Shown: piece after piece, positions 1 to 64,000 of the stretch
Position numbering within the stretch: the stretch's first letter is position 1
Layout of the letters: the number at the start of each line of letters is the position of its first letter
Assembly: GCA_963676565.1 (NCBI GenBank)
Contig: OY781089.1
Span: 2,688,001-2,752,000 of the forward strand
DNA length: 64,000 bases
Direction: 5' to 3'
Source of the DNA: Halarcobacter sp.
GTDB lineage: Bacteria; Campylobacterota; Campylobacteria; Campylobacterales; Arcobacteraceae
Notes under the pieces: model-generated
What the model saw: only the letters and a program-made list of their open reading frames with translations
The model's database searches: none
What the model was told of the DNA's origin: nothing
Position numbers and translations under genes: made by a program

Positions 1-550
1 ACCACATAAATGAAAACATTAAACCTGGAGTTTTAGCTTTTGTTTCATCAAACATAAACTCTTTATAATCATCAACTGGAAGATACATTAATTCTATTTG
101 TTCATCATTTATACCTCCACCATCATGCTCTTTCATTGAATCATCAACTTGTGCAAAAAAAAGTGTTTGGCAACCACCACTTACACCAACATTTGTGTAA
201 AAAGAACTTATCTTCTCAATTTTTTCTAAAGGGACGTTATATCCACACTCTTCATCAATCTCTTCTTGAGCAATTTCAAGTAAAGATTTATCTTTATCAA
301 CAATCCCTGCACATAATTCATAGGTGCATAATTTTGATTTATCATTCAAATAAACAGGTGGTCTAAACTGTTTAACTAATATAAATGCATTTTTTTCACT
401 ATGGTATAAAAGAATTGCAACTGAATCAAAACTTTTTACAGCTTCCCAATTTTTCTCAATACCATTTTGAATATAAGAGATTTTCACCGGATGGACAAAT
501 TTAGTATCCACTAAATCACTGGTTTTAAACTTTTCAATTTTGTTATTCAT
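1..550 (-). CDS. NUDIX hydrolase (nucleoside-diphosphate-sugar/ADP-ribose pyrophosphatase type), 3' end runs off the window
   Basis: Not in the ORF track. Manual translation from the ATG at 550 gives MNNKIEKF...LVKQFRPPV...YELCAGIVDKDKSLLEIAQEEIDEECGY, a Nudix box. Confidence 0.85.
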   Translation of the reverse strand, partial: MNNKIEKFKTSDLVDTKFVHPVKISYIQNGIEKNWEAVKSFDSVAILLYHSEKNAFILVKQFRPPVYLNDKSKLCTYELCAGIVDKDKSLLEIAQEEIDEECGYNVPLEKIEKISSFYTNVGVSGGCQTLFFAQVDDSMKEHDGGGINDEQIELMYLPVDDYKEFMFDETKAKTPGLMFSFMW

Positions 551-639
551 ATTTAGCCTTTGCAATATTTTATTGATTTTTCAATAAAATAAGTTTAAAT
601 CAAATATTGTAATTCTATAAATAAGAAAAGGTTGTAATA

Positions 640-1245
640 ATGAAACTTAAATATACAGGTCCCAAAGAGTTAATCTCTCCACACGGAGTTAGTTTTAAAA
701 GAGGTAAAGATGATAAATATGTATATATTCATCCTGCAATTCAAATATATAATGCAATTCATCATGACTATGAAAAAGATAAAATCTATACTTTAAATAT
801 AGAAGGAAAAAGATTAAGCGATGAAGATTTAACAGAAAAAATACTTCTTTTAAGACCTGAATTTAAAAAATATTTTGAAGAACAAGTAGATGAAATAAAA
901 GACTATTTGGATGAAGAGATAGATTCTATAAGTGGATTAAATGAGTTTTCAGAAGAAGAGAAAAAAATTTATAAGAGCAATCTTATTATTATGAAAAACT
1001 ATCGTATCCAAAGAGCTTTTAATAAAGCTGTTTATACTAAACTAATAGAAACAATAGTTGATGATATATTTATCCATAAATTAAAAGAGATAAATGCACC
1101 TTTTAATGAAAGGTTTTGGCATATTTTCCAAACAATTCAAGGGGAACTATCTAACCACAATCATAGATCAATTGGTTCAAAACTAGATATTCTTCATGAT
1201 AACGATTATCTAAGTATCTCTTTAAAAATAAACTCTATAGGGTAA
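640..1245 (+). CDS. hypothetical protein
   Basis: 201-aa ORF with AAAGG RBS; no motif recognised. Confidence 0.7.
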   Translation: MKLKYTGPKELISPHGVSFKRGKDDKYVYIHPAIQIYNAIHHDYEKDKIYTLNIEGKRLSDEDLTEKILLLRPEFKKYFEEQVDEIKDYLDEEIDSISGLNEFSEEEKKIYKSNLIIMKNYRIQRAFNKAVYTKLIETIVDDIFIHKLKEINAPFNERFWHIFQTIQGELSNHNHRSIGSKLDILHDNDYLSISLKINSIG

Positions 1246-2407
1246 TAAGAAGTTTACTAAAGTCGATTTTGAAGGTAGAGCCTTCATCGATTTTTGATTC
1301 TAAGCTTAGTTTTAAATTATAGTCTTTACAAATTCTTTTTACTATATCAAGTCCTATTCCAAAACCACCTTCATGATTAACTCCCCTTTTGTATCGTTTG
1401 AAAATCTCTTCTTGATCTTTTTTAGATATCCCTATTCCAAAATCTTGTACACTTAAAACAGCATCTTTTAGACTTACATTTACAATTGAGTTTGCATTAC
1501 TGTATTTAATAGAGTTTGAAATTAAATTATTCACTATCTTTTGAGCCTTTGTTTTATCCATTTTAACTAAACATCTATCAACATCTGAATTTATCTTAAT
1601 ATTTTTAGTTATTGAAATATCATTGAAATACTCCACACTATCATTAACTAAACTTGCTAAATTGAAGTTTTGGATATGACTATCATCCATATTTGAAAAG
1701 GCTGAGAAGTGAATATCATTGTAAATTTGGGAAATTTGTTTAGAGCTACTTAAAATATATCTCAACATCTTTTCACTATTTTTACCTTTTTTTAACATAC
1801 TAACTGATGTCATAAGAACTGAAATTGGGGTATTTAATTCATGGGCAGAATCTTTAATAAAATTATCCAATTGAACAACTTTTTCCCTAACAGGTTTAAG
1901 TAATATTCTTGCAAGAAAAAATGCAATAAATGCCACAAATATAGCACTTAGAAAAAATGCAATAACAATATAAATTTTCAAATTCTCTTTGCTTTTTACC
2001 CCTTGGGTTGTTTGTGTAATAATATATTTTATTGGGATATCTTTTTCATTTAAGCTCTCCATATAAAAATGGTATTTATCTTTTCCATAAAAATCTTCAT
2101 TAAACTCTACTAGTTTTTCCTCTTGTAAATATGAATAAATTGGATTTTTTTCTTTATCAAAGATTGCATAATTTATACTTTCTTCTTTTAATTTTTTTGG
2201 TACAAAATCTTTGTGGTGCATATGAGCATTTAAAATATCATTTTTGATTTGCATAGAGGCATTTTTAAGTTCCATTGTACAAGTATCTTCAAGTGATTCC
2301 ACTTCATTTTTATAATAAACAGATAATAAAATACCTATTAATAAAAGTGCAGATCCGACATAAATAGTAAGAAAACTTAATAATGCTTTTTTTTCATTGT
2401 TATTCAA
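1235..2407 (-). CDS. two-component sensor histidine kinase
   Basis: 2 TM segments, H-box DSAHELNTP, N-box NLISNSIKY, G-boxes DFGIGI and GFGIGL. Confidence 0.95.
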   Translation of the reverse strand: MNNNEKKALLSFLTIYVGSALLLIGILLSVYYKNEVESLEDTCTMELKNASMQIKNDILNAHMHHKDFVPKKLKEESINYAIFDKEKNPIYSYLQEEKLVEFNEDFYGKDKYHFYMESLNEKDIPIKYIITQTTQGVKSKENLKIYIVIAFFLSAIFVAFIAFFLARILLKPVREKVVQLDNFIKDSAHELNTPISVLMTSVSMLKKGKNSEKMLRYILSSSKQISQIYNDIHFSAFSNMDDSHIQNFNLASLVNDSVEYFNDISITKNIKINSDVDRCLVKMDKTKAQKIVNNLISNSIKYSNANSIVNVSLKDAVLSVQDFGIGISKKDQEEIFKRYKRGVNHEGGFGIGLDIVKRICKDYNLKLSLESKIDEGSTFKIDFSKLLITL

Positions 2408-3059
2408 ATTTGTACCCTATTCCTCTTATTGTTTGAATTCTTTCTTTTCCAAGAATCTCTCTTAAATTTTTAATATAAACTCTTATAGTTGCATCTGTTG
2501 GCATCTCATCATAAGCCCAGATATTTTGTAATAATTCATCAGATGAGATAACTCTATTTTTGTGATTAAAAAAATATTTTAGGATATCCCTTTCTTTTAA
2601 AGCAATTTTCTTTGTTTTATCTTTTATTTTTATCTCACAAGTATTAGGGAAAAAAGTTATATCTTCAGAGATTTTAAATTCATTATTCTGCTCAATCATA
2701 AAATTTTTACAAAGTTTCATTATTCTTTGGTCCAATTCTTCTAAATCAAAAGGCTTTTTAATATAATCATCAACCCCATTTTCAAAAGACTCTTTTAGAT
2801 GCTTTATATCTTGATAGGCAGTTAATATTATAATAGGAGTATTATTATTGTAGTCTTCTCTAAGGATTTTTAAAACCTCTAATCCACTCATTATTGGTGT
2901 ATTTATATCTAATAAAGCTAAATCATATACATCATCAAGTAAATTTTCTAAAGCTTCTTGTCCATTTGTGCACAAGGTCACTTCAAAATCTTTATCACAT
3001 AGATGTTCATTTAATAAATCATTTAATGCAAAATCATCTTCCAATAGTAGTATTTTCAA
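2400..3059 (-). CDS. OmpR-family response regulator
   Basis: Receiver LLLEDD...LLDINTP...KPF; winged helix ending IQTIRGIGYKF; TTG start; overlaps the kinase. Confidence 0.95.
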   Translation of the reverse strand: MKILLLEDDFALNDLLNEHLCDKDFEVTLCTNGQEALENLLDDVYDLALLDINTPIMSGLEVLKILREDYNNNTPIIILTAYQDIKHLKESFENGVDDYIKKPFDLEELDQRIMKLCKNFMIEQNNEFKISEDITFFPNTCEIKIKDKTKKIALKERDILKYFFNHKNRVISSDELLQNIWAYDEMPTDATIRVYIKNLREILGKERIQTIRGIGYKFE

Positions 3060-3123
3060 AACTTATCCTTATTAAAAATACTACGATTATACTCTAGTTT
3101 TGTTTATTGAGTGTGTATTGAAT

Positions 3124-3624
3124 TTACTTGAAGTTATCAAAAACTAGTGGTGATTTGAACTCTAAAGATTTAAGATGTTTCATAATAGTTTGTAAATCAT
3201 CAATATTTTTACCTGTAACTCTTATCTCATCACCTTGATTTACAGCTTTTACTTTTAGTTTTAAATTTTTTATCTCTACTTGGATTTTTTTTGCTTCATC
3301 TTGTTTGATTGAATCAATTATTGCATATGAATATTTTCTATTTCCCCCTGAACTATCCTCTTTTTTTGCTTCATCCAAAGAGTTGATTGAAAGTCCTCTT
3401 TTATTCATTTTAGAGATTAATATATCATATATTGCATCTACTTTGTTATCACTTGAAGAGATAATTGTTAATGTTTTTGCTCCTTGATTAAAATCAATCT
3501 CAGCTTTTAAACCTTTAAAATCATATCTATTATCAACCTCTTTTTGTGCTTGAATTACTGCATTTTTCATCTCTTGCATATCAAGTTTTGCTGAAATATC
3601 AAAACTGTGTTCTTTTGCTGCCAT
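3124..3624 (-). CDS. yajQ: YajQ family nucleotide/c-di-GMP-binding protein
   Basis: SFDISAKLD...NRYDFKG...QGDEIRVTGKNIDDLQ. Confidence 0.95.
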   Translation of the reverse strand: MAAKEHSFDISAKLDMQEMKNAVIQAQKEVDNRYDFKGLKAEIDFNQGAKTLTIISSSDNKVDAIYDILISKMNKRGLSINSLDEAKKEDSSGGNRKYSYAIIDSIKQDEAKKIQVEIKNLKLKVKAVNQGDEIRVTGKNIDDLQTIMKHLKSLEFKSPLVFDNFK

Positions 3625-3674
3625 TAATGCTCCTTAATTTTTTTTATTATAGAAGATTTATTATACAAGAATAA

Positions 3675-4460
3675 TTAAATCCATTTTAAAATTTTAAAAA
3701 GTTTTGTTTGAATTACCATAAATAACAATGAAGCACAAAAAGCTAATAAAGTACCATATAAAATACCTATTTTTGAATAAGTCATATAAACAACTAAAGA
3801 GTATATAGCTACTGAGCTCAATCCAAATGGTGTATTTTTTATGATAGTTCTAGCTTGTAAATTGCTATGCCTAAAATGTATTATCAACAATAAAGGTAAT
3901 AAAATAGTAGGGAAAGCAGAAAAAATACCTGCAATATTTGCTGGAACTATTTTTGGTAGACTTGAAACTATTAAAAATATAATAATAGTTAAAAAAGATC
4001 TAAATAACAGATCACTAATTGTTATTTTATCCCTTTTTACTGTTGGGAAATTCTCTTTTTTTGCAAAATAAATTGAAGCAATATACATCAATGCTATCAC
4101 TACTAAAGGAGTAAAGATTATATGTGGAGGTATAAAAGATATAACTAATGCAATAAACATATATGCAATAAAAGAGATAAATAGACTTAAAAATATCTCA
4201 AATTTTCCCTTATAAAAAGTACTAATGTAGTAACCAATGCAAAATGACAAGGCAGCAAAAAGCCCATGAATATTGTACAATGCAACATGCGTTACATAAT
4301 CAACACCATTTTCAATAGCAAAAAAAAGTAGAGTAATAGAGCTTCCTATAGGAAGTCCAGATAATATACCTGAAATCTTTGGACTTAACTTTTCGGCTAT
4401 GAAACTTAGTGCTAAAACTAAAGCCACAACTGAGATTGACTTTATAATTAAAAGTTCCAT
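3675..4460 (-). CDS. polytopic membrane protein of unknown function (two repeated halves)
   Basis: Hydrophobic; SGILSGLP and AGIFSAFP motifs. Confidence 0.75.
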   Translation of the reverse strand: MELLIIKSISVVALVLALSFIAEKLSPKISGILSGLPIGSSITLLFFAIENGVDYVTHVALYNIHGLFAALSFCIGYYISTFYKGKFEIFLSLFISFIAYMFIALVISFIPPHIIFTPLVVIALMYIASIYFAKKENFPTVKRDKITISDLLFRSFLTIIIFLIVSSLPKIVPANIAGIFSAFPTILLPLLLIIHFRHSNLQARTIIKNTPFGLSSVAIYSLVVYMTYSKIGILYGTLLAFCASLLFMVIQTKLFKILKWI

Positions 4461-4495
4461 TAGGTTTTCCTAAAAAATATATAAATTAAAGATAT

Positions 4496-4518
4496 TAGGA
4501 AGTGTTAAACACTTCCTA
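4496..4518 (-). terminator. hairpin after uraA
   Basis: TAGGAAGTGT-TAA-ACACTTCCTA, 10-bp inverted repeat. Confidence 0.6.
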
Positions 4519-4520
4519 TA

Positions 4521-5777
4521 TTAAAGAATATGGTCTTCTTTTCGTGGTTGTGGTAAGATAAGATTTAAGATAATTCCTGTAATTGCTCCAAGACCAATTC
4601 CAGAGAATGGAACTCCACCAAAATTAAAAGTCATTCCACCAATTGAGAATACTAAAATCATAGAAACAATAATTAGATTTCTTGGACAATTAAAATCTAC
4701 ATTTGCTCTAGTTAAAGTTGAGATACCAACTGAAGCAATAATTCCAAATAAAAGTAACATAATCCCACCCATAACTGGCACTGGTATCGTTGCTAACAAT
4801 CCACCTAATTTACCAACAAAAGCTAAAACAATTGCCATAATTGCTGCCCATGTCATAATTGCAGGATTAAATGCTTTAGTAACTGTTACAGCACCTGTTA
4901 CTTCTGAATAAGTTGTATTTGGTGGTCCACCAAATAATGATGCTACTGATGTAGCAAGTCCATCACCTAAAAGGGTATTCTTTAAACCTGGTTTTTTAAG
5001 ATAATCCTCTTTTGTAACGTTTGAAATAGCAAGCATATCTCCAATATGTTCAATTGCAGGAGCGATTGCAATAGGAAGAATAAATAAAATCGCTTGCCAA
5101 TTAAACTCAGGAGCAGTAAAACTTGGCATTGCAAACCATGCAGCATCAGAAACTGGTTGGAAGTTTACTAAGCCAAGAGATAAAGCAACGATATAACCAA
5201 CAATTATTCCACCTAAAATTGGAACTAATCTAAAAATTCCTTTTCCTAACAATGAGATTAACATTGTTGTAAATAATGCAACCATAGATACAATAATTGC
5301 TTTTTCAAATGGTACTAATACAATTGCGCCATCACCAGTTTTTCCCATAGCCATATTAACAGCAACAGGAGAAAGTATTAAACCAATTGAGATAATAACA
5401 GGACCTACTACAATTGCAGGTAAAAGTTTATGAATAAAACCATCACCTTTAGCTCTAATTATAAAACTAAGAACAACATAAAGTAAACCTGCTGCGACAA
5501 GTCCAGACATAGTTGCTGCAATACCCCAAGTTTTAACACCATGTGAAATTGGTGCAATAAAAGCAAATGATGATGCTAAAAAAATTGGAGGAACATTTTC
5601 TTTGTTAACAAGTTGAAAAACTAAAGTACCAATACCAGCGGTAAATAGTGCAACATTTGGGTCAAGTCCAGTTAAAATTGGTACTAAAACTAAAGCACCA
5701 AAAGCAACAAATAAGAACTGTAGACCAAGAATAGAGTCTTTGACCCTAAAATTGTAATCTGTGGGTTTCATATACAT
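4521..5777 (-). CDS. uraA: uracil-xanthine permease (NCS2/NAT)
   Basis: LASSFAF, IEHIGD, GGPPNTTYSE motifs; divergent from upp. Confidence 0.92.
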   Translation of the reverse strand: MYMKPTDYNFRVKDSILGLQFLFVAFGALVLVPILTGLDPNVALFTAGIGTLVFQLVNKENVPPIFLASSFAFIAPISHGVKTWGIAATMSGLVAAGLLYVVLSFIIRAKGDGFIHKLLPAIVVGPVIISIGLILSPVAVNMAMGKTGDGAIVLVPFEKAIIVSMVALFTTMLISLLGKGIFRLVPILGGIIVGYIVALSLGLVNFQPVSDAAWFAMPSFTAPEFNWQAILFILPIAIAPAIEHIGDMLAISNVTKEDYLKKPGLKNTLLGDGLATSVASLFGGPPNTTYSEVTGAVTVTKAFNPAIMTWAAIMAIVLAFVGKLGGLLATIPVPVMGGIMLLLFGIIASVGISTLTRANVDFNCPRNLIIVSMILVFSIGGMTFNFGGVPFSGIGLGAITGIILNLILPQPRKEDHIL

Positions 5778-5925
5778 CCTCTTTTAAGTATAAATTTAGA
5801 TATTTTATCTAAGTTTATATTAATCATCTGTAAATTAATGTGTAATTTATAAGCAATTTTTAGATAAGATTAATTAAAATAAACAAACTACGGTTTATAA
5901 AACCCCCTAAAAAAAGGCTATTATA

Positions 5926-6549
5926 ATGTATAAAGAGAGTACAAATGTTGTTGTAAAACATTTAGTAAACAGACTAAGAGATGTACGAACTAACTCAAAT
6001 GAATTTAGACTTACTATTGAAGAGATTTCAAGAATTATTGCATCTGAAGCATTAAGTGAATTTCCAACAATTACTACAAATATTCAAACTTGGCAAGGAC
6101 CACTTGATGTTGAAGTTATAGAGGTTCAAAAATTAGTTTTAGTACCAATTTTAAGAGCTGGTGAACCAATGTTAACAGGTATTTTAAGAACTTTACCATA
6201 TGCAAAAAGTGGATTTTTAGCTATGAAAAGAGATGAGCAGACTGCTCAAAGTAAACTTTTTTATGAAAATATCCCACCTTTAAAAGATAAAACTGTACTT
6301 TTACTTGACCCAATGATTGCAACAGGTGGATCTTTAATTGATGGAATAGATTATTTAAAAGAAAAAGGTGCTAAAAAAATCATCTCATTAAATATTTTAG
6401 GTGCTCCTGAAGGGATAGAAGCAGTTCAAAGTGCACATCCAGATGTTGATATTTATATTGCACAAATTGATGAAAGACTTGATGAAAATAAATATATTAG
6501 ACCAGGTCTTGGAGATGCTGGAGATAGAGCATTTAACACTAACGCTTAA
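5926..6549 (+). CDS. upp: uracil phosphoribosyltransferase
   Basis: VPILRAG, LLDPMIATGGS, YIRPGLGDAGDR. Confidence 0.97.
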   Translation: MYKESTNVVVKHLVNRLRDVRTNSNEFRLTIEEISRIIASEALSEFPTITTNIQTWQGPLDVEVIEVQKLVLVPILRAGEPMLTGILRTLPYAKSGFLAMKRDEQTAQSKLFYENIPPLKDKTVLLLDPMIATGGSLIDGIDYLKEKGAKKIISLNILGAPEGIEAVQSAHPDVDIYIAQIDERLDENKYIRPGLGDAGDRAFNTNA

Positions 6550-7325
6550 CTGTTACCATACTCATACGCTAAAGGGTTTGGATATTTATATCTAAATCCT
6601 TCTCTTTCAATTTTACTTCCATCTATTAATCTTTGTTTATATTCTTTTTTATTTTTAAAAATAGGTTTATCAAATCCAAATCTTGAAGCATTTTTAAAAT
6701 ATATCTCTTTTCTAGTTGGATGTTTACTGCTACAAAGATTATATATTCCTTCTAAATCATTAAGAAGCGCAAATTTAGTTGCTCCTATAACATCATCTAA
6801 GTGAACATAATTTATCTTTACATCCTCACTATCAAGTTCTTTTCCTGCAAAATATTTTCCAGAAATTCTATTTGCTCCCATAAGTCCAGCACATCTAAAG
6901 ATAAGATGGGTTTTGTCTTTAATTAATTTTTCTATATCATAAATCTTTTGTGATTTAGCATTTATAAATACTTCATCTTCACTAAAAGTTTTTTCTTCAT
7001 CTGGATAGATTGAAGTTGAGCTGATAAATATGATTTTCTCTATCTTTTCTATACTTTTGTGGGAATAAATTTTTTCTAAAAAAGCTTTAAAATCTTGGAA
7101 TTTTGAAGGGGGAAAGTTTATAAAAAGATAGTTTGTATTTAAAAGATTGTCTAATCCTTCATAAGAAGTTTCATTTAAAACAAATGCCTTTAAGCCCTCA
7201 TTTTCAAAAGCCTCTTTTTTCTCTTCTATTCGAACAGAAACCTTAACCTCATAGTTTTCTTTTAAACTAAGGGCTAAAGGATGACCTAGCCACCCTGTCC
7301 CTAAAATTGAAACTGTTTTTTTCAT
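6546..7325 (-). CDS. NAD(P)-dependent epimerase/dehydratase-like protein (YeeZ-like)
   Basis: ILGTGWLG Rossmann motif, FISSTSIY. Confidence 0.8.
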   Translation of the reverse strand: MKKTVSILGTGWLGHPLALSLKENYEVKVSVRIEEKKEAFENEGLKAFVLNETSYEGLDNLLNTNYLFINFPPSKFQDFKAFLEKIYSHKSIEKIEKIIFISSTSIYPDEEKTFSEDEVFINAKSQKIYDIEKLIKDKTHLIFRCAGLMGANRISGKYFAGKELDSEDVKINYVHLDDVIGATKFALLNDLEGIYNLCSSKHPTRKEIYFKNASRFGFDKPIFKNKKEYKQRLIDGSKIEREGFRYKYPNPLAYEYGNS

Positions 7326-7327
7326 TA

Positions 7328-8128
7328 TTACTCTTTTTTCTTTAGCTCTTGAACCTCTTGCCTTAATGTTTTAATCTCATCAAGTAAAATATCCAATTTT
7401 TTACTATCTTCATGCATCTCATCATGAAAATCGGATTCTTGTATTTTTTGCATCTCTCCAATAATAACAGCAACAAATAGATTAAAAAATACAAATGCTG
7501 CAATAATTACAAAAGATACAAAATAAGTCCATGCCCACGGATATACTTCCATGGCTTCATACATCACATCAGTCCAATCTTCAAAGGTTAAAACTCTAAA
7601 TAAAGTTAACATTGAAACTAAAAAATCTTTCCATAGTCCAGATGGTAAATCATGGAAATAGAAGTTTCCAACAATTGCATAGATATAAAAAATTATAAAC
7701 ATTAAAATTACAATATCAATAATTGAAGGGATTGCTTTAATAAGCATATCAATAATTGCTTTTAATTCTGGTCTTGCTGTAAACAATCTTAAAACTCTAA
7801 ATACTCTTAACATCCTTGCAATTGCTGCAAATCCAGATTGTTCTAATGGTAAAAGGGTAATTACCACAATTACAAAATCAAAAACATTCCATCCAGATTT
7901 AAAAAAATTAATAAACTTTCTTTCAGCAACCATTTTTATAGCTATCTCAAAAACAAAATAAATAGTTACAAAAACATCTGCAAACTGTAAAAACATTGCA
8001 TAATGTGTTTCAACCTCTCCTATTGTTTTAAATCCTAATACAGAGGCATATGCTAAAATGATAAAAGTTGTAAGATTAGAGAACCATCTAGAGTCCCTAA
8101 TCTCTTGAATTTTTTCCATTGTAGTCAT
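7328..8128 (-). CDS. 6TM voltage-gated cation channel (BacNav-like ion transporter)
   Basis: S3 WNVFDF, S4 RMLRVFRVLR, pore TLFRVLTFEDWTD, S6 FNLFVAVII, C-terminal coiled coil. Confidence 0.93.
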   Translation of the reverse strand: MTTMEKIQEIRDSRWFSNLTTFIILAYASVLGFKTIGEVETHYAMFLQFADVFVTIYFVFEIAIKMVAERKFINFFKSGWNVFDFVIVVITLLPLEQSGFAAIARMLRVFRVLRLFTARPELKAIIDMLIKAIPSIIDIVILMFIIFYIYAIVGNFYFHDLPSGLWKDFLVSMLTLFRVLTFEDWTDVMYEAMEVYPWAWTYFVSFVIIAAFVFFNLFVAVIIGEMQKIQESDFHDEMHEDSKKLDILLDEIKTLRQEVQELKKKE

Positions 8129-8133
8129 TTAAT

Positions 8134-8520
8134 TTAATCCTTTAAAATAGAAATTGCTAATAAAACCCAACCAATAATTTGTATTGTTCCACCTAATGGT
8201 GTAATAGCACCTAAATAAGGAGCATCTAAAATTACTAGAAGGTATAATGAAAAAGAAAAAATAATTGTACCAATAAAAATTAGCCAAGATGCTATAACTG
8301 CTTTTTTAGAATTTTCTTTTAAAAACATCACAAAAGATGCAGCAAAAAGTCCAAGTGTATTATAAAAATGGTACTCAACACCTGTATGGTAAGTTATTAG
8401 AAGTTTTGGTTCAACAATTGATTTTAAACCATGAGCCCCAAAAGCACCTATAGCGATGGCAAGTGCCATCATAAATGAAGCTATTGTTAAAAACCGTTTT
8501 ACATTTTTATTGATAATCAT
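8134..8520 (-). CDS. DUF423 (YgdD/TMEM256) membrane protein
   Basis: GAFGAHGL, GAITPLGG. Confidence 0.92.
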   Translation of the reverse strand: MIINKNVKRFLTIASFMMALAIAIGAFGAHGLKSIVEPKLLITYHTGVEYHFYNTLGLFAASFVMFLKENSKKAVIASWLIFIGTIIFSFSLYLLVILDAPYLGAITPLGGTIQIIGWVLLAISILKD

Positions 8521-8599
8521 ATTATTTCCCTAAATTTTTTTGGGAAGATTATCAAATATTACTTAAATAAATACTTTATTTATAAATTAAGCTATTAAA

Positions 8600-8863
8600 T
8601 TATTCTTTATCTTTTTTTGCAGAGAAACCTGCACCTTTTTTTTCTTTTTTTGTAAGTTCTAAATTATTGATTAATTCTTTATAATCAATCCCCTCTTGAT
8701 TCATTTTAGCAAAACATGCAGCACAAGCAGCAATTGCATTTGGAACCTCTTTTTTCTTTTTATATGATTGAATATTTTTTTCACTAACTTTGATTAAAGC
8801 TGTAAATTTAGGTATTGTAAGTTCTGCATCAAGTAGTAGTTTCTTAAAATCGATAAAAGTCAT
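8600..8863 (-). CDS. small putative XRE-like HTH protein (start moved to MTFIDFKK)
   Basis: Pattern FKKLL...LTIPKF..LIKVSEKNIQSYKK resembles an HTH; GGA upstream of the ATG at 8863. Confidence 0.55.
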   Translation of the reverse strand: MTFIDFKKLLLDAELTIPKFTALIKVSEKNIQSYKKKKEVPNAIAACAACFAKMNQEGIDYKELINNLELTKKEKKGAGFSAKKDKE

Positions 8864-8963
8864 TTTATATTTTCCATTCTCTAAATTTGAAATATTATAC
8901 AACAAATATCTTGATTTTTTTCTAATTTTTCAATTGAATATATATTTTATATATAATTTATAG

Positions 8964-8993
8964 AAAAAGATTGGAATTTAATCCAATCTTTTT
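8964..8993 (-). terminator. intrinsic terminator
   Basis: AAAAAGATTGGA-6nt-TCCAATCTTTTT. Confidence 0.8.
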
Positions 8994-9442
8994 TAGTTTA
9001 CATCTATTTCCCAGAAGAATTCAATCCAAGAATTAGCTTCCTTTACAGCGAAGTCTGGTTGTAGTACAGCAGTTTTTTTATAGAAGATTGTTGCAAGTTT
9101 AAATTCAACAGTTGGAAATTTTTCCCTTAATATTCTAAGAATCTCTTCCATAGTCTCACCTGAATCAACTATATCGTCTATTAATAAAACTCTTTTTGCA
9201 TGAGAAACATCTGGAATATTAAAAATATTAAAGGTATCAAGTTTTATTTCACCCTCATAATGAATAGAATTAAGTGTATAAAGATTTCTCATATCCATCG
9301 CCTCTGACATTAAGTGTCCTAGTGTTAAACCACCTCTAGCAATTGCTAATAAAATATCTGGTTCAAACTCTTCACATTTTTTTACAAGAAGTTTTGTATC
9401 TTTAACACACTCTTCATAACTATAATAATATTTTTCAGCCAA
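8993..9442 (-). CDS. purine (xanthine/guanine-type) phosphoribosyltransferase
   Basis: AIARGG, VLLIDDIVDSGET, WIEFFWE. Confidence 0.85.
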   Translation of the reverse strand: MAEKYYYSYEECVKDTKLLVKKCEEFEPDILLAIARGGLTLGHLMSEAMDMRNLYTLNSIHYEGEIKLDTFNIFNIPDVSHAKRVLLIDDIVDSGETMEEILRILREKFPTVEFKLATIFYKKTAVLQPDFAVKEANSWIEFFWEIDVN

Positions 9443-9499
9443 TTTTATCCTTTAAAATGGAGGACAAACAAGTTGTCCTTTATTTTTATTTTTTAAATT

Positions 9500-10786
9500 T
9501 TACAGTATAAATGTAAGAAAACTAATAAAAGTAATAGCTAGAATTCCAACATTTAAATCTTTATATTGATTTTTTGCAATTTTGATAATTGTATAAATTA
9601 AAAATCCAGCAGCAATTCCATTTGTAATAGAAAAAGTTAAAGGCATTAAAATTACAATTAAAAATGCCCCTGCACTTGTTGCTAAATCTGAATCTTCAAA
9701 GTTGATTTTACCAAGTTCTGTAAACATTAGTACACCAACAACAACTAAAACTGGATAAATTGCATTTCCAGGAACTGCTTTAAATAAAGGCAGCATAAAT
9801 AAAGTTCCAATAAAAAATACTGCAGTAAATACTGCTGTTAAACCAGTTCTACCACCCTCTTCTACACCACTTGCACTTTCAATAAATGCAGTTGTCGTTG
9901 AAACACCAAGCAAAGACCCAGCTGTTGTTGCCATTGCATCTGCTTCTAATGTTTTTTGTAAAGATTTATCATCTTTATTGTTTTCTTGGAAAAGATTTGC
10001 TCTTGTTCCTACACCTGTTAATGTACCTAAAGTATCAAACATATCAGTAATTAAAAATGTAATAATAACTGGTAATAAAGATAGTGACAATGCACTTGCA
10101 ATATCAAGTTTAAATAAAATTGGTTCAATAGAAGCTGGTGCACTTAGATAACTTTGAGGGAAAGCTCCTACACCTAATGTCCAAGCTATAATTGAAGTTA
10201 TTACAATAGATAAAATAAAAGCACCTTTTATTCTATATGCATAAAAAGTAAAAGCAAGAATTAATCCAATTACTCCAATTTGTACTTCTAATTTTGAAAA
10301 ATCACCTAAAGAAACTAAAGTTGCTGGGCTATCAACAATCATACCCATTTGCTTTAATCCAATAAAGGCAATAAACGAACCAATACCTGCACTAATTGCA
10401 CGTCTTAAATTCATAGGAATTGAAGTCATAATCCAAACTCTAAAGTTTGTAAATGAGAGAATCATAAACAAAATACCAGAAAGAAAAACGATACCTAAAG
10501 CAGTTTCCCAAGGTATTTTCATCCCTAAAACTAATCCGTATGAAAAATAGGCATTAAGACCCATACCAACTGACATAGCAATTGGTGTATTTGACCACAA
10601 TCCACTAAAAAGTGTAGCAAAAATTGTGATTAATGCAGTTGCCGTTACTACTGCTTCCATTGGAAGTCCAGCATCAGCTAAAATGAATCCATTAACTGGA
10701 ACGATATACATCATTGTAAGAAATGTTGTAAATCCTGCACTTAGCTCAGTAAAGACATTTGTGTTATGTTCTTTAAGCTTAAACAT
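9500..10786 (-). CDS. NCS2 family (AzgA/PbuG-type) purine permease
   Basis: GMGLNAYF, DMFDTLGTL, FIESASGVEEGGRTG. Confidence 0.93.
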   Translation of the reverse strand: MFKLKEHNTNVFTELSAGFTTFLTMMYIVPVNGFILADAGLPMEAVVTATALITIFATLFSGLWSNTPIAMSVGMGLNAYFSYGLVLGMKIPWETALGIVFLSGILFMILSFTNFRVWIMTSIPMNLRRAISAGIGSFIAFIGLKQMGMIVDSPATLVSLGDFSKLEVQIGVIGLILAFTFYAYRIKGAFILSIVITSIIAWTLGVGAFPQSYLSAPASIEPILFKLDIASALSLSLLPVIITFLITDMFDTLGTLTGVGTRANLFQENNKDDKSLQKTLEADAMATTAGSLLGVSTTTAFIESASGVEEGGRTGLTAVFTAVFFIGTLFMLPLFKAVPGNAIYPVLVVVGVLMFTELGKINFEDSDLATSAGAFLIVILMPLTFSITNGIAAGFLIYTIIKIAKNQYKDLNVGILAITFISFLTFIL

Positions 10787-10899
10787 AAATTATCCTTAAG
10801 ATTTAAAATTAAGGTATAATTATACGGAATGTATGATGTATTTATACTGAAAAATTGTATAAAATATGTAACTTTCAAATAAAAAACGGGTAATTTATA

Positions 10900-11757
10900 A
10901 TGAATATAACTGAAGAGTGTGTAAGATGTATAACAGGACAAATTGACAAGGCTACAAAACTATTAAATTTAGAAGAAAACTTGTCAAATGAAATAATGGA
11001 AGAAGTAAAATTAAAAGCAAAGAAATTTGATTTTAATAGAACTCCACCTTATGTAGCGAAAGAGGTTTATGAACTTTTAGCTCAAAAATCAAACTTAAAA
11101 GATCCATTGGAAAACTTAAAACAAGAATCTATAGAAAAAGCAACAACATATATCCCATATTTACAAGAAAAAATAGAAAATAGTGAAGATAAACTTTTTG
11201 CAAGTATAAAAGCTGCAGTAGCAGGAAATGTAATCGATTTTGCAACAACAAAAGAGTTTTCTTTAGATGAAGAGATTAATTCAATTTATAAAACAAATTT
11301 TGCAGTAAACGATTATAAAATTTTTAAAGAAGAGCTTCAAAAAACAAATCAACTTATTATCTTATCAGACAATGCAGGTGAAAATGTCTTTGATAAGATT
11401 TTAGTAAAAACATTAAAAGAGCTATTTCCAAAACTTAAAATCTATTATGCAACTAGAGGAAAAGCAATTATTAATGATATTACTATAAAAGAAGCTTTAC
11501 AAGTTGGTATTGATAAATATTGTGAAGTTATAAGTACAGGAGTTGATACTCCTGGTTTAGAAAAGTCTCAAGCAAGTTCAGAATTTTTAGAACTTTTTAA
11601 TGAAACACCTTTAATTCTTTCAAAGGGTATGGGAAATTTTGAATGTTTGGAATCATATAAAGATAAGAAAATCTTTTTTCTATTTAAAGTAAAATGTGAA
11701 GTAGTAGCAAATAAGATTTCAAGAAATCTAGGAGAGATTATATTAAAAAGAGGCTAA
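10900..11757 (+). CDS. DUF89/ARMT1-like damage-control phosphatase
   Basis: ECxxC, AGNVIDF, DNAGE, KGMGNFE. Confidence 0.9.
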   Translation: MNITEECVRCITGQIDKATKLLNLEENLSNEIMEEVKLKAKKFDFNRTPPYVAKEVYELLAQKSNLKDPLENLKQESIEKATTYIPYLQEKIENSEDKLFASIKAAVAGNVIDFATTKEFSLDEEINSIYKTNFAVNDYKIFKEELQKTNQLIILSDNAGENVFDKILVKTLKELFPKLKIYYATRGKAIINDITIKEALQVGIDKYCEVISTGVDTPGLEKSQASSEFLELFNETPLILSKGMGNFECLESYKDKKIFFLFKVKCEVVANKISRNLGEIILKRG

Positions 11758-12885
11758 TTAGCCAGCCTCTTTTATTTTATATTCTGCTAAAAGTTCTGAG
11801 ATTTTTTTAACACCCCTTTCAATTTGTTCAAATGTTGAGTTTGTAAAATTAAATCGTGCTTCACAGGAATCTTGATTATCATGAAAAAATACCTTTGCTG
11901 GAACAAAAGCGATATTGTTTTCAATAGCTTTTTTTGCTAATTCAAAACTATCTTCTTCAAACTTTCCATAAATAAACATACCACCTTTTGGAATTTTAAA
12001 ACTAAACTCAGGTAGATACTTTTTAAAACATTGTGCCATAAATTGCATCTTTGATTTATAGTCATCTCTAACTACTTTAATATGCTCAAAAACATCAAAT
12101 CGGTTTAAATACTCATTTAATATCATTTGATTAAAAGTTGGAGTATGTAAATCCAAAGCTTCTTTCGAAGATAAGATTTGAGTAATCAACTCTTTTTTTG
12201 CTCTAATCCAACCAACTCTAAGTCCTGGAGCTACAATTTTAGAAAAAGAACCTAAATGGAAACTGTTTTCATAAAAAGCACTAATTGGTTTTTTAATCTC
12301 ACCTTCAAAATCCAATAATGAATAAGCACCATCTTCGATTAACAATGAACCATTTTTTTCTAAAACATGGGCAATTATCTCTCTATTAATCTCATCTATA
12401 GATTCTGATGTTGGATTATGAAAATCACTCATTATATAAACGGCAGAGGTTTTTTTCAATTCTCTATTTAAACAACTGTGGTTATTAAAACCTTTAACCT
12501 TTAAATCAAGAACATTAAAAGCACTTAATGCACCAATATATGTTGGTGTTTGAACAAAAATCTCATCCTCAACAAAAGTTTTAGCAATAATATCAAAGGC
12601 TTGTTGACTACCTGTTGTAATTAAAATCTCATCTTTTGTTGTAGGAAAATCAAATTTCTCATTATATATATTTGCAATATGCTCCCTTAAGCCATCTAGA
12701 CCTTGAGATTTTGAATACTGCATAGATAAAGAGTTTTTTAAAACCTCATTTGATGCTTCTTTTAATTGCTCCATTGGAAATAGTTTTTCATTTGGTAATC
12801 CACCTGCAAATGAAATTGTTTCTTCATTTATCGCGTCTAATATCTCTCGTATATATGATCTTTGAATTTTTCTTCCCATAATCAC
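11758..12885 (-). CDS. PLP-dependent class I/II aminotransferase
   Basis: ISFAGGLP, TTGSQQA, GSFSKIVAPGLRVGW. Confidence 0.9.
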   Translation of the reverse strand: MIMGRKIQRSYIREILDAINEETISFAGGLPNEKLFPMEQLKEASNEVLKNSLSMQYSKSQGLDGLREHIANIYNEKFDFPTTKDEILITTGSQQAFDIIAKTFVEDEIFVQTPTYIGALSAFNVLDLKVKGFNNHSCLNRELKKTSAVYIMSDFHNPTSESIDEINREIIAHVLEKNGSLLIEDGAYSLLDFEGEIKKPISAFYENSFHLGSFSKIVAPGLRVGWIRAKKELITQILSSKEALDLHTPTFNQMILNEYLNRFDVFEHIKVVRDDYKSKMQFMAQCFKKYLPEFSFKIPKGGMFIYGKFEEDSFELAKKAIENNIAFVPAKVFFHDNQDSCEARFNFTNSTFEQIERGVKKISELLAEYKIKEAG

Positions 12886-12984
12886 TCCTAAATTTTTTAA
12901 ATTATATTTGAATAAAAAAATTTATTCTTTATCCTAAATTTCAAAATAATTGTTCTATATTGCTATTTTTGATATAATCATTTT

Positions 12985-13842
12985 ATGAAAAAAGAAACTA
13001 TTCACCTAAGACATAAAATTGTCAATGACACCTATTACTATATTTACAAAAATTTAGAGCATCAAATCACCCTTGATGAATTAGCAAAACTAAATAAAGT
13101 TAGTAAGTATCATTACCATAGAATTATAAAAGAGGAGACTTCCTTTACCCTATTTGAAATAATCACTTCAATTAGACTTCAAAAGGCAGCTAATCTTTTA
13201 CTTACAAATAAACACTCTACAATAAGTGAAATTGCAAGTTTATGTGGATATATGTCCCATTCTTCATTTATAAAAGCTTTTAAACAAAGATTTAAACATA
13301 CACCAACATCTTGGAGAAAAGGTGCTTTTAAAACCTATTCAAAACAACTTCTTGAAAAATTTCCTTCATCAAGGGACTTTTCAAATATAGAACCTCAAAT
13401 TAAAGTTTGTAAAGCAATTAAATGTACTTATATAAGACATAAAGGTTATGATAAAAAAATAAAAAATACATGGGAAAAACTTTACGCAATAGCATATGAA
13501 AATGATATTACAAATTTTAAACAAATTGCACTATACCATGATAATCCAACAATAACTCCACTGGATGAATGTTCTTATGTTGCAGCAATTAGTATAGATA
13601 AAGACTATAAAAATTTAAATATTCTTGAAATTCCTGAATCTTTAAATGCAGTTTTTGAATTAAAAGGTGTATATGGTGATGTTTTAAATTTTATTAGATA
13701 TGTATACCATTATTGGTTACCAAATTCTGGATATGAAACAAGTTCTATTCCTTGCTATACAATTTATGAAAAAAATCATTTTACTACAGGTTTTGAAGAT
13801 TTTAATCTAAAGTTATATTTACCTATAAAAATTGCTTTCTAA
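12985..13842 (+). CDS. AraC family regulator with GyrI-like effector domain
   Basis: N-terminal double HTH (SKYHYHR; EIASLCGY...F), C-terminal YHDNP...WLPNSGY. Confidence 0.9.
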   Translation: MKKETIHLRHKIVNDTYYYIYKNLEHQITLDELAKLNKVSKYHYHRIIKEETSFTLFEIITSIRLQKAANLLLTNKHSTISEIASLCGYMSHSSFIKAFKQRFKHTPTSWRKGAFKTYSKQLLEKFPSSRDFSNIEPQIKVCKAIKCTYIRHKGYDKKIKNTWEKLYAIAYENDITNFKQIALYHDNPTITPLDECSYVAAISIDKDYKNLNILEIPESLNAVFELKGVYGDVLNFIRYVYHYWLPNSGYETSSIPCYTIYEKNHFTTGFEDFNLKLYLPIKIAF

Positions 13843-14071
13843 AATTTTATATATATTATGATTATATATAATTTAAATTTATATAAAATTTTCATAAAAA
13901 AATAATATTTTCTTAAGAGTACCATTTTTTCGGCTATATTTATTAATTATTTAATTGATATAATTAGAAAGTTGTTAGTTTTATATTAAAAATAATACTT
14001 CTAAGAAAATCTTTACAAGTATAATTAAAAGTAATAAAACTTTCTTGTGTGGAATAAAAGAAGGAGAAAAA

Positions 14072-16435
14072 ATGTCAAAAGATATGTCAATAAAAATAAA
14101 ACTGTTACTTAGTGTTATTGGAGCAATATTAACTGTAGCTTTAATAACAGAAATTAATTCAATTATAACTTTAAAAAAAGAGACTAATTACATCATAGAT
14201 AAAACAGAGAATAATGCTTATAAAGCAAAGGAAAAAGAACTTGAAAATTATGTTTCTTTAGCTTATAAAACAATTGAATCTTATCATAAGAGAACTTCTA
14301 AAGATAAAATTCAAAAAGAGGTTGAGGAATATCTAAAAGAACAAACAGATTATCTTTTTTCTATTATAAATTCTGAATATCAAAAGAATAAAGATATTCT
14401 TAGCAAAGAAGAGCTTTTCAAAAGAATCAAAGATATAATTGATGCAACAAAATTTGGTAAAAATGGATATTTCTTTGGATACAGTCCTAAAGGTATATGT
14501 TTAATACTTCCACCGAAACCTCAATTAGAGGGTAAAGATTTAAATCATGTAAAAGATAAAAATGGCATTTTTGTTATTAAAGAAGTTGTTAAAGCTGGTA
14601 TGTCAGAAAGTGGTGATGGATATGTAAGTTATCAATGGCCAAAGCCAGGTTTTGATGAAGAACAATTAAAAGTTTCATATGTAAAAATGTTTAAACCTTT
14701 AAACCTAATTATAGGAACAGGGGCATATGTAGATGATGTATCAGAAAAGATGAAAAAAGAAGCTTTAGAAGCTATTTCAAAAATGAGATATGGTAAAGAT
14801 GGATACTTTTGGATAAATGACTCTAATCATGTTGTTAAAATGCATCCAATAAAACCTTCTTTAGAGGGTAAAAATATGAATGACCTAAAAGATAAAAAAG
14901 GAACATATTTATATAGAGAAATTGTTAAAACGGCAAATGCAAAAAAAGAAGGTGGCTTAGTTAAATACTTCTGGACAATTCCAAATAAAAAAGGAACTTA
15001 TGAAAAATACTCATTTGTGAAGAAATTTGAACCTTGGGATATGATTATAGGGACAGGAGATTATATAATAAATATTGAAGAAGAGATTAAACAAATGAAA
15101 CAAGAGATTAATGATACGACAAATGAAAGCATCTTAAACTCAATTTTAATCATTGCCATAATTATTATTTTAATATCTTTATTAAGTGTTTATCTAATGA
15201 ATAAAGTTATTGTAAAACCTCTAAATGAATTCCAACAAGGTTTACTAAACTTCTTTAAATACATAAATAAAGAGCAAAAAGAGATTGATCCTTTAACAAT
15301 AAACTCAAATGATGAGATTGGGAGAATGTCTTTACTTATTAATGAAAATATCCAAAAAACAAAAACTATAATTGAACAAGACAACAAACTAATTGAAGAT
15401 GTAAAAGAGATAGTTAATCATGTAGGAAATGGTTATTTAGATAAAAAAATTGATACATCAACAAATAATGAGTCTTTAGAAGAATTAAAAATTTTATTAA
15501 ATGATATGTTAGAAAATGTAAAAAAATTAGTTGGTACAAATATAAATTCTTTAAGTGAAGTTCTAGAACACTATTCAAATAAAGATTTTACAAAAACAAT
15601 TGATAAAGCAACAAGTGGAAAAATTGGAAATGACATTTTAGAATTAAATAAAATGATTACAGAACTTCTTCAAGATAACCAAGAAGATGGTTTAATTTTA
15701 CAAGAAAAATCAAATGAGCTAACTTCAAATGTAAAAATTCTAAATGAAAATGCAAATTCACAAGCAGCATCACTTGAAGAGACTGCAGCTTCAATTGAAG
15801 AGATTACAAGTAATATAAAACAAACTAGTCAAAAAGCCCAAGAGATGTTAAGTATCTCTTCAAAAACACAAAAATCTGCACACATTGGAAAAGATTTAGC
15901 AAGTAAAACTGTAGATTCTATGGAAGATATTAATAACACTGTTATGAATATAAATGATGCAATTACTGTAATTGATCAAATAGCTTTCCAAACAAATATT
16001 TTATCTTTAAATGCAGCAGTAGAAGCAGCAACAGCAGGAGAAGCAGGAAAAGGATTTGCAGTTGTAGCCCAAGAGGTAAGAAACCTTGCTGCAAGAAGTG
16101 CAGAAGCAGCCAAAGAGATTAAAGATTTAGTTGAAAGTGCAACAATTAAAGCAAATGAAGGTAAAGAGATAAGTAGTACTATGATTGAAGGGTTTAGAGA
16201 ACTAGAAAGAAATATTTCTGAAACAAGTAATCTAATTGATGATGTTACAAATGCTGCAAATGAACAAAGTTCAGGGATAACTCAAATTAGCGATGCAGTT
16301 AATCAGTTAGATAAATTTACTCAAGAGAATGCTTCTATTGCTGAAAGAACAAACTCTATTGCACTTGAAACAAACGATATTGCAAAAGATATTGTAAATA
16401 ATGTAAATAAAAATAATTTTGAAGGAAAGGCATAA
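14072..16435 (+). CDS. methyl-accepting chemotaxis protein with tandem Cache domains (start moved to 14072)
   Basis: AAGGAG RBS; two GYFF/GYFW Cache repeats; [30 protein letters not shown]. Confidence 0.95.
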
Positions 16436-16512
16436 AAAACTTATTAAAAAGAAAATAATACTTTTATGATACTTTTTTATTGTAAAATACTCTCATAATT
16501 AAAGGAATAATT

Positions 16513-17094
16513 ATGAGAGTATTAATTTTTAACACAGATGAAAAAGATACACAAAATTTAACTTCAATGATTAAAGCTTTCCCTATTAATATAATTATAG
16601 ATAATGCATCCACATATTTTGATACTATGAATTATTACAAAAATAACACTTATGAAAAAGTTTTTATTGATGTACAAGATGAGGAAGGAATAAAAATAAC
16701 AAAAGAGATTTTAGATATTTATCCAAATCAGAAACTATTTATGATGGGTGATGATTATAATTGTACTCTAGAAAAAAACTGCAATTCTTGTGCAAAAGAG
16801 CATTCTAAAAGTTTAATTATTAAACCAATCTCTCAAATAGAACTATGTAAAGTAATGAACAATACCTTCTTATGCGAATGTAAAGGTAAATCAATGAAAC
16901 AATTTAACTTAGAAAAAATTAAAAAAAATATTCAAAAAGAGTTTCCCTATTTTGATTTTGAAATTAATCAAAAAGAAAAGATAATATCATCAAGCCCTAT
17001 GCCTATGCAGATTTTAGTTTCATTTATAAGTCAGTTAGAAGAAAACAATATCTCTTATGAGGTTGAAAATTTTGAAAGAATAAATCTAAAATAA
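16513..17094 (+). CDS. atypical receiver-domain protein
   Basis: MRVLIF...VFIDVQD...IIKPIS receiver layout; Cys-rich insert. Confidence 0.6.
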   Translation: MRVLIFNTDEKDTQNLTSMIKAFPINIIIDNASTYFDTMNYYKNNTYEKVFIDVQDEEGIKITKEILDIYPNQKLFMMGDDYNCTLEKNCNSCAKEHSKSLIIKPISQIELCKVMNNTFLCECKGKSMKQFNLEKIKKNIQKEFPYFDFEINQKEKIISSSPMPMQILVSFISQLEENNISYEVENFERINLK

Positions 17095-17130
17095 TATAAG
17101 TCTTATATCCTTTAAGATACCATTTCAAGT

Positions 17131-17796
17131 ATGGAACTACTTGATAAAGAACACCTTATTTATCTTCTTGATTTTGATAACTTTGATTTCCCTAGTTTAG
17201 ATATGATGAATGATGACCTTGTTGCTATTGGAGGAGATTTTCATCCCCAAAGATTAATTAATGCATATGAAAATGGAATCTTTCCATGGTTTATTGATGA
17301 ATATAATCATATTCATTGGTTTAGTCCTCAAAAAAGAATGGTTTTATATCCCGAAGAGTTTAAATTAACAAAAAGTCTTAAAAGAACAATAAATAACAAA
17401 GGTTTTGTTGTAAAAAGTAACACCTGCTTTGAAGAAGTTATAAAAAACTGTTCAAATATAAAAAGAAAGCATGAAGATGACACATGGATTGATGAAAATT
17501 TTATTGATGCCTATACAAATCTTCATTATCTAGGAATAGCCCAATCTATCGAAGTTTTCTTAGATGAAAAACTAGTTGGTGGACTATATGGTCTAGTAAT
17601 TAATAATATTTTTTGTGGCGAAAGTATGTTTTCACTTGAAAGGGATGCCTCAAAAGTTGCTTTTTACAATTTATGTAACCAAGCGAAACAAAATAATATA
17701 AAACTTATTGATTGTCAGGTTTATAATGACCATTTAGCTTCATTAGGAGCTAAAGAAATCTCTAGAAATAGTTATTTTAAACTACTAAAACAATAA
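17131..17796 (+). CDS. aat: leucyl/phenylalanyl-tRNA-protein transferase
   Basis: AYENGIFPW, LVGGLYG, FCGESMFS, IDCQVYNDHL. Confidence 0.95.
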   Translation: MELLDKEHLIYLLDFDNFDFPSLDMMNDDLVAIGGDFHPQRLINAYENGIFPWFIDEYNHIHWFSPQKRMVLYPEEFKLTKSLKRTINNKGFVVKSNTCFEEVIKNCSNIKRKHEDDTWIDENFIDAYTNLHYLGIAQSIEVFLDEKLVGGLYGLVINNIFCGESMFSLERDASKVAFYNLCNQAKQNNIKLIDCQVYNDHLASLGAKEISRNSYFKLLKQ

Positions 17797-17898
17797 AAAC
17801 TTAATAAATAATTTAACAAACACTATTCACTACCAATTAAGTCAAGTATACATAATATATTAATAATACTTTTATGTATGAATGAAAATAATTAAGGA

Positions 17899-18201
17899 GT
17901 GGAAATGAAGAGGATTCTTGCGACATTAGCTTGTCTTTGTAGTTTGTCTTATGCTGTGGATTATGACCCAGTAAAAGGTAGTATGTTGTCACTATCTTGT
18001 GCATCATGTCATGGTACAGATGGAAAATCAGTAGCAGTTACACCGTTAATTGCTGGACTTGGTCAAAAAACAATGTACAATATTCTATTAGATTACAAAT
18101 ATGATAGAAGACCTGGTACTATGATGCCTAAACACGCTAAAGGTTTTAGTGATGAAGAGTTAGAGCAAATTAGTTATTACTTTTCAAAGATAGAAAGATA
18201 A
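17899..18201 (+). CDS. fccA: monoheme cytochrome c subunit of flavocytochrome c sulfide dehydrogenase
   Basis: Signal peptide, CASCH, TMMPKHAKG; directly upstream of fccB. Confidence 0.85.
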   Translation: MEMKRILATLACLCSLSYAVDYDPVKGSMLSLSCASCHGTDGKSVAVTPLIAGLGQKTMYNILLDYKYDRRPGTMMPKHAKGFSDEELEQISYYFSKIER

Positions 18202-18213
18202 GGGGTAAATATC

Positions 18214-19497
18214 ATGATGAATAGAAGACATTTTAACAAAATACTTGCAGGTTCATTTGCACTTTCACTTGCTGCTTGTAGTAGTGTAACAAGTATGACA
18301 TCTACTTTGCCAAAAAATAAAAAAAGAGTTGTTGTTGTTGGTGGTGGTTTTGGTGGTGCTACAGCTGCTAAATATATGAAAAGATATTCTCCAAATACAG
18401 AAGTTATCTTAATCGAGCAAAATAAAGAGTATTATACTTGTCCATTTGGAAACACTGTAATTGCAGGGATGAATGACTTAGATTATATTAAACATGATTA
18501 TAAAACATTAGAGAAAAAATATGGTATTACAGTTATTCATGAAAAAGTAGCACGTGTAGATGGAGCAGCTCACACTGTAATATTAGAAAATGGAGATATG
18601 ATTCCATTCCACAAAGCAGTAGTTTCACCAGGAATTGATTTTAAATATGAAAAGGGTTATGTTGAAGGCTCTGAACTTTTAGCTCCTCATGCATACAAAG
18701 CTGGAGCTCAAACTCAGCTTTTAAGAGATCAATTAGAGGGAATGAAAAATGGGGGAACTTATGTAATGGTAGCCCCTGCTAATCCATTTAGATGTCCTCC
18801 TGGACCATATGAAAGAATCTCTTTAGTTGCACATTATATTAAAAATAATAAGCCTGATTCTAAAATTATCATATTAGACCAAAAAAATAAATTCTCAAAA
18901 CAAGGTCTATTCCAAGAGGGTTGGGAAAAACTTTATGGTGATTTAATTGAATGGAGAAGTGCTGAATTTGGTGGAAAAGTCATATCTGTTGATCCTAAAA
19001 AACTTGAAATTACAACAGAAGATGAAGTTGTTAAAGCTGACGTTTTAAACTATATTCCAAACCAAAAAGCTGGAAAACTTGCATTTGATTCAGGTTTAAC
19101 AGAAGGTGATTGGTGTCCAGTAAATAAAAAAACTTTTGAATCAAAAATTGCAAAAGATGTGCATGTAATTGGTGATGCAGCTATTGCAACAAAAATGCCA
19201 AAATCTGGATTTTCTGCAAACTCACAAGCAAAAATAGCAGTACTACAAATAAGTAGAATGTTACAAGATAAGCCAGTTGTGAACCCACCTAAACTTGCAA
19301 ACACTTGTTATAGTTTAGTTGCACCAAATTATGGCATCTCTGTTGCTGCTGTTTATGAAGCAAAAGAAGACATAATCGAAACAGTTCCAGGTTCAGGAGG
19401 ATTAAGTCCTATGAATGCTGATGAAGGAACAAGAATGGCTGAAGCTGAATATGCTGTAGGTTGGTATAAAAACCAAACTGCTGATATTTTCCAATAA
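18214..19497 (+). CDS. fccB: flavocytochrome c sulfide dehydrogenase flavoprotein
   Basis: Tat RR signal, GGGFGG, YTCPFGN, FRCPPGPYER, PKSGFSANSQ, NTCYSL. Confidence 0.95.
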   Translation: MMNRRHFNKILAGSFALSLAACSSVTSMTSTLPKNKKRVVVVGGGFGGATAAKYMKRYSPNTEVILIEQNKEYYTCPFGNTVIAGMNDLDYIKHDYKTLEKKYGITVIHEKVARVDGAAHTVILENGDMIPFHKAVVSPGIDFKYEKGYVEGSELLAPHAYKAGAQTQLLRDQLEGMKNGGTYVMVAPANPFRCPPGPYERISLVAHYIKNNKPDSKIIILDQKNKFSKQGLFQEGWEKLYGDLIEWRSAEFGGKVISVDPKKLEITTEDEVVKADVLNYIPNQKAGKLAFDSGLTEGDWCPVNKKTFESKIAKDVHVIGDAAIATKMPKSGFSANSQAKIAVLQISRMLQDKPVVNPPKLANTCYSLVAPNYGISVAAVYEAKEDIIETVPGSGGLSPMNADEGTRMAEAEYAVGWYKNQTADIFQ

Positions 19498-20874
19498 TTA
19501 AATTATTGATTCAAGCCAGATTTTAGAAAATGCCTTTATGGCATTTTCTATATCATTTTCTCGTAAACCACCAAAACCCAATCTAGAAGCTTCCCAATCC
19601 CCACCTGAAATATCAGATGCAAAATATAACTTAATTTTATTTTCTTCACCTAAATCTTTAAATTTTTTCCAATCAAAACTAGTTTTTGGATAAATGTTTA
19701 TATTAAGCCCTGCTCCTTCACTTAATATATTTACATAATCTCCTAGATAATTCTCAATTGCTTTTTTCATAAGATTATGTTTCTTTTTATTTATAGTTCT
19801 AATTTTTCTTAAATGTTTATCCCAATATCCTTTTGCAATAAACTCTTCTAGTGTTTTTTGCAAAGTCAAATCTACTCGTGATATTGAGCTATCATAAAGT
19901 AAATTGTATTTTTCAATTAATAGGTTTGGTAAAACTACATAACTAACTCTAATGGCAGGAGAAAAAGATTTAGCAAAAGTTCCCATATAAATAACCCTTT
20001 GATTTTTATCTAAACCTTGCATCGAAGGTATTGGTTTATTTACGAAACTAAGTTCGCTATCATAATCATCTTCTATAATAAATCCTTGATTTTTCTCTGC
20101 CCATTCTAGTAATTTTATCCTTTTTGAAATAGGAGTTGTAACTCCTGTAGGATATTGGTGAGAGGGTGTTGTATAGACAATCTTAGAATTTGAATTTTCT
20201 AAAGTATTTATATCAAGACCATTTTTTTGTATTGGGATTTTGTCAATTTTATAACCATAATCTTCAAATACCCCTTTAACAACATAATAACCTGGATTTT
20301 CCATTGCAAGTCTTTTGTATTCAGTTTTTAGTAATCTTGCAATTAAGCTTGCTGCATTTGGGAAACCTGAACAAATCACCACTGAAGAAGGATTACAATT
20401 TACACCCCTTGATTCATTTAAATATTTAGATATCTCTTTACGTAAACCAAATTCTCCTTGACCATCTTGATATTTCCCAAGATGTAAACTCTCATTGATA
20501 ACTTTATTATAAACTCTTTTCCAAATTTTTAAAGGGAAAGTATCAGCTGAAAGTCTTGAAGGATAAAAATCATACTGATATTCAAGCTCTTTTTTTTCTT
20601 CATCAATATTTTTTGTTTGCACTAAAGTTGCGCTATTATATAAATCCTCACTTACAAAGAATCCACTTTTGGGAATACTTTCTATATAACCTTCAACTAC
20701 TAATTGAGAGTATGCATTTTCTACAGTGATTTTACTTATATTATAAATTGATGCAATCTTTCTTATTGAGGGTAGTTTTTCCCCTGCTTTCATAGTGTTT
20801 AAAATACTTTGTTTTAGTTCTTCATAAAGTTGAATATGTAAAGGCTTTAAATCATCTTTATTAATTTTAAGCAT
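19498..20874 (-). CDS. MocR/PdxR family (GntR + PLP aminotransferase domain) regulator (start moved to MLKINKDD)
   Basis: KLPSIRKIA HTH, TPSHQYPTG, IEDDYDSE; AAGGA RBS before 20874. Confidence 0.93.
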   Translation of the reverse strand: MLKINKDDLKPLHIQLYEELKQSILNTMKAGEKLPSIRKIASIYNISKITVENAYSQLVVEGYIESIPKSGFFVSEDLYNSATLVQTKNIDEEKKELEYQYDFYPSRLSADTFPLKIWKRVYNKVINESLHLGKYQDGQGEFGLRKEISKYLNESRGVNCNPSSVVICSGFPNAASLIARLLKTEYKRLAMENPGYYVVKGVFEDYGYKIDKIPIQKNGLDINTLENSNSKIVYTTPSHQYPTGVTTPISKRIKLLEWAEKNQGFIIEDDYDSELSFVNKPIPSMQGLDKNQRVIYMGTFAKSFSPAIRVSYVVLPNLLIEKYNLLYDSSISRVDLTLQKTLEEFIAKGYWDKHLRKIRTINKKKHNLMKKAIENYLGDYVNILSEGAGLNINIYPKTSFDWKKFKDLGEENKIKLYFASDISGGDWEASRLGFGGLRENDIENAIKAFSKIWLESII

Positions 20875-20962
20875 AACTGTCCTTATAAATTTTATATAAT
20901 CTGTATCTTGTAATATATACAATTTATAATTATAATACAAAAAAATCAAAAAAGGATTATTA

Positions 20963-21559
20963 GTGAAAAAAGCATTTGATATAAAAGATAAAGAGCAAAT
21001 TTCAGAAGTTTTGAACAATTCTTCATTTGGTACACTTTCTTTAAGCATTGATAATAAGCCATATTCAACTCCTTTAAATTTTGTAGAATTTGAAGATGAA
21101 ATATATTTTCATGGGGCAAAAAAAGGTAAAAAGATTGATATTATAAAAGAAAATGCTTATGCATCTTTTTGTGTAGTTGAAGATTACTCATTATTACCAT
21201 CTTATTTTAGTAGCGACAAAGGTGATGCTTGTCCTGCTACTCATCTTTTTAAATCTGTAATAATTCATGGAAAAATCAAAATATTAGAAGGTTATGATGA
21301 AAAAGCTACTGCATTAGAGATGTTGATGCAAAAACTTCAAAAAGAGAGAAAATATATCTCATTGAACAATGAGATGTATAAAAAAGCCATTAATGCAACT
21401 TGTGTTTATAAATTAATTCCAGCTAACACTACTGCAAAATTCAAACTTGGTCAAAATTTCAATGAAGAGAGATATCAAAGAGTTGTAAGCCATTTAAAAC
21501 AAAGAGGAGAAAAAAAAGATTTAGAAACTTTAAAACTTTTAGAACTTTATAAAAAGTAG
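20963..21559 (+). CDS. pyridoxamine 5'-phosphate oxidase-like FMN-binding protein
   Basis: PYSTPLNF, IYFHGAKKGKK, AKFKLGQN; divergent from the MocR regulator. Confidence 0.85.
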   Translation: MKKAFDIKDKEQISEVLNNSSFGTLSLSIDNKPYSTPLNFVEFEDEIYFHGAKKGKKIDIIKENAYASFCVVEDYSLLPSYFSSDKGDACPATHLFKSVIIHGKIKILEGYDEKATALEMLMQKLQKERKYISLNNEMYKKAINATCVYKLIPANTTAKFKLGQNFNEERYQRVVSHLKQRGEKKDLETLKLLELYKK

Positions 21560-21560
21560 A

Positions 21561-21577
21561 TATTGCAAAATGCAATA
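21561..21577. promoter_or_regulatory. palindromic operator TATTGCA-AAA-TGCAATA
   Basis: Perfect 7-3-7 inverted repeat, 27 nt upstream of the -10 TAAAAT (21605-21610). Confidence 0.6.
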
Positions 21578-21616
21578 AAATCACCCTATTCTTTTTGATT
21601 CTTGTAAAATATCTTT

Positions 21617-22858
21617 ATGAGAAAAGATATTTATGAAAAGATGCAAATACTTGCAGACAGTGCAAAATATGATGTTTCATGTAGTTCAAGTGGAAGTGAT
21701 AGTAACTATAAAACAGGAGAATTAGGGGCTACTCATAAAAGTGGCATATGTCACACTTTCACTGCTGATGGAAGATGTGTTTCACTCTTAAAAGTTTTAC
21801 TTACTAATTTTTGTATTTATGATTGTGCATATTGCATAAATAGAAAATCAAATGATATTAAAAGAGCTGCCTTTTCTCCTAGAGAATTAGCTGATATTAC
21901 AATCAATTTTTATAAAAGAAACTATATTGAAGGATTATTTTTAAGCTCTGGGATTATTGATAATGAAGACCATACAACAATTTTAATCCTAAGAGCTTTG
22001 AAAATATTAAGACATGAGTATAAATTCAATGGATATATCCATGTAAAACTAATTCCTGGCGCGGATGAAAGACTAATTGAGCAAGTTGTAAACTTAGCTA
22101 ATAGAGTTAGCTCAAATATAGAACTTCCAAGTGATAAGTCACTAAAACTTCTTGCTCCTAATAAAACAAAACAATCTGTACTTCAACCACTTAAATACGC
22201 TAGGGACATAAGTTTAGAAAAAGATAAAAAGCCAATTGGAATGAGCACTCAACTAATAGTTGGGGCAACACCTGAAACAGATAAAGATATTTTAAAACTA
22301 AGTTCAGTTATGTATGATAAAGCCTTACTAAAAAGGGTTTATTATAGTGCATATATACCTGTAAATGATGACAAAAATCTTCCTGCAGTTGTAACAAAAC
22401 CTCCTCTTCTAAGGGAACATCGACTTTATCAAGCAGATTGGCTTTTAAGGTTTTATGACTTTAGCTATGATGAGATTGTAAATGACGAGTTTCCAAATTT
22501 AGATGAAGAAGTTGATCCAAAAACCTCTTGGGCTTTGTATAATCTAAAATATTTCCCAATGGAAATAAATACAGCTTCAAAGGATGAACTTCTTAGAATT
22601 CCAGGGATTGGAGTTAGAGGTGTGTTTAAAATTTTAAAAGCAAGAAAATTTAAATCTTTAGATTTTGATGATCTAAAAAAGTTAAAAATCTCAATTAAAA
22701 GAGCAAAATATTTTATTACATGCAAAGGGAAATATCAAAAAGAGATACCCTTTGAAGATGATAGAATCAGAACAGCATTAGTAAAACCAAAACCAAAGAA
22801 AATTGAACAAACATCATTATTTGATTTACAATATAGTTCCATAACAGGTGAATTATGA
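21617..22858 (+). CDS. putative DNA modification/repair radical SAM protein (TIGR03916-like) with helix-hairpin-helix
   Basis: AKYDVSCSSSG, CIYDCAYC, REHRLYQADWLLRFY, LLRIPGIG. Confidence 0.93.
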   Translation: MRKDIYEKMQILADSAKYDVSCSSSGSDSNYKTGELGATHKSGICHTFTADGRCVSLLKVLLTNFCIYDCAYCINRKSNDIKRAAFSPRELADITINFYKRNYIEGLFLSSGIIDNEDHTTILILRALKILRHEYKFNGYIHVKLIPGADERLIEQVVNLANRVSSNIELPSDKSLKLLAPNKTKQSVLQPLKYARDISLEKDKKPIGMSTQLIVGATPETDKDILKLSSVMYDKALLKRVYYSAYIPVNDDKNLPAVVTKPPLLREHRLYQADWLLRFYDFSYDEIVNDEFPNLDEEVDPKTSWALYNLKYFPMEINTASKDELLRIPGIGVRGVFKILKARKFKSLDFDDLKKLKISIKRAKYFITCKGKYQKEIPFEDDRIRTALVKPKPKKIEQTSLFDLQYSSITGEL

Positions 22859-23604
22859 TTTTAATTTATGATGGAAGCTTCGAAGGCTTTTTAAGCTTGG
22901 TTTATGATGTATATTATGAAAAACTAAATCCAAATATTATATATAAACAGTTACCTCAAACTTTGATTTTAGAAGAGATAAAACAGATTAAAACAGATGA
23001 AGAAAAAGCAATTAAGGTATTAACTGCAATCAAAAAAAACTTCCCTAAAAAAGTCTTTGATTTAATTAGAAATATCTTTATGTGTGATTCAAAGGAGTTT
23101 GAAATCTATTTACTTAAATTTATAGTCTTAGGGTTTAAAGATAAAAATCAACTATTTAACATAAACAATGAAAATGTAATCTATCTTCAAAATTTACAAA
23201 AAGAGTTATCAAGGCATATTCACAAAATGTATGCCTTTGCAAGATTTCAAGAATTGGATGATGGCACTTTATATTCTAAAATAGAATCAAAATTTAATGT
23301 GGTGTATTTTTTAGGAAGACACTTTTTCAAAAGATTTAACAATCAAAAATTTATCATCCATGATATAGAAAGAAAAATAGCTTTTATAAAAAATGATTCT
23401 TATCTAGGTATTCAAAATGTAGCTTCCTTTGAAAAACCAACATTATCACAAAAGGAAGAAAAGTTTGACAAACTTTGGAAAACATTTTTTGAAGCTGTTT
23501 CCATAGAAAGTAGAGAAAATATCAAATGTCAAAAAAATTATGTGCCCTTAATTTATAGAACATATATGAATGAATTTGATACAATTTCAAAAAACAAAAA
23601 GTAG
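22855..23604 (+). CDS. DUF4130/TIGR03915-like putative DNA metabolism protein
   Basis: YDGSFEGFL, HKMYAFARF, HFFKRF, LWKTFF; overlaps the radical SAM stop codon. Confidence 0.9.
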   Translation: MILIYDGSFEGFLSLVYDVYYEKLNPNIIYKQLPQTLILEEIKQIKTDEEKAIKVLTAIKKNFPKKVFDLIRNIFMCDSKEFEIYLLKFIVLGFKDKNQLFNINNENVIYLQNLQKELSRHIHKMYAFARFQELDDGTLYSKIESKFNVVYFLGRHFFKRFNNQKFIIHDIERKIAFIKNDSYLGIQNVASFEKPTLSQKEEKFDKLWKTFFEAVSIESRENIKCQKNYVPLIYRTYMNEFDTISKNKK

Positions 23605-23608
23605 AAAT

Positions 23609-24178
23609 ATGGCACAAAAAGATAAAGAAAAATGGGATAAAAAATATAATGAAACTCCAAAACTTATGGAAGATAGGACACCTAGTCCAAAAGTTGTTGA
23701 AGCAATAAAATACACAAGAGGAAAAAAAGCATTAGAAATAGCCTGTGGAACGGGTAGAAATTCTATATATCTAGCAGAAAATGGTTTTATAGTAGATGCT
23801 TATGATATCTCTGAAATTGCTATTAATCATCTAAAAAAACAAAATATAAAAAACTTAAATGCTATTCAAAAAGATTTAGAAAATTTTGAAGCAAAAGAAA
23901 ATAGTTATGATTTGATTGTACAAACAAATTACTTAGATAGAAAGATTTTCCCTAATTTGAAAAATAGTTTAAAAAAAGATGGGATAATTGTAATAGAAAC
24001 ATATATGAATCATGAAGAAAACGAAAAGCCACCTTCAAATCCACTATTTCTACTTCAAAAAAATGAATTGAAAGAGATTTTTTCTGATTTTGAAATAGTA
24101 AAATATGATGAATACTTCAATGAAAAACATGAATTATATAAAATGAGAAAACAAGCAATAATCGCAAAAAAATTATAA
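23609..24178 (+). CDS. class I SAM-dependent methyltransferase (TehB-like; start moved to MAQKD)
   Basis: LEIACGTGRN, NYLDR. Confidence 0.85.
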   Translation: MAQKDKEKWDKKYNETPKLMEDRTPSPKVVEAIKYTRGKKALEIACGTGRNSIYLAENGFIVDAYDISEIAINHLKKQNIKNLNAIQKDLENFEAKENSYDLIVQTNYLDRKIFPNLKNSLKKDGIIVIETYMNHEENEKPPSNPLFLLQKNELKEIFSDFEIVKYDEYFNEKHELYKMRKQAIIAKKL

Positions 24179-24191
24179 AGATATATTTTAA

Positions 24192-24208
24192 ATTTGCAAA
24201 TTGCAATA
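24192..24208. promoter_or_regulatory. second copy of the TTGCA-N3-TGCAA operator
   Basis: ATTTGCA-AAT-TGCAATA, 27 nt upstream of the -10 TAATAT (24236-24241, TGn-extended). Confidence 0.55.
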
Positions 24209-24265
24209 CTTTTTATGGTTTCTTAATAATTTTGATAATATCAAAAAAACAAATAAGGTATTAAC

Positions 24266-24595
24266 ATGGATGGTAAGATAATGGTAACTTACAAAATAGT
24301 TTGTAAAAACGATTTTAATTTAGAAATCTCTTTAGAGAAATTACTTGAAAATGAAAAAATTGCAAAAGCTATAAAAAATGAATTTGCAAAGGGAATCAGA
24401 AATATTGACCTTAATACAAAAGAAAATGATTCAAAAATTAAAGTTGAAACAAAAAAAGAGTTGTATCAATTTGAAGTCAATAAAGATGATTTTGCTGATT
24501 TAATCTCACTAGCTGAAGAGGATGCAAACACTAGAAAACTTATGAAAAAAGAGTGTTCACATATTGAATTAGTCAATATAGAAACAATCAACTAA
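24266..24595 (+). CDS. hypothetical protein
   Basis: 109-aa ORF with AAGGT RBS and its own promoter. Confidence 0.75.
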   Translation: MDGKIMVTYKIVCKNDFNLEISLEKLLENEKIAKAIKNEFAKGIRNIDLNTKENDSKIKVETKKELYQFEVNKDDFADLISLAEEDANTRKLMKKECSHIELVNIETIN

Positions 24596-24636
24596 AAAGC
24601 TACTTCTAAAAAATATTAAATATTTAACTGATTATT

Positions 24637-24663
24637 TTAGCACTCCTTTATACTAAGTGCTAA
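24637..24663. promoter_or_regulatory. CIRCE-like element (candidate HrcA operator)
   Basis: TTAGCACTC-N9-AAGTGCTAA, 1 mismatch to the consensus TTAGCACTC-N9-GAGTGCTAA. Confidence 0.65.
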
Positions 24664-24704
24664 TTTTTATTGTTTTTTAAGTATTTTATATCTAAAATTC
24701 TAAT

Positions 24705-24886
24705 AACTTTAGTTTATTTTACTAAAGTAAAAACTTTTTTGTGTTCAAGGAGGTGGATACTGAGGTTCAAGAAACTAATATAATATAGTATTACTAGCAG
24801 TAAAACCTCAAAATGAATTTAGCACTCATTTTTTAGATTACTGCTAGTGAATTTTTTTAGCATATAATTAGTTTTAGTGCTAAATT
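24705..24886 (+). ncRNA. candidate structured RNA or leader
   Basis: -10 TAAAAT at 24693-24698, 5' hairpin 24706-24728, long hairpin 24793-24848 followed by a T run, alternative pairings. Confidence 0.35.
24857..24883. promoter_or_regulatory. degenerate CIRCE-like element overlapping TATAAT
   Basis: TTAGCATAT-N9-TAGTGCTAA with exact CIRCE spacing. Confidence 0.45.
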
Positions 24887-24913
24887 ATTCAAATATGTTT
24901 ATAAGGATTTGTT

Positions 24914-25363
24914 ATGGATAATTTAAATTTGAAGAAAACAAAAATTGTTGATGCTATTACAAAATACCAGTTATATTACCATATCTCTTTAGGTAATTTT
25001 GTACATGAAACTTTTTTAGATTTAAATGAAACAGTTGAAAAGATACAAGAATTAAACCTTTTTAAAAATCTAGAAATATCAATTAATAAAATAAAAGAGA
25101 TTATTAAAAATTTTAAAAATGAAAAAGATATAGAAGAATCAATTAGAAAACTTGCTATGCAAGATGCTTTAAAGGATTTTGTTGAAAATGACAAAGATTT
25201 ATTAAACAAAGATTTTTATTACCAACAAAGAATTAAAGATATTGAAAACAATTCATACTTCAATGATAAAATGAAATATAATTTTGAAAATAATTACCAA
25301 AAAACATATGAATACTTTAATAGTGTCATAAATGAAACCCAAATTAAAAGTTGTTTTATTTAA
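24914..25363 (+). CDS. hypothetical protein
   Basis: 149-aa ORF with AAGGA RBS. Confidence 0.7.
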   Translation: MDNLNLKKTKIVDAITKYQLYYHISLGNFVHETFLDLNETVEKIQELNLFKNLEISINKIKEIIKNFKNEKDIEESIRKLAMQDALKDFVENDKDLLNKDFYYQQRIKDIENNSYFNDKMKYNFENNYQKTYEYFNSVINETQIKSCFI

Positions 25364-25407
25364 TAATATAATTAACTATAATTAGCTTTTTTAAGATATA
25401 ATTTTTA

Positions 25408-27204
25408 ATGGGAAGAGAACAAAAATTAAAATTATATTTTTTAATAGCTTTTATAGTACTGTTTCTAATAAGTTTTCTAGTTTTAAACTCTATAAAAAAT
25501 AATAATATTAATAAATATCTAAAAAATGAAGCTAATCAAGAATACCTAAACTATCAAGTAATTTACAATGATTATAAAAATATTTCAGAACTTATATTTA
25601 AAACACATATCCAAAATAAAGAAATCTTAAACCTTTTTGCAAATAGAAAAAGAGAAGAATTAAAAAACCATCTTACAGAAAACTATAATAAATTAAGAGT
25701 TTTTAATTTAAGACAACTTCATTTCCACTTACCAAATAATGATAGTTTTTTAAGAATGCATAGACCTAATAAATTTGGGGATAATCTCACAAAAGATAGA
25801 AAAACTGTAGCCTTTGTAAATGAACATAAAAAATATATACATGGTTTTGAAGAAGGAAAAATATTTAATGGCTTTAGATTTGTATACCCCTTAAGTCTTA
25901 ACAATAAACATATTGGAAGTGTTGAGATATCATTTAGTGCCCTATTTTTTATAAAAGAGATTGCAAAAAGCTATAAAATAAATGCAAATTTTTTAATAAA
26001 AAAAGATGTAGTTGATGAAAAAGTTTTTAAAGAGGAAAAGAAAAACTATATACAAAGTCCTTTAAAACCATATTATTATCAAAAATCAATTTATGAATCA
26101 TCTAATTTAAACAAATACGATATAAAGCTTCCAAAACAATTAGAAAATAAAGTTTTAAGAAATATGGAAAAAGGAGAAGTATTTTCTATATATGTAGAAG
26201 AATTTGATGAGATTGCTACATTTATACCTTTAATCAACCCATTAACTAAAGTAAATGTTGCTTTTTTGAAAATGAATAAAAAAGATGGCAAAATAAATGA
26301 AATCAACAAAGACTTTTATAACTATCTGCTACTTTTAACCTTATTAATAATTTTTGTTTTAATCTATCTTTATTCACAAATAAATTATCAAAAAAGTCTA
26401 GAAGCAAAAGTTGATGAAAAAACTAATTCTTTAAATAAATTAAATAAAAACCTTGAAGTTACAATTGAAAAAGAAGTAGCAAAAAACAGAAAAAAAGATG
26501 AATTAATGATTGCGCAATCAAGACATGCAGCTATGGGCGAAATGATAAGTATGATTGCACACCAATGGAGACAGCCTTTAACCACAATATCAATGGATGT
26601 AAATAATATCCTTGCAGATATTGAACTTGATACTATAAATGAAGAAGAACTTAAAAAAATATCTGAAGATATAATAGAAAAAACACAATATATGTCAAAA
26701 ACTATTGATGATTTTAGAAACTTTTTTAAACCAGAAAAATCAACTGAATTTATTAATCTTCAAGATTTAATAAATAATACCATTAACATTACAAAAAGTT
26801 CACTTGAGAATCATGATATTAACTTAGAGCTTAGTTGTAAATCTATTATCAAAATAGAAACATATTCAAGGGAGTTATTACAAGTTTTAATTAATATTGT
26901 AAAAAATGCAAAAGAAGCCTTTGAAAAAAATACAAATAATCGATATATAAAAATATTCTGTAAAGAGAAAAAAGATTTTGTACAAATAAATATAGAAAAT
27001 AACGGAAGTAAAATCCCTGAAAATATTATTGAAAAAATCTTCGAACCATATTTTACTACAAAAGATAAAAATGTGGGGACTGGCTTAGGACTTTATATGT
27101 CAAAAATTATCGTAGAAAAACACCTAAATGGTAAAATAGAGGTACAAAATCTTGAAGAGGCAGTTAGATTTTCTATAAAACTACCCTTTAAAATATCAAA
27201 TTAA
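25408..27204 (+). CDS. orphan sensor histidine kinase with dCache domain
   Basis: SFLRMHRPNKFGD Cache motif, IAHQWRQPL, FTTK...GTGLGLY. Confidence 0.93.
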   Translation: MGREQKLKLYFLIAFIVLFLISFLVLNSIKNNNINKYLKNEANQEYLNYQVIYNDYKNISELIFKTHIQNKEILNLFANRKREELKNHLTENYNKLRVFNLRQLHFHLPNNDSFLRMHRPNKFGDNLTKDRKTVAFVNEHKKYIHGFEEGKIFNGFRFVYPLSLNNKHIGSVEISFSALFFIKEIAKSYKINANFLIKKDVVDEKVFKEEKKNYIQSPLKPYYYQKSIYESSNLNKYDIKLPKQLENKVLRNMEKGEVFSIYVEEFDEIATFIPLINPLTKVNVAFLKMNKKDGKINEINKDFYNYLLLLTLLIIFVLIYLYSQINYQKSLEAKVDEKTNSLNKLNKNLEVTIEKEVAKNRKKDELMIAQSRHAAMGEMISMIAHQWRQPLTTISMDVNNILADIELDTINEEELKKISEDIIEKTQYMSKTIDDFRNFFKPEKSTEFINLQDLINNTINITKSSLENHDINLELSCKSIIKIETYSRELLQVLINIVKNAKEAFEKNTNNRYIKIFCKEKKDFVQINIENNGSKIPENIIEKIFEPYFTTKDKNVGTGLGLYMSKIIVEKHLNGKIEVQNLEEAVRFSIKLPFKISN

Positions 27205-27695
27205 AACAGAAGTGTCATTTTATGATAAAGATTAAAATGCTTTATATATTTTATATTTTTTACAAACTTTCTAATAACACTTGGAATAACAATAGCAAAT
27301 GGTGCAATTAAAATAAAAATAAATGAAAAAACAAATCTTAAAAAAAGATATTTAAAAGCTTTCTTAACATAATCTTTTTTAACTGAATATCTAAAATTAA
27401 CCCTTAAATATTTAAAAACAAAAAAACTTTTATTTAAAAAATTTGAATTTTTAATGGAATAGATAAAATATTTAATATTTATTGTTAAAAATACTACACA
27501 AAAAAGTAAAAAATTTAAGAATGTATTTATTTGAATCAATTCTTTATTTATGTAAAAAACAATTATTGAAGATAGAATAGATGTAATAAAAAATAAAATC
27601 AATTCTTTATCTTCTTTTGTAAAATCTTCATTATCATATCTATATCTTTCTTCCAATGATAAGTTTTCTAATTTTATATTTGATAGATTATCCAT
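27201..27695 (-). CDS. hypothetical membrane protein
   Basis: Hydrophobic segments; AAAGGGGAG RBS. Confidence 0.55.
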   Translation of the reverse strand: MDNLSNIKLENLSLEERYRYDNEDFTKEDKELILFFITSILSSIIVFYINKELIQINTFLNFLLFCVVFLTINIKYFIYSIKNSNFLNKSFFVFKYLRVNFRYSVKKDYVKKAFKYLFLRFVFSFIFILIAPFAIVIPSVIRKFVKNIKYIKHFNLYHKMTLLF

Positions 27696-28048
27696 TTTCT
27701 CCCCTTTAAATTTTATTCATTTCTTAAACTTAGTATAAACTAATACAATTTTCATTAAATATCGATTAAATCTTACAAAAACTTATTAAAAAATTATAAA
27801 TTTGAATATTTCCTATTTTTTGGCACTAAAAAAATTATCTATAATTTCTTTTTTATTAAGTAACTGCAAGTTTAAGTAGATTTATTTAACTTCGCAATGA
27901 TACTTAATTTTTCTGAATCTTTTATGAAAAAAAACATAAATTTATTAATTAAGAAAATAAATCTTAAAAGCTGAAAAATACATGATATAAGTACTATTTA
28001 GATAAAATATTCACCTTAAAATAGTTATTAATCAAAGGTTAATTAAAA

Positions 28049-30319
28049 ATGAGTGAACATAAAGATTTCTTACGTGTTATAGTTGAAGAAGATTTAAAAG
28101 AAAATAAATATCAAGAAGTTATAACAAGATTTCCCCCTGAACCTAATGGTTTTCCACATATTGGACACGCTAAATCTATTTGTATCAACTTTGGTATTGC
28201 AAGGGACTATAATGGTTTTTGTAATCTTAGAATGGATGATACAAACCCAACAACAGAAGATACTAAATATGTTGAAGCATTAAAAGATGCAGTTGAATGG
28301 CTTGGCTTTGAATATAAAGATGAAGTTAAATATACATCAGATTATTTCCCAAAAATTTATGAATATGCAGTTGAATTAATTAAAATGGGAAAAGCATATG
28401 TTGATAGTATTACTGAAGAGGAAATGAAAGAATTTAGAGGTACAGTTACACAAGCAGGAAGAAGAAGTGAATTTGCTTCAAGAACTATAGAAGAGAACCT
28501 TGATTTATTTGAAAGAATGAAAAATGGTGAATTTAAAGATGGGGAACATGTATTAAGGGCAAAAATTGATATGTCAGCTCCTAATATGAAAATGAGAGAT
28601 CCACTTTTATATAGAATTAGACATGCCCATCACTTTAGAACACAAGATGAATGGTGTATATATCCTATGTATGACTTTGCGCACTGTTTAAGTGATTATA
28701 TAGAAGGAGTAACACACTCTATTTGTACTTTAGAATTTGAAAACAATAGAGATATTTATGATTGGGTTTTAGATGAATTAAACCTTACTCCACCAAGGCC
28801 CTATCAACATGAATTTGCAAGATTAGGAATTAACTATACAGTAATGAGTAAAAGAAAACTTCTTGAACTTGTAAATGGAAACTATGTTAGTGGTTGGGAT
28901 GATCCAAGGATGCCTACAATTGCAGGATTAAAAAGAAGAGGATATACTAAAGACTCTATAATCAATTTCTGCGATCAAATAGGTATTGCAAAAGCAAATT
29001 CACAGGTTGATGTTTCACAATTAGAGTTTTGTATTAGAGATGATTTAAATACTAAAGCACCTAGAGTTATGTGTGTATTAGACCCTATAAAAGTTACTAT
29101 AACTAATTATGAGGGAAGTGAAGATATTGAAGCTTCATATTATCCCCATGATGTACCAAAAGAGGGTTCAAGAAAAATTCCTTTTTCAAAAACTGTTTAT
29201 ATAGAAAGAGAAGATTTTTCTGAAAATCCAGTAAAGGGTTATAATAGATTAACTCCAAATCAAGCAGTTAGATTAAGACATGCATATATTATTACATGTG
29301 AAGAGATTATCAAAGATGAAGATGGAAATATTATTGAAATAAAAGCTCTTTACAATCCAAATTCTAAAAGTGGAAATGATACAAGTGGTATTAAAGTTAA
29401 AAGTGCTATTCAATGGGTAGATGCAAATACTTGTAAAAAAATTGAAGTAAGACTTTATGATAGATTATATAAAAATGAAGCTCCAGAGGATTTAGATGAT
29501 TTAAATCCAAACTCTTTATCTATAATTAAAGATGCGTTAATTGAACCAGCTGTTATTACAGACAAAGTTGATGAAAGATTTCAATTTGAAAGACAAGGTT
29601 ATTTTTATGCTGATCCAATAGATTATACTGATGAAGCACCAGTATTTAACAAAATTGTTGGATTAAAAGATTCTTGGGCTAAAAAAACAAAAACGCAAGA
29701 AAAACCAGAAGAAGAAATTGAAAAGAAACAAGAAGTAGTAAAAAAAGAGATTGTCCATGGTGAGGCTCAAGCAATGACGGGCGAACAACAATCTTTATTT
29801 ACTATGTATACAAGTGAACTTGAACTAAATAATGAGGTGTCAAATATTTTAGCAAGGGATGAAAATTTATCATTTTTCTTTGAAGAGGGATTACTTTTAA
29901 TTAATAGTCCAACAACTTTGGCAAATATTGTTGCGAATGATATTGCAAAAGAGTTAAAAGATAAAGATGTAGATGAATTAAAATTTACAGCAACAGAAAT
30001 AGCTGAACTTGTAAAGATGATAGATGAAGAAACTATTTCAACAAAAATTGCAAAACAAGTTTTTGAAGAGATGGTAAAAACAGGTGAAACCCCATCAAAA
30101 ATAGTAAAAGAAAAAGGTCTTGTGCAAATTAGTAATCCAGAGGTTTTACTTCCAATTATTGATGAAGTGATTGAAAACAACCCAGAAAATGTTGAAAAAT
30201 ATAAAAATGGGAACCAAAAACTTTTTGGATTTTTTGTTGGTCAAGTTATTAAAGCAACTCAAGGAAAAGCAAATCCAAAAATTGTAAATGAACTTGTTAC
30301 AAAACAATTAAACTCTTAA
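28049..30319 (+). CDS. glnS: glutamine--tRNA ligase with C-terminal GatB/YqeY domain
   Basis: TRFPPEPNG.PHIGH, VMSKRKL, QFERQGYF; C-terminal GLVQIS...FFVGQVIKATQGKANP. Confidence 0.96.
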   Translation: MSEHKDFLRVIVEEDLKENKYQEVITRFPPEPNGFPHIGHAKSICINFGIARDYNGFCNLRMDDTNPTTEDTKYVEALKDAVEWLGFEYKDEVKYTSDYFPKIYEYAVELIKMGKAYVDSITEEEMKEFRGTVTQAGRRSEFASRTIEENLDLFERMKNGEFKDGEHVLRAKIDMSAPNMKMRDPLLYRIRHAHHFRTQDEWCIYPMYDFAHCLSDYIEGVTHSICTLEFENNRDIYDWVLDELNLTPPRPYQHEFARLGINYTVMSKRKLLELVNGNYVSGWDDPRMPTIAGLKRRGYTKDSIINFCDQIGIAKANSQVDVSQLEFCIRDDLNTKAPRVMCVLDPIKVTITNYEGSEDIEASYYPHDVPKEGSRKIPFSKTVYIEREDFSENPVKGYNRLTPNQAVRLRHAYIITCEEIIKDEDGNIIEIKALYNPNSKSGNDTSGIKVKSAIQWVDANTCKKIEVRLYDRLYKNEAPEDLDDLNPNSLSIIKDALIEPAVITDKVDERFQFERQGYFYADPIDYTDEAPVFNKIVGLKDSWAKKTKTQEKPEEEIEKKQEVVKKEIVHGEAQAMTGEQQSLFTMYTSELELNNEVSNILARDENLSFFFEEGLLLINSPTTLANIVANDIAKELKDKDVDELKFTATEIAELVKMIDEETISTKIAKQVFEEMVKTGETPSKIVKEKGLVQISNPEVLLPIIDEVIENNPENVEKYKNGNQKLFGFFVGQVIKATQGKANPKIVNELVTKQLNS

Positions 30320-30324
30320 AAATA

Positions 30325-30349
30325 AAGAAAAGCTTTTTTAGCTTTTCTT
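30325..30349 (+). terminator. intrinsic terminator after glnS
   Basis: AAGAAAAGCT-5nt-AGCTTTTCTT. Confidence 0.7.
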
Positions 30350-30406
30350 AGCACTTCACAATAAATTTACTAATTTCGCTTATAATAAATAAAAATAGGA
30401 TTAATC

Positions 30407-31126
30407 ATGAATAATGTTGGATTAAAAGAAAAAAGTATAATTTTTTCAATCTTTATTTTTGTAATTTATCTTTCATATACACAAATAAATAAAGAGAAGA
30501 AAAAAGAAAAAATTATTAAAGAAGAAGCAAAAAAAGTTCAGATAAAAACCTCACATAAAAAAGAACAATTTAAAAAGATTTTTGTACCTGCAATTACAAA
30601 AGTTTATACAAAAAGATATAAATATTTTCAAGAAATAAAAGCTTTAACTAAAACAAATCCTTTTGATGAAAAGCTTACAAAACTAAAAGAAAAATATGAT
30701 TTAGATACAAATGAAGAACTTTTAATTGTTTTAAAACCTCATCCAATAAGTATAGCACTATCGCAAGCTGCAATTGAAAGTGCTTGGGGTACATCAAGAT
30801 TTTTTAAAGAAGCAAATAATATTTTTGGAGTTTGGTCTTTTAACAAAAATGAACCAAGGATTGCTGCAAATATAAAAAGGGAAGAACAAACAATATATTT
30901 AAAAAAATTCAATACAATTGAAGATGCAATAAATCAATACTATAATATGCTTTCTACAAAAAAAATATACTTTGATTTTAAAAAAGAAAACTATTACAAT
31001 AACGATGTTTTAGCCATTGCTAAAAAACTTGACAAATACTCAGAACAAGGTGAAATCTATACTGAAAAAATAATAGCAGTTTTAAACTATAACAAATTTC
31101 AAAATTATGATAAAATATTAGAATAA
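30407..31126 (+). CDS. glucosaminidase-domain (Bax-like, GH73) protein
   Basis: QAAIESAWGTSRF..EANNIFG. Confidence 0.88.
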   Translation: MNNVGLKEKSIIFSIFIFVIYLSYTQINKEKKKEKIIKEEAKKVQIKTSHKKEQFKKIFVPAITKVYTKRYKYFQEIKALTKTNPFDEKLTKLKEKYDLDTNEELLIVLKPHPISIALSQAAIESAWGTSRFFKEANNIFGVWSFNKNEPRIAANIKREEQTIYLKKFNTIEDAINQYYNMLSTKKIYFDFKKENYYNNDVLAIAKKLDKYSEQGEIYTEKIIAVLNYNKFQNYDKILE

Positions 31127-31152
31127 ATTTGTTAAATTATTAAGGACTTTAA

Positions 31153-31596
31153 TTGGAAAAAATTATTGTAGGTAGAAAAGAAAAAATCTCTATACTTAAC
31201 TTAGAACTTTTTGAATTAGATGCAAAAGTTGATACTGGTGCCGATTCTAATGCATTACATTGTGATAATATAAAAATTGATGAAGAAAATAACCTTGTGA
31301 CATTTTGTTTACTTGATGAAGTTCATCCTTCTTACCATGGAAAAACAATCACTTATCCTATTTATAAAATGAAGAAAGTGAAAAGTTCAAATGGACAATT
31401 ACAAATAAGACCATCAATAAAAGTTGAAGTTGAGTTTTTTAACAAAACTTATAAAAGTGTGATTTCATTAACCAATAGACAAGATATGAAGTTTCCAATG
31501 CTTATTGGAAGAAAATTTTTAGATGGTAAGTGTTTAGTTGATGTGTCAGAAGAATATTTAAGTGAAAAAAATAAAAAAAAGGATAAATCTTGTTAG
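31153..31596 (+). CDS. RimK-associated retropepsin-like protease (RimB/'ATP-dependent zinc protease' family)
   Basis: [18 protein letters not shown] start. Confidence 0.9.
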
Positions 31597-32534
31597 TTTA
31601 TGTATTATCAAGGAATGAAAATCTATATTCAACGAAAAGATTAGTTGAAGCAGGAAAGCAAAGAGGTTGGAGAATTGAAGTTATAGATTTTTTAAAATGC
31701 TCTATTGAGATTATGAAAGGTGAATTATATATTAACTATAAAGGTAAATCTTTACCAAAACCTGATGCAATTATTCCAAGAATTGGAGCAAGTAGAACTT
31801 TTTATGGAACTGCTATAGTAAGACACTTTGAAGTTATGGATGTATTTTCAACTTCAGGAAGTTTAGCAATAAATAGAAGTAGAGATAAACTAAGAAGTTT
31901 ACAAGTTCTTTCAAAAAGAGGTGTAGATATGCCTAAAACAGTTTTTGCTTCTAATAAATCAAGTGCAAAAGATGTTATTGCCTTAAGTGGTGGGGCACCA
32001 TTAGTTTTAAAAATTCTAGAAGGAACTCAAGGTGTTGGTGTAGTTTTAGTTGATAGTGAAAAAGCAGCGAAATCTGTACTTGACGCTTTTTATGGGATGG
32101 AAGTAAACTTACTTGTTCAAGAGTTTATTGAAGAAGCAGGAGGAGCTGACATAAGAGCTTTTGTTGTTGATGGAGAAGTTGTTGGAGCTATGAAAAGACA
32201 GGGTGCAGAAGGTGATTTTAGATCAAATCTTCACCAAGGTGGAACTGCAAAATTACATAAATTAACGAGAAAAGAGAAATCAACTGCCCTTGCAGCTGCA
32301 AAAGCTATGGGATTGGGTGTTTGTGGAGTTGATATGATTCCATCAAAAAGAGGTCCTTTGGTTATGGAAGTAAACTCTTCACCAGGATTAGAAGGGATAG
32401 AAAAAGCAACTCAAATTGATATAGCAAGTAAAATCATGGATTATATTGAAAAAAATGTAACTACAAGAGATGAAAATAATGAACTTGTTAAAAAAACAAC
32501 TAGAAAAGCAAAAAAAGATAATATTGGAGTATAA
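31590..32534 (+). CDS. rimK: RimK family alpha-L-glutamate ligase
   Basis: [46 protein letters not shown] start. Confidence 0.95.
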
Positions 32535-32537
32535 ATA

Positions 32538-33584
32538 TTGGATGATGTACTAATTATTGGTGGAGAAGAGATAAAAAAAGGTGAAAACAAAAATATAGAT
32601 ATAGAACTACCTAGTTTGTACAATACTCCCTCTACTTTAAGAGTTAATGTCATTAGAGGAAGAAGAAGTGGTCCTACAGTTTTTGTAAGTGCTGCTATTC
32701 ATGGGGATGAGATTAATGGAATAGAAATAATTAGAAGATTAAAAAAACTAAATATCCTAAAAAGATTAAAAGGAACATTGATATTAGTTCCTGTTGTAAA
32801 TGTATATGGATTAGTAACCTTATCAAGATATCTTCCTGATAGAAGAGATTTAAATAGATCATTTCCAGGGAACGAAACAGGTTCACTAGCTGGAAGAATT
32901 GCAAAAATATTTTTTAAAGAGATAGTATTGAATTCAGATTTAGGGATTGATTTACATACAGGAGCAATTCATAGATCTAACTTACCACAAGTTAGAACTG
33001 ATATAAAAAATGAATTTACTTATAATTTAGCAAAAGCCTTTGAAGCACCTGTTGTTTTACACTCAAGCCTAAGAGATGGATCTTTAAGATCTCAAGCAAT
33101 GGAAAAAGGCAAACCAATCTTGCTATATGAAGCAGGAGAGGCTCTAAGGTTTGATGAAACAAGTATAAGAATTGGTGTGAAAGGTATTGTGAATGTTCTT
33201 AGAAAAATGGAAATGCTTGCACCATCAAGTAAAAAAAGTAAAATAAGAATACCTGTAATTGCAAAAAAATCAACTTGGACAAGAGCAACTCAAAGTGGTT
33301 TATTACGTTCAGTAAAATCATTAGGCGATACAGTTGAAAAAGGTGAGATTATTGCATATATAAATGAACCTTTAGAGGATGAAGGAGATACAGTTATAGC
33401 TCCTTTTGATGGAATTATTATTGGAAGAAGTGAACTTCCACTTGTGCAAGAAGGTGATGCAACATTTCATATTGCACAGTTTGATGACCTTGAAAAAGCA
33501 GAAAACAAAATAGAGTATTTTAGTGAAGAGGTTATTGAAAGAAGTGAGTTTCAAGAATTAAATGAAGAACAAATGATTGAATAG
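32538..33584 (+). CDS. succinylglutamate desuccinylase/aspartoacylase (M14) family protein
   Basis: HGDEING, DLNRSFPG, IDLHTG, YEAGE; TTG start. Confidence 0.92.
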   Translation: MDDVLIIGGEEIKKGENKNIDIELPSLYNTPSTLRVNVIRGRRSGPTVFVSAAIHGDEINGIEIIRRLKKLNILKRLKGTLILVPVVNVYGLVTLSRYLPDRRDLNRSFPGNETGSLAGRIAKIFFKEIVLNSDLGIDLHTGAIHRSNLPQVRTDIKNEFTYNLAKAFEAPVVLHSSLRDGSLRSQAMEKGKPILLYEAGEALRFDETSIRIGVKGIVNVLRKMEMLAPSSKKSKIRIPVIAKKSTWTRATQSGLLRSVKSLGDTVEKGEIIAYINEPLEDEGDTVIAPFDGIIIGRSELPLVQEGDATFHIAQFDDLEKAENKIEYFSEEVIERSEFQELNEEQMIE

Positions 33585-33592
33585 GAAAATTA

Positions 33593-34636
33593 TTGACTCA
33601 ATTTTATGATATTTTAAAACAGCTACTTAGAGTTCCAAGTGTAGTTGGTGCAGAACACCCTTTTCTTATATATTTAAAAAGGGAATTGGAAGAACTAGAA
33701 TTAGAAGTTGAATTTTATGATGGTTTATTAGTTGCAAAAGGTTCAAATCCAGAATCTGGATATTTATCAGCCCATGCTGATAGACATGGACTTATTTGTA
33801 CAGGGAAAAATGAGTTCCAATATGCTGCATTTTTAGCTAAAAACCAAACAAATATAAAAGAACAATCGATACAAGCAGATGAATTATTAAAAAACTTTAC
33901 AAAAAGATTTGTGGATGAAAAAGTTCAAGCTTATGAACCATATAGTGGAAGTTACATGGGAATGGGAACTATTAAAGAAACTTACCTTTGTGAAAGAAGA
34001 GAAAATATCATCTTTAAAATAGATGGATTAAGTCATATTCATCCAGGAACTCCAATTGCCTTTATGGATAAACTATCTATTAAAGAAGATACTATTTATG
34101 CCCAATTAGATAATACAATTAGTGTTGCAAGTATATTATATCTTTACCAAAAAGGCTACCAAGGAACTGCATTTTTTACTGCAAGTGAAGAGGCAGGTAT
34201 GAGTTGGATTTATCTACTTGATTATTTTAAAAAATATGACTTAAGTACAAATGAACTATTAGTTTTAGATACAAGTCCATATAAAACAAAAGAGGAAATT
34301 GACCTTTTAGATATTGTATTAAGAAATAGAGATCAAAATGGATATTTCAAATCTCCATTAAAACAAAAAATTAAAAGAATAGCTATTGAAAGAGGGATAA
34401 AATACCATTATAAAGATGAGTATTTAAAAAGTTTACACAATCAAAATAACCCAAATAATACAAAAGCTAAACTTGGGATTACAGAGCTTGGAAGAATAAT
34501 AAAAGCCTCTAAAGGGAGTGTGCAAGGTACAACCTTACAAATTCCAACAATTGGTTATCATACTTCAAATGAAACAGCTAATAAAAAATCAATCAAACTA
34601 TTTATTGAAGTGCTAAAAAAGGTTTATAATTTATAA
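33593..34636 (+). CDS. M20/M42 family metallopeptidase
   Basis: SAHADRHG, QLDN, EEAG, GYHT; TTG start. Confidence 0.85.
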   Translation: MTQFYDILKQLLRVPSVVGAEHPFLIYLKRELEELELEVEFYDGLLVAKGSNPESGYLSAHADRHGLICTGKNEFQYAAFLAKNQTNIKEQSIQADELLKNFTKRFVDEKVQAYEPYSGSYMGMGTIKETYLCERRENIIFKIDGLSHIHPGTPIAFMDKLSIKEDTIYAQLDNTISVASILYLYQKGYQGTAFFTASEEAGMSWIYLLDYFKKYDLSTNELLVLDTSPYKTKEEIDLLDIVLRNRDQNGYFKSPLKQKIKRIAIERGIKYHYKDEYLKSLHNQNNPNNTKAKLGITELGRIIKASKGSVQGTTLQIPTIGYHTSNETANKKSIKLFIEVLKKVYNL

Positions 34637-34653
34637 ACCTCTTTTAGGCTTTT

Positions 34654-34989
34654 TTATTTGAAGTCATTTTCATAAATAAATTCAGATATCTCTTCTAATG
34701 TGGTTTTATCAAAGGTTAGCTCTGGCATAAGCTCATATTTTTCTATAGCATCCATCATCAAAGAAGTATTTGCATCTGGTTTTAAAACCCAATTACTCAT
34801 ATACTCTACAAAATCTTCTTTTAGGGGAAAAGCTTCTATATATCTTTTTTTTACCTCTTGAATTGTGGGTGCTGATTTATTTAAGTTATCAACACTATGG
34901 CAAGTTACACAATTACCATTAAATAGCAATTCTTTATAATTACAAAAACTACTTGTAAAAATAAGTGATATTATAAAAAAATATTTCAT
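34654..34989 (-). CDS. monoheme cytochrome c
   Basis: Signal peptide, CVTCH, LMP. Confidence 0.9.
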   Translation of the reverse strand: MKYFFIISLIFTSSFCNYKELLFNGNCVTCHSVDNLNKSAPTIQEVKKRYIEAFPLKEDFVEYMSNWVLKPDANTSLMMDAIEKYELMPELTFDKTTLEEISEFIYENDFK

Positions 34990-34990
34990 A

Positions 34991-36883
34991 TCAATCTAAA
35001 ACGTTAATCCACTCTTGAAAACTTGCATCACTTGGCATTCGCCAATCTGCTCTTGGGCTTAGACTAATAGTTCCAACCTTTACACCATCAGGCATTGCAT
35101 TTCTTTTAAACTGTTGAGTAAAAAATCTTTTTACAAAAATATCAAACCATTTTTTTATCTCTTCCTCTGAATACTCATCAAAAGCGTGAGAAGCTAAAAA
35201 CAATATTTTTGAAGGTTTAGCTCCATATCTAATAAAATGATATAAAAAGAAATCATGAAGTTCATATGGTCCAATTATACTTTCAGTCTCCTGTGAAATT
35301 TTATCACTATCATGGGGTAAAAGCTCAGGTGAAATTGGTGTATTCAAGATATCTATTAAAACATCTTTTATATCTTCCATATAAGTAAAATACTCAACCA
35401 AATATGAAATTAAAGTTTTTGGAATTCCACTATTAAGTGAGTACATACTCATATGATCACCATTATAAGTGCACCAACCAAGGGCTATCTCACTTAAATC
35501 GCCAGTTCCAATTACTATTGCACCCTCTTTGTTTGCTAAGTTCATAAGTATAGCGGTTCTAGCCCTTGCTTGAACATTTTCATAGGTTACATCATGGATA
35601 TTTTTATCATGCCCTATTGCTTCAAACTCTTTTAAACTAACATCACTAATTGGTATCTCTTTTATAGTTACACCTAAAGATTCACATAGTTTTATTGCAT
35701 TTGACTTTGTTCTACTTGTTGTTCCAAAGCCAGGCATAGTAATAGCGATAATACCTTTAACATCAAGATTTAATATCTCAAAAGCTTTATATGTAGCAAG
35801 TAGTGCTAAAGTTGAATCTAGTCCACCTGAAATACCAATTACCACTTTTTTGCAATTAATATGACTTAATCTTTTTATTAAACCATGGGCTTGAATATTT
35901 GTAATCTCTTCACAAACCTCTTTTTTAATCTTTTCATCACTTGGCACAAAAGGATGTTTATCTATAAATCTATTTAGTTTAGATATTCTAACTGTTGATT
36001 CAAATTTTATTATTCTAACATCACTTGGAATACTATCTCCAAAATAAGACTCATGGTTTCGTAACCAAATAAGTTTTTCTAAATCAACATCTGCTCTAAT
36101 TGTTTGATTTTCCAAACAAAATCTTTCACTTTTAGCTAAAATTGAACCATATTCACAAATTAGTGCATCCCCACTAAAAATAGTATCACTACTTGATTCC
36201 CCTACTCCACATGAGCTATAAATATATGCACAAACCAATCTTGCACTTTGGGTTTTTACTAACTCTTGTCTATATGAAGATTTTCCAACCAGTTCATTTG
36301 AAGCAGATAGATTAAAAATCATATTGGCACCATTTATTGCCATTTGATTACTTGGGGGTAAAATTGACCATAAATCTTCACATACTTCTATTCCAAAGGT
36401 AATATCATTTTCATCAGAAAATAATAAATCAACCCCAAAAGGAATCTCTTGAGAAAGTAATTTTAATGTCTTTAATTTTAGACGAAGACCCGATTGAAAA
36501 TATCTTTTTTCATAAAACTCATTTTTATTTGGAAGGTAACTTTTTGGAACTATTCCTAAGATTTTTCCATTTTGAATAACTGCCGCACAATTATATAATC
36601 TGTGTTCAAAAGAAACTACTATTCCCACAATTGCAATAGTTGAAATGCCAATAGATTTTTTTACTAATTTTTCTAAGGCATTATTTTGAGATTCAAGTAA
36701 GTTTTGATTTAAAAAAAGATCACCTACTGTATATCCTGTAATACATAGTTCAGGGAAAAGTACAATTGAAGTTTCATTTTCTGATTCTTGTTTAAAAATA
36801 TCAATAATCTCTTCAATATTTTTACTACTGTTTGCAATTTGAACTTTTGGGACACTAGCAGCGATTCTATAAAAACCATACAT
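34991..36883 (-). CDS. nadE: glutamine-dependent NAD+ synthetase
   Basis: Nitrilase domain (FPEL, VCEDLW) plus GISGGLDS, ENVQARAR, QQFKR. Confidence 0.96.
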   Translation of the reverse strand: MYGFYRIAASVPKVQIANSSKNIEEIIDIFKQESENETSIVLFPELCITGYTVGDLFLNQNLLESQNNALEKLVKKSIGISTIAIVGIVVSFEHRLYNCAAVIQNGKILGIVPKSYLPNKNEFYEKRYFQSGLRLKLKTLKLLSQEIPFGVDLLFSDENDITFGIEVCEDLWSILPPSNQMAINGANMIFNLSASNELVGKSSYRQELVKTQSARLVCAYIYSSCGVGESSSDTIFSGDALICEYGSILAKSERFCLENQTIRADVDLEKLIWLRNHESYFGDSIPSDVRIIKFESTVRISKLNRFIDKHPFVPSDEKIKKEVCEEITNIQAHGLIKRLSHINCKKVVIGISGGLDSTLALLATYKAFEILNLDVKGIIAITMPGFGTTSRTKSNAIKLCESLGVTIKEIPISDVSLKEFEAIGHDKNIHDVTYENVQARARTAILMNLANKEGAIVIGTGDLSEIALGWCTYNGDHMSMYSLNSGIPKTLISYLVEYFTYMEDIKDVLIDILNTPISPELLPHDSDKISQETESIIGPYELHDFFLYHFIRYGAKPSKILFLASHAFDEYSEEEIKKWFDIFVKRFFTQQFKRNAMPDGVKVGTISLSPRADWRMPSDASFQEWINVLD

Positions 36884-37003
36884 ATTAATTACTCTTTTAT
36901 TTTATTTTGTAAATATGATTATAGCCTTTGTTATTTTAATTAACGTAAAAGCGTAGGTTTTAACTTTAAGATAGTGTTAATGTTTATTATATATAATATT
37001 ATT

Positions 37004-37017
37004 CGAACAAATGTTCG
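37004..37017. promoter_or_regulatory. palindromic operator CGAACAAATGTTCG
   Basis: 6-2-6 inverted repeat 6 nt downstream of TATAAT (36992-36997), at the predicted transcription start. Confidence 0.6.
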
Positions 37018-37020
37018 TAT

Positions 37021-37150
37021 AAAGTTGGTGGAGATTATTTAACTAGTACTCCTTAAATTATATTTAGTATATTTCCCATTAACTTTTTATTTTAGGGTTG
37101 CTTTTTATAGTTTTCATATGGTTATCAAACTCTTTGCAATCCTAATTTTT
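37021..37150 (+). ncRNA. candidate sRNA or structured leader with anti-SD loop
   Basis: Stem 37021-37031/37076-37086 with ACTCCTT in the loop; second stem TTAGGGTTGC/GCAATCCTAA followed by a T run. Confidence 0.35.
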
Positions 37151-37167
37151 AGTGTTTAAGGGTATAA

Positions 37168-38310
37168 ATGAATAACAATAAGTCTTATCTGATTATTATA
37201 TTATCAATACTATCAGCTATTGCACCTATTTCTATTGCCACATACCTTCCTTCTATGCCTACAATGGCGGAACACTACAAAGTTAATATATCTGACATAG
37301 AATTAAGTTTATCTATTTTTATGTTTGGATTTTCATTAGGACAGATTTTTGGAGGACCCTTTTCAGATGCAAAAGGAAGAAGATTCTCTTCACTTGTTGG
37401 TCTTTTAGGTTACTCATTTTTTAGTTTTTTAATTACATCTTCAACATCAGTTTATGAATTATGGATATATCGATTCCTAGAAGCATTTTTTGGTGGTTTG
37501 ATTATAGTTAATGCTGCTGCAATTATTAGAGATTTATACAAAGGTAAAGAAGCAGCTAAATATTTTTCTATTCTAGGAAGTTTGAGAACAATAGTTCCTA
37601 TGTTAGCCCCTGCTCTTGGGGCTTTAATTCTATTTTTCTTTACTTGGGAAAAGATATTTATCTTTTTAGGACTTTACTCTATGTTAGTTGCTTTTTTAAT
37701 ATTTAAAGATTTTGAAGAAACATATACTTACTCTAAAAAAAATATTATCCAATCATATTTAATTGTGTTATCCAATAAAAAAGCGATGATAATGATGTTT
37801 GTTCTTGCACTAGGATTTTCTGCTATGTTTTCTATTGTCACCAAATCTTCATTTATATACATCGAATATTTAGGCTTAAGTGTCAATCAATTTGCCTTTT
37901 TTCAAGGCCTTAATTTTGTATTTTTTATGTTAATTGCTGCACTAAATGTAAAATTTTTAAATTATTTTAAACCCAAAAAGATACTTCAATTTGCAATAGT
38001 CACACAAATTATACTTGCATTTCTATTTTTAGTGTTAAATGATTATATAGGATTTATTTTAGTGATATTTTTTATTGTAAGTTATATCTCAATGAATGGT
38101 TTGATTTATGGAAATGCAACAGCACTTATTATGGAAAACTTTCCACAAAATGCAGGTGTAGCTTCTGCTTTAATTGGAGTTTTACAATATGGAACTGCAT
38201 CAATTATCTCATCAATAATTGTTAGTTTTCATTCAAATAGCTTAATTTCTGTAGCACTTGGAATGTTATTTATTTCAAGTGGAGCATTTCTAGTACTAAA
38301 AAAATATTAA
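37168..38310 (+). CDS. Bcr/CflA (DHA1) MFS efflux transporter
   Basis: TYLPSMP, GQIFGGPFSDAKGRR, NAGVASA. Confidence 0.9.
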   Translation: MNNNKSYLIIILSILSAIAPISIATYLPSMPTMAEHYKVNISDIELSLSIFMFGFSLGQIFGGPFSDAKGRRFSSLVGLLGYSFFSFLITSSTSVYELWIYRFLEAFFGGLIIVNAAAIIRDLYKGKEAAKYFSILGSLRTIVPMLAPALGALILFFFTWEKIFIFLGLYSMLVAFLIFKDFEETYTYSKKNIIQSYLIVLSNKKAMIMMFVLALGFSAMFSIVTKSSFIYIEYLGLSVNQFAFFQGLNFVFFMLIAALNVKFLNYFKPKKILQFAIVTQIILAFLFLVLNDYIGFILVIFFIVSYISMNGLIYGNATALIMENFPQNAGVASALIGVLQYGTASIISSIIVSFHSNSLISVALGMLFISSGAFLVLKKY

Positions 38311-38330
38311 ATTAAAGAAAGGATAAAAAA

Positions 38331-39350
38331 ATGGAATATAGATATATAGGAACAAGTGGACTTAGAGTTACTCCAATTTGTTTAGGAACAATGACATTTG
38401 GAAGAATGGCAACAAAAGAAGAAGCTTTTAAAATCATGGATAAAGCATATGATGCTGGTATCAATTTTTTTGATAATGCAGAGATGTATCCCGTACCTCC
38501 ACGGGCTGATTTAGTTGGTTTATCTGAAGAGATTATGGGTGAATGGATGAAAAGTAAACCAAGAGAATCTTTAATTGTAGCAACTAAGGTTGCAGGTGCA
38601 GCTAATGGAAGATTTGCAGCTCCTGTTAGACATGGATTAACTGCTATTGATAGATTTCATATTGAAAGAGGAATTGAGGGAACTTTAAAAAGACTAAAAA
38701 CTGATTATATTGACCTTTACCAAGTTCACTGGCCAGATACAGTTGTACCATTAGAAGAATCAATGGAGGCAATGGATAGATTAGTTCAAGCAGGAAAAGT
38801 AAGATACATAGGAACTAGTAATGACTCAGCATATGGATTAACAAAAGCAAATGAAATTTCTAAATACAATAAACTAGCTAGATTTCAATCTATTCAAAAT
38901 AACTTCTCACTAAATGAGCCTAGATTTTTTGATGAATTAGCCCATGTTTGTAGAAAAGAAAAAATTTCACTTCTTCCTTATTCACCACTTGCAGGGGGAG
39001 TTTTAACTGGAAAATATCAAGATAGAACTTTGCCTGAAGGTTCTAGATTTAATGAATACAAAGCTTTAAATCTTCCAAGATTGGAAGCAATGAGAAATAG
39101 ATTTATAAATGAAAAAACTTTAAGTACTACAGAAAAATATATGCAAATCGCAAAAGAACATGGTATGAATGTTACAACTTTAGCAGCTGCTTGGAGTAAA
39201 CAATGGGATTTTGTTGCAAGTACAATTATTGGGGTTAGAACTGCCGAACAATTAGATGATATCTTACCAGCTTTAGAACTTACACTAAGTGATGAAATAA
39301 TGGATGCTTGTAAAAAGGTACAACAAGAGATTTTATATCCTATGGGATAA
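38331..39350 (+). CDS. aldo/keto reductase (Tas-like)
   Basis: ICLGTMTFG, DNAEMYPVP, DYIDLYQVHWP, YSPLAGGVLTGKY. Confidence 0.93.
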   Translation: MEYRYIGTSGLRVTPICLGTMTFGRMATKEEAFKIMDKAYDAGINFFDNAEMYPVPPRADLVGLSEEIMGEWMKSKPRESLIVATKVAGAANGRFAAPVRHGLTAIDRFHIERGIEGTLKRLKTDYIDLYQVHWPDTVVPLEESMEAMDRLVQAGKVRYIGTSNDSAYGLTKANEISKYNKLARFQSIQNNFSLNEPRFFDELAHVCRKEKISLLPYSPLAGGVLTGKYQDRTLPEGSRFNEYKALNLPRLEAMRNRFINEKTLSTTEKYMQIAKEHGMNVTTLAAAWSKQWDFVASTIIGVRTAEQLDDILPALELTLSDEIMDACKKVQQEILYPMG

Positions 39351-39353
39351 ATA

Positions 39354-39384
39354 AAAAAAGGATAGCATTAAGCTATCTTTTTTT
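39354..39384. terminator. bidirectional terminator
   Basis: A run-GATAGC-ATTAA-GCTATC-T run between convergent genes. Confidence 0.7.
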
Positions 39385-40201
39385 AATAGTGTTGAAGTAG
39401 TTTAATAGCTTCTGATGTTTCTTTTGCAGCTTCAATTAAAAGAGGTAATACTTTCTTCTTCAATGTTTCTGTATTTTTATAACTTAAATGGGAACCTATA
39501 TTCATAGCCCCTATCATCTTATTTTCTCTATTATAAATTGGTGCAGCAATTGAAAGAAGACCATCTTCAATCTCCTCTTCAACAATCTGATACCCTTGAT
39601 TTTTTTCATCTAATAACTTTTTATATAAAGTATCAGGGTCTTTTATACTTTTTGATGTGTACTCTTTATAAGGTAATTTCAAAAGATAATTATAAAGCTC
39701 TTTTTCATCCATATGAGACATAAATAATCTTCCTGTTGCAGTATATGCTGCTGGTAGTCTAGAACCAACATGGATACCCTCATTTAAAATTCTTGTTGCA
39801 GGTACTCTCATAATACAAATAACATTTTGTCCATCTAAAATTGAAATAGAACATGATAAGGTACACTCATCAACTACTCTTTTAATATTTTTATATGCAA
39901 TATCTGTCCATGGTAGAGAAGCAAAATAACTATATCCTAACTCTATTACTTTAGGAGTTAAAGAAAAAAAGTTATCATTGTGAGAAACATAACCTAAAGA
40001 TTCCAAAGTTAAAAGAAGTCTTCTAGCACTAGCTCTGGTTATATCAACTTTCTTTGCAACATCAGAAAGGGTCATATTCGTATTTTCGTGATCAAAAGCT
40101 TTTATTACACTAAGACCTTTAATAAAAGCTGTTACTATCTCTTTATTATCAATTTCATTTTCTACTTTTGAAGTCATAACTTTATTTTTTTTCCTTGGCA
40201 A
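39383..40201 (-). CDS. IclR family regulator of the PcaR/PobR/PcaU type
   Basis: KGLSVIKAF...TLSDVA...TRASARRLLLTL, GSRLPAAYTATGR. Confidence 0.92.
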   Translation of the reverse strand: MPRKKNKVMTSKVENEIDNKEIVTAFIKGLSVIKAFDHENTNMTLSDVAKKVDITRASARRLLLTLESLGYVSHNDNFFSLTPKVIELGYSYFASLPWTDIAYKNIKRVVDECTLSCSISILDGQNVICIMRVPATRILNEGIHVGSRLPAAYTATGRLFMSHMDEKELYNYLLKLPYKEYTSKSIKDPDTLYKKLLDEKNQGYQIVEEEIEDGLLSIAAPIYNRENKMIGAMNIGSHLSYKNTETLKKKVLPLLIEAAKETSEAIKLLQHY

Positions 40202-41066
40202 TTAAAATTCCTCCTGAAATAATAGCTAAAATTCCTATGATTCCCAAATAGCTTGGGAAATCGTCACCTAAAATAAGTCCAATTATCAATGAAAATATGA
40301 TTACAGAATAACCTGTAGCTCCTACAATACCAGCTCGAGTAACTCCATATGCTTTAGTCATATATATCTGCCCTACTGATGCGGTAAATCCAATACCACC
40401 AATTAAAACCCACTCAAAAGTGTTTGGTAATACAAACTCTCCCATCATAAAATCAAAAAATTCACTGTGGTAATTTATTGATAATAACATAGAAGCCAAA
40501 GGAACAATTGAACCTATACCCATAAAACTTAAAACAATCACTCTAGTATCATAATATTTTCTAAGTTCTCTAATACTTGTAAAAGCTAAAGCAGCACATA
40601 CAGCATTTAAAATACCAAAGATATGTGCCTTTTCAAAAACCATTCCATCAGGATTCATAACCATAAACATACCACTAAATCCCAATAATATAGCAAGCCA
40701 ACCTTTGGGTCCAATTTTTTCTTTTAAAAACCACATGGCAAAGATTGCCGTAAAAAGAGGAGACATTCTAGAATATGTAACAGCATCAGCCAGTGAAATA
40801 TTTGCAATATTATAAAAGAAACTCAACATGGCAATAAGACCAATAGCAGCTCTAAAAAATAGTAAAAATGGCTTTCCCCCAGTTTGTTTTAAAGGTGATT
40901 TAAAAAATGTTAACAGTACAATACAAATACCAATAAAATTTCTAAAAAAAACTATCTCAATTGTGGGTAGACTTTCTGCTAAAACTTTAGCCATAGCACT
41001 CATTAAAGCTAAACAAATTGAAGATATCAACATAAATAATACACCTTGATTTATTTGTCTAAGCAC
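40182..41066 (-). CDS. DMT/EamA family transporter
   Basis: EIVFFRN, FLKEKIG, GQIYMTKAY; about 10 TM. Confidence 0.9.
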   Translation of the reverse strand: MLRQINQGVLFMLISSICLALMSAMAKVLAESLPTIEIVFFRNFIGICIVLLTFFKSPLKQTGGKPFLLFFRAAIGLIAMLSFFYNIANISLADAVTYSRMSPLFTAIFAMWFLKEKIGPKGWLAILLGFSGMFMVMNPDGMVFEKAHIFGILNAVCAALAFTSIRELRKYYDTRVIVLSFMGIGSIVPLASMLLSINYHSEFFDFMMGEFVLPNTFEWVLIGGIGFTASVGQIYMTKAYGVTRAGIVGATGYSVIIFSLIIGLILGDDFPSYLGIIGILAIISGGILIAKEKK

Positions 41067-41162
41067 TGAGAAACCTTTTATATTTTTAGGAATTATATTT
41101 GTTTTTTACTTAATATGTTATTATTACGCACAAAAGTTCGTTTTTATATAAAAAGGTTACAA

Positions 41163-41594
41163 ATGGAAATATGGAAAAAAAATCTTACAGTGGATGAAAT
41201 AAATGAATTCAGTAAAAATACTGCTGCTGAAAGTTTAGGGATTATAATCACTAATTTGACAAAAAATAGTTTAGAAGGACAAATGCCAGTTAATGAGAAA
41301 ACTTGCCAACCTAGAGGTCTTTTACATGGAGGTGCATCAGCACTAATGATTGAGACTTTAGGAAGTCTAGCTGGATATTTAGCCGCACCCAAAGATGATG
41401 CGATTGTTGGCATGGAAATAAATGCAAACCATATTACAGGGGTAAAAAAAGGAAACTTTGTAAAAGGGATTGCAACGCCTTTACATATAGGTAAAACAAC
41501 TCATGTATGGGAAGTTAAGATTTATGAAAATGACACAAATAAACTTGCTTGTGCGGGAAGAATAACCCTTGCAGTGATAAAAGAAAAGATATAA
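41163..41594 (+). CDS. hotdog-fold thioesterase (MenI/EntH-like; start moved to MEIWKK)
   Basis: QPRGLLHGGAS..IETLGS, VGMEINANH; AAAGG RBS. Confidence 0.9.
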   Translation: MEIWKKNLTVDEINEFSKNTAAESLGIIITNLTKNSLEGQMPVNEKTCQPRGLLHGGASALMIETLGSLAGYLAAPKDDAIVGMEINANHITGVKKGNFVKGIATPLHIGKTTHVWEVKIYENDTNKLACAGRITLAVIKEKI

Positions 41595-41601
41595 AGAAAA
41601 T

Positions 41602-42759
41602 CTAATTTTCTTTATATCTTCCTAATATTAAAAAAGAACTTAATGTTAAGACCAAAATACTTATTGCTAATATAAAAAAATCTTCACTTTTAAAACTTAA
41701 TACAATAGCAGAAACAAAAGATGCCATTCCAAATTGAAGAACACCTGCAACAGAAGAGGCAACACCTGCATTTTTAGAAAAAGAGTTCATAGCTAAAGCC
41801 AAAGAATTACCAAAAATAAATGCCATTAAACCAGTATAACTTATCAAGTAAACCATTGTTTCTATTAAAGTTATATCTTTATAATTTAATAAAAAAAGTA
41901 TACAAATAAAAGTTTGAATTAAAAGTGTTATTTTCATAATTTTTAAAATCTCAAAATGTTTTAATAATGTGATATTAAATTTTGTTAATAACATCAGTGC
42001 TACAAAATGAGAACTAAAATAAAAAGGAAAAAAATCTGTTGAAATACCAAAAGATTCTATATAAATAAAAGATGCCTTTGATATAAAAACAAAAATACCT
42101 GAAAAACTTAATCCCAATACAAACATAGAAATCATGGCTTTTTTGTTAGATAAAACTAAATAAAATGAATTCAAAATATTTTGTTTTTCATTGCTTTTTG
42201 TATTATCTAAATATTTTTGAACGATAAATAAAATGATAAGAGGATATATTGTTAAAAATATAAAAACTCCTTTCCATGGAAAGAAATGGATTATAAAAGC
42301 GCCAATAGCTGGTGCAATTAAAGGAGCTACACTTCTAACTGTACCTATTATTGAAAAAACTTTTGCTGCTTCATTCCCTTTAAACTTATCCCTTACAACG
42401 GCTGAAGAATTTACTAAAACAATACCACCAAAAAATGACTCAAAAAATCTATAAATCCAAATTTCATAAATTGAATGACTAAATATGATTAAGAGACTAA
42501 AAAAAGAGAATCCTATTAAACCATAAATAGAACTACTTCTTCTTCCATAATTATCTGAAATTACTCCACCAAAAATTTGTCCAACTGATAAGCCTATTAA
42601 GAAAATAGCTAAAGATAGTTCAACTTCTTCAAGTGACACACCATATGTGGAAGCAATATCTGGGATAGAAGGGATATATGTATCAATCCCCATTGGACCT
42701 AGTGAGGCTAAGAGTGCTAATAATATAGCTAAATTAACATGATTTGATAACTTAAACAA
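41602..42759 (-). CDS. Bcr/CflA (DHA1) MFS efflux transporter
   Basis: DTYIPSIP, GQIFGGVISDNYGRR, NAGVASS. Confidence 0.9.
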   Translation of the reverse strand: MFKLSNHVNLAILLALLASLGPMGIDTYIPSIPDIASTYGVSLEEVELSLAIFLIGLSVGQIFGGVISDNYGRRSSSIYGLIGFSFFSLLIIFSHSIYEIWIYRFFESFFGGIVLVNSSAVVRDKFKGNEAAKVFSIIGTVRSVAPLIAPAIGAFIIHFFPWKGVFIFLTIYPLIILFIVQKYLDNTKSNEKQNILNSFYLVLSNKKAMISMFVLGLSFSGIFVFISKASFIYIESFGISTDFFPFYFSSHFVALMLLTKFNITLLKHFEILKIMKITLLIQTFICILFLLNYKDITLIETMVYLISYTGLMAFIFGNSLALAMNSFSKNAGVASSVAGVLQFGMASFVSAIVLSFKSEDFFILAISILVLTLSSFLILGRYKEN

Positions 42760-42927
42760 GATTTACTGCTTTAAGGAAGTTAGCATTTTTATAAAAATAA
42801 TGCAATTACAATATTTAATAAAAATGCTTGAATATAACTTTTTTAGGAAATATATTAGCCTAAATAAAGCTAATAATTTCCGCCTATGTAATAACTCACT
42901 TCCACTCAAAAGATATTCCTATTTTAA

Positions 42928-45063
42928 TTAATCTAAAACAATTAATGCATCAAGAGCAAAAACACCTTTAGCTTTTGCAACTAAAGGATTAATCTCTACT
43001 TCAGAAATTCTTTCATTTGATACAATCAAATCAGCAATTTTAGTTACTGTTTTTGCAATTGCCTTGATATCTACAGCTTCAGTACCCCTTGCACCTTTCA
43101 ATAATGCTGCAGATTTTAAAGAAGAGATTTCATCAACGATTGCATCAACACCTAAGTCAGGAGTGATTAAACATACATCTTTTAAAACTTCTATCCAAAT
43201 ACCTCCAAGACCAACAAGAACTACTACACCCCATTGTTCATCTCTTCTAGCACCAATTACAATTTCAGCACCTAAATTAGCCATACCTTCAATTAAAATA
43301 CCATCTAATTTAATTCCAGTAGATTCAATACTTGTCATCATTTTATTAAAAGCAACTCTTAATTCATCATCACTTTTAATATTTAACACTACACCACCAG
43401 CATCAGTTTTATGTGCTAATTGTGCAGATTGAGCTTTTAAAACTACAGGATATGACAATTCATTTGCAATTTTGATAGCTTCATCTTCATCTTTTGCTAA
43501 AGCACCTTTTGGAATAGGAATATCAAGTTTTTCTAAAATCTCTTTTGACTTATACTCAGGTACATTTCCTGAATCAAGTTGCGAAATCATATCAATCTTA
43601 ATAATTTCATTTTCCCTTCTTTGTTTAGCTTTATTTCTACAAAGTTTATTAACATTTGATAAGGCTTTCACTGCACTTTCCATTGATTTACCTAATACTA
43701 CACCATTATCTCGAGCTAATGTCATAAACTCTGGCTCATAAACATTTGATTCATCTAAAGGTACATAAATAGCAGGTTTTTCAGGATGTTTTTTCATACT
43801 ATCAATGAAACCATTTAAAAATATACTTTTTGTACCAATATCTTGGTCAGTTGGTAAAACAACTAAGGTAGAACCAATCTTAGGTTCAGTTAATAAAAGA
43901 TCTAGCCCTTTACCAACAAGTTCAGGATCACGTGCAGCTTCAACACCTACATCAAATGGGTTTCTAGCAGGTAAATATTCAGGAATAATATCTTTTAGTT
44001 TTTCTTCAATATCACTTGATAATGCAGCCATAACTAAATTACAATCTTCAAATTGGTCAGTTGCAATTGCGCATACAGCCCCTGAATGTGTCAATAAACC
44101 AACTTCTCCACTTACTGGTTTTGGAAATCTAAGTAATAATTCACTTAAAGTAATTAATTCATCTAAAGAATTAACCATAGCAACACCAGCGTTAAGAAGT
44201 TTTGTTTCCATTAGAGTATAATCACCTGTTAAAGAACCAGTATGTGATTGAGTAATACTTCTTGAAGCTTCACTTCTTCCTGAATGCATTAAAATTACAT
44301 TTTTATTAACAGCGTTTGCTCTTTTAACAGCAGATAGTAAATTTTGTGGATTTTTAATCTCTTCAGCATATATTGCAATTGCTCCTGTATATTCATCTTC
44401 AACAAAGAAATCAATTAAATCAGATAATTCAATATCTGCTTGATTTCCAATTGTTACAGAATAACTTGTAGGAACTGCTCTTTTACCCAATGATTGACCA
44501 ATAAATAAACCAATTCCACCACTTTGAGTAATAATTGCAACTCCTTTTGAACCATTTTTATCAAATGGAACTTGCTTTGGCAAATCAATTAATACAAGAT
44601 GAAAATTGTCAACATAATTAAAATAACCAATACAATTTGGTCCAACTAATCTAATGTTGTTTTCATGGGCATATTTTCCAATTTTATCCTGTAAAGCGTG
44701 ACCTTCCTCACCTAATTCTGCAAAACCAGCACTCATACAAACAACCGTTTTAACATCAATAGTTTTCAAATCAACTATTGCATCATATACACTTGCTGCA
44801 GGGATTGCTAAAATTCCTAAATCAATACCTTTTGGTAAGTCATTAAGATCTGTCTTAATTTCAATACCATCAATATCTGCCTTGTTTCTACCAAGTAAAT
44901 TTATCTCACCTTCATAACCATTTAGTTTTAAAGTTTTGATAATATTTCTTGCACTAGAACTAGGTTTTGCAGAGGCTCCTAAGATTACAACTGATTTTGG
45001 ATTCAATAATGAAGAGATAGATTCAACTGTCTCTTCATTAGTTCTTTTTATTGCTTTATTCAA
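42928..45063 (-). CDS. fcs: NDP-forming acyl-CoA synthetase (fused alpha/beta), probable feruloyl/coumaroyl-CoA synthetase
   Basis: LLNPKSVVILGAS, GPNCIG, QSGG, SHTGSL, HKTDAGGV, EINPL; in an operon with ech and vdh. Confidence 0.8.
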   Translation of the reverse strand: MNKAIKRTNEETVESISSLLNPKSVVILGASAKPSSSARNIIKTLKLNGYEGEINLLGRNKADIDGIEIKTDLNDLPKGIDLGILAIPAASVYDAIVDLKTIDVKTVVCMSAGFAELGEEGHALQDKIGKYAHENNIRLVGPNCIGYFNYVDNFHLVLIDLPKQVPFDKNGSKGVAIITQSGGIGLFIGQSLGKRAVPTSYSVTIGNQADIELSDLIDFFVEDEYTGAIAIYAEEIKNPQNLLSAVKRANAVNKNVILMHSGRSEASRSITQSHTGSLTGDYTLMETKLLNAGVAMVNSLDELITLSELLLRFPKPVSGEVGLLTHSGAVCAIATDQFEDCNLVMAALSSDIEEKLKDIIPEYLPARNPFDVGVEAARDPELVGKGLDLLLTEPKIGSTLVVLPTDQDIGTKSIFLNGFIDSMKKHPEKPAIYVPLDESNVYEPEFMTLARDNGVVLGKSMESAVKALSNVNKLCRNKAKQRRENEIIKIDMISQLDSGNVPEYKSKEILEKLDIPIPKGALAKDEDEAIKIANELSYPVVLKAQSAQLAHKTDAGGVVLNIKSDDELRVAFNKMMTSIESTGIKLDGILIEGMANLGAEIVIGARRDEQWGVVVLVGLGGIWIEVLKDVCLITPDLGVDAIVDEISSLKSAALLKGARGTEAVDIKAIAKTVTKIADLIVSNERISEVEINPLVAKAKGVFALDALIVLD

Positions 45064-45084
45064 TTTAAAAACCTTGATTCTAAA

Positions 45085-46533
45085 TTAAAATGGATAATGG
45101 TGATTACCTAAAGCTTCAACAGTAACCCATTTAAGTTCAGTCATCTCTTCAATAGAGAAGTGCCCACCTTCTCTACCCATACCACTATCTTTAATTCCAC
45201 CAAATGGAATATGAGCCTCATCCATAATTGTAGGTCCATTAATATGAACCATACCAGCTTCAATCTCTTCAGATAATTTTAAAGCATTACCAATATCATT
45301 AGTTATAACAGCAGAACTTAATCCATAGTTTGTCATATTTGCAACTTCAACTGCTTCTTCAACAGTTTTTACTTTAATAAGTGCTGCAACAGGACCAAAT
45401 GCTTCATCATGATAAACTTTCATCTCTTCTGTAACATAAGAGATTACTGTTGGCTCATAAAAACAACCAGAGTGAGAATTACCACATAAAACTTTTGCAC
45501 CCTTAGAAACTGCATCATTTACTAATCCATCAATAAAACTACATTGTGCTTCTTCAATTAATGGACCAACAACAGTTGTAGGTAAACTAGGATCAGAAGC
45601 TTTAATTCCAGAAATTTTAGCTGCAAATTTTTCAGCAAATTTATCAAAAATCTCTTCTTGAACAATGATTTTAGAACCAGCCATACAAATTTGACCTTGG
45701 TGCATAAAAATAGAAAATGCAGCAGTATCAACAGCATAGTCAACATCTGCATCATTTAAGATAATCATAGGAGACTTTCCACCAAGTTCAACTGTAAATT
45801 TTGTAAGATTTGCAGCTGCACTTGAAGCAATTAATTTACCAGTTGAAGTTGAACCTGTAAATGTAATCATCTTAACTCTTTTATCAGTTTGAAAAGTTTC
45901 ACCTAAAACTGAACTTGAACAAGGAATTACATTAAATACTCCATCAGGAAGTCCCGCTTCTTTAAATATCTCACCAAATACTAAACCTGTAATTGCAGTA
46001 TTTGAAGATGGTTTTAGTACAAAAGTATTACCAGCAGCAATTGCAAATGCAAACTTTTTAGATGATAAAATCATAGGTGCATTAAATGGAGCAATACCAG
46101 CAATAACACCTAATGGTCTTCTAATACTATAAGATAACATACCAGTTTCATTTGTAGCATGTGTATATCCTGCTACTCTTCTACATTCACCAGCAGCAAC
46201 TCTAAAGATATCAGCAACTAATCCAATTTCAAACATTGATTTACCAAAAGCAGAACCTGTTTCAGTAATTAAAATCTCTCTAATCTCCTCAGTTCTACTT
46301 TCAAAAATATCAGCAGCTTTTAATAAAATTGCTTCCCTTTCCCTTGGAGTAGTATTTGCCCAAGATTTTGATGCTTTATGAGCTGCATCAATTGCAGACT
46401 CAATATCCTCTTTACTTGCCATATGAACCTTAGCAAAAGCCTTACCTGTTGAAGGAGAGATATCATCAACTATAGTATTTGATGATGAAGGAACATCTTG
46501 ACCATTAATAAATAATTTATATTCTTTTTTCAT
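45085..46533 (-). CDS. vdh: aromatic aldehyde (vanillin-type) dehydrogenase
   Basis: FTGST, ELGGK, HQGQICM, EAFGP, PFGGIKDSG; operon context. Confidence 0.82.
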   Translation of the reverse strand: MKKEYKLFINGQDVPSSSNTIVDDISPSTGKAFAKVHMASKEDIESAIDAAHKASKSWANTTPREREAILLKAADIFESRTEEIREILITETGSAFGKSMFEIGLVADIFRVAAGECRRVAGYTHATNETGMLSYSIRRPLGVIAGIAPFNAPMILSSKKFAFAIAAGNTFVLKPSSNTAITGLVFGEIFKEAGLPDGVFNVIPCSSSVLGETFQTDKRVKMITFTGSTSTGKLIASSAAANLTKFTVELGGKSPMIILNDADVDYAVDTAAFSIFMHQGQICMAGSKIIVQEEIFDKFAEKFAAKISGIKASDPSLPTTVVGPLIEEAQCSFIDGLVNDAVSKGAKVLCGNSHSGCFYEPTVISYVTEEMKVYHDEAFGPVAALIKVKTVEEAVEVANMTNYGLSSAVITNDIGNALKLSEEIEAGMVHINGPTIMDEAHIPFGGIKDSGMGREGGHFSIEEMTELKWVTVEALGNHHYPF

Positions 46534-46543
46534 TTTTAATACC

Positions 46544-47575
46544 TTATTGTTTTGCTATAGATTCTTTAACTGCATCTACAATTTTTTGTCCATCGATACC
46601 TTTACCCTTCATTTCAGAAACCCATTTTTGAACAGTTCTTTCACCTGCTGCATCAAATTTTGCTGTTTCTTCTTCGCTTAAAGTAACGATTTCTCCACCT
46701 GATTTAACTTGTAAAGCTTTTCCAATTGCTTCAAAATCATCTGCTAATTTTGCAAATTTAGCAATTTGTTTTTTTCCTGTTGTAGCAGCTAAAACATCTT
46801 TTAACTCTTGAGATAAGCTATTATATTTTTCTTTATTCATTAGTAGTAAAAGTACAGAACCACCAAATCCTCCACCACCTTTGATTTCAGTAGTGTATTT
46901 AGTTAATTGTTGAAACTTAAATGCTGGGAAAATTTCCATTGGTAAAGCTGCACCATCAACTGCACCTTTAGATAAAGCTTGAGGAGCCGCAGGTAAAGGC
47001 ATACCAACTGGTTCTGCACCTAACTCTTGAATATACCAAGCACCCGTTCTAGATGGAGATCTTAATTTTAATCCCTTAACTGCATCTATTGAATCAACTT
47101 TTTTGCTAACTGTACTTAATTGATAAGGCCCAGCCATTGCAATTACAAGTGGATGTACATCCGTATAGTCATCTTTTAATAAATCAAAATTTTCTTTTGC
47201 TGCTAGAGCTGTTTTTAAACTTGAGTTTGTATGTACAGTTGGCAGTTCTAAAACTTCAGTTCTAGGGAAAACACCTGGAGTATAACCTGCAACTGTGTAA
47301 ACTATGTCAGCGACACCATCTCTTGCTTGTTTATATAATTCATTTGGTTTACCACCCATACTCATAGATGGAAACATTTCAATTTTAATTTTACCTTTTG
47401 AAAGTTTTTCAACTTCAGCTGCCCATGGCTCTAAAAGCTTAGCATAAGGTGGTGCTTTTGGACTTAAAAATGTATGCATTGTAAGCACTACTTCTTTTTC
47501 TGCACCCCATAATGAGCTTACTAATAACATTGATCCAGCTAAACCTAGTGTTGCTTTTTTAACTAACTTATTCAT
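46544..47575 (-). CDS. dctP: TRAP transporter substrate-binding protein
   Basis: Signal peptide, KIEMFP, DG.ADI, YTPGVFP, GLKLRSP. Confidence 0.9.
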   Translation of the reverse strand: MNKLVKKATLGLAGSMLLVSSLWGAEKEVVLTMHTFLSPKAPPYAKLLEPWAAEVEKLSKGKIKIEMFPSMSMGGKPNELYKQARDGVADIVYTVAGYTPGVFPRTEVLELPTVHTNSSLKTALAAKENFDLLKDDYTDVHPLVIAMAGPYQLSTVSKKVDSIDAVKGLKLRSPSRTGAWYIQELGAEPVGMPLPAAPQALSKGAVDGAALPMEIFPAFKFQQLTKYTTEIKGGGGFGGSVLLLLMNKEKYNSLSQELKDVLAATTGKKQIAKFAKLADDFEAIGKALQVKSGGEIVTLSEEETAKFDAAGERTVQKWVSEMKGKGIDGQKIVDAVKESIAKQ

Positions 47576-47658
47576 AATTGTCTTTCCCTTTTGTAATATA
47601 TTTACCTACTGATTATAACGTCCCACCATAGCAAATAAATAACATCAATAACAATTTT

Positions 47659-48486
47659 TTATCTTTCGATATCTTTGTTATAAGCACCTAAACCTGGCTT
47701 ATAAGTTTTCTCATAAATAAATTGTTTAATTCCTTCTTTTCTACCTGTATCATCAAAGTAGTTTGCAGCTTCTTGAGCTTTTACTAAATACTCTTCAGCA
47801 TTTTGATATGTCATTTCAGAAACTTTTCTAACTGCTTGTTTAGTAGCATGTAAAGCAACAGGATTTTTCTCTTTTAATACATTACAAACTTCAATAACTC
47901 TGTCTTTTAGTTTATCTGCATCGCAAGCTTCATTTACTAATCCCCATTGAGCAGCTTTTTCACCATCTACATTTTCACCCATCATTGAATGGTACATAGC
48001 ATCTCTAAAACTTAATAATTCAACTGCAACTTTAGTAGCACCTCCACCTGGTAAAATTCCCCAGTTAATTTCAGATAATCCAAATTGTGCATCTTTAGAT
48101 GCAAATGCTAAATCACAAGCGAATAATGGTCCATAAGCACCACCAAAACACCATCCATTTACCATTGCAATTGTTGGTTTATAGAAATCTCTTAGTCTTT
48201 TCCACCATCCATAAGCTTCTCTTTGAGCTTGTCTAATTGCACCTAAACCTTTTGCTTCATTTTCAACAAAGTACTCTTTTAAGTCCATACCTGCACTAAA
48301 TGCTGTACCTTCACCTGTTAAAACAAGAACAGAAACATCTTCTCTATATTCTAATTCATCAAGAATCTCCATCATTCTTCTATTAACAGCTGGACTCATA
48401 CAATTTCTTTTTTCTGGTCTATTATAAGAAACCCATGCAATTCCATCTACTACTTCGTACTTTACAACATCTTTTTCACTACTCAT
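47659..48486 (-). CDS. ech: p-hydroxycinnamoyl-CoA hydratase/lyase
   Basis: NRPEKRN, AGMDLKEYF, MVNGWCFGG, FGLSEINWGI, KTYKPGLGAY typical of HCHL/Ech. Confidence 0.95.
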   Translation of the reverse strand: MSSEKDVVKYEVVDGIAWVSYNRPEKRNCMSPAVNRRMMEILDELEYREDVSVLVLTGEGTAFSAGMDLKEYFVENEAKGLGAIRQAQREAYGWWKRLRDFYKPTIAMVNGWCFGGAYGPLFACDLAFASKDAQFGLSEINWGILPGGGATKVAVELLSFRDAMYHSMMGENVDGEKAAQWGLVNEACDADKLKDRVIEVCNVLKEKNPVALHATKQAVRKVSEMTYQNAEEYLVKAQEAANYFDDTGRKEGIKQFIYEKTYKPGLGAYNKDIER

Positions 48487-48517
48487 CTATTTTTCCTTTT
48501 ATTAATTTGTTTTTTAT

Positions 48518-50539
48518 TTATTTGATTTGCCAATCATGTGCAAATGGTTCTGGTTTAACATCTTTAATTAAAGAACTATTACCATTTTGTGCATCATCAC
48601 CTACCTCTTTAAGAAATTTTCTTAAATTTTCAGTAGAAGATAAACCTTTTAATACCTGAATACCCTCAATTTCAACTTTTAGTATTTCAGAATATAAAGC
48701 TGCAATTGATTGTTGAGACTTATCAAGTTTTGATGCATGTGCACAAAGAGCAAGCATCGCAACAAGAAGTTCAATTTTTTTACCCAATCTATGGATTGGA
48801 ACCTGTGCACCAGTTTGTTCTAGTTGATAGTACAAACTCATACCTAGGTAAAGCCATTTACATTTTCGTAGATTTCTTTCTGCATATTGAACATATGGTT
48901 TTAAATCTGCTGGGATTTCGTCATATCTTGCTTTCATTTCTACAGGAACTAATCTTCCTAATAAATGAGGAATCTCTTTTAAACCATTTCCTATAATCCA
49001 AGATATTAATTTATAAAACCCTGGTTTAGTAAGTAGTTTTAAAGTTGCAGTTGTACATCTTCCTGGATATTTCATGAAAGTTTTTAAATCAATTTTTAAA
49101 ATTCTCTCTTCTTTTGCAACTGGTTCTCCATTAATCATGTTTGCTTCTTGTAAAACACTTAACATACTTGCAACATTTTCAGATGTAAATTTTGAAGTTA
49201 TATCTTTAATCATACCCATCAAAATCAAATCATTTTCACCCTCAACAATTCCAAATACATGAATATTTGCTCTAGCTTCTGTAACTCTTGAACTTCTATC
49301 AAAACTTCTTCCACCAATAACTCTTTCACAAGAGATTAATGATTCTAAAGCTGAACTTGCTGCAAAAGATTTTGAGATATCTCTTAAACCAGCTAAATCC
49401 ACTCCATTTTTATCTTGGTTCAAAGAAAGGTGAGATAAAGCTTGAGAGGTTAATGCTCCACCTAGCATTTTTCCAATTCGTAGACGTGGTAATTCATGTT
49501 TGATAATAGGCCCACCAACACCTAATCTTTTAATTGCATAATTAACAGAATCTGATGCCATCATTCTTTGATAACCTGCACACATTGCAGTTAGCATACA
49601 TCTACCCATTCTAAGGCAATAAAATAAAACCTCTACTCCATCAGCTTTGATTTCATTTTCTACTGGAATTGGGAAGTTTGAGAAAGTAATTCTTGTGTTA
49701 TAAATTGATTTAAAGGCATCAGAATTTGAAGAAACAATATTAAAACTATATTCATCATTTTTGATATCATCTTCAGGAAGTTCGATGATAAATAAACCAA
49801 TTTTTTTACCACCTTTTCCAATTCTTGCAGCAATTGCCATAATACCACCATAAATAGCACTAGTGATATAATGTTTATTTGCAGCTCCTTCAGCAAATAA
49901 TCTGTAACAATTATTCTCTTCATCCTTTTCAACGTAAGCTTGGATTTTTTTAGCATTTACTCCAACACCTACTTCTGTTAATGCAAAAGAAGTGATTCTT
50001 CCACTAGAAATCATTGGTAAAAATATAGATTTTTGTCTATCATCTCCATATCCAAGTAATGAACTTGAACCAATTGTAAGTTGTCCAGAAATTTCAACTG
50101 CTAATGCCCCTATACCATTTGCAGCTAGTGACTCTTCCATAATTGCTAATTGATTGTAGTTTAAACCTAAACCATTGTATTCAGCTGGAACAGTAAAACC
50201 ATAGGCATTTTTCTTAGATACTTCTTCCCTTAAAGTATTTGATAACTTTCCATCTGCTTCGAAAGCTTGTCCACTTTCTAATAAATTTAATGCTGTTTCT
50301 AAAATCTCATCTGCTTCTTTTGTTTTTGCATTTTGCATTGCAACTGAACCTGCTGAGATTTCAGATAAATCTGGTTGTGGACCATAAATTAATCTTTCAA
50401 CTAAACTTGATTTTGTAATATTTAATTTTTTCATCGCATCTGACATTGCTGAATCTAAAGCACCAACATCTTGAGCTTGTACATGATCACCTGCAGCAGC
50501 TAATGCTTCCGTTGCAGCTGATTGACCATTTTTCCCCAT
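48518..50539 (-). CDS. large acyl-CoA dehydrogenase family protein
   Basis: VPAEYNGLG, SFALTE, LRMGR, IVEGENDLI. Confidence 0.85.
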   Translation of the reverse strand: MGKNGQSAATEALAAAGDHVQAQDVGALDSAMSDAMKKLNITKSSLVERLIYGPQPDLSEISAGSVAMQNAKTKEADEILETALNLLESGQAFEADGKLSNTLREEVSKKNAYGFTVPAEYNGLGLNYNQLAIMEESLAANGIGALAVEISGQLTIGSSSLLGYGDDRQKSIFLPMISSGRITSFALTEVGVGVNAKKIQAYVEKDEENNCYRLFAEGAANKHYITSAIYGGIMAIAARIGKGGKKIGLFIIELPEDDIKNDEYSFNIVSSNSDAFKSIYNTRITFSNFPIPVENEIKADGVEVLFYCLRMGRCMLTAMCAGYQRMMASDSVNYAIKRLGVGGPIIKHELPRLRIGKMLGGALTSQALSHLSLNQDKNGVDLAGLRDISKSFAASSALESLISCERVIGGRSFDRSSRVTEARANIHVFGIVEGENDLILMGMIKDITSKFTSENVASMLSVLQEANMINGEPVAKEERILKIDLKTFMKYPGRCTTATLKLLTKPGFYKLISWIIGNGLKEIPHLLGRLVPVEMKARYDEIPADLKPYVQYAERNLRKCKWLYLGMSLYYQLEQTGAQVPIHRLGKKIELLVAMLALCAHASKLDKSQQSIAALYSEILKVEIEGIQVLKGLSSTENLRKFLKEVGDDAQNGNSSLIKDVKPEPFAHDWQIK

Positions 50540-50603
50540 TCCTCGTCCTTTTTTTCACATTTCATTTTATATATTGTCAGTTTAACAACAAAAAACTTAA
50601 ATT

Positions 50604-50621
50604 TATCTTACTAGTAAAGTA
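50604..50621. promoter_or_regulatory. probable MarR operator
   Basis: TATCTTACTAGTAAAGTA (core TTACTAGTAA palindrome) between the divergent MarR and acyl-CoA dehydrogenase genes. Confidence 0.5.
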
Positions 50622-50702
50622 CTTTTAAATGAATTGTAAAATATTTTTAAGATACTTATATTTTTTATAGAAGATTAATTTAAGTTTCGCTACTCTTTTG
50701 CT

Positions 50703-51188
50703 ATGGATAAAAAAGAATTAGAATTAAGAATAGAACGGGTTAAAGAAAAGAAACCCGAAATTTACAATGATGTTTTGACTATTGTAGTCCCTTTTTATAT
50801 GTTTCACAATGATTTAAGGGAAGGTATTACAAAAATACAAGAAACTAAATATAATATTACAAATAGTGAAATTGATGTGATGAGATGTTTATATTTATCA
50901 AAAAATGATGATAATACATTAAGTCCAACAAAAATATACAATAAACTAATGTTTACATCTGGTGCTATTACTAAAGTATTAAAAAAACTTGAAGATAGAG
51001 GTTATGTTGTTAGACTTGAAAACAAATTTGATAAAAGAAGTAAACTTGTAAAGTTAACAGAAGAAGGTGCAAAGGTTTGCAAAGCCTGTTTTTCAGATAT
51101 GCTTGCATATGAAGAAAAAAGATTCTCAAAACTAACAGAAGAAGAAAAAAAGATTTATACAGAATTAACTCAAAAACTTTTACATTAA
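50703..51188 (+). CDS. MarR family regulator (positional analogue of FerC/HcaR/CouR)
   Basis: TSGAITKVLKKLEDRGYV, DKRSKLVKLT. Confidence 0.93.
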   Translation: MDKKELELRIERVKEKKPEIYNDVLTIVVPFYMFHNDLREGITKIQETKYNITNSEIDVMRCLYLSKNDDNTLSPTKIYNKLMFTSGAITKVLKKLEDRGYVVRLENKFDKRSKLVKLTEEGAKVCKACFSDMLAYEEKRFSKLTEEEKKIYTELTQKLLH

Positions 51189-51221
51189 TACTTCTTGAGA
51201 AGTTTTAATGTATCTGTTATT

Positions 51222-51827
51222 TTAAAATATTTTTCTAGATAAAATTAATTCTATACCTTTCCCACTTACATATACAGTTATTAAACTATATAAAGTAATT
51301 TCAATATTTTTAAAAACAAAACCTGCAACTATAATAATAACTGCATCAAAAAATATCAAAATATGTTGTTCTTTAAAATTAGTTTTATGAGATATTAATT
51401 TAGAAACAACTGCTGGTCCTCCTGCTGCAGCATTACCTTTAATAATAAAACCAAGTGCAACACCTACAACTATACCACCATATATACTTGCAAGTATAGG
51501 GTCAATTACAAAACCCTCAAATTGTAAAAATTCTCTAAAAAAATCTACTGTAAAAGATGTAATTAGGATTGTAATAACAGTTCTTATTCCATATTTTTTA
51601 TTTATAAATTTTATACTTAATAGAATTAGGGGGATATTAATCATTAACATTAATACCCCAAGTGGTAAGCCAATTACTTTATTTAAAATCATAGCAATTC
51701 CAGGTGAGCCACCTGGAAATATATAGTTAGGTGCTAAAAAAGTTACTACAGACAGTGATAATAAAATACCTCCAGTAAAAATATAAAGATAGTTTTTTAA
51801 CTCAACTTTTTTATTAATGTTTTTCAC
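51222..51827 (-). CDS. YitT family membrane protein
   Basis: PGGSPGIA, INIPL, AAGG; GTG start. Confidence 0.88.
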   Translation of the reverse strand: MKNINKKVELKNYLYIFTGGILLSLSVVTFLAPNYIFPGGSPGIAMILNKVIGLPLGVLMLMINIPLILLSIKFINKKYGIRTVITILITSFTVDFFREFLQFEGFVIDPILASIYGGIVVGVALGFIIKGNAAAGGPAVVSKLISHKTNFKEQHILIFFDAVIIIVAGFVFKNIEITLYSLITVYVSGKGIELILSRKIF

Positions 51828-51830
51828 TAT

Positions 51831-52613
51831 TTATGTATTCCAAGATGGATCTAGTTTTGATATAAGTCTATAATAAGCTGGCCATTCAGGGAACCTAACC
51901 TCAGCTCCTGCTTGTGCAGCTCCCCCTTCAAACTGTTCTCTTGTTCTTAAAATTGCATCTTCACTTGCTTGAATTAACTTTTCCCCTGTAGACATTGCTT
52001 TTATTTGAACTTTACAACCTTGTATTAATTGGAACATTCTATGAAAAGCCCATACTACACTATCTCCAGTTGTAATAACTCCATGATTATGTAACATAAT
52101 TGAGTGTTTATCCTCACCCATTGCTAATACTAATCTTTCTTGCTCACTTTCATCTAAAACTATTCCTTCAAATTTATGATATCCAAGTCTTTCATGGAAT
52201 TGATATGATTCTTGCATCAAAGGAATAAATCCACACTCTAAAGCACTAACTGCTTGTGTATCTGGATTATGAGTATGTAGAACACAACTTATATCTGGTC
52301 TTGCTTTGTGAATAGCAGAATGAATTACAAATCCTGCTTTATTTACTGGATAGGGACTATCATCTATCTTTTCACCATCTAAATTTATTTTTACTAAATT
52401 TGATGGTTTAATCTCACCATATAATAAACCAAATGGATTTATTAATACCTCTTCTGTTCCTGGAATCCTATATGAAATATGATTATAAACTTGTGTAGTC
52501 CAACCATAATAATCAACCATTCTATAACATAAAGCCAAATCAACTCTAGCTTGCCATTCAACTTCACTATAACCTTTTGGTGTTTGTTGTGTTTTAAAAA
52601 TATCTTTCATCAT
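51831..52613 (-). CDS. class II aldolase/adducin family protein (NovR/CloR-like subfamily)
   Basis: RVDLA, YNHISYR, GFVIHSAIH, VLHTH, LHNHG. Confidence 0.9.
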   Translation of the reverse strand: MMKDIFKTQQTPKGYSEVEWQARVDLALCYRMVDYYGWTTQVYNHISYRIPGTEEVLINPFGLLYGEIKPSNLVKINLDGEKIDDSPYPVNKAGFVIHSAIHKARPDISCVLHTHNPDTQAVSALECGFIPLMQESYQFHERLGYHKFEGIVLDESEQERLVLAMGEDKHSIMLHNHGVITTGDSVVWAFHRMFQLIQGCKVQIKAMSTGEKLIQASEDAILRTREQFEGGAAQAGAEVRFPEWPAYYRLISKLDPSWNT

Positions 52614-52619
52614 ATTACC

Positions 52620-53534
52620 CTATTGTGGTCTTTCACCCATTATTGTTGTTCTATACATCTCTCTTCTAAATCCTTCATAATCATTAAAAGCTTGATGTAA
52701 ACAGATTCTATTGTCCCACATGATAAATGTTTTTGAATACCATTTTAATCTACAACAAAAAGCCTCTTGTGTTGCAAAGTCTGCTAAAAAATTGATTAAA
52801 GGCATCGATTCAGCCTCAGTCATACCTTCAATTCCACAAGCATAAGTTTTATCTACAAAAAGTGCCTTTTCACCTGTAACTGGGTGAGTTCTAACTATAG
52901 GATGATATGAACCTTTAATCATATTCTGAGTGTTAACATCAAACTCCATATTTCCAAAGTTTTTGATTTCACCTTTGTTATTTTGTTCTGAATAGATTTG
53001 CTCAACTACTCTTTTTCCACTCATCCAAACTTTTAGTGGAGCAATCATCTCTTTCATAGCATCACTTAAACTATTATATGCAAGTACATTGTTTGCATAT
53101 AATGTATCTCCACCATAAGGTGGCATATCCTTTCCATAATTAAAGGCAACGGCAGGTGGTTTTTCTAAAAATGCAGAATCCGTATGCCAACCACTTCCAA
53201 ATACCATCTCAGTTTTTGTACTAGCTTCTTTAATAACTGGTTGAATATTTTCATGACCTTCTACACCTTTTGTGTATGCATCAGTTCCAAACTCACCAAA
53301 TCTAAGTGTAATATTTTCATGATCAGTAAATGAAATATCTTGATCTCTAAAAATGATTAGTTTATGTCTGTATAAAGCATCTTCAATTTCATTTTTAGTC
53401 TCATCATCAAAATTACTTAAATCAACACCACTAATCTCAGCACCCATTGCTGCTGCAATTGGTTTAACTTTAATATTTTTGTACTCTTTTGCACTATTAT
53501 CAAATAATCCTATTGGATGAACAATACTTCCCAT
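52620..53534 (-). CDS. TauD/TfdA family Fe(II)/2-oxoglutarate dioxygenase (RdpA-like)
   Basis: GAEISGVDL, WHTDS, GGDT, HPIVRTHP, WDNRICLH. Confidence 0.93.
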   Translation of the reverse strand: MGSIVHPIGLFDNSAKEYKNIKVKPIAAAMGAEISGVDLSNFDDETKNEIEDALYRHKLIIFRDQDISFTDHENITLRFGEFGTDAYTKGVEGHENIQPVIKEASTKTEMVFGSGWHTDSAFLEKPPAVAFNYGKDMPPYGGDTLYANNVLAYNSLSDAMKEMIAPLKVWMSGKRVVEQIYSEQNNKGEIKNFGNMEFDVNTQNMIKGSYHPIVRTHPVTGEKALFVDKTYACGIEGMTEAESMPLINFLADFATQEAFCCRLKWYSKTFIMWDNRICLHQAFNDYEGFRREMYRTTIMGERPQ

Positions 53535-53542
53535 AATAAATC

Positions 53543-54574
53543 CTATTCGTTTTCTTTTATTGCACGTCTAGCTTCATCTACAAGTTTTTGACCATCAAGT
53601 CCTTTTGCATTAACTTCATTAATCCATCTTGTAACAACTCTTTGTCCGGCTTCATTAAATTTTTTCATTTGTTCAGCGTTTAACTTTACAACCTCTCCAC
53701 CCTTTGATTCATTTTGTAATTTAATACCTGGTTTTTCAACATCCATCCAAAGTTGACCTAACTCTTTTGTTTTTTCTAAACCAGTATTATTTTCAATAAC
53801 TTGTTGTAGCTCTTTTGGTAATTTGTTAAATTTATCTTTATTCATTAAAAATAAAAATACTGATGTTCCAAATCTATCACCATTTTCACCTTCAGCCGAA
53901 TATTGTGTAATTTGGTGGAATTTAAATGGAGCAAATACTTCAAATGGGAATATTGCCCCATCAATAGCTTTTTTAGATAATGCTTGTGGAACTGCAGGAA
54001 GTGGCATTCCAACTGGCTCAGCCCCATACTCTTCAATCAACCATGCACCCGTTCTAGAAGGTGATCTTAATTTAAGCCCTTTTAAATCAGAAACATCTGT
54101 AACTTTTTTATCAACCATATGAAGTGCATTTCCAGCGGCAACATATACAACTAAAGGTTTAACATCTTTATAATCTTCTTTAATCATGTCGAAGTTTTTT
54201 TCAATTGCTACTGATGTTGCAACGGCATTCCCTTTGTGTACTGTTGGTAGTTCGTACACTTCAGTTCTTTGAAACACTCCAGGGGTATACCCTGCAACTG
54301 TCCAAACAATATCAGTTGAACCATCTCTAACTTGTTTATATAATTCATTTGGTTTTCCACCCATACTCATTGATGGAAAGATTTCTATTTTCAACTTTCC
54401 ATTTGATTCTTTTTCAATTTTTTTTGCCCATGGCACAAAAAACTTTGTATGTGCTGGTGATTTAGAACTTAAAAAGTGATGTAGTGTTAATGTAGTAGTT
54501 TCAGCATACAATGAACTACTTAATAATAATGCTCCTAAAGCACTTAATCTCTTACTTTTAGTTGTTAAATTCAT
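53543..54574 (-). CDS. dctP: TRAP transporter substrate-binding protein (start moved to MNLTTK)
   Basis: Paralog of 46544-47575; AAAAGGG RBS. Confidence 0.9.
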   Translation of the reverse strand: MNLTTKSKRLSALGALLLSSSLYAETTTLTLHHFLSSKSPAHTKFFVPWAKKIEKESNGKLKIEIFPSMSMGGKPNELYKQVRDGSTDIVWTVAGYTPGVFQRTEVYELPTVHKGNAVATSVAIEKNFDMIKEDYKDVKPLVVYVAAGNALHMVDKKVTDVSDLKGLKLRSPSRTGAWLIEEYGAEPVGMPLPAVPQALSKKAIDGAIFPFEVFAPFKFHQITQYSAEGENGDRFGTSVFLFLMNKDKFNKLPKELQQVIENNTGLEKTKELGQLWMDVEKPGIKLQNESKGGEVVKLNAEQMKKFNEAGQRVVTRWINEVNAKGLDGQKLVDEARRAIKENE

Positions 54575-54660
54575 TCTTTTCCCTTTTAATAAATTTAATT
54601 CAGTATAACGATTAAAAACAGAAAATAGAAGGCAAATTTTTAACAATTCCTGATACTATT

Positions 54661-55512
54661 TTAACATTTTGATAAATATTCTTTTGGAGTTAATTTCTCA
54701 TATTTTTTAAAAAATTTTGCAAAATATGAAGGGTTTTCAAAACCTAACTCATAGGCAATAGTTTGGATTGTTTTGTTTCTTGTTACAATCTCTCTTTTGG
54801 CTTCTAAAATTAATCTTTGGTGTATCATTTGAGTAATTGTAGAACCTGATATTTTTTTAACAATTTCATTTAATCTTTTTGTAGATAAATCCATCTTTCT
54901 TGAATAAAAATCTGCATTTTTCTTCTCTTTGTAGTTTTCTTCAATTAGATTTTTTAAAGTGATTAGTTTTTGAAAATTAGAATCAAGTTTTTGTTGTGAT
55001 TCTGGTTTTAACTCTTCCATATAGTAAAGTAGTGTTTCAAGCAATGATCTTAGAATTGAATTATTTTGATTTTCTTTGTGATACTCTTTTTTTAAAACAT
55101 CCATTATTGGAAAGAGTGTAGAGAATTTATCTGGATCAAAAGTAAGATATGGTTCACAATCAGGATTGAATAGTTTATGTAAAATCTTTTTTATGTTATT
55201 ACTATTTTCTAGTAAAAATGGTTCATTAAAGTTTATGATATATCCATCATATTCATTATTGTATTTTTTTATATTCCATTTATGAGTCTGATTTGGATAG
55301 ATAAAGTATATTCGTCCTTTTTTTAAAGGGTATTCTTCAAAATCTATATCATGGGTTTGATTATCATCTTTTGATTCAGTAATAATAACTATTTCATAAT
55401 ATCTATGTCTATGAATAGGAATAGTCCTATTCATACACCTTTGTTTTATAATAGAAATTCTAAGTTGTTTTTCGTATGTTATTTCATAACTTGGAATTTC
55501 TTTTATATTCAT
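54661..55512 (-). CDS. AraC family regulator with cupin sensor domain
   Basis: HRHRYYE, C-terminal IAYELGFENPSYFAKFFKK. Confidence 0.92.
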   Translation of the reverse strand: MNIKEIPSYEITYEKQLRISIIKQRCMNRTIPIHRHRYYEIVIITESKDDNQTHDIDFEEYPLKKGRIYFIYPNQTHKWNIKKYNNEYDGYIINFNEPFLLENSNNIKKILHKLFNPDCEPYLTFDPDKFSTLFPIMDVLKKEYHKENQNNSILRSLLETLLYYMEELKPESQQKLDSNFQKLITLKNLIEENYKEKKNADFYSRKMDLSTKRLNEIVKKISGSTITQMIHQRLILEAKREIVTRNKTIQTIAYELGFENPSYFAKFFKKYEKLTPKEYLSKC

Positions 55513-55522
55513 CTTTTAACTT

Positions 55523-56737
<1,215 letters not shown>

Positions 56738-56754
56738 TCATTATAAAAGCTTTT

Positions 56755-56793
56755 TGTTCCATATAAAATACTAATGTTCCTCTATATGGGACA
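56755..56793. promoter_or_regulatory. probable IclR operator(s) between pobA and the divergent IclR gene
   Basis: TGTTCC-TCTATAT-GGGACA at 56775-56793 plus a repeated TGTTCC at 56755. Confidence 0.5.
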
Positions 56794-56858
56794 AAAAAGC
56801 AAATTTTTCGGGAATTTAGTATAAAATATAGAAAATTTATGAATTTTGGAGTATTTAT

Positions 56859-57623
56859 ATGAACAAAAGTTCGAATCTATCTTCAGTTGAAAATGCACTG
56901 AAAATATTAGAATGTTTTACAATTGATGATACAGAAAAAAGAGTAACTGAGATTTCAAATGAACTTGGATTGGCAAAAAGTACGGTGAGTCGTCTTTTAA
57001 AAACTTTACTAAACCAAGGTTATGTAAAAAAGAATCCTACTAATCAAAAATACTCTTTAGGAAATAAAGTATTAACTTTATATAGCTCACTAATGTCTAA
57101 TATGGAAATAGTAAAAGAGGCTCATCCATATCTAGAAGAATTAGCAAAAGAAACTTCTGAGTCTGTACAACTTGCAGAACTGGATAATAAAAAAGTTATC
57201 TATATGGAACAAATCAAATCTAGTTTTCCTATACAGATTTTTGCTCATATTGGAAGAGTTAATCCCGTTCATTGTACAAGTTCAGGAAAACTATTACTTG
57301 CCTACCAAGATTTTCAAACTATTGAAAATATTTTGAGTAATGGATTAGAAAAATTTACTCCATATACAATCACAGATGAAAATAAATTAAAAAAAGAACT
57401 TTTAGAAATAAGAGACTTAGGTTACTGCTATATAGAAAATGAATTTATAGATGGTATTGTTTCAATAGCTGCTCCAATACGAGATTATAATAAAAATGTA
57501 GTAGCAGCAGTTTCGCTTGTGGGACCTATTCAAAGAATAAATGGAGTTAAAGCTCAAAAATATATAAATAGAGTAGTTCAGACTGCAAAAGATATATCTT
57601 ATAGTATGGGGTATATGTATTAG
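56859..57623 (+). CDS. IclR family regulator
   Basis: SVENALKILE, LAKSTVSRLL, HCTSSGKLLLA. Confidence 0.93.
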   Translation: MNKSSNLSSVENALKILECFTIDDTEKRVTEISNELGLAKSTVSRLLKTLLNQGYVKKNPTNQKYSLGNKVLTLYSSLMSNMEIVKEAHPYLEELAKETSESVQLAELDNKKVIYMEQIKSSFPIQIFAHIGRVNPVHCTSSGKLLLAYQDFQTIENILSNGLEKFTPYTITDENKLKKELLEIRDLGYCYIENEFIDGIVSIAAPIRDYNKNVVAAVSLVGPIQRINGVKAQKYINRVVQTAKDISYSMGYMY

Positions 57624-57666
57624 TGAAATTGGTTGGCATTACATTTTTCAACGTAATGTATAAAGC

Positions 57667-59646
57667 TTATCTTAAATCTAAAAAATCCTGAATATCTTTG
57701 CATGATTCTTCATATCCTTCTTTATCTTTTAATATTTTATATGCTTTTTCTAAATATTCGAATGATTGATTTTCAAAACCTATAGATGCATAGCAAATAC
57801 CTAATAAAGTATTATCTTCAAGTTCTCCTAAATCTTTAAGTTCTTCTAGATTATCTTTAGCTTCATCAAAGTTTTTATCATAAAAATATATTTCTGCTAA
57901 TGTTTCACAACAAATTTTAATATTAGGGATATCCTTCTGTGGCTGTAATTTCATTTTATTCTTTGCATCTTTTAAATTCTTTATTGCTTCTTCTTTATTT
58001 CCTTTGTATTTATAAATTAATCCAAAATTCAATAATGAAGTTAAAACAGAATGATAATTTTCTCCAAATTTATCTAGATATATTTGATAACCTTCATTAA
58101 GATTTAATAATGCTTCATCATAATTTTCTGCTCTCATATATATTCCCGCTAAATTACAATATGTAGCTGCTATATCTGTATGATTGTTATCTAAAACTTT
58201 TTTTCTAATAATTAAAGCTTTTTTTAAATAGTCGATTGCTGTTTGATAATCTCTTTTGATAGAATATGCTGCACCTAAATAAGTATAGTTTGATGCAATA
58301 TAATTATTATCTTTAGTATAAATTTTTTTATTAATATCAAGAGATTTTTTTATATATTTTATTGCCTCATCTGCATTATATAATTGAACATTATAATAAC
58401 CAATATTATGATAACACATTGAAAGGTCTAAAGGAGATTTTATCTTTTGATTATCATAAATCTTTAGTGCATCAAGAGAAATATTAATTGCTTCTTTGTT
58501 ATTTCCCTGCCATGATATAATTCTAGCTAAGCTAACAAGTGTCATTGCAACTGCAATTGAATCGTTACCAAAAACTTTTTTTCTTATATCTAATGCACTA
58601 CTTGTTAATTCTTTTGATTCTTTAAAAAGACCTAACATAGAATAACAATCTGATTTTTGACTATATGAGTCAGCTAAAGAATATAAGTCTTCTTTGAAAT
58701 AGTTAGTTTGAATATTTATAGCAGTATTTATATGTGAAAGGGAAGTTTTATAGTCACCATTTAAGTAATATGCTCTTGACAGATCTCTATAAATCATTAG
58801 TTCAAATATTGGATCAGATAAATTATATTTTTTATATAGTTCTATTGCCTTTTCTAAATGTTTTATTGCTTTTTTATCATCTGATATTTGATTATAAGTA
58901 GCCCCTAAATATCCTTCCAAATAATGAGTCATATTAGAATCATTATTTTCATTTAGTAATTCATTCAAAATATTGATTTTATAATCATATTTATGGATTC
59001 TTCCATACAATTCTGCAAGTTGAACTTGATAATATACATTTTTATCTAATTCTAAACCTTTAATATAATAATTAATTGCATTAGAGTAATCATTTCTTAA
59101 ACTAGAAATATCACCTAAAGTGAAATAAGTTTGTGCAGTATTTTTATTTTCATTATCTAATCTATTCAGCAATAATTCTTCAGCCTTTTCAAATTCTGCA
59201 TTAGCAATAAATGAATTAATCTGTGTATCTTTTTTATCTTTTGAGGTATTTTTCATAACCTTTTCATAAGTGTCTTTTAAAGCATTAAATTCTTTATTTT
59301 TTTCTTCTAAACTTTTATCTTTTTCTTCTAATTCTTTTAATAATCTAGTAATTACTTTTTCTGAAGGATTAATTTTTTCAGAAATTTTATTAATAGAATC
59401 TTCTGATAAATCAACTTTTGAATATCTTGAAATTAATTCAGGTATTAAAATTGAAATAATGATTCCTATGATTAAAATACCTAGAATTGTTGAACTAAAT
59501 ATTTTATTAAGTGGAAGATTAGGATCTAACAATAAATTAATAAAAATAGTAATAGGTGAATAATAGTAATACAATATCAAAAGAACAAATAGAATTGCAG
59601 CAAATGTATAAAATATATATTTTGGATTTTTCATAAATATCTTCAA
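57667..59646 (-). CDS. membrane-anchored tetratricopeptide repeat protein
   Basis: 2 N-terminal TM segments, coiled coil, multiple A..Y.NLG...KAL.I TPR units. Confidence 0.85.
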   Translation of the reverse strand: MKIFMKNPKYIFYTFAAILFVLLILYYYYSPITIFINLLLDPNLPLNKIFSSTILGILIIGIIISILIPELISRYSKVDLSEDSINKISEKINPSEKVITRLLKELEEKDKSLEEKNKEFNALKDTYEKVMKNTSKDKKDTQINSFIANAEFEKAEELLLNRLDNENKNTAQTYFTLGDISSLRNDYSNAINYYIKGLELDKNVYYQVQLAELYGRIHKYDYKINILNELLNENNDSNMTHYLEGYLGATYNQISDDKKAIKHLEKAIELYKKYNLSDPIFELMIYRDLSRAYYLNGDYKTSLSHINTAINIQTNYFKEDLYSLADSYSQKSDCYSMLGLFKESKELTSSALDIRKKVFGNDSIAVAMTLVSLARIISWQGNNKEAINISLDALKIYDNQKIKSPLDLSMCYHNIGYYNVQLYNADEAIKYIKKSLDINKKIYTKDNNYIASNYTYLGAAYSIKRDYQTAIDYLKKALIIRKKVLDNNHTDIAATYCNLAGIYMRAENYDEALLNLNEGYQIYLDKFGENYHSVLTSLLNFGLIYKYKGNKEEAIKNLKDAKNKMKLQPQKDIPNIKICCETLAEIYFYDKNFDEAKDNLEELKDLGELEDNTLLGICYASIGFENQSFEYLEKAYKILKDKEGYEESCKDIQDFLDLR

Positions 59647-59844
59647 TTTCTGCTTATTTTAACAAATATATATAAAAATACGTCTTAAAATTATTATATT
59701 GAAACTACACCCCTGAAACTTAACCTGAGGTTGAATCTCTACTTTTTATTAAGAAACGCTTCTCATGCATGATTAAGGACACTTAAAGAAATAATATACA
59801 TCATTTTGCTAAAATGGTTTATATTTTAAAGATTGGAGTAAATT

Positions 59845-60024
59845 ATGACTGCGCCAAAACAAGAAGCAAAAAAGATTATTGATTCATTGCCTGAAGATGC
59901 ATCTTATGATGAAATAATAAAAGAATTAGCTTTTGATAGAATGATTCAAAGAGGACTAAAAGACTCAAAAGAAAATAAAACTATTTCAAACAAAGAGATG
60001 AAAAACAGAATCAAACAATGGTAG
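59845..60024 (+). CDS. putative antitoxin, 59 aa (absent from the ORF track)
   Basis: GGAG RBS; MTAPKQEAKKIIDSLPEDASYDEIIKELAFDRMIQRGLKDSKENKTISNKEMKNRIKQW; overlaps the toxin start. Confidence 0.8.
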   Translation: MTAPKQEAKKIIDSLPEDASYDEIIKELAFDRMIQRGLKDSKENKTISNKEMKNRIKQW

Positions 60025-60311
60025 AGATACATTGGACAAATGAAGCAGAACTTTGGCTTAAAGATATACACGATTATATCGCTTTAGATAAAAAATCAAT
60101 TGCCAAAAAAGTTGTAACTGAAATATATAATAAAGTTCAAATACTACAATCTTATCCACGAATCGGTTATGAGTATGAAAATGATGAGAATAAAGAGATA
60201 AGAGTACTACTTTATGGTCATTATAGAATTGCATATTTAATTAAAGATGAAAATACAATTGATATATTGGGTGTATTTCATGGAGCATTAGATATCGAAA
60301 GATATTTGTAA
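60018..60311 (+). CDS. RelE/ParE family toxin
   Basis: WTNEA...LKDIHDYIA, YPRIG, HYRIAY, ILGVFHGA. Confidence 0.9.
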   Translation: MVEIHWTNEAELWLKDIHDYIALDKKSIAKKVVTEIYNKVQILQSYPRIGYEYENDENKEIRVLLYGHYRIAYLIKDENTIDILGVFHGALDIERYL

Positions 60312-60367
60312 GATATAAAAAAATTACTCTAAAATATTTCTCAACTCAAACCTTATCCCAACAAACC

Positions 60368-60400
60368 AAATAAAATAGACTAAAAAAGTCTATTTTATTT
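60368..60400. terminator. bidirectional terminator
   Basis: AAATAAAATAGACT-5nt-AGTCTATTTTATTT. Confidence 0.8.
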
Positions 60401-60909
60401 TAGTGTGTTAATTTAGCTAACTGAATAATCATATTATTAGCTGTATCTTCATTTAATGGTTTTTCATATGTTGTAAGAAGTTCTCTTGCTATAATATTTG
60501 CACCTAAATGTTGAAACATCATTCTCATAGCTTGAAGCCCTTTAGCTCCACCTCCACCACTGTGAGTTGCTACTGCTACAACTTTTTCATTAAAAGCATC
60601 TCTCCAGTTATCAGTTGCCCTTGAAGTCCATGCCATAGCATTGTTAAGTACTGGTGGCATAACTCCATTGTATTCAGGAGCAACCACAATAAAAGCCTTC
60701 AAATCTAAAATTCTCTCTGCCAAATATTTTGCAATCTCAGGCACACCATTTTTTTCTTCCTCTTTAGTACTATATAAAGGTAAATCTAAATCAACTAAAT
60801 TGATAAGTTCAACTTGACACCCCTGCTCTATTGCTAACTCTTCAAGTTTTAATGCTAATTTTTGATTATTCCCTGAGCTTGCAACTAATATTCCTATTTT
60901 AAACATCAT
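60400..60909 (-). CDS. NAD(P)H-dependent FMN reductase (flavodoxin-like)
   Basis: APEYNGVMPPVLNNA.AW.SR, HSGGGG. Confidence 0.9.
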   Translation of the reverse strand: MMFKIGILVASSGNNQKLALKLEELAIEQGCQVELINLVDLDLPLYSTKEEEKNGVPEIAKYLAERILDLKAFIVVAPEYNGVMPPVLNNAMAWTSRATDNWRDAFNEKVVAVATHSGGGGAKGLQAMRMMFQHLGANIIARELLTTYEKPLNEDTANNMIIQLAKLTH

Positions 60910-60911
60910 AA

Positions 60912-62372
60912 TTATCCTTCTTTTATACCTGAGTTAATCATAAACTCTTCAACTTGATTCCATGTAAAATTCTTTTGTGCATTTACATGTCCAAACATTT
61001 GATTTCTTTGTTGTGAAGTTAAATAATATCTTTCATATAATTCAACTCTTCCCCCAAGTGCAGAGCCTGCAAAATCCCAAGCGATTCTAAATATTTGTGC
61101 TCTTTCTTGTGCACCTTCATCATTTGCACTTGGCATATATTTATTTAATAAATCTTTCATCTCAGGATTTTTATAAGAATTAATTGTAGGAGTTGCAAGT
61201 AAATTATGACTTCCAATTGTTTTGATAATATCATTTACTCTTATCATCCAAGCAGGCATATTAGCTATTAACGCTCTCATTGGACTTTCATCAAAGAAAA
61301 ACGCACCATTACCCCAGTCATGAGCTCCTTCCATTCCAGCTTTTATTGATGACCTTGTCAATTGTGAGTAAGACCAAATCTCACCTAACATCATAATAAC
61401 TTCAGGTCTTTTATCTGTTTTGATAATTTTTGCCATTCTATGGCATAAATCATATGCAAACTCCAATTTAACCGCTGCTCTAATTCCTGTTTGTTGAGTG
61501 ATATTTCCATATCTTCCTAATTGATCAATTACAGTTTTATTATAAAATGCCAAATCACCATCCATAAATACTCTATTTAATGGAATCTCAACTTTATCAA
61601 AAATCACATAAGCATCTTGCTCATCAAATCTAGAAGAAAATGGTGCATCTTGAATTGAAGCATTTACTTCATAATGGTCTCTACAAACCATTATTACACC
61701 CTTTGTATTTACAGGAATAGAAAACATTAAAGCATGGTCAGCACTTCCATTACTAGTAATTGGTGCAGAAGGATAAACAAAAAGTTCATCTGCAAATGGC
61801 CCAAGGGTTGCTAAGATTTTTGCACCACTTACAACTATACAATCATCTCTTCTTTCAACTACTTTAAATGCTACTTCACCATTTATCCCATCTAAATCTG
61901 GCTGACTTTTATCAGGTTGTGGTTGAATAATTGTATGGGTTAAAGATAAATCTTTTTCAAGAACTTCTCTATAAAAAGCTTCTAAATTATCCGCCCACTT
62001 GTGATGACCAGCTGCTCTAAAAGCATCAGTTCTACTTACATAACCTGTTAGTGCAACATTACAATAATCAGGTGTTCTTCCTAACATTCCATTTGAATAT
62101 TTTGCAAGTCGTTCAAAACATTTTGCTCTTGCTTCTAAATCTTCTTTGTTTTTAGGCAAAATTAAACTAGCTGTCATTAACTCACCTGTAACTTCATCAG
62201 TAACTAAACAATCATCAGCATATTTTTGTTGCCAATCAAAATACCCTGCCATACCTTGCAAAGAACCTTTAAAAGATGGATGTTCAAATAGATTGACTTT
62301 TTTACCATCAATCCAAATCTCTCTTTCATCTTTTAAACCATCTAAGTATTGTTTTCCGTTTCTTGCTGCCAT
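60912..62372 (-). CDS. HpaB-family two-component flavin monooxygenase, oxygenase component
   Basis: YLDGLKDEREIWIDG, GRTPDY, VSGAKILAT, SSRFDEQDA, GRVELYE. Confidence 0.9.
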   Translation of the reverse strand: MAARNGKQYLDGLKDEREIWIDGKKVNLFEHPSFKGSLQGMAGYFDWQQKYADDCLVTDEVTGELMTASLILPKNKEDLEARAKCFERLAKYSNGMLGRTPDYCNVALTGYVSRTDAFRAAGHHKWADNLEAFYREVLEKDLSLTHTIIQPQPDKSQPDLDGINGEVAFKVVERRDDCIVVSGAKILATLGPFADELFVYPSAPITSNGSADHALMFSIPVNTKGVIMVCRDHYEVNASIQDAPFSSRFDEQDAYVIFDKVEIPLNRVFMDGDLAFYNKTVIDQLGRYGNITQQTGIRAAVKLEFAYDLCHRMAKIIKTDKRPEVIMMLGEIWSYSQLTRSSIKAGMEGAHDWGNGAFFFDESPMRALIANMPAWMIRVNDIIKTIGSHNLLATPTINSYKNPEMKDLLNKYMPSANDEGAQERAQIFRIAWDFAGSALGGRVELYERYYLTSQQRNQMFGHVNAQKNFTWNQVEEFMINSGIKEG

Positions 62373-62425
62373 ATCTTCTCCTTAAAATTGTCCCAATTTT
62401 GAAGGGACTTTTAGTTTTTTTAAAA

Positions 62426-62445
62426 TTTAGAACATTTGTTCTAAA
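62426..62445. promoter_or_regulatory. palindromic operator at the hpaB-like promoter
   Basis: TTTAGAAC-ATTT-GTTCTAAA abutting the minus-strand -10 TATAGT (62446-62451). Confidence 0.65.
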
Positions 62446-62631
62446 ACTATAACTACATAAATTTTAAAGTTCGCTTAACGCACATTAGTTACAAATAAGC
62501 TTAGAATAGCATTAAAATAGCATTTTTTTAAGAAGTATAGATATCTAGGTAGTTTACTGGTAAGATAAATTTTTAAGTCAAAATTTATGCAAAAAAGAAA
62601 TTTTAAAATTTTTTAAAAATTTATGAAAATA

Positions 62632-63288
62632 TTAGCTATTTGTTAGATTTTTGATTTTTTTTTGAACTAAATCAATAGAACTAATCAATGAAGATTTTTC
62701 CAAACCTTTTTGTGTGTGATAAGGTTTTAGTGTATATAAAAGATTTAATATTCCATGAAGTTTTCTAAGGTTTTCATCCTCAACTTTTGTAAATATCCAG
62801 TAAAGTTCCCATTGTGAACCAATTACCCAAGTATTTGAACAAACAAATTGAAGCTCCTCTTCATTTAAACTTATCATATATCCATATTTTGCTTGATGTA
62901 AAAATAGATCTTTTAACTCTTTGGCTTTTTCTAAAACTCTTTTCTCTATTGTTTCTTTTACTTTTGGATATGTTTTATATAAGTTACTAATCTCTAATCT
63001 TAAAAAGGCACATTTTTTTTCCAATTCCATTTGTGTTGAAAAAAGTGCGTAATAATCAAAGGGTAAATCAATGTCATCTTTAATAGAAGTTAAATGACTA
63101 CTAATAGATTCCATATAATTTTCATAAATGGCAATAATAATCTCTTCTTTATTTTTGAAATAGTAATACAAATTCCCAACACTAATACCTAAATCATCAG
63201 CTATATGTCTAGTTGAACTATTCATACAACCTTTTTCATTAAATAGTTTTGTTGCAGTTTTTAATATATCATCTCTTCTAGTTGACAA
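62632..63288 (-). CDS. TetR family regulator
   Basis: ILKTATKLFNEKG...RHIA...ISVGNLYYYFKNKE. Confidence 0.93.
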   Translation of the reverse strand: MSTRRDDILKTATKLFNEKGCMNSSTRHIADDLGISVGNLYYYFKNKEEIIIAIYENYMESISSHLTSIKDDIDLPFDYYALFSTQMELEKKCAFLRLEISNLYKTYPKVKETIEKRVLEKAKELKDLFLHQAKYGYMISLNEEELQFVCSNTWVIGSQWELYWIFTKVEDENLRKLHGILNLLYTLKPYHTQKGLEKSSLISSIDLVQKKIKNLTNS

Positions 63289-63344
63289 TTTTTACCTTAA
63301 AATGAGAATTATTGGATTTTAGCTAGATGAAGGATAAAAGAAGA

Positions 63345-64000
63345 TTAATCTTCTTCTTTTATCATTTGTTTTAATACTCTTCTTGCAAGTTTTCCACCTG
63401 CATCAATGTCTAAACTTATCAGACTTCTATTTGGGAATTTCTCTAGATTTTTTTGTTGAAATTCTAAAACTTCCAAATCCTCTTCAAAAATACCACCCTG
63501 ACCTTTTAAAATATCTTGAGTTAATTGATCGTCTTCTGGCTTAAAACTTCTAGCCATCCCCCAAAAATACCACATAGAAGTTTCACTTTGTGGAGTCATA
63601 AAATCTACAACTGTACATCTAACTTTATCTTCTTTTGGTGCATCTTTACCACCTTTATCTTTTAAAGCTACTCCCACATCAATTAAAACTGCCCCTGGTG
63701 GTACAAATTTTGATTTTTGCCATCTATCAACTTTTTTTGTAGGGTCAAGTTTATTATGTTTCATACACATTTGCCAAAAAGGAGGTGCTTCAATGTCATT
63801 CATATATCTACTTGTTACCACAAAGCCATCTTCATAATCAGTAGTTACCGGACTTTCATCTATCTCTTCTTGACCGATGCTTGAACCATGAACATATTTT
63901 TCATGGGTTAAATCCATTAGATTATCAATCATAAATCTATAATCACATTTTATATCAAAAACTCCACCTGCATATGCCCACTCAGGATTATCATGCCATT
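63345..64000 (-). CDS. vanA: vanillate O-demethylase oxygenase subunit, 5' part outside the window
   Basis: Frame continues to the edge (WHDNPEWAYAGG...CDYRF); DNLMDLTHEKYVH, APPFW, VDRWQ, WYFWGMAR, IDAGG. Confidence 0.92.
   Translation of the reverse strand, partial: WHDNPEWAYAGGVFDIKCDYRFMIDNLMDLTHEKYVHGSSIGQEEIDESPVTTDYEDGFVVTSRYMNDIEAPPFWQMCMKHNKLDPTKKVDRWQKSKFVPPGAVLIDVGVALKDKGGKDAPKEDKVRCTVVDFMTPQSETSMWYFWGMARSFKPEDDQLTQDILKGQGGIFEEDLEVLEFQQKNLEKFPNRSLISLDIDAGGKLARRVLKQMIKEED

Follow-up and report, generated by a model that had tools for sequence, protein, structure and literature searches.

Organisms of the Arcobacteraceae, like their kin in the Campylobacterota, are better known as users of organic acids, hydrogen and sulfur. 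The locus described here raises the question whether one of them can take up and oxidise plant phenolic acids, and how long it has carried the genes. In the window, i.e. the whole stretch of 64,000 nucleotides that was analysed, an earlier note had recognised a lignin-monomer cluster of 27 kb or more. Pfam and NCBIfam confirmed the genes that it named (ech, vdh, acyl-CoA dehydrogenase, vanA, pobA, an HpaB-like gene, two dctP and efflux genes) as well as its five regulators (two IclR, MarR, AraC and TetR), and the cluster proved longer: the phenolic-catabolism island extends from 37168 to about 79456, i.e. about 42.5 kb of chromosome, and overshoots the window end by 15.5 kb. Judging from its gene content, we consider it likely that this long-resident island lets the cell take up plant and lignin-derived phenolic acids, whose oxidation at the expense of O2 would yield pyruvate and oxaloacetate. 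Its genes are identified, complete, conserved and under purifying selection, and we infer the substrates, the shared use of the transporter and the regulation. The pathway is a known one, in a new clade.

Gene content of the island

Genes were assigned from Pfam domains, NCBIfam/TIGRFAM equivalogs with curated cut-offs and solved-structure relatives (Table 1). Ech, PobA, LigA, LigB, LigK, the OMA tautomerase and a phenol-2-monooxygenase subfamily match scored above their curated cut-offs. Gaps between genes of a module range from -38 to 31 nt, with the exception of dctP1/ech (83 nt).

Table 1. Features of the island in window numbering, extrapolated beyond the window end; contig position = window position + 2,688,000. 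Scores are in bits, with the cut-off after "vs".
Feature	Position	Strand	Evidence
Bcr/CflA-type MFS pump	37168-38310	+	MFS_1; TIGR00710 227.7 vs 200.9
NADP-dependent aldo-keto reductase	38331-39350	+	Pfam Aldo_ket_red
IclR regulator, PcaR/PcaU/PobR type (IclR1)	39383-40201	-	IclR_C, HTH_IclR; TIGR02431 261.5, below 284.75
EamA transporter	40182-41066	-	Pfam EamA; 20-nt overlap with IclR
Hotdog (4HBT/EntH-like) thioesterase	41115-41594	+	Pfam/NCBIfam
Second Bcr/CflA MFS pump	41602-42759	-	Pfam/NCBIfam
ADP-forming (ACD, FerA/FCS1-type) hydroxycinnamate-CoA ligase, 711 aa	42928-45063	-	CoA_binding_2, Succ_CoA_lig, ATP-grasp_5
Aromatic aldehyde (vanillin/4-hydroxybenzaldehyde) dehydrogenase, 482 aa	45085-46533	-	Pfam Aldedh 541.8
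DctP1, orphan TRAP solute-binding protein in hydroxycinnamate operon	46544-47575	-	Pfam DctP
Ech, hydroxycinnamoyl-CoA hydratase-lyase	47659-48486	-	NF006588 equivalog 430.9 vs 276
Acyl-CoA dehydrogenase, 673 aa, first gene of hydroxycinnamate operon	48518-50539	-	Acyl-CoA_dh_N, Acyl-CoA_dh_1
MarR regulator, divergent from hydroxycinnamate operon	50703-51188	+	Pfam MarR
YitT, in pobA operon	51222-51827	-
Class II aldolase-like, in pobA operon	51831-52613	-	NF005451 298 vs 207
RdpA/TauD-like dioxygenase, in pobA operon	52620-53534	-
DctP2, in pobA operon	53543-54646	-	DctP family
AraC, in pobA operon	54661-55512	-
PobA	55523-56716	-	Equivalog TIGR02360 613.9 vs 538.7
Second IclR regulator, divergent from pobA	56859-57623	+	Pfam IclR_C 168
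TPR protein, in insert	57667-59646	-	TPR families
59-aa ORF, in insert	59845-60024	+	Beside ParE-type toxin
ParE-type toxin, in insert	60018-60311	+	ParE_toxin, E 8.6e-14
FMN reductase, HpaB partner	60400-60909	-	Pfam FMN_red
HpaB-family two-component phenol hydroxylase	60912-62372	-	Pfam HpaB_N, HpaB
TetR regulator	62632-63288	-	Pfam TetR_N
VanA-type Rieske O-demethylase oxygenase, 351 aa	63345-64000 in window, to extrapolated 64400	-	Rieske + VanA_C
Alpha/beta hydrolase, beside vanA	64373-65092	-	Overlaps vanA by 28 nt
DctP3	65096-66136	-	DctP family
3-Hydroxybenzoate 4-hydroxylase-like (MobA-like) flavoprotein, 631 aa	66152-68047	-	Solved 3-hydroxybenzoate hydroxylase 2dkh, E 1e-205
MarR2	68326-68748	+	Pfam MarR
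OprD-family porin	68784-70172	-	Pfam
DctM	70510-71907	-	TIGR00786 264.7, below 268.45
DctQ	71900-72430	-	Pfam
DctP4	72444-73472	-	DctP family
LigC	73502-74440	-	GFO_IDH_MocA + OxRdtase_C 317.6
LigB	74441-75304	-	NF009903 343.7 vs 317
LigA	75282-75707	-	TIGR02792 114.1 vs 108.6
LigJ-like	75727-76761	-	Amidohydro_2 (Pfam superfamily match only)
LigK	76763-77521	-	TIGR02798 360.8 vs 304.5
LigI-like	77484-78356	-	Amidohydro_2; nearest equivalog 240.8, below 500
OMA tautomerase	78374-79456	-	NF033377 489.7 vs 440

Predicted steps from hydroxycinnamates to protocatechuate

In the hydroxycinnamate module (acad-ech-dctP1-vdh-ligase), the ligase would convert p-coumarate, ferulate or caffeate to the CoA thioester, which Ech would hydrate and cleave to acetyl-CoA and the benzaldehyde. 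The earlier note's fcs-like gene is indeed a CoA ligase but not an AMP-forming Fcs, a candidate that we rejected because the combination of CoA_binding_2, Succ_CoA_lig and ATP-grasp_5 denotes an NDP/ADP-forming acyl-CoA synthetase. Its closest solved structures are ADP-forming CoA ligases, and its histidine 282 falls inside the Succ_CoA_lig domain. The same domain architecture is found in FCS1, characterised as an ADP-forming feruloyl-CoA synthetase (PMC6388921). Of 80 Ech loci from proteobacteria, 36 have a homologue of the island ligase (32-37% identity) immediately after Ech. Ech itself matched a solved feruloyl-CoA hydratase/lyase (7xwc) with an E-value of 7e-117. The aldehyde dehydrogenase is predicted to yield 4-hydroxybenzoate, vanillate or protocatechuate. 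No NCBIfam equivalog reached its cut-off for this protein; it matched a solved vanillin dehydrogenase at 4e-107, and ranks 2-10 of its solved relatives were mostly vanillin, salicylaldehyde, 4-hydroxybenzaldehyde and benzaldehyde dehydrogenases. The 673-aa acyl-CoA dehydrogenase, whose solved relatives are distant and VLCAD-like (1e-20), adjoins Ech in all six Ech-bearing relatives (80-97% identity) and is probably an entry for saturated (dihydro) acids, which it would desaturate as dihydro-hydroxycinnamoyl-CoA. The divergent MarR gene is kept in the same six; MarR repressors (HcaR, FerC, CouR) control such operons elsewhere, according to titles cited in PMC6388921.

Several steps would converge on protocatechuate. 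PobA is predicted to form it from 4-hydroxybenzoate, the MobA-like flavoprotein from 3-hydroxybenzoate and VanA from vanillate. The pobA operon (51222-56716, minus strand) is tightly packed, with intergenic gaps of 3-14 nt, and the second IclR gene adjoins PobA in 7 of 11 related loci. The RdpA/TauD-like dioxygenase of the pobA operon is closest to (R)-phenoxypropionate/alpha-ketoglutarate dioxygenase (5e-63), before TauD (2e-43). The HpaB-family oxygenase scored 294.2 against TIGR02309, under the cut-off of 480.2, and its top solved relatives are 4-hydroxyphenylacetate 3-hydroxylases (1e-62 to 1e-66); together with the FMN reductase it probably ortho-hydroxylates a monophenol. The trio of HpaB, FMN reductase and TetR is kept in three relatives.

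Predicted ring cleavage and uptake

The flank search suggested in the earlier note brought to light ligAB and the rest of a 4,5-cleavage pathway just past the window end, but not vanB. This full ligCBAJKI operon with the OMA tautomerase (seven genes) shows an identical lig gene order in 10 of 10 Campylobacterota-like loci (L142-L151). LigAB would open protocatechuate at the 4,5 bond, and LigC, LigI, the tautomerase, LigJ and LigK would lead from its product to pyruvate and oxaloacetate. LigB is the sole dedicated ring-cleavage dioxygenase found in the genome: one further LigB-family ORF (261 aa) lies elsewhere, and the genome scan gave no match to the intradiol dioxygenase family.

Uptake would proceed through the OprD-type porin and then through TRAP binding proteins, of which each catabolic module has its own (four paralogues in all). 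DctP1 is 52-55% identical to the three others, and the DctP profile matched solved TRAP binding proteins at 1e-75 to 1e-92. A genome scan located four DctP matches and one DctM match within the island; its only DctQM pair is presumably the membrane unit that the four binding proteins share. Coumarate, ferulate and caffeate are ligands of a TRAP binding protein described in PMC3610893.

Distribution in the Campylobacterota

Of 184 species genomes of the Arcobacteraceae, 11 carry the core of the island (PobA, TRAP, lig), PobA and LigB being present in exactly the same 11, and seven carry Ech. In a sample of 377 genomes from the remaining families of the Campylobacterota, one had LigB, and no Ech was found. 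Gene set and order are repeated in six other Arcobacteraceae genomes, and the core recurs in four more and in one genome of another family. The distribution that the earlier note wished to see checked is thus rare and patchy in the phylum. As for its remark that such a pathway was not known to be described for this family, our literature search found no paper characterising the island; two papers have attributed aromatic-catabolic genes to Arcobacter or Halarcobacter, in listings at the screening level only.

Alternative readings of the island

The island could alternatively have come from a proteobacterium, either by horizontal transfer in recent times or through an error of assembly or binning; it would then say little about Campylobacterota. 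Homologues of Ech in Alpha- and Gammaproteobacteria share 70-76% identity with it, the island GC lies slightly above the genome mean (30.5% vs 28.4%, 96.7th percentile among same-sized genome windows) and a toxin-antitoxin insert interrupts the island. However, the host genome is a single complete contig of 3.34 Mb, grouping at genus/family level with other Halarcobacter and Arcobacter genomes; housekeeping genes 89-96% identical to those of Halarcobacter relatives bracket the island, the flanking NadE reaching 96% with a Halarcobacter MAG, which bears out the host assignment to Campylobacterota. A GC of 30.5% is far from typical proteobacterial values and agrees with the AT-rich, host-like composition noted earlier. 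As also noted, integrase, transposase and IS families were absent from the ORFs scanned with Pfam/NCBIfam, and a tRNA search at the island found none. The seven Arcobacteraceae Ech form one clade, as do the 15 Campylobacterota-like LigB (SH-aLRT 100 each), and proteobacterial counterparts of Ech's neighbours are only 32-43% identical. All 30 island genes comparable with genome G086 have dN/dS of 0.011-0.133 (0.062 and 0.070 for the flanking NadE and DjlA), their dS range of 0.21-0.78 includes the flank values of 0.29 and 0.42, and in a comparison of 10 genomes mean lig identity rises and falls with that of GlnRS (Spearman 0.83). Taken together, the one-clade markers, family-specific operon order, low dN/dS, flank-like dS, near-host GC and lack of integrase, IS and tRNA support an old residence, in line with the ancient acquisition proposed earlier from the sequence, and make a recent import highly improbable. 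The island might instead serve mainly tolerance; its role would be to detoxify plant phenolics and aldehydes with antimicrobial action and to pump them out, not to sustain growth. It contains two Bcr/CflA-type pumps, an EamA exporter, YitT, an aldo-keto reductase and a thioesterase, and several papers from a literature search on Arcobacter, by their titles, treat phenolics as antimicrobials. We find this unlikely, as the seven-gene operon leads on to pyruvate and oxaloacetate, PobA and LigB co-occur perfectly, and four high-affinity-type binding proteins with a porin suggest import over export.

Within the preferred reading, growth on phenolic acids by a long-resident island, the vanillate branch is the delicate point. 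The window covers the C-terminal part of VanA only (VanA_C), and the gene is complete in the genome. The earlier note had invoked VanAB: VanA is there, but a scan of the whole genome for PF00175 gave no VanB-type match at E<=0.01. Searching the genome by tblastn with the vanB-sized ORFs that follow vanA in the two proteobacterial loci examined (L058, VanB-type by Pfam; L113, chosen by position and size) gave a best E-value of 0.05, and the best plant-type 2Fe-2S ferredoxin sits in a nif cluster. The vanillate step is thus left without a known electron donor, and the ferulate/vanillate branch may end at vanillate. The island could then serve non-methoxylated phenolics only (p-coumarate, caffeate, 4- and 3-hydroxybenzoate, protocatechuate), with VanA inactive on vanillate or acting on another substrate together with the alpha/beta hydrolase. 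PF00175 was likewise not found in island-bearing genomes G034, G043 and G051 and lies on contigs other than the island's in G093 and G101; vanA is paired with the hydrolase in all six Ech-bearing relatives, overlapping it by 28 nt here, and its top solved relative is the dicamba demethylase DdmC, not a vanillate enzyme. Yet VanA is 53-55% identical to six vanA homologues in proteobacterial loci, among them neighbours of vanB and ech in loci of Caulobacter and Sphingomonas, its C-x-H...C-x2-H Rieske motif is intact, its dN/dS is 0.033, and its presence in every Ech-bearing island fits a need to handle ferulate-derived vanillate. Moreover, three-component oxygenases such as dicamba demethylase draw on ferredoxin and reductase as separate proteins. 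We therefore regard a restriction to non-methoxylated substrates as possible though rather doubtful.

Accessory genes, insert and field observations

The first MFS pump and the aldo-keto reductase, the latter kept in 7 of 11 related islands (82-97% identity), may contribute to aldehyde or phenolic tolerance. Each of the 11 related loci that were retrieved carries the IclR1-EamA pair. Thioesterase homologues (52-81% identity) occur in the six Ech-bearing relatives, and the enzyme may relieve the cell of accumulating aryl-CoA thioesters. The insert at 57667-60311, which carries the TPR gene and a ParE-type toxin-antitoxin pair, is specific to the host genome and lies outside the pathway: a comparison with the 11 related loci recovered no counterpart of the TPR gene, and GC drops to 23.4% at 58001-60000. 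In RNA library X19, which comes from a related strain, possibly contains DNA and has no silent-stretch control, contigs 90-99% alike covered 24 of 30 bins with the deepest piece on dctP1-ech, a weak hint of expression. In a coastal in-situ enrichment on spruce lignin, Arcobacter was enriched to 6.91% (PMC10469889).

Extent and setting of the island

The earlier note had described catabolic, transport and regulatory genes over 27 kb or more. All ORFs that it named were recovered between positions 37168 and 64000 of the window and their families were borne out by Pfam and NCBIfam, the regulators and transport genes included (two IclR, MarR, AraC, TetR, two DctP, two Bcr/CflA pumps, EamA and YitT). 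The island proved longer, spanning ~42.5 kb and running another 15.5 kb past the window end. The cluster exists as described and exceeds its stated size, and the note's inference of an anciently acquired aerobic aromatic catabolism holds. The genome is a complete single contig of 3,340,668 bases, on which the window corresponds to G000:C1:2688001-2752000. Genes are arranged in four co-directional modules with intra-module gaps of -38 to 31 nt, except for dctP1-ech (83 nt), and every module has its own DctP and an adjacent regulator.

Features of the island and of other loci in the genome (window positions unless stated; those past the window end are extrapolated)
Feature	Position	Content or remark
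Flavocytochrome c sulfide dehydrogenase	18214-19497	flavoprotein subunit
Radical SAM protein, then DUF4130 protein	21617-23604	conserved pair
Class I Glu/Gln-tRNA synthetase	28049-30319	756 aa, C-terminal GatB/YqeY domain
nadE	34991-36883	left border gene of the island
Island	37168 to ~79456	putative phenolic-catabolism gene cluster
Module 1		acad673-ech-dctP1-vdh-ligase; divergent marR1
Module 2		pobA-araC-dctP2-(RdpA-like dioxygenase)-(class II aldolase-like)-yitT; divergent iclR2
RdpA-like dioxygenase and class II aldolase/adducin-like pair	51831-53534	adjoins pobA
Insert within the island	57667-60311	659-aa TPR protein; small ParE-type toxin-antitoxin pair (59845-60024, 60018-60311)
Module 3		mobA-like-dctP3-hydrolase-vanA; hpaB-FMN reductase and tetR adjacent
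Module 4		tautomerase-ligI-ligK-ligJ-ligA-ligB-ligC-dctP4-dctQ-dctM, then porin
Right-hand part, in order		full vanA (351 aa, Rieske + VanA_C), alpha/beta hydrolase, third DctP, 631-aa flavoprotein, second MarR, OprD-family porin, dctM, dctQ, fourth dctP, ligC, ligB, ligA, LigJ-like amidohydrolase, ligK, LigI-like amidohydrolase, 4-oxalomesaconate tautomerase
djlA	79815-80618	right border gene of the island
Cargo at the spot of the insert in a relative, G034	L029 14057-19582	truncated FMN reductase (101 aa), HNH-like protein, AbiEii-type toxin
nif-type cluster	G000:C1:718001-728000 (L222)	NifX-like, DUF269, flavodoxin, NifW, NifZ, 2Fe-2S ferredoxin; beside rpoN

Upstream of position 37000 the window carries ordinary housekeeping and sensory genes. 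As the earlier note had reported, no integrase or transposase family was present among the scanned ORFs of the window and of the region fetched beyond it (L001), and no tRNA gene was found in the window or the following 20 kb; two signs of a mobile genomic island, an integrase or transposase and a tRNA target, are missing from the sequence scanned. The GC content of the island is 30.5%, against 28.4 ± 1.2% for the genome. A clean empty site was sought in island-free genomes of the same genus. Two of them (G104 and G105) have nadE and djlA ~5 kb apart, with poor synteny around both genes, and in another relative order, so that the exact insertion borders could not be drawn. The island lies beside DjlA and thioredoxin in three species of the genus (G000, G086 and G106, the last with the core genes only), and its junction with NadE was confirmed for G000 and G086 only.

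The island also contains an insert, in which GC drops to 23.4% and whose TPR gene is absent from all 11 related loci. The same spot in G034 holds other cargo, which suggests that the interval between iclR2 of the pobA module and the hpaB/vanA genes is a recurrent landing site for unrelated defence or toxin-antitoxin genes.

Enzymes of the upper pathway

The 711-aa gene product called 'fcs-like' in the earlier note has no AMP-binding domain: Pfam assigns it CoA_binding_2, Succ_CoA_lig and ATP-grasp_5 only, a domain content that excludes an AMP-forming feruloyl-CoA synthetase of the Fcs/HcaC type. Its closest solved structures are ADP-forming CoA ligases. It displays the three-part NDP-forming acyl-CoA synthetase architecture of FerA/FCS1-type enzymes and shares an operon with the hydroxycinnamoyl-CoA hydratase-lyase Ech. 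An ADP-forming ligase gene likewise stands next to Ech in 36 of the 80 best proteobacterial Ech loci, many of them sphingomonad, and within these 80 loci the FerA-like neighbours are 32-37% identical to the island protein. FCS1 is a characterised feruloyl-CoA synthetase of the same architecture (PMC6388921, in its available part). His282 of the island ligase falls within the Succ_CoA_lig domain and may be the counterpart of FCS1 His267, as the conserved phosphohistidine. Judged by architecture and gene context, we assign the ligase as a putative ADP-forming feruloyl-CoA synthetase of the FerA/FCS1 type.

Ech passes the NF006588 equivalog (430.9 vs 276 bits) and matches a solved feruloyl-CoA hydratase/lyase at 7e-117, and the 4-hydroxybenzoate 3-monooxygenase PobA passes TIGR02360 (613.9 vs 538.7). 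For the aldehyde dehydrogenase, most of the solved relatives between ranks 2 and 10 are aromatic aldehyde dehydrogenases, including a vanillin dehydrogenase (4e-107). The 631-aa MobA-like flavoprotein matches, over its full length, the solved 3-hydroxybenzoate hydroxylase 2dkh (E 1e-205, 687 bits). The HpaB-family oxygenase falls below the HpaB equivalog cut-off (TIGR02309, 294.2 vs 480.2) and is a member by Pfam only; its partner reductase belongs to the FMN_red family (Pfam). The profile of multicomponent phenol hydroxylases (PF02332) matched neither this genome nor any control and so carries no weight. Module 1 would perform a CoA-dependent, non-beta-oxidative cleavage of the hydroxycinnamate side chain, yielding acetyl-CoA and a hydroxybenzoate. 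By established pathway knowledge, the peripheral enzymes would all lead to protocatechuate, which the lig operon would convert to pyruvate and oxaloacetate.

The best match of the RdpA-like dioxygenase is an ether-cleaving (R)-phenoxypropionate/alpha-ketoglutarate dioxygenase (5e-63), with taurine dioxygenase further off (2e-43). Together with its aldolase-like partner it adjoins pobA in this genome, as it does in 6 of the 11 related loci, and the pair occurs in further titled loci too. Protein-atlas look-ups for the aldolase-like protein and for the 673-aa acyl-CoA dehydrogenase returned generic family names only. A homologue of this dehydrogenase is present in only two of the 80 best proteobacterial Ech loci, the marine gammaproteobacterial MAG loci L073 and L104 (52-54% identity), which may be a lead to the source of the gene.

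Ring cleavage and related pathways

A search of the flanks, as proposed in the earlier note, revealed a predicted protocatechuate 4,5-cleavage operon just past the window end. LigA and LigB are separate subunits, each above its cut-off (TIGR02792, 114.1/108.6; NF009903, 343.7/317), as are LigK (360.8/304.5) and the tautomerase (489.7/440), while LigC was recognised by Pfam OxRdtase_C (317.6 bits). Amidohydro_2 is the only assignment for the LigI-like and LigJ-like proteins, the nearest equivalog reaching 240.8 vs 500, and their position and order fit. This is the only dedicated ring-cleavage route found in the genome, where other LigB-family matches amount to one short ORF elsewhere and where no intradiol dioxygenase was found.

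The nearest known arrangements each share part of this organization. In Acinetobacter baylyi ADP1 the hca, pob and pca genes lie in one chromosomal region; the ligase there is AMP-forming, and protocatechuate takes the ortho (beta-ketoadipate) route. The island resembles it in uniting hydratase-lyase, aldehyde dehydrogenase, CoA ligase, acyl-CoA dehydrogenase and a MarR repressor in one operon and in the linkage to pobA, a porin and the protocatechuate pathway, but its ligase is ADP-forming and its cleavage is meta 4,5. The full-length match to the Comamonas testosteroni 3-hydroxybenzoate 4-hydroxylase (2dkh) extends to a context feeding protocatechuate 4,5-cleavage; host and operon differ, however, the island gene standing with dctP3, the hydrolase and vanA, and its substrate is predicted. 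The ferBA/lig system of Sphingobium sp. SYK-6 likewise combines an ADP-forming, succinyl-CoA-synthetase-like feruloyl-CoA synthetase beside the hydratase-lyase with protocatechuate 4,5-cleavage and a MarR-type regulator (FerC). The two differ in gene order, in TRAP uptake and in the 673-aa acyl-CoA dehydrogenase that heads the island operon. Moreover, SYK-6 demethylates vanillate by the tetrahydrofolate-dependent LigM (bioRxiv 10.1101/2020.07.27.224295, available part), whereas the island has a Rieske VanA. Sequence identity to proteobacterial homologues is only 32-37% for the ligase and no more than 56% for LigB, among the matches listed.

Predicted vanillate demethylation

Of the VanAB pair expected in the earlier note, the oxygenase VanA is present, with Rieske and VanA_C domains, but the reductase VanB was not found in the genome. 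PF00175 had no match there at E<=0.01, while the same profile matched 11 of 14 control genomes. The genome was also searched by tblastn with two vanA-adjacent ORFs from Caulobacter-type loci, that of L058 confirmed by Pfam (Fer2 + NAD_binding_1) and that of L113 picked by position and size only; the best E was 0.05. None of the six Fer2 matches in the genome is a VanB-like or VanB-sized fusion, and the best 2Fe-2S ferredoxin sits in the nif-type cluster (with NifX-like, NifW, NifZ and flavodoxin), so that it is no evident partner for VanA. PF00175 is absent from three of the five other island-bearing genomes, and the remaining two carry it on other contigs only. In G034 the FMN reductase near vanA, also considered as an electron donor, is a truncated remnant.

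VanA itself has an intact Rieske motif and a dN/dS of 0.033. It is 53-55% identical to six vanA homologues in proteobacterial loci, and the two of these that were examined (L058, L113) have an adjacent vanB-sized ORF. These Caulobacter-type oxygenases share the Rieske and VanA_C domains, but on the island the gene coupled to vanA encodes an alpha/beta hydrolase instead of VanB (Fer2 + NAD_binding_1). VanA looks functional from its sequence. Either it draws on another electron donor, or the methoxylated branch ends at vanillate.

TRAP uptake

All three components of a TRAP transporter, DctP, DctQ and DctM, are present (Pfam, NCBIfam), DctM scoring slightly under the TIGR00786 cut-off (264.7/268.45) and 279 bits with Pfam DctM. 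Used as a profile, the island DctP match solved binding proteins of TRAP transporters with E values of 1e-75 to 1e-92, and the other island DctP are 52-55% identical to DctP1. PDB entries 7nsw, 7nrr and 7nr2 are, we presume, TarP-family proteins. In Rhodopseudomonas palustris a TRAP binding protein is known whose ligands are coumarate, ferulate and caffeate (PMC3610893). Like the TarPQM system of that species, the island encodes TRAP binding proteins; unlike it, with one binding protein per membrane unit, the island has four paralogues for a single DctQM. As the genome scan gave four DctP matches and one DctM match within the island, we infer that the three orphan binding proteins would use its single membrane unit in common.

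Host, distribution and age

The attribution of the host to Campylobacterota was confirmed. NadE is 96%, 89%, 88% and 86% identical to proteins of MAGs titled Halarcobacter sp., Arcobacter sp., Halarcobacter sp. and uncultured Campylobacterales, the genome belongs to a genus with 24 further species, within a family represented by 184 species genomes, and those relatives of the lig locus that bear a name are MAGs of Halarcobacter, Arcobacter and Aliarcobacter; together these place the host in the Arcobacteraceae. Across Campylobacterota, a survey that the earlier note had suggested, the cluster markers occur in few genomes. LigB was detected in 11 of the 184 Arcobacteraceae species genomes (5 of 22 genera), PobA in the identical set of 11, and Ech in seven (3 genera). 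An even sampling of the phylum (401 genomes including G000, 377 of them from other families) gave three genomes with LigB, namely G000, one member of the family and G254 (1/377 from other families), and two with Ech, both Arcobacteraceae (0/377 elsewhere).

We compared 43 proteins of the island and its flanks by tblastn with regions from 11 relatives. The full island is present in six (G034, G043, G051, G086, G093 and G101) and only the core (iclR-eamA, pobA, TRAP and lig) in five (G106, G108, G164, G065 and G254); the lig operon also occurs in three further titled loci (L148, L150 and L151). Ech-positive genomes always carry Ech and LigB on one contig, 17-27 kb apart.

Phylogeny, gene order and substitution rates bear on the age of the island. 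In a quick IQ-TREE analysis of 87 Ech rows, the seven Arcobacteraceae sequences form one clade (SH-aLRT 100), apart from the best 80 proteobacterial sequences (species representatives, mostly Alpha- and Gammaproteobacteria), with no resolved sister group. In the LigB tree (85 rows, six handle rows duplicating titled loci being omitted), 15 Campylobacterota-like rows lie on one side of a branch with support 100; this group was picked partly by similarity and gene order and includes L150, titled only 'Proteobacteria bacterium'. LigB identity is 67-92% inside the group and at most 56% outside it, among the matches listed. Of the ten Campylobacterota-like loci L142-L151, nine have the order tautomerase-ligI-K-J-A-B-C-dctPQM; the exception, L151, retains the lig order, but dctPQM was not found there. 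Not one of the 35 non-Campylobacterota loci listed (L152-L186) shows this order. Ech is 70-76% identical to its proteobacterial counterparts and its neighbours only 32-43% (best 80 loci). The mean identity of the seven lig proteins tracks that of GlnRS over ten genomes (Spearman 0.83, a descriptive value only). Against G086, all 30 comparable island genes have dN/dS of 0.011-0.133 and dS of 0.21-0.78, the flanks giving 0.062 and 0.070 for dN/dS and 0.29 and 0.42 for dS.

The ancient acquisition proposed in the earlier note accords with the trees, gene order, co-divergence, substitution rates and composition, all of which fit an old residence. We reject a recent import on the trees, gene order, identities, substitution rates and GC. 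Nor did a donor emerge: among species representatives, the best 80 proteobacterial Ech loci and the 70 listed non-Campylobacterota LigB loci contain no sister with the same order. These comparative data fit a single old event within the family, either acquisition or origin, after which the island was inherited vertically and lost many times. Early exchange between members of the family may also have contributed, since the Ech tree departs in part from the genus labels.

Environmental occurrence and literature

Near-identical sequence to all or part of the hydroxycinnamate operon was found in 20 run rows from 10 studies. In one metatranscriptomic library (X19), contigs 90-99% alike cover 24 of the 30 bins of window 39000-58000. 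In the pieces listed, 4-6% of the letters differ, so that their source is a related strain; mean word depth peaks at 116 in a piece on dctP1-ech and is at most 16 in the other listed pieces. This is no more than suggestive of expression of the operon in that strain, as such libraries may contain DNA. The runs besides X19 (three compared) gave nothing usable and no assignable habitat: X10, labelled salt marsh metagenome, had 12 pieces only, the listed ones of 25-35 letters, and the raw-read RNA run X21 had 2 reads.

The earlier note knew of no description of such a catabolism for this family. In full-text searches covering the main text of openly accessible papers, we found no characterisation of the cluster and no isolate-level catabolism of such phenolics for Arcobacteraceae or Campylobacterota, but two papers touch on aromatic genes in Arcobacter or Halarcobacter. 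In their available parts, one reports Arcobacter enriched on spruce lignin, with aromatic pathway genes assigned at community level (PMC10469889), and the other dmp/xyl meta-cleavage genes, a different pathway, in the Halarcobacter anaerophilus genome (bioRxiv 10.1101/2024.03.22.586348). The words 'aromatic', 'vanill', 'hydroxybenzoate' and 'phenol' are absent from the available main text of a genomic survey of Arcobacteraceae (PMC11265409).

Implications and further observations

All enzymes belong to known families and follow textbook pathway logic, with no new kind of mechanism. The variant features are vanA without VanB, four binding proteins per TRAP membrane unit and the unexplained dioxygenase-aldolase pair. 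They can be combined in a speculative reading, which we consider rather unlikely as a whole, of an old lignin-monomer funnel proper to Arcobacteraceae and wired unlike the textbook: one TRAP unit would serve four operon-embedded, substrate-specific DctP, VanA would be fed by the general ferredoxin/flavodoxin pool instead of VanB, and the RdpA-like dioxygenase, acting as an ether-cleaving enzyme with its aldolase-like partner, would channel one more plant compound to 4-hydroxybenzoate. On this reading, micro-aerophiles that carry nitrogen-fixation-associated genes would truly consume plant phenolics where oxic and anoxic zones meet, for example in marsh and seagrass sediments.

Campylobacterota are usually viewed as living on hydrogen, reduced sulfur and small organic acids. 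A pathway from hydroxycinnamates to the TCA cycle, apparently complete and under selection in ~4-6% of the species of the family, would widen the accepted physiology of a well-studied phylum. Because O2 is needed at six or more pathway steps, these bacteria would be tied to plant-carbon turnover at oxic-anoxic boundaries. The pathway would also offer a concrete genetic basis for the Arcobacter enrichment on lignin reported in the available part of PMC10469889. A small genome set is now defined for testing phenolic catabolism, and enzymology and transport research gain two tractable questions in VanA without VanB and in the presence of four binding proteins for one membrane unit.

Other loci of the genome deserve mention. 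The nif-type cluster beside rpoN indicates that the organism may be a diazotroph, and the flavocytochrome c subunit is consistent with sulfide oxidation by the host. Left of the island, the window also encodes the conserved radical SAM-DUF4130 pair and the Glu/Gln-tRNA synthetase with a GatB/YqeY domain, which is 71-96% identical across the family.

Follow-up and report, generated by a model that had tools for sequence, protein, structure and literature searches.

A conserved dioxygenase–aldolase-fold gene pair in 4-hydroxybenzoate and protocatechuate operons, a candidate upper pathway for an aromatic carboxylate

The genes tauD and aldoII, which lie next to each other in a 64,000-nucleotide stretch of the genome of Halarcobacter sp. 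(this whole stretch is referred to as the window, and the genome as the source genome), recur side by side at every assessable related locus, an arrangement that is not due to chance. Since these dioxygenase and aldolase-like genes co-occur within operons for 4-hydroxybenzoate and protocatechuate, they probably carry out a step, not described before, that feeds an aromatic acid into this metabolism. We consider it likely that tauD–aldoII forms a mobile cassette of two “upper pathway” enzymes that together convert an imported aromatic carboxylate to 4-hydroxybenzoate (or directly to protocatechuate) for use by PobA and the lig or pca enzymes. This explanation is based on which genes the loci contain, on their synteny and co-transfer, and on the conservation of catalytic residues. 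A preliminary description of the locus, which proposed a four-gene module feeding 4-hydroxybenzoate or vanillate metabolism, is partly supported, and α-hydroxylation followed by chain shortening is the best-fitting idea for the chemistry that the pair may carry out.

The locus and the conservation of the pair

The genes of the locus are listed in Table 1. The gaps between dctP2 and tauD (8 nt, 53535–53542), tauD and aldoII (6 nt, 52614–52619), and aldoII and yitT (3 nt, 51828–51830), and the placement of the four genes after pobA and araC, are as previously described. On the same strand, 10 nt separate pobA from araC and 86 nt separate araC from the ATG of dctP2. The open frame of dctP2 extends to a first TTG (53543–54646), but the ATG at 54574 yields a typical signal peptide and agrees with the end of the gene as first described. 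The Pfam matches of all four proteins exceed their cut-offs. The hca operon, whose HCHL scores 431 bits against a cut-off of 276 with the model for p-hydroxycinnamoyl-CoA hydratase/lyase (NF006588), and the genes for HpaB and FMN reductase are genomic context outside the tauD–aldoII pair.

Table 1. Coordinates of the genes in and around the tauD–aldoII locus
Feature	Coordinates	Strand	Model matches and remarks
tauD (TauD/TfdA-family Fe(II)/2-oxoglutarate dioxygenase, RdpA-like clade)	52620..53534	-	PF02668, 175 bits; core gene 1 of pair
aldoII (class II aldolase-fold metalloenzyme, PRK07044 subfamily)	51831..52613	-	PF00596, 150 bits; core gene 2 of pair
dctP2 (TRAP transporter solute-binding protein DctP2)	53543..54574	-	PF03480; ATG start
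yitT (YitT-family membrane protein), final operon gene	51222..51827	-	PF02588, 160 bits
araC (AraC-family regulator)	54661..55512	-	PF12833 + PF02311
pobA (PobA, 4-hydroxybenzoate 3-monooxygenase)	55523..56716	-	TIGR02360, 613.9 bits (cut-off 538.7)
IclR-family regulator (PcaR/PcaU/PobR type), divergent from pobA	56859..57623	+	PF01614 + PF09339
Hydroxycinnamate (hca-type) operon: ACAD-like, HCHL, DctP1, aldehyde dehydrogenase, ADP-forming acyl-CoA synthetase	42928..50539	-	PF00171, PF13549/PF13607, PF03480
MarR-family regulator, divergent from hca operon, convergent with yitT	50703..51188	+	PF01047
HpaB-family flavin monooxygenase + FMN reductase	60400..62372	-	PF11794/PF03241 + PF03358

In all 12 genome loci, which represent 10 distinct other genomes of Arcobacteraceae and Psychrobacter (because L004 equals L011 and L005 equals L013), tauD is directly followed by aldoII. 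The same is true of all 15 assessable metagenome loci, that is, those with a TauD identity of at least 68% and at least 300 nt of downstream DNA (L024 and L036 were too short), so that aldoII is retained in 27 of 27 assessable loci of the pair-bearing clade. No match to yitT was found in the 12 genome loci or in 80 metagenome loci. Thus, of the module as first proposed, the dioxygenase–aldolase pair stands as the conserved unit and the full four-gene set does not; yitT is specific to the source genome and lies outside the conserved module. The dioxygenase gene is scarce among relatives (present in 4 of 61 genomes, source genome included). More distant relatives of TauD (51–62% identity, 63 metagenome loci) are mostly solitary, with unrelated neighbors, and AldoII is in the locus in only one case. 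Two of them (L061 and L097, 55% identity) adjoin an HCHL that is 69–70% identical to that of the window, and one (L096, 56% identity) adjoins pobA and ligAB, with AldoII not in view. A distant pair (54–56% identity) is found on a single contig, L098, in the order tauD–dctP–dctQ–dctM–KPR-like reductase–aldoII–class III aminotransferase. This aminotransferase is of the generic omega-transaminase type and is not recognizable as a phenylglycine enzyme. For the reductase, the closest matches are those of the Enterococcus 2ew2/3wfi group (E ~1e-35, as compared to ~1e-9 for E. coli PanE), a family said to include D-mandelate dehydrogenase (bioRxiv 10.1101/2024.01.05.573888).

In three Arcobacteraceae (G020, G028, and G062) the pair is housed in a lig operon for protocatechuate 4,5-cleavage (ligI–ligK–ligJ–ligA–ligB–ligC–dctP–dctQ–dctM–tauD–aldoII–pobA–eamA–iclR), and in Psychrobacter (G061) in a pca operon for 3,4-cleavage (pcaR–dctP–tauD–aldoII–pcaF–pcaD/C–pcaH–pcaG–pobA–pcaI–pcaJ). 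The two ring-cleavage pathways share only the steps that lead up to protocatechuate, and the presence of the pair in both kinds of operon therefore indicates that it acts upstream of protocatechuate. In the source genome, G003, L006, and L010, it adjoins an hca operon. The pair is tied to aromatic genes elsewhere, a linkage whose absence would have counted against the first proposal: to lig or pca operons, pobA, TRAP binding proteins of aromatic-acid type, and hca genes, in two phyla. A location downstream of pobA is not a conserved order, however, as pobA precedes the pair, follows it, or lies about 4 kb away. Likewise, the vanillate branch and HpaB turned out to be dispensable: HpaB is present in none of five other pair-bearing genomes, and HCHL scores above its cut-off in one of the five.

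The lig and pca versions of the pair have no regulator of their own and seem to be co-regulated with the genes for 4-hydroxybenzoate and protocatechuate. In those Arcobacteraceae loci that have it, the AraC regulator is always immediately upstream of (dctP–)tauD–aldoII; its orthologues upstream of tauD in G003, L006, and L010 are 67–68% identical. Among the curated NCBIfam models it is best matched by that for HpaA, the 4-hydroxyphenylacetate regulator (TIGR02297; E 6e-30, 104 bits against a cut-off of 275; next AraC model 7e-16). The IclR-family regulator scores 174 bits with TIGR02431, under the cut-off. DctP2, whose orthologues (65–70% identity) precede dctQM–tauD–aldoII in other Arcobacteraceae, best matches 5iga/5i5p (E ~2e-75) and the TRAP binding proteins 7nsw/7nr2 in the PDB. 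We take the nearest relatives of the TRAP binding proteins adjacent to the pair to be binders of aromatic acids (aromatic monocarboxylates).

Between the source genome and Psychrobacter, identity is 74–75% for TauD and 73–74% for AldoII, 59% for PobA, and about 30% for DctP. In phylogenetic trees all pair-bearing TauDs fall into a single monophyletic group (100/99) and Psychrobacter AldoII nests among Arcobacteraceae sequences (100/98); PobA is split deeply, by phylum. Judging from these identities and trees, tauD–aldoII has been transferred as one unit.

The two proteins

The source genome encodes no PF02668 member other than this dioxygenase. Its best solved relative is RdpA (6d1o), an (R)-phenoxypropionate/2OG dioxygenase (E 5.2e-63, 216 bits, residues 16–303), a resemblance that had been noted before from motifs that are indeed present in the translation; the matches to E. 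coli TauD (E 2.8e-41) and TfdA (5bke, E 2.7e-21) are lower. The Fe/2OG residues are kept, and alignment revealed conservation of H117, D119, H280, T144, R291, and R295. Known members of the TauD/TfdA family hydroxylate the carbon adjoining the anionic group; the protein looks like an active α-carbon hydroxylase of a carboxylate. Its substrate loop, equivalent to that lining the substrate in TauD, has an invariant D85-A86-Y87-T88 where RdpA has V-P-L-L, and the pocket is therefore unlike that of RdpA; a polar or cationic substrate group could possibly fit this loop.

AldoII scores 298 bits with NF005451 (cut-off 207). Its closest relatives, the uncharacterized protein 3ocr (best PDB match, E 6.7e-55) and adducin head domains, are both without a known reaction. 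The earlier view that it is specifically CloR/NovR-like did not hold up, since NovR (9ryg, E 3e-18), like TqaM (2e-18), matches no better than an annotated fuculose-phosphate aldolase (4xxf, 6.3e-25). Matches to the NCBIfam model for PhtC (E 2.4e-10, 40 bits, cut-off 200), to HMPDdc (2z7b, E 5.7e-10), and to models for MtnB-type dehydratases (NCBIfam) are weak. The histidine triad of the metal site, H113/H115/H177, is invariant in the alignment, but Glu73 and Tyr113 of FucA are not conserved and its phosphate binders Thr43, Ser71, and Ser72 are replaced by F61, V90, and N91 (residue roles after bioRxiv 10.1101/2024.10.08.617318); AldoII also has conserved N- and C-terminal extensions. By these residues AldoII is not an aldolase. 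In the same fold, pyruvic oxime dioxygenase is described as a three-histidine Fe(II) oxygenase (bioRxiv 10.1101/2024.10.08.617318), as are CloR/NovR, which with O2 turn a 4-hydroxymandelate derivative into the corresponding form of 4-hydroxybenzoate (PMC13111500). The triad of AldoII would suit a lyase or decarboxylase with Zn or Mn just as well.

A tentative mechanism and its alternatives

As a specific mechanism we tentatively suggest conversion of 4-hydroxyphenylacetate via 4-hydroxymandelate to 4-hydroxybenzoate, where the identity of the substrate, the two reactions, and the choice of metal are all inferred. The TRAP system would bring in an arylacetate, most likely 4-hydroxyphenylacetate. 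The RdpA-like dioxygenase would hydroxylate the benzylic carbon adjoining the carboxylate, the same relative position as that attacked by RdpA/TfdA, and AldoII, with its three histidines holding an Fe(II)/O2 center as in CloR/NovR, would oxidatively decarboxylate 4-hydroxymandelate to 4-hydroxybenzoate, the substrate from which PobA would produce protocatechuate. In the source genome dctP2–tauD–aldoII–yitT would probably be turned on by the HpaA-like AraC regulator. The arylacetate reading is suggested by HpaA being the best model for that regulator, by the reductase family on L098, by the presumed aromatic-acid type of the TRAP binders, and by the source genome, in which no ring-cleavage route for homoprotocatechuate or homogentisate is evident (HpaD, TIGR02295, just 24 bits; no match to HpaI, TIGR02311, or HgmA, PF04209). 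It is weakened by the HpaA score far under the cut-off, the D-A-Y-T loop, the similarity of AldoII to NovR and TqaM being no closer than to 4xxf, the apparent 4-hydroxybenzoate/protocatechuate regulation of the pair in lig and pca operons, and the mostly solitary TauDs at 51–62% identity. A search of the literature for a described dioxygenase–aldolase pairing of this kind found none, in keeping with the novelty originally claimed for it.

Other substrates would fit some of the same evidence. RdpA being the nearest solved relative, the dioxygenase could attack a natural (4-carboxyphenoxy)alkanoate, such as a glycolate, lactate, or glycerate ether left from the oxidation of lignin or algal polymers. 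Hydroxylation of the ether α-carbon would give a hemiacetal that falls apart into 4-hydroxybenzoate and a 2-oxo acid, and AldoII, which has a metal site suited to enediolate chemistry and no phosphate site, would handle the co-product, a 2-oxo or hydroxy-oxo acid, by way of a metal-enediolate. The dioxygenase alone would then supply PobA, which fits L096, and the TRAP binding proteins are presumably of the right type. We nonetheless think ether cleavage unlikely: D-A-Y-T replaces the hydrophobic loop residues of RdpA, and neither glyoxylate nor pyruvate would call for an enzyme of its own, although every assessable locus has kept AldoII. No abundant substrate of this type is known to us from nature. 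The hca operons adjoining the pair, and the HCHL genes beside the TauDs of L061 and L097, would fit a substrate that is a phenylpropanoid acid, such as p-coumarate or phloretate, or some other substituted benzoate; it would be hydroxylated or epoxidized and then cleaved non-oxidatively by AldoII, acting as a Zn/Mn retro-aldolase or as a decarboxylase of the kind known in this fold for hydroxy-aromatic dicarboxylates (HMPDdc, PhtC), so that 4-hydroxybenzaldehyde, 4-hydroxybenzoate, or protocatechuate would be reached without CoA. This is decidedly improbable, given the low PhtC and HMPDdc scores and the lack of an HCHL above cut-off in four of five other pair-bearing genomes; the operons of these four also contain no aldehyde dehydrogenase, and an aldehyde product would be stranded there. 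Moreover, attack beside the anionic group, as in known members of the family, does not itself shorten a C3 chain.

We regard ordinary sulfur scavenging by a taurine, alkylsulfonate, or sulfate-ester dioxygenase, with an incidental position in aromatic operons, as barely plausible, even though the gene is the sole PF02668 member in the source genome, many database relatives carry the automatic name taurine dioxygenase, and that equivalog is the top NCBIfam match. The score of 197 bits is under the 313-bit cut-off, consistent with the earlier assignment to an RdpA-like rather than a taurine enzyme; H70, Y73, and N95 of E. coli TauD, which we take to be taurine-contacting positions, are replaced by D85, T88, and G113; there are no tauABC or ssu genes near the locus; and the gene, rare among relatives, is strictly co-inherited with aldoII in lig and pca operons of two phyla. 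Very unlikely, too, is a non-aromatic or amino-substituted precursor (quinate/shikimate, tyrosine, arylglycine, or tyramine-derived acids), whose carbinol or amine-bearing carbon the dioxygenase would oxidize, with AldoII dehydrating in the manner of MtnB or, like CloR, decarboxylating 4-hydroxyphenylpyruvate twice. The invariant Asp of the loop could hold an amine or hydroxyl, L098 has an aminotransferase gene, MtnB-type dehydratases share the fold, and tyrosine would need another route in the source genome because it shows no homogentisate dioxygenase. The conserved operons contain no transaminase or dehydrogenase, however, and the nearest relatives of the TRAP binding proteins presumably bind aromatic monocarboxylates. 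Also, CloR is described as carrying out both decarboxylations alone (PMC13111500), so that the dioxygenase would have nothing left to do.

Comparison with known systems

RdpA/AAD-1, an (R)-2-aryloxypropionate:2-oxoglutarate dioxygenase, belongs like TfdA and SdpA to the same Pfam family as the TauD/TfdA-family protein of the pair; RdpA shares with it the HXD...H triad and both arginines, that for 2OG and that for the substrate anion, and the expected site of attack, the carbon adjoining the carboxylate, would be the same. The dioxygenase of the pair differs in forming a separate clade with its own loop, and its gene, which is chromosomal, belongs to natural operons for 4-hydroxybenzoate/protocatechuate and has an aldolase-fold gene behind it in every case. 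With E. coli TauD it has the fold, the cofactor residues, and 32% identity (alignment A3) in common, but not the taurine-contact positions, an equivalog-level score, a sulfonate transporter, or the genomic context. PhtC (3,4-dihydroxyphthalate decarboxylase), whose product is protocatechuate, and HMPDdc are metal enzymes of the aldolase fold with hydroxy-aromatic carboxylates as substrates; AldoII is related to them only at the low scores given above.

CloR/NovR, bifunctional non-haem iron oxygenases from aminocoumarin biosynthesis, have the fold and three-histidine metal site of AldoII and, as described in the source cited above, catalyze the reaction that AldoII may carry out. They are distant in sequence, however, and are biosynthetic, act on a prenylated substrate, start from a 2-oxo acid, and work without a second dioxygenase as partner. 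Pyruvic oxime dioxygenase (8il8, 8ix6, and 8iqa), as described, likewise has the histidine triad, extra N- and C-terminal segments, and no FucA Glu73, Tyr113, or phosphate site, but matches AldoII at E 1e-11 to 4e-10 and has another substrate and another biology (nitrification). Finally, the classical 4-hydroxyphenylacetate and mandelate routes (HpaBC with homoprotocatechuate meta-cleavage, HmaS/Hmo, and mandelate dehydrogenase with benzoylformate decarboxylase) share the proposed entry compound or intermediate, and the mandelate branch also ends in 4-hydroxybenzoate. The proposed pair would reach that product with no flavin or ThDP step and no aldehyde intermediate, using wholly different enzyme families.

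The gene pair and its aromatic island

Between positions 51222 and 54646 of the window lie four open reading frames, all on the minus strand and separated by gaps of 8, 6 and 3 nt, that encode a TRAP solute-binding protein (DctP2), a TauD/TfdA-family dioxygenase (TauD), a class II aldolase-fold protein (AldoII) and a YitT-family membrane protein. This arrangement agrees with the preliminary description in every checkable detail. Genes for an AraC regulator and for PobA, the latter scoring above its equivalog cut-off, are located directly upstream of dctP2 on the same strand, and a gene for an IclR protein of the PobR/PcaU type is divergent from pobA. Downstream, beyond a convergent marR gene, is a hydroxycinnamate (hca) operon for an acyl-CoA dehydrogenase-like protein, p-hydroxycinnamoyl-CoA hydratase/lyase (HCHL, above the equivalog cut-off), DctP1, an aldehyde dehydrogenase and an ADP-forming acyl-CoA synthetase. 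Further genes in the window are a tetR–hpaB–FMN reductase cluster and the start of vanA, and a lig string is found just past the window end. The region of the pair and the nearby lig string therefore make up a single island for aromatic acids, about 40 kb long, in a host genome of 3.34 Mb and 28% G+C, and the nearest named relatives of the island genes are from Arcobacteraceae. A scan of 50400–57000 for promoters and terminators was uninformative in this AT-rich DNA (35 promoter-like sites versus 36.7 expected, and 4 terminator-like sites versus 1.8).

Features of the aromatic island and its surroundings (window coordinates unless stated otherwise)
Feature	Coordinates	Strand	Remarks
DctP2, TRAP solute-binding protein	ATG at 54574; ORF within 51222-54646	minus	
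TauD/TfdA-family dioxygenase (tauD)	52620-53534	minus	
Class II aldolase-fold protein (aldoII)	51831-52613	minus	NCBIfam PRK07044 above cut-off
YitT-family membrane protein	51222-51827	minus	201 residues
DctP paralogues and dctQ-dctM	46544-47575, 53543-54574; genome-equivalent 65105-66127, 72453-73466, 70513-72403		
ligI-ligK-ligJ-ligA-ligB-ligC-dctP-dctQ-dctM	genome 2758513-2766233		just past window end
Acyl-CoA synthetase of hca operon	42928-45063		711 aa; ADP-forming, ATP-grasp/succinyl-CoA-ligase-like
First protein of hca operon	48518-50539		673 aa; acyl-CoA dehydrogenase domain matches weak
TPR protein	57667-59646		659 aa; N-terminal hydrophobic segment; DNA 23-24% G+C
HpaB-family monooxygenase and FMN reductase	60400-62372		
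Class I Glu/Gln-tRNA synthetase	28049-30319		756 aa; C-terminal GatB/YqeY domain

The DNA encoding the TPR protein, with the pobR-like gene on one side and the hpaB cluster on the other, is lower in G+C than its surroundings and looks like an insertion in the island.

DctP2 matched PF03480 with 142.5 bits, and its nearest solved relatives were 5iga and 5i5p (E ~2e-75) and 7nsw (2.6e-70), which we take, from their ligands, to be TRAP binding proteins for aromatic acids. Judged by sequence, the TRAP binding proteins beside the pair in both phyla appear to be nearest to aromatic-acid binders. The island contains four paralogous DctP proteins (53–63% mutual identity) and a single dctQ–dctM pair was found near them, adjoining ligC; several "orphan" DctP proteins may share one membrane unit.

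The best curated model for the AraC regulator was HpaA, but the score was far below the cut-off. Profile searches of the present genome returned no HpaD or HpaI above threshold, no homogentisate dioxygenase and one further LigB-family gene only. Among five other pair-bearing genomes, HpaB was present in none and HCHL in one; neither HpaB nor the HCHL route is a required partner of the pair. The genes for the HpaB-family monooxygenase and FMN reductase also flank a dctP gene in another pair-bearing genome (L010), and the HpaB-family enzyme of the window may have a substrate other than the 4-hydroxyphenylacetate of the classical pathway.

Conservation and mobility of the pair

The dioxygenase gene is an accessory gene, being present in 4 of 61 related genomes (the present one included) and in 2 of the 401 genomes sampled from the class to which Psychrobacter belongs. 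Among relatives of TauD at 68–90% identity, aldoII directly followed tauD in all 12 genome loci, which correspond to 10 different genomes besides the present one (assemblies of Aliarcobacter, Arcobacter and Halarcobacter, plus four of Psychrobacter), and in all 15 metagenome loci with sufficient downstream DNA among the best 80 of 470 relatives. The gene yitT occurred in none of these genome and metagenome loci, so that the four-gene module of the preliminary description is reduced to a pair, and the order downstream of pobA is not conserved, pobA being found before or after the pair elsewhere. What was borne out is the linkage of the pair to aromatic genes, as seen in lig and pca operons and in its pobA and hca neighbours.

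In three other genomes (G003, L006 and L010) an AraC gene is found just before tauD, and the gene upstream of araC varies (vanA, an acyl-CoA synthetase gene or pobA). Because araC is kept before tauD despite these varied upstream genes, araC–(dctP)–tauD–aldoII represents one architecture. The second architecture is more revealing. Three Arcobacteraceae genomes (G020, G028 and G062) contain the single string ligI–ligK–ligJ–ligA–ligB–ligC–dctP–dctQ–dctM–tauD–aldoII–pobA–eamA–iclR, with pobA of G028 placed instead between ligB and ligC. The Psychrobacter order is pcaR–dctP–tauD–aldoII–pcaF–pcaD/C–pcaH–pcaG–pobA–pcaI–pcaJ. Where it lies in a lig or pca operon, the pair is without a regulator of its own, and the minimal versions of these operons lack an aldehyde dehydrogenase gene. 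In 8 of the 10 other genomes, pobA and the pair are no more than 5 kb apart, and the two exceptions (L006 and L010) have an hca operon immediately upstream. The first of these, an Aliarcobacter with the closest TauD (89% identity), has two tandem copies of aldoII after tauD (L006:8922-10502), whose products are 76% and 70% identical to that of the window. The AldoII of the window is itself on an unusually long branch (0.4 versus a median of 0.1).

More distant relatives of TauD (51–62% identity) are numerous in metagenomes and are mostly alone among unrelated genes (63 loci, from the best 80 of 470). In these 63 loci the ORFs immediately flanking the TauD gene (91 of 230 ORFs called within 3.5 kb) were heterogeneous, with no common operon. 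The exceptions, which point the same way as the aromatic linkage of the pair, are two loci beside HCHL, one between pobA and ligAB–ligI–prpF, and a high-G+C metagenome contig (L098:920-7701) with TRAP genes and distant versions of both genes (54–56% identity). The order in this contig is tauD–dctP–dctQ–dctM–aldoII–class III aminotransferase, with a gene for a ketopantoate reductase-like 2-hydroxyacid dehydrogenase between dctM and aldoII. With the L098 TauD as query, 4 of 401 genomes in a phylum-wide sample matched, and the three new ones, each with a relative of 46% identity, offered no informative gene context. Relatives of AldoII at 39–48% identity were found in 9 of 401 sampled genomes, including the pair-bearing Psychrobacter genome G061, among heterogeneous neighbors. 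Two of these genomes, both gammaproteobacterial, contain adjacent genes (L129:8476-11135 and L130:8646-11286) for a TauD-family protein, a crotonase and an AldoII relative (41–42% identity); we reject this trio as probably coincidental, the TauD being just 31% identical and encoded on the opposite strand.

The two genes are a genuine module of 4-hydroxybenzoate/protocatechuate catabolism, strongly conserved and horizontally mobile. Both of its proteins are 73–75% identical between the present genome and Psychrobacter, as compared with 59% for PobA and about 30% for the adjacent DctP. In maximum-likelihood trees the TauD sequences from pair-bearing loci form a monophyletic clade with a long stem (100/99), and AldoII of the Psychrobacter type nests with two sequences from Arcobacteraceae (100/98); in the PobA tree the two phyla are apart by about 1.6 changes per site. 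The root of the AldoII tree depends on an outgroup with a long branch, so that the tree does not establish a donor, and since the base composition of the pair (GC and GC3 versus flanks) is ameliorated in both hosts, the direction of transfer is unreadable.

The two enzymes

Current annotation calls the products of the pair "taurine dioxygenase" and "aldolase/adducin." The dioxygenase matched PF02668 over profile positions 2–267 of 267 (175.3 bits versus a cut-off of 27). Its Fe(II)/2-oxoglutarate (2OG) residues H117, D119, H280, T144 and R291 and a second arginine, R295, are invariant in two dioxygenase alignments (A1 and A3, the latter of which takes in Escherichia coli TauD) and align with H99, D101, H255, T126, R266 and R270 of the E. 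coli enzyme, which we take to be the iron triad, the Thr and Arg for 2OG, and, in the case of R270, the residue that binds the substrate anion. The score against the taurine dioxygenase equivalog NF007104 was 197.3 bits, below the cut-off of 313; H70, Y73 and N95 of TauD, presumably the taurine-contacting positions, are replaced by D85, T88 and G113; and tauABC is absent near the pair in the window, where the neighbors are TRAP and aromatic genes. As the preliminary description had noted, the protein resembles RdpA: RdpA/AAD-1 was the best relative in the PDB (E 5.2e-63), followed by taurine dioxygenases (~1e-41 to 1e-43), AtsK (~1e-27) and TfdA (2.7e-21). In the substrate loop, however, the family of the window has an invariant D-A-Y-T in place of the hydrophobic V-P-L-L of RdpA. 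Thus, given the failed taurine cut-off, the replaced taurine positions and the loop, the protein is not a taurine enzyme and is unlikely to be a straightforward orthologue of RdpA. The polar loop may accommodate a substrate bearing a hydroxyl or an amine.

AldoII matched PF00596 with 150.3 bits (cut-off 22.2), and its metal histidines H113, H115 and H177 are invariant and align with H92, H94 and H155 of FucA. According to a preprint on pyruvic oxime dioxygenase, Glu73 and Tyr113' are essential for FucA, and Thr43, Ser71 and Ser72 bind phosphate (bioRxiv 10.1101/2024.10.08.617318). Glu73 aligns with K92 of AldoII, a variable position that is never acidic; the Tyr113 segment is deleted; and the phosphate residues correspond to F61, V90 and N91. 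With these residues missing, AldoII falls outside the canonical aldolases, and binding of a sugar phosphate is, on this alignment, unlikely. AldoII is also extended at both its N and its C terminus, by conserved segments with no counterpart in FucA.

The closest solved relatives of AldoII were 3ocr (an uncharacterised structural genomics entry, 6.7e-55) and adducin head domains (3e-48); these and 4xxf (6e-25) were all stronger matches than NovR (9ryg, E 3e-18, residues 58–212). The likeness to CloR/NovR suggested previously is not confirmed, in that no special kinship is evident from these scores. A three-histidine site in an aldolase fold is nonetheless common to AldoII and CloR/NovR, in which it is an iron site (PMC13111500). 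The fold is also known for decarboxylases such as HMPDdc and for three-histidine Fe(II) oxygenases of three kinds, namely CloR/NovR (PMC13111500), TqaM and pyruvic oxime dioxygenase (bioRxiv 10.1101/2024.10.08.617318). AldoII scored 40.2 bits against the PhtC equivalog NF053537, below the cut-off of 200, and in the ESM Atlas it matched only generic aldolase/adducin clusters. Sequence by itself does not tell which chemistry of the fold AldoII uses.

A proposed arylacetate feeder route

Since the 4,5- and 3,4-cleavage pathways share nothing past protocatechuate, the pair must act before protocatechuate, alongside the transporter and PobA. We considered the pair as a stand-in for a missing ring-cleavage enzyme, such as a LigU-type isomerase, and rejected this idea, as the pca operon for 3,4-cleavage, whose chemistry is unrelated, also contains the pair. 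Rather, it is quite probably a peripheral feeder module for an aromatic carboxylate, whose product must be usable by PobA or the ring-cleavage enzymes. Moreover, minimal operons without an aldehyde dehydrogenase need a direct route to the acid.

In the scheme we prefer, the dioxygenase would hydroxylate the carbon beside the carboxylate of an arylacetate, in the manner of RdpA/TfdA, to give a mandelate, which AldoII would then oxidatively decarboxylate to a benzoate. The latter reaction is the second half-reaction of CloR (PMC13111500). If 4-hydroxyphenylacetate were the entry compound, 4-hydroxymandelate would be converted to 4-hydroxybenzoate, the substrate of PobA. The pair might then constitute an unrecognised, horizontally spread two-step arylacetate-to-benzoate route, independent of CoA, flavin and ThDP, that would employ two iron oxygenases and fit either protocatechuate cleavage pathway; we put this forward as a tentative possibility, preferred because each enzyme has a precedent and nothing else is needed. 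The main rival, in which a natural 4-carboxyphenyl ether acid would be cleaved in the manner of RdpA, draws on the same kinship with RdpA, faces the difference in the substrate loop and seems to us improbable. Circumstantial support for the arylacetate scheme comes from the HpaA-like regulator, the missing HpaD, HpaI and homogentisate dioxygenase, the lack of an aldehyde dehydrogenase in the minimal operons, and the reductase of L098, whose nearest solved relatives are in the D-2-hydroxyacid/D-mandelate dehydrogenase group; that D-mandelate dehydrogenase belongs to this reductase family is stated in bioRxiv 10.1101/2024.01.05.573888. In the literature covered, from which subscription journals were mostly absent, we found neither a TauD/TfdA and class II aldolase pair in 4-hydroxybenzoate/protocatechuate catabolism nor a 2OG-dependent 4-hydroxyphenylacetate alpha-hydroxylase. 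The earlier reading of the locus as a new route to 4-hydroxybenzoate or vanillate is partly supported.

The natural role of TfdA and RdpA relatives is, to our knowledge, a long-standing open question. Here an RdpA relative is found in a clean natural setting, with a transporter, a regulator, a partner enzyme and a known downstream pathway, which makes that question directly testable with few substrates. If correct, the scheme would for the first time give the RdpA/TfdA-like branch of Fe/2OG dioxygenases a physiological substrate. Tyrosine fermentation yields arylacetates, which are also algal metabolites, and the pair would supply a compact, oxygen-driven feed from these acids into protocatechuate cleavage in marine and cold-adapted bacteria (Arcobacteraceae and Psychrobacter), a feeder route that present annotation would have missed. 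In engineering, the two genes could also be used as a portable part to channel acids derived from lignin or tyrosine into 4-hydroxybenzoate. The scheme would likewise identify a candidate enzyme type for the conversion of 4-hydroxymandelate to 4-hydroxybenzoate; in the tyrosine-to-coenzyme Q10 scheme of animals, evidence for each reaction step is still lacking, according to PMC13111500. AldoII, for its part, would be the first of the CloR-type aldolase-fold oxygenases with a catabolic role and may become a fourth oxygenase of the class II aldolase fold. In relation to known systems, the pair is best filed as peripheral aromatic funnelling by enzymes from known superfamilies.
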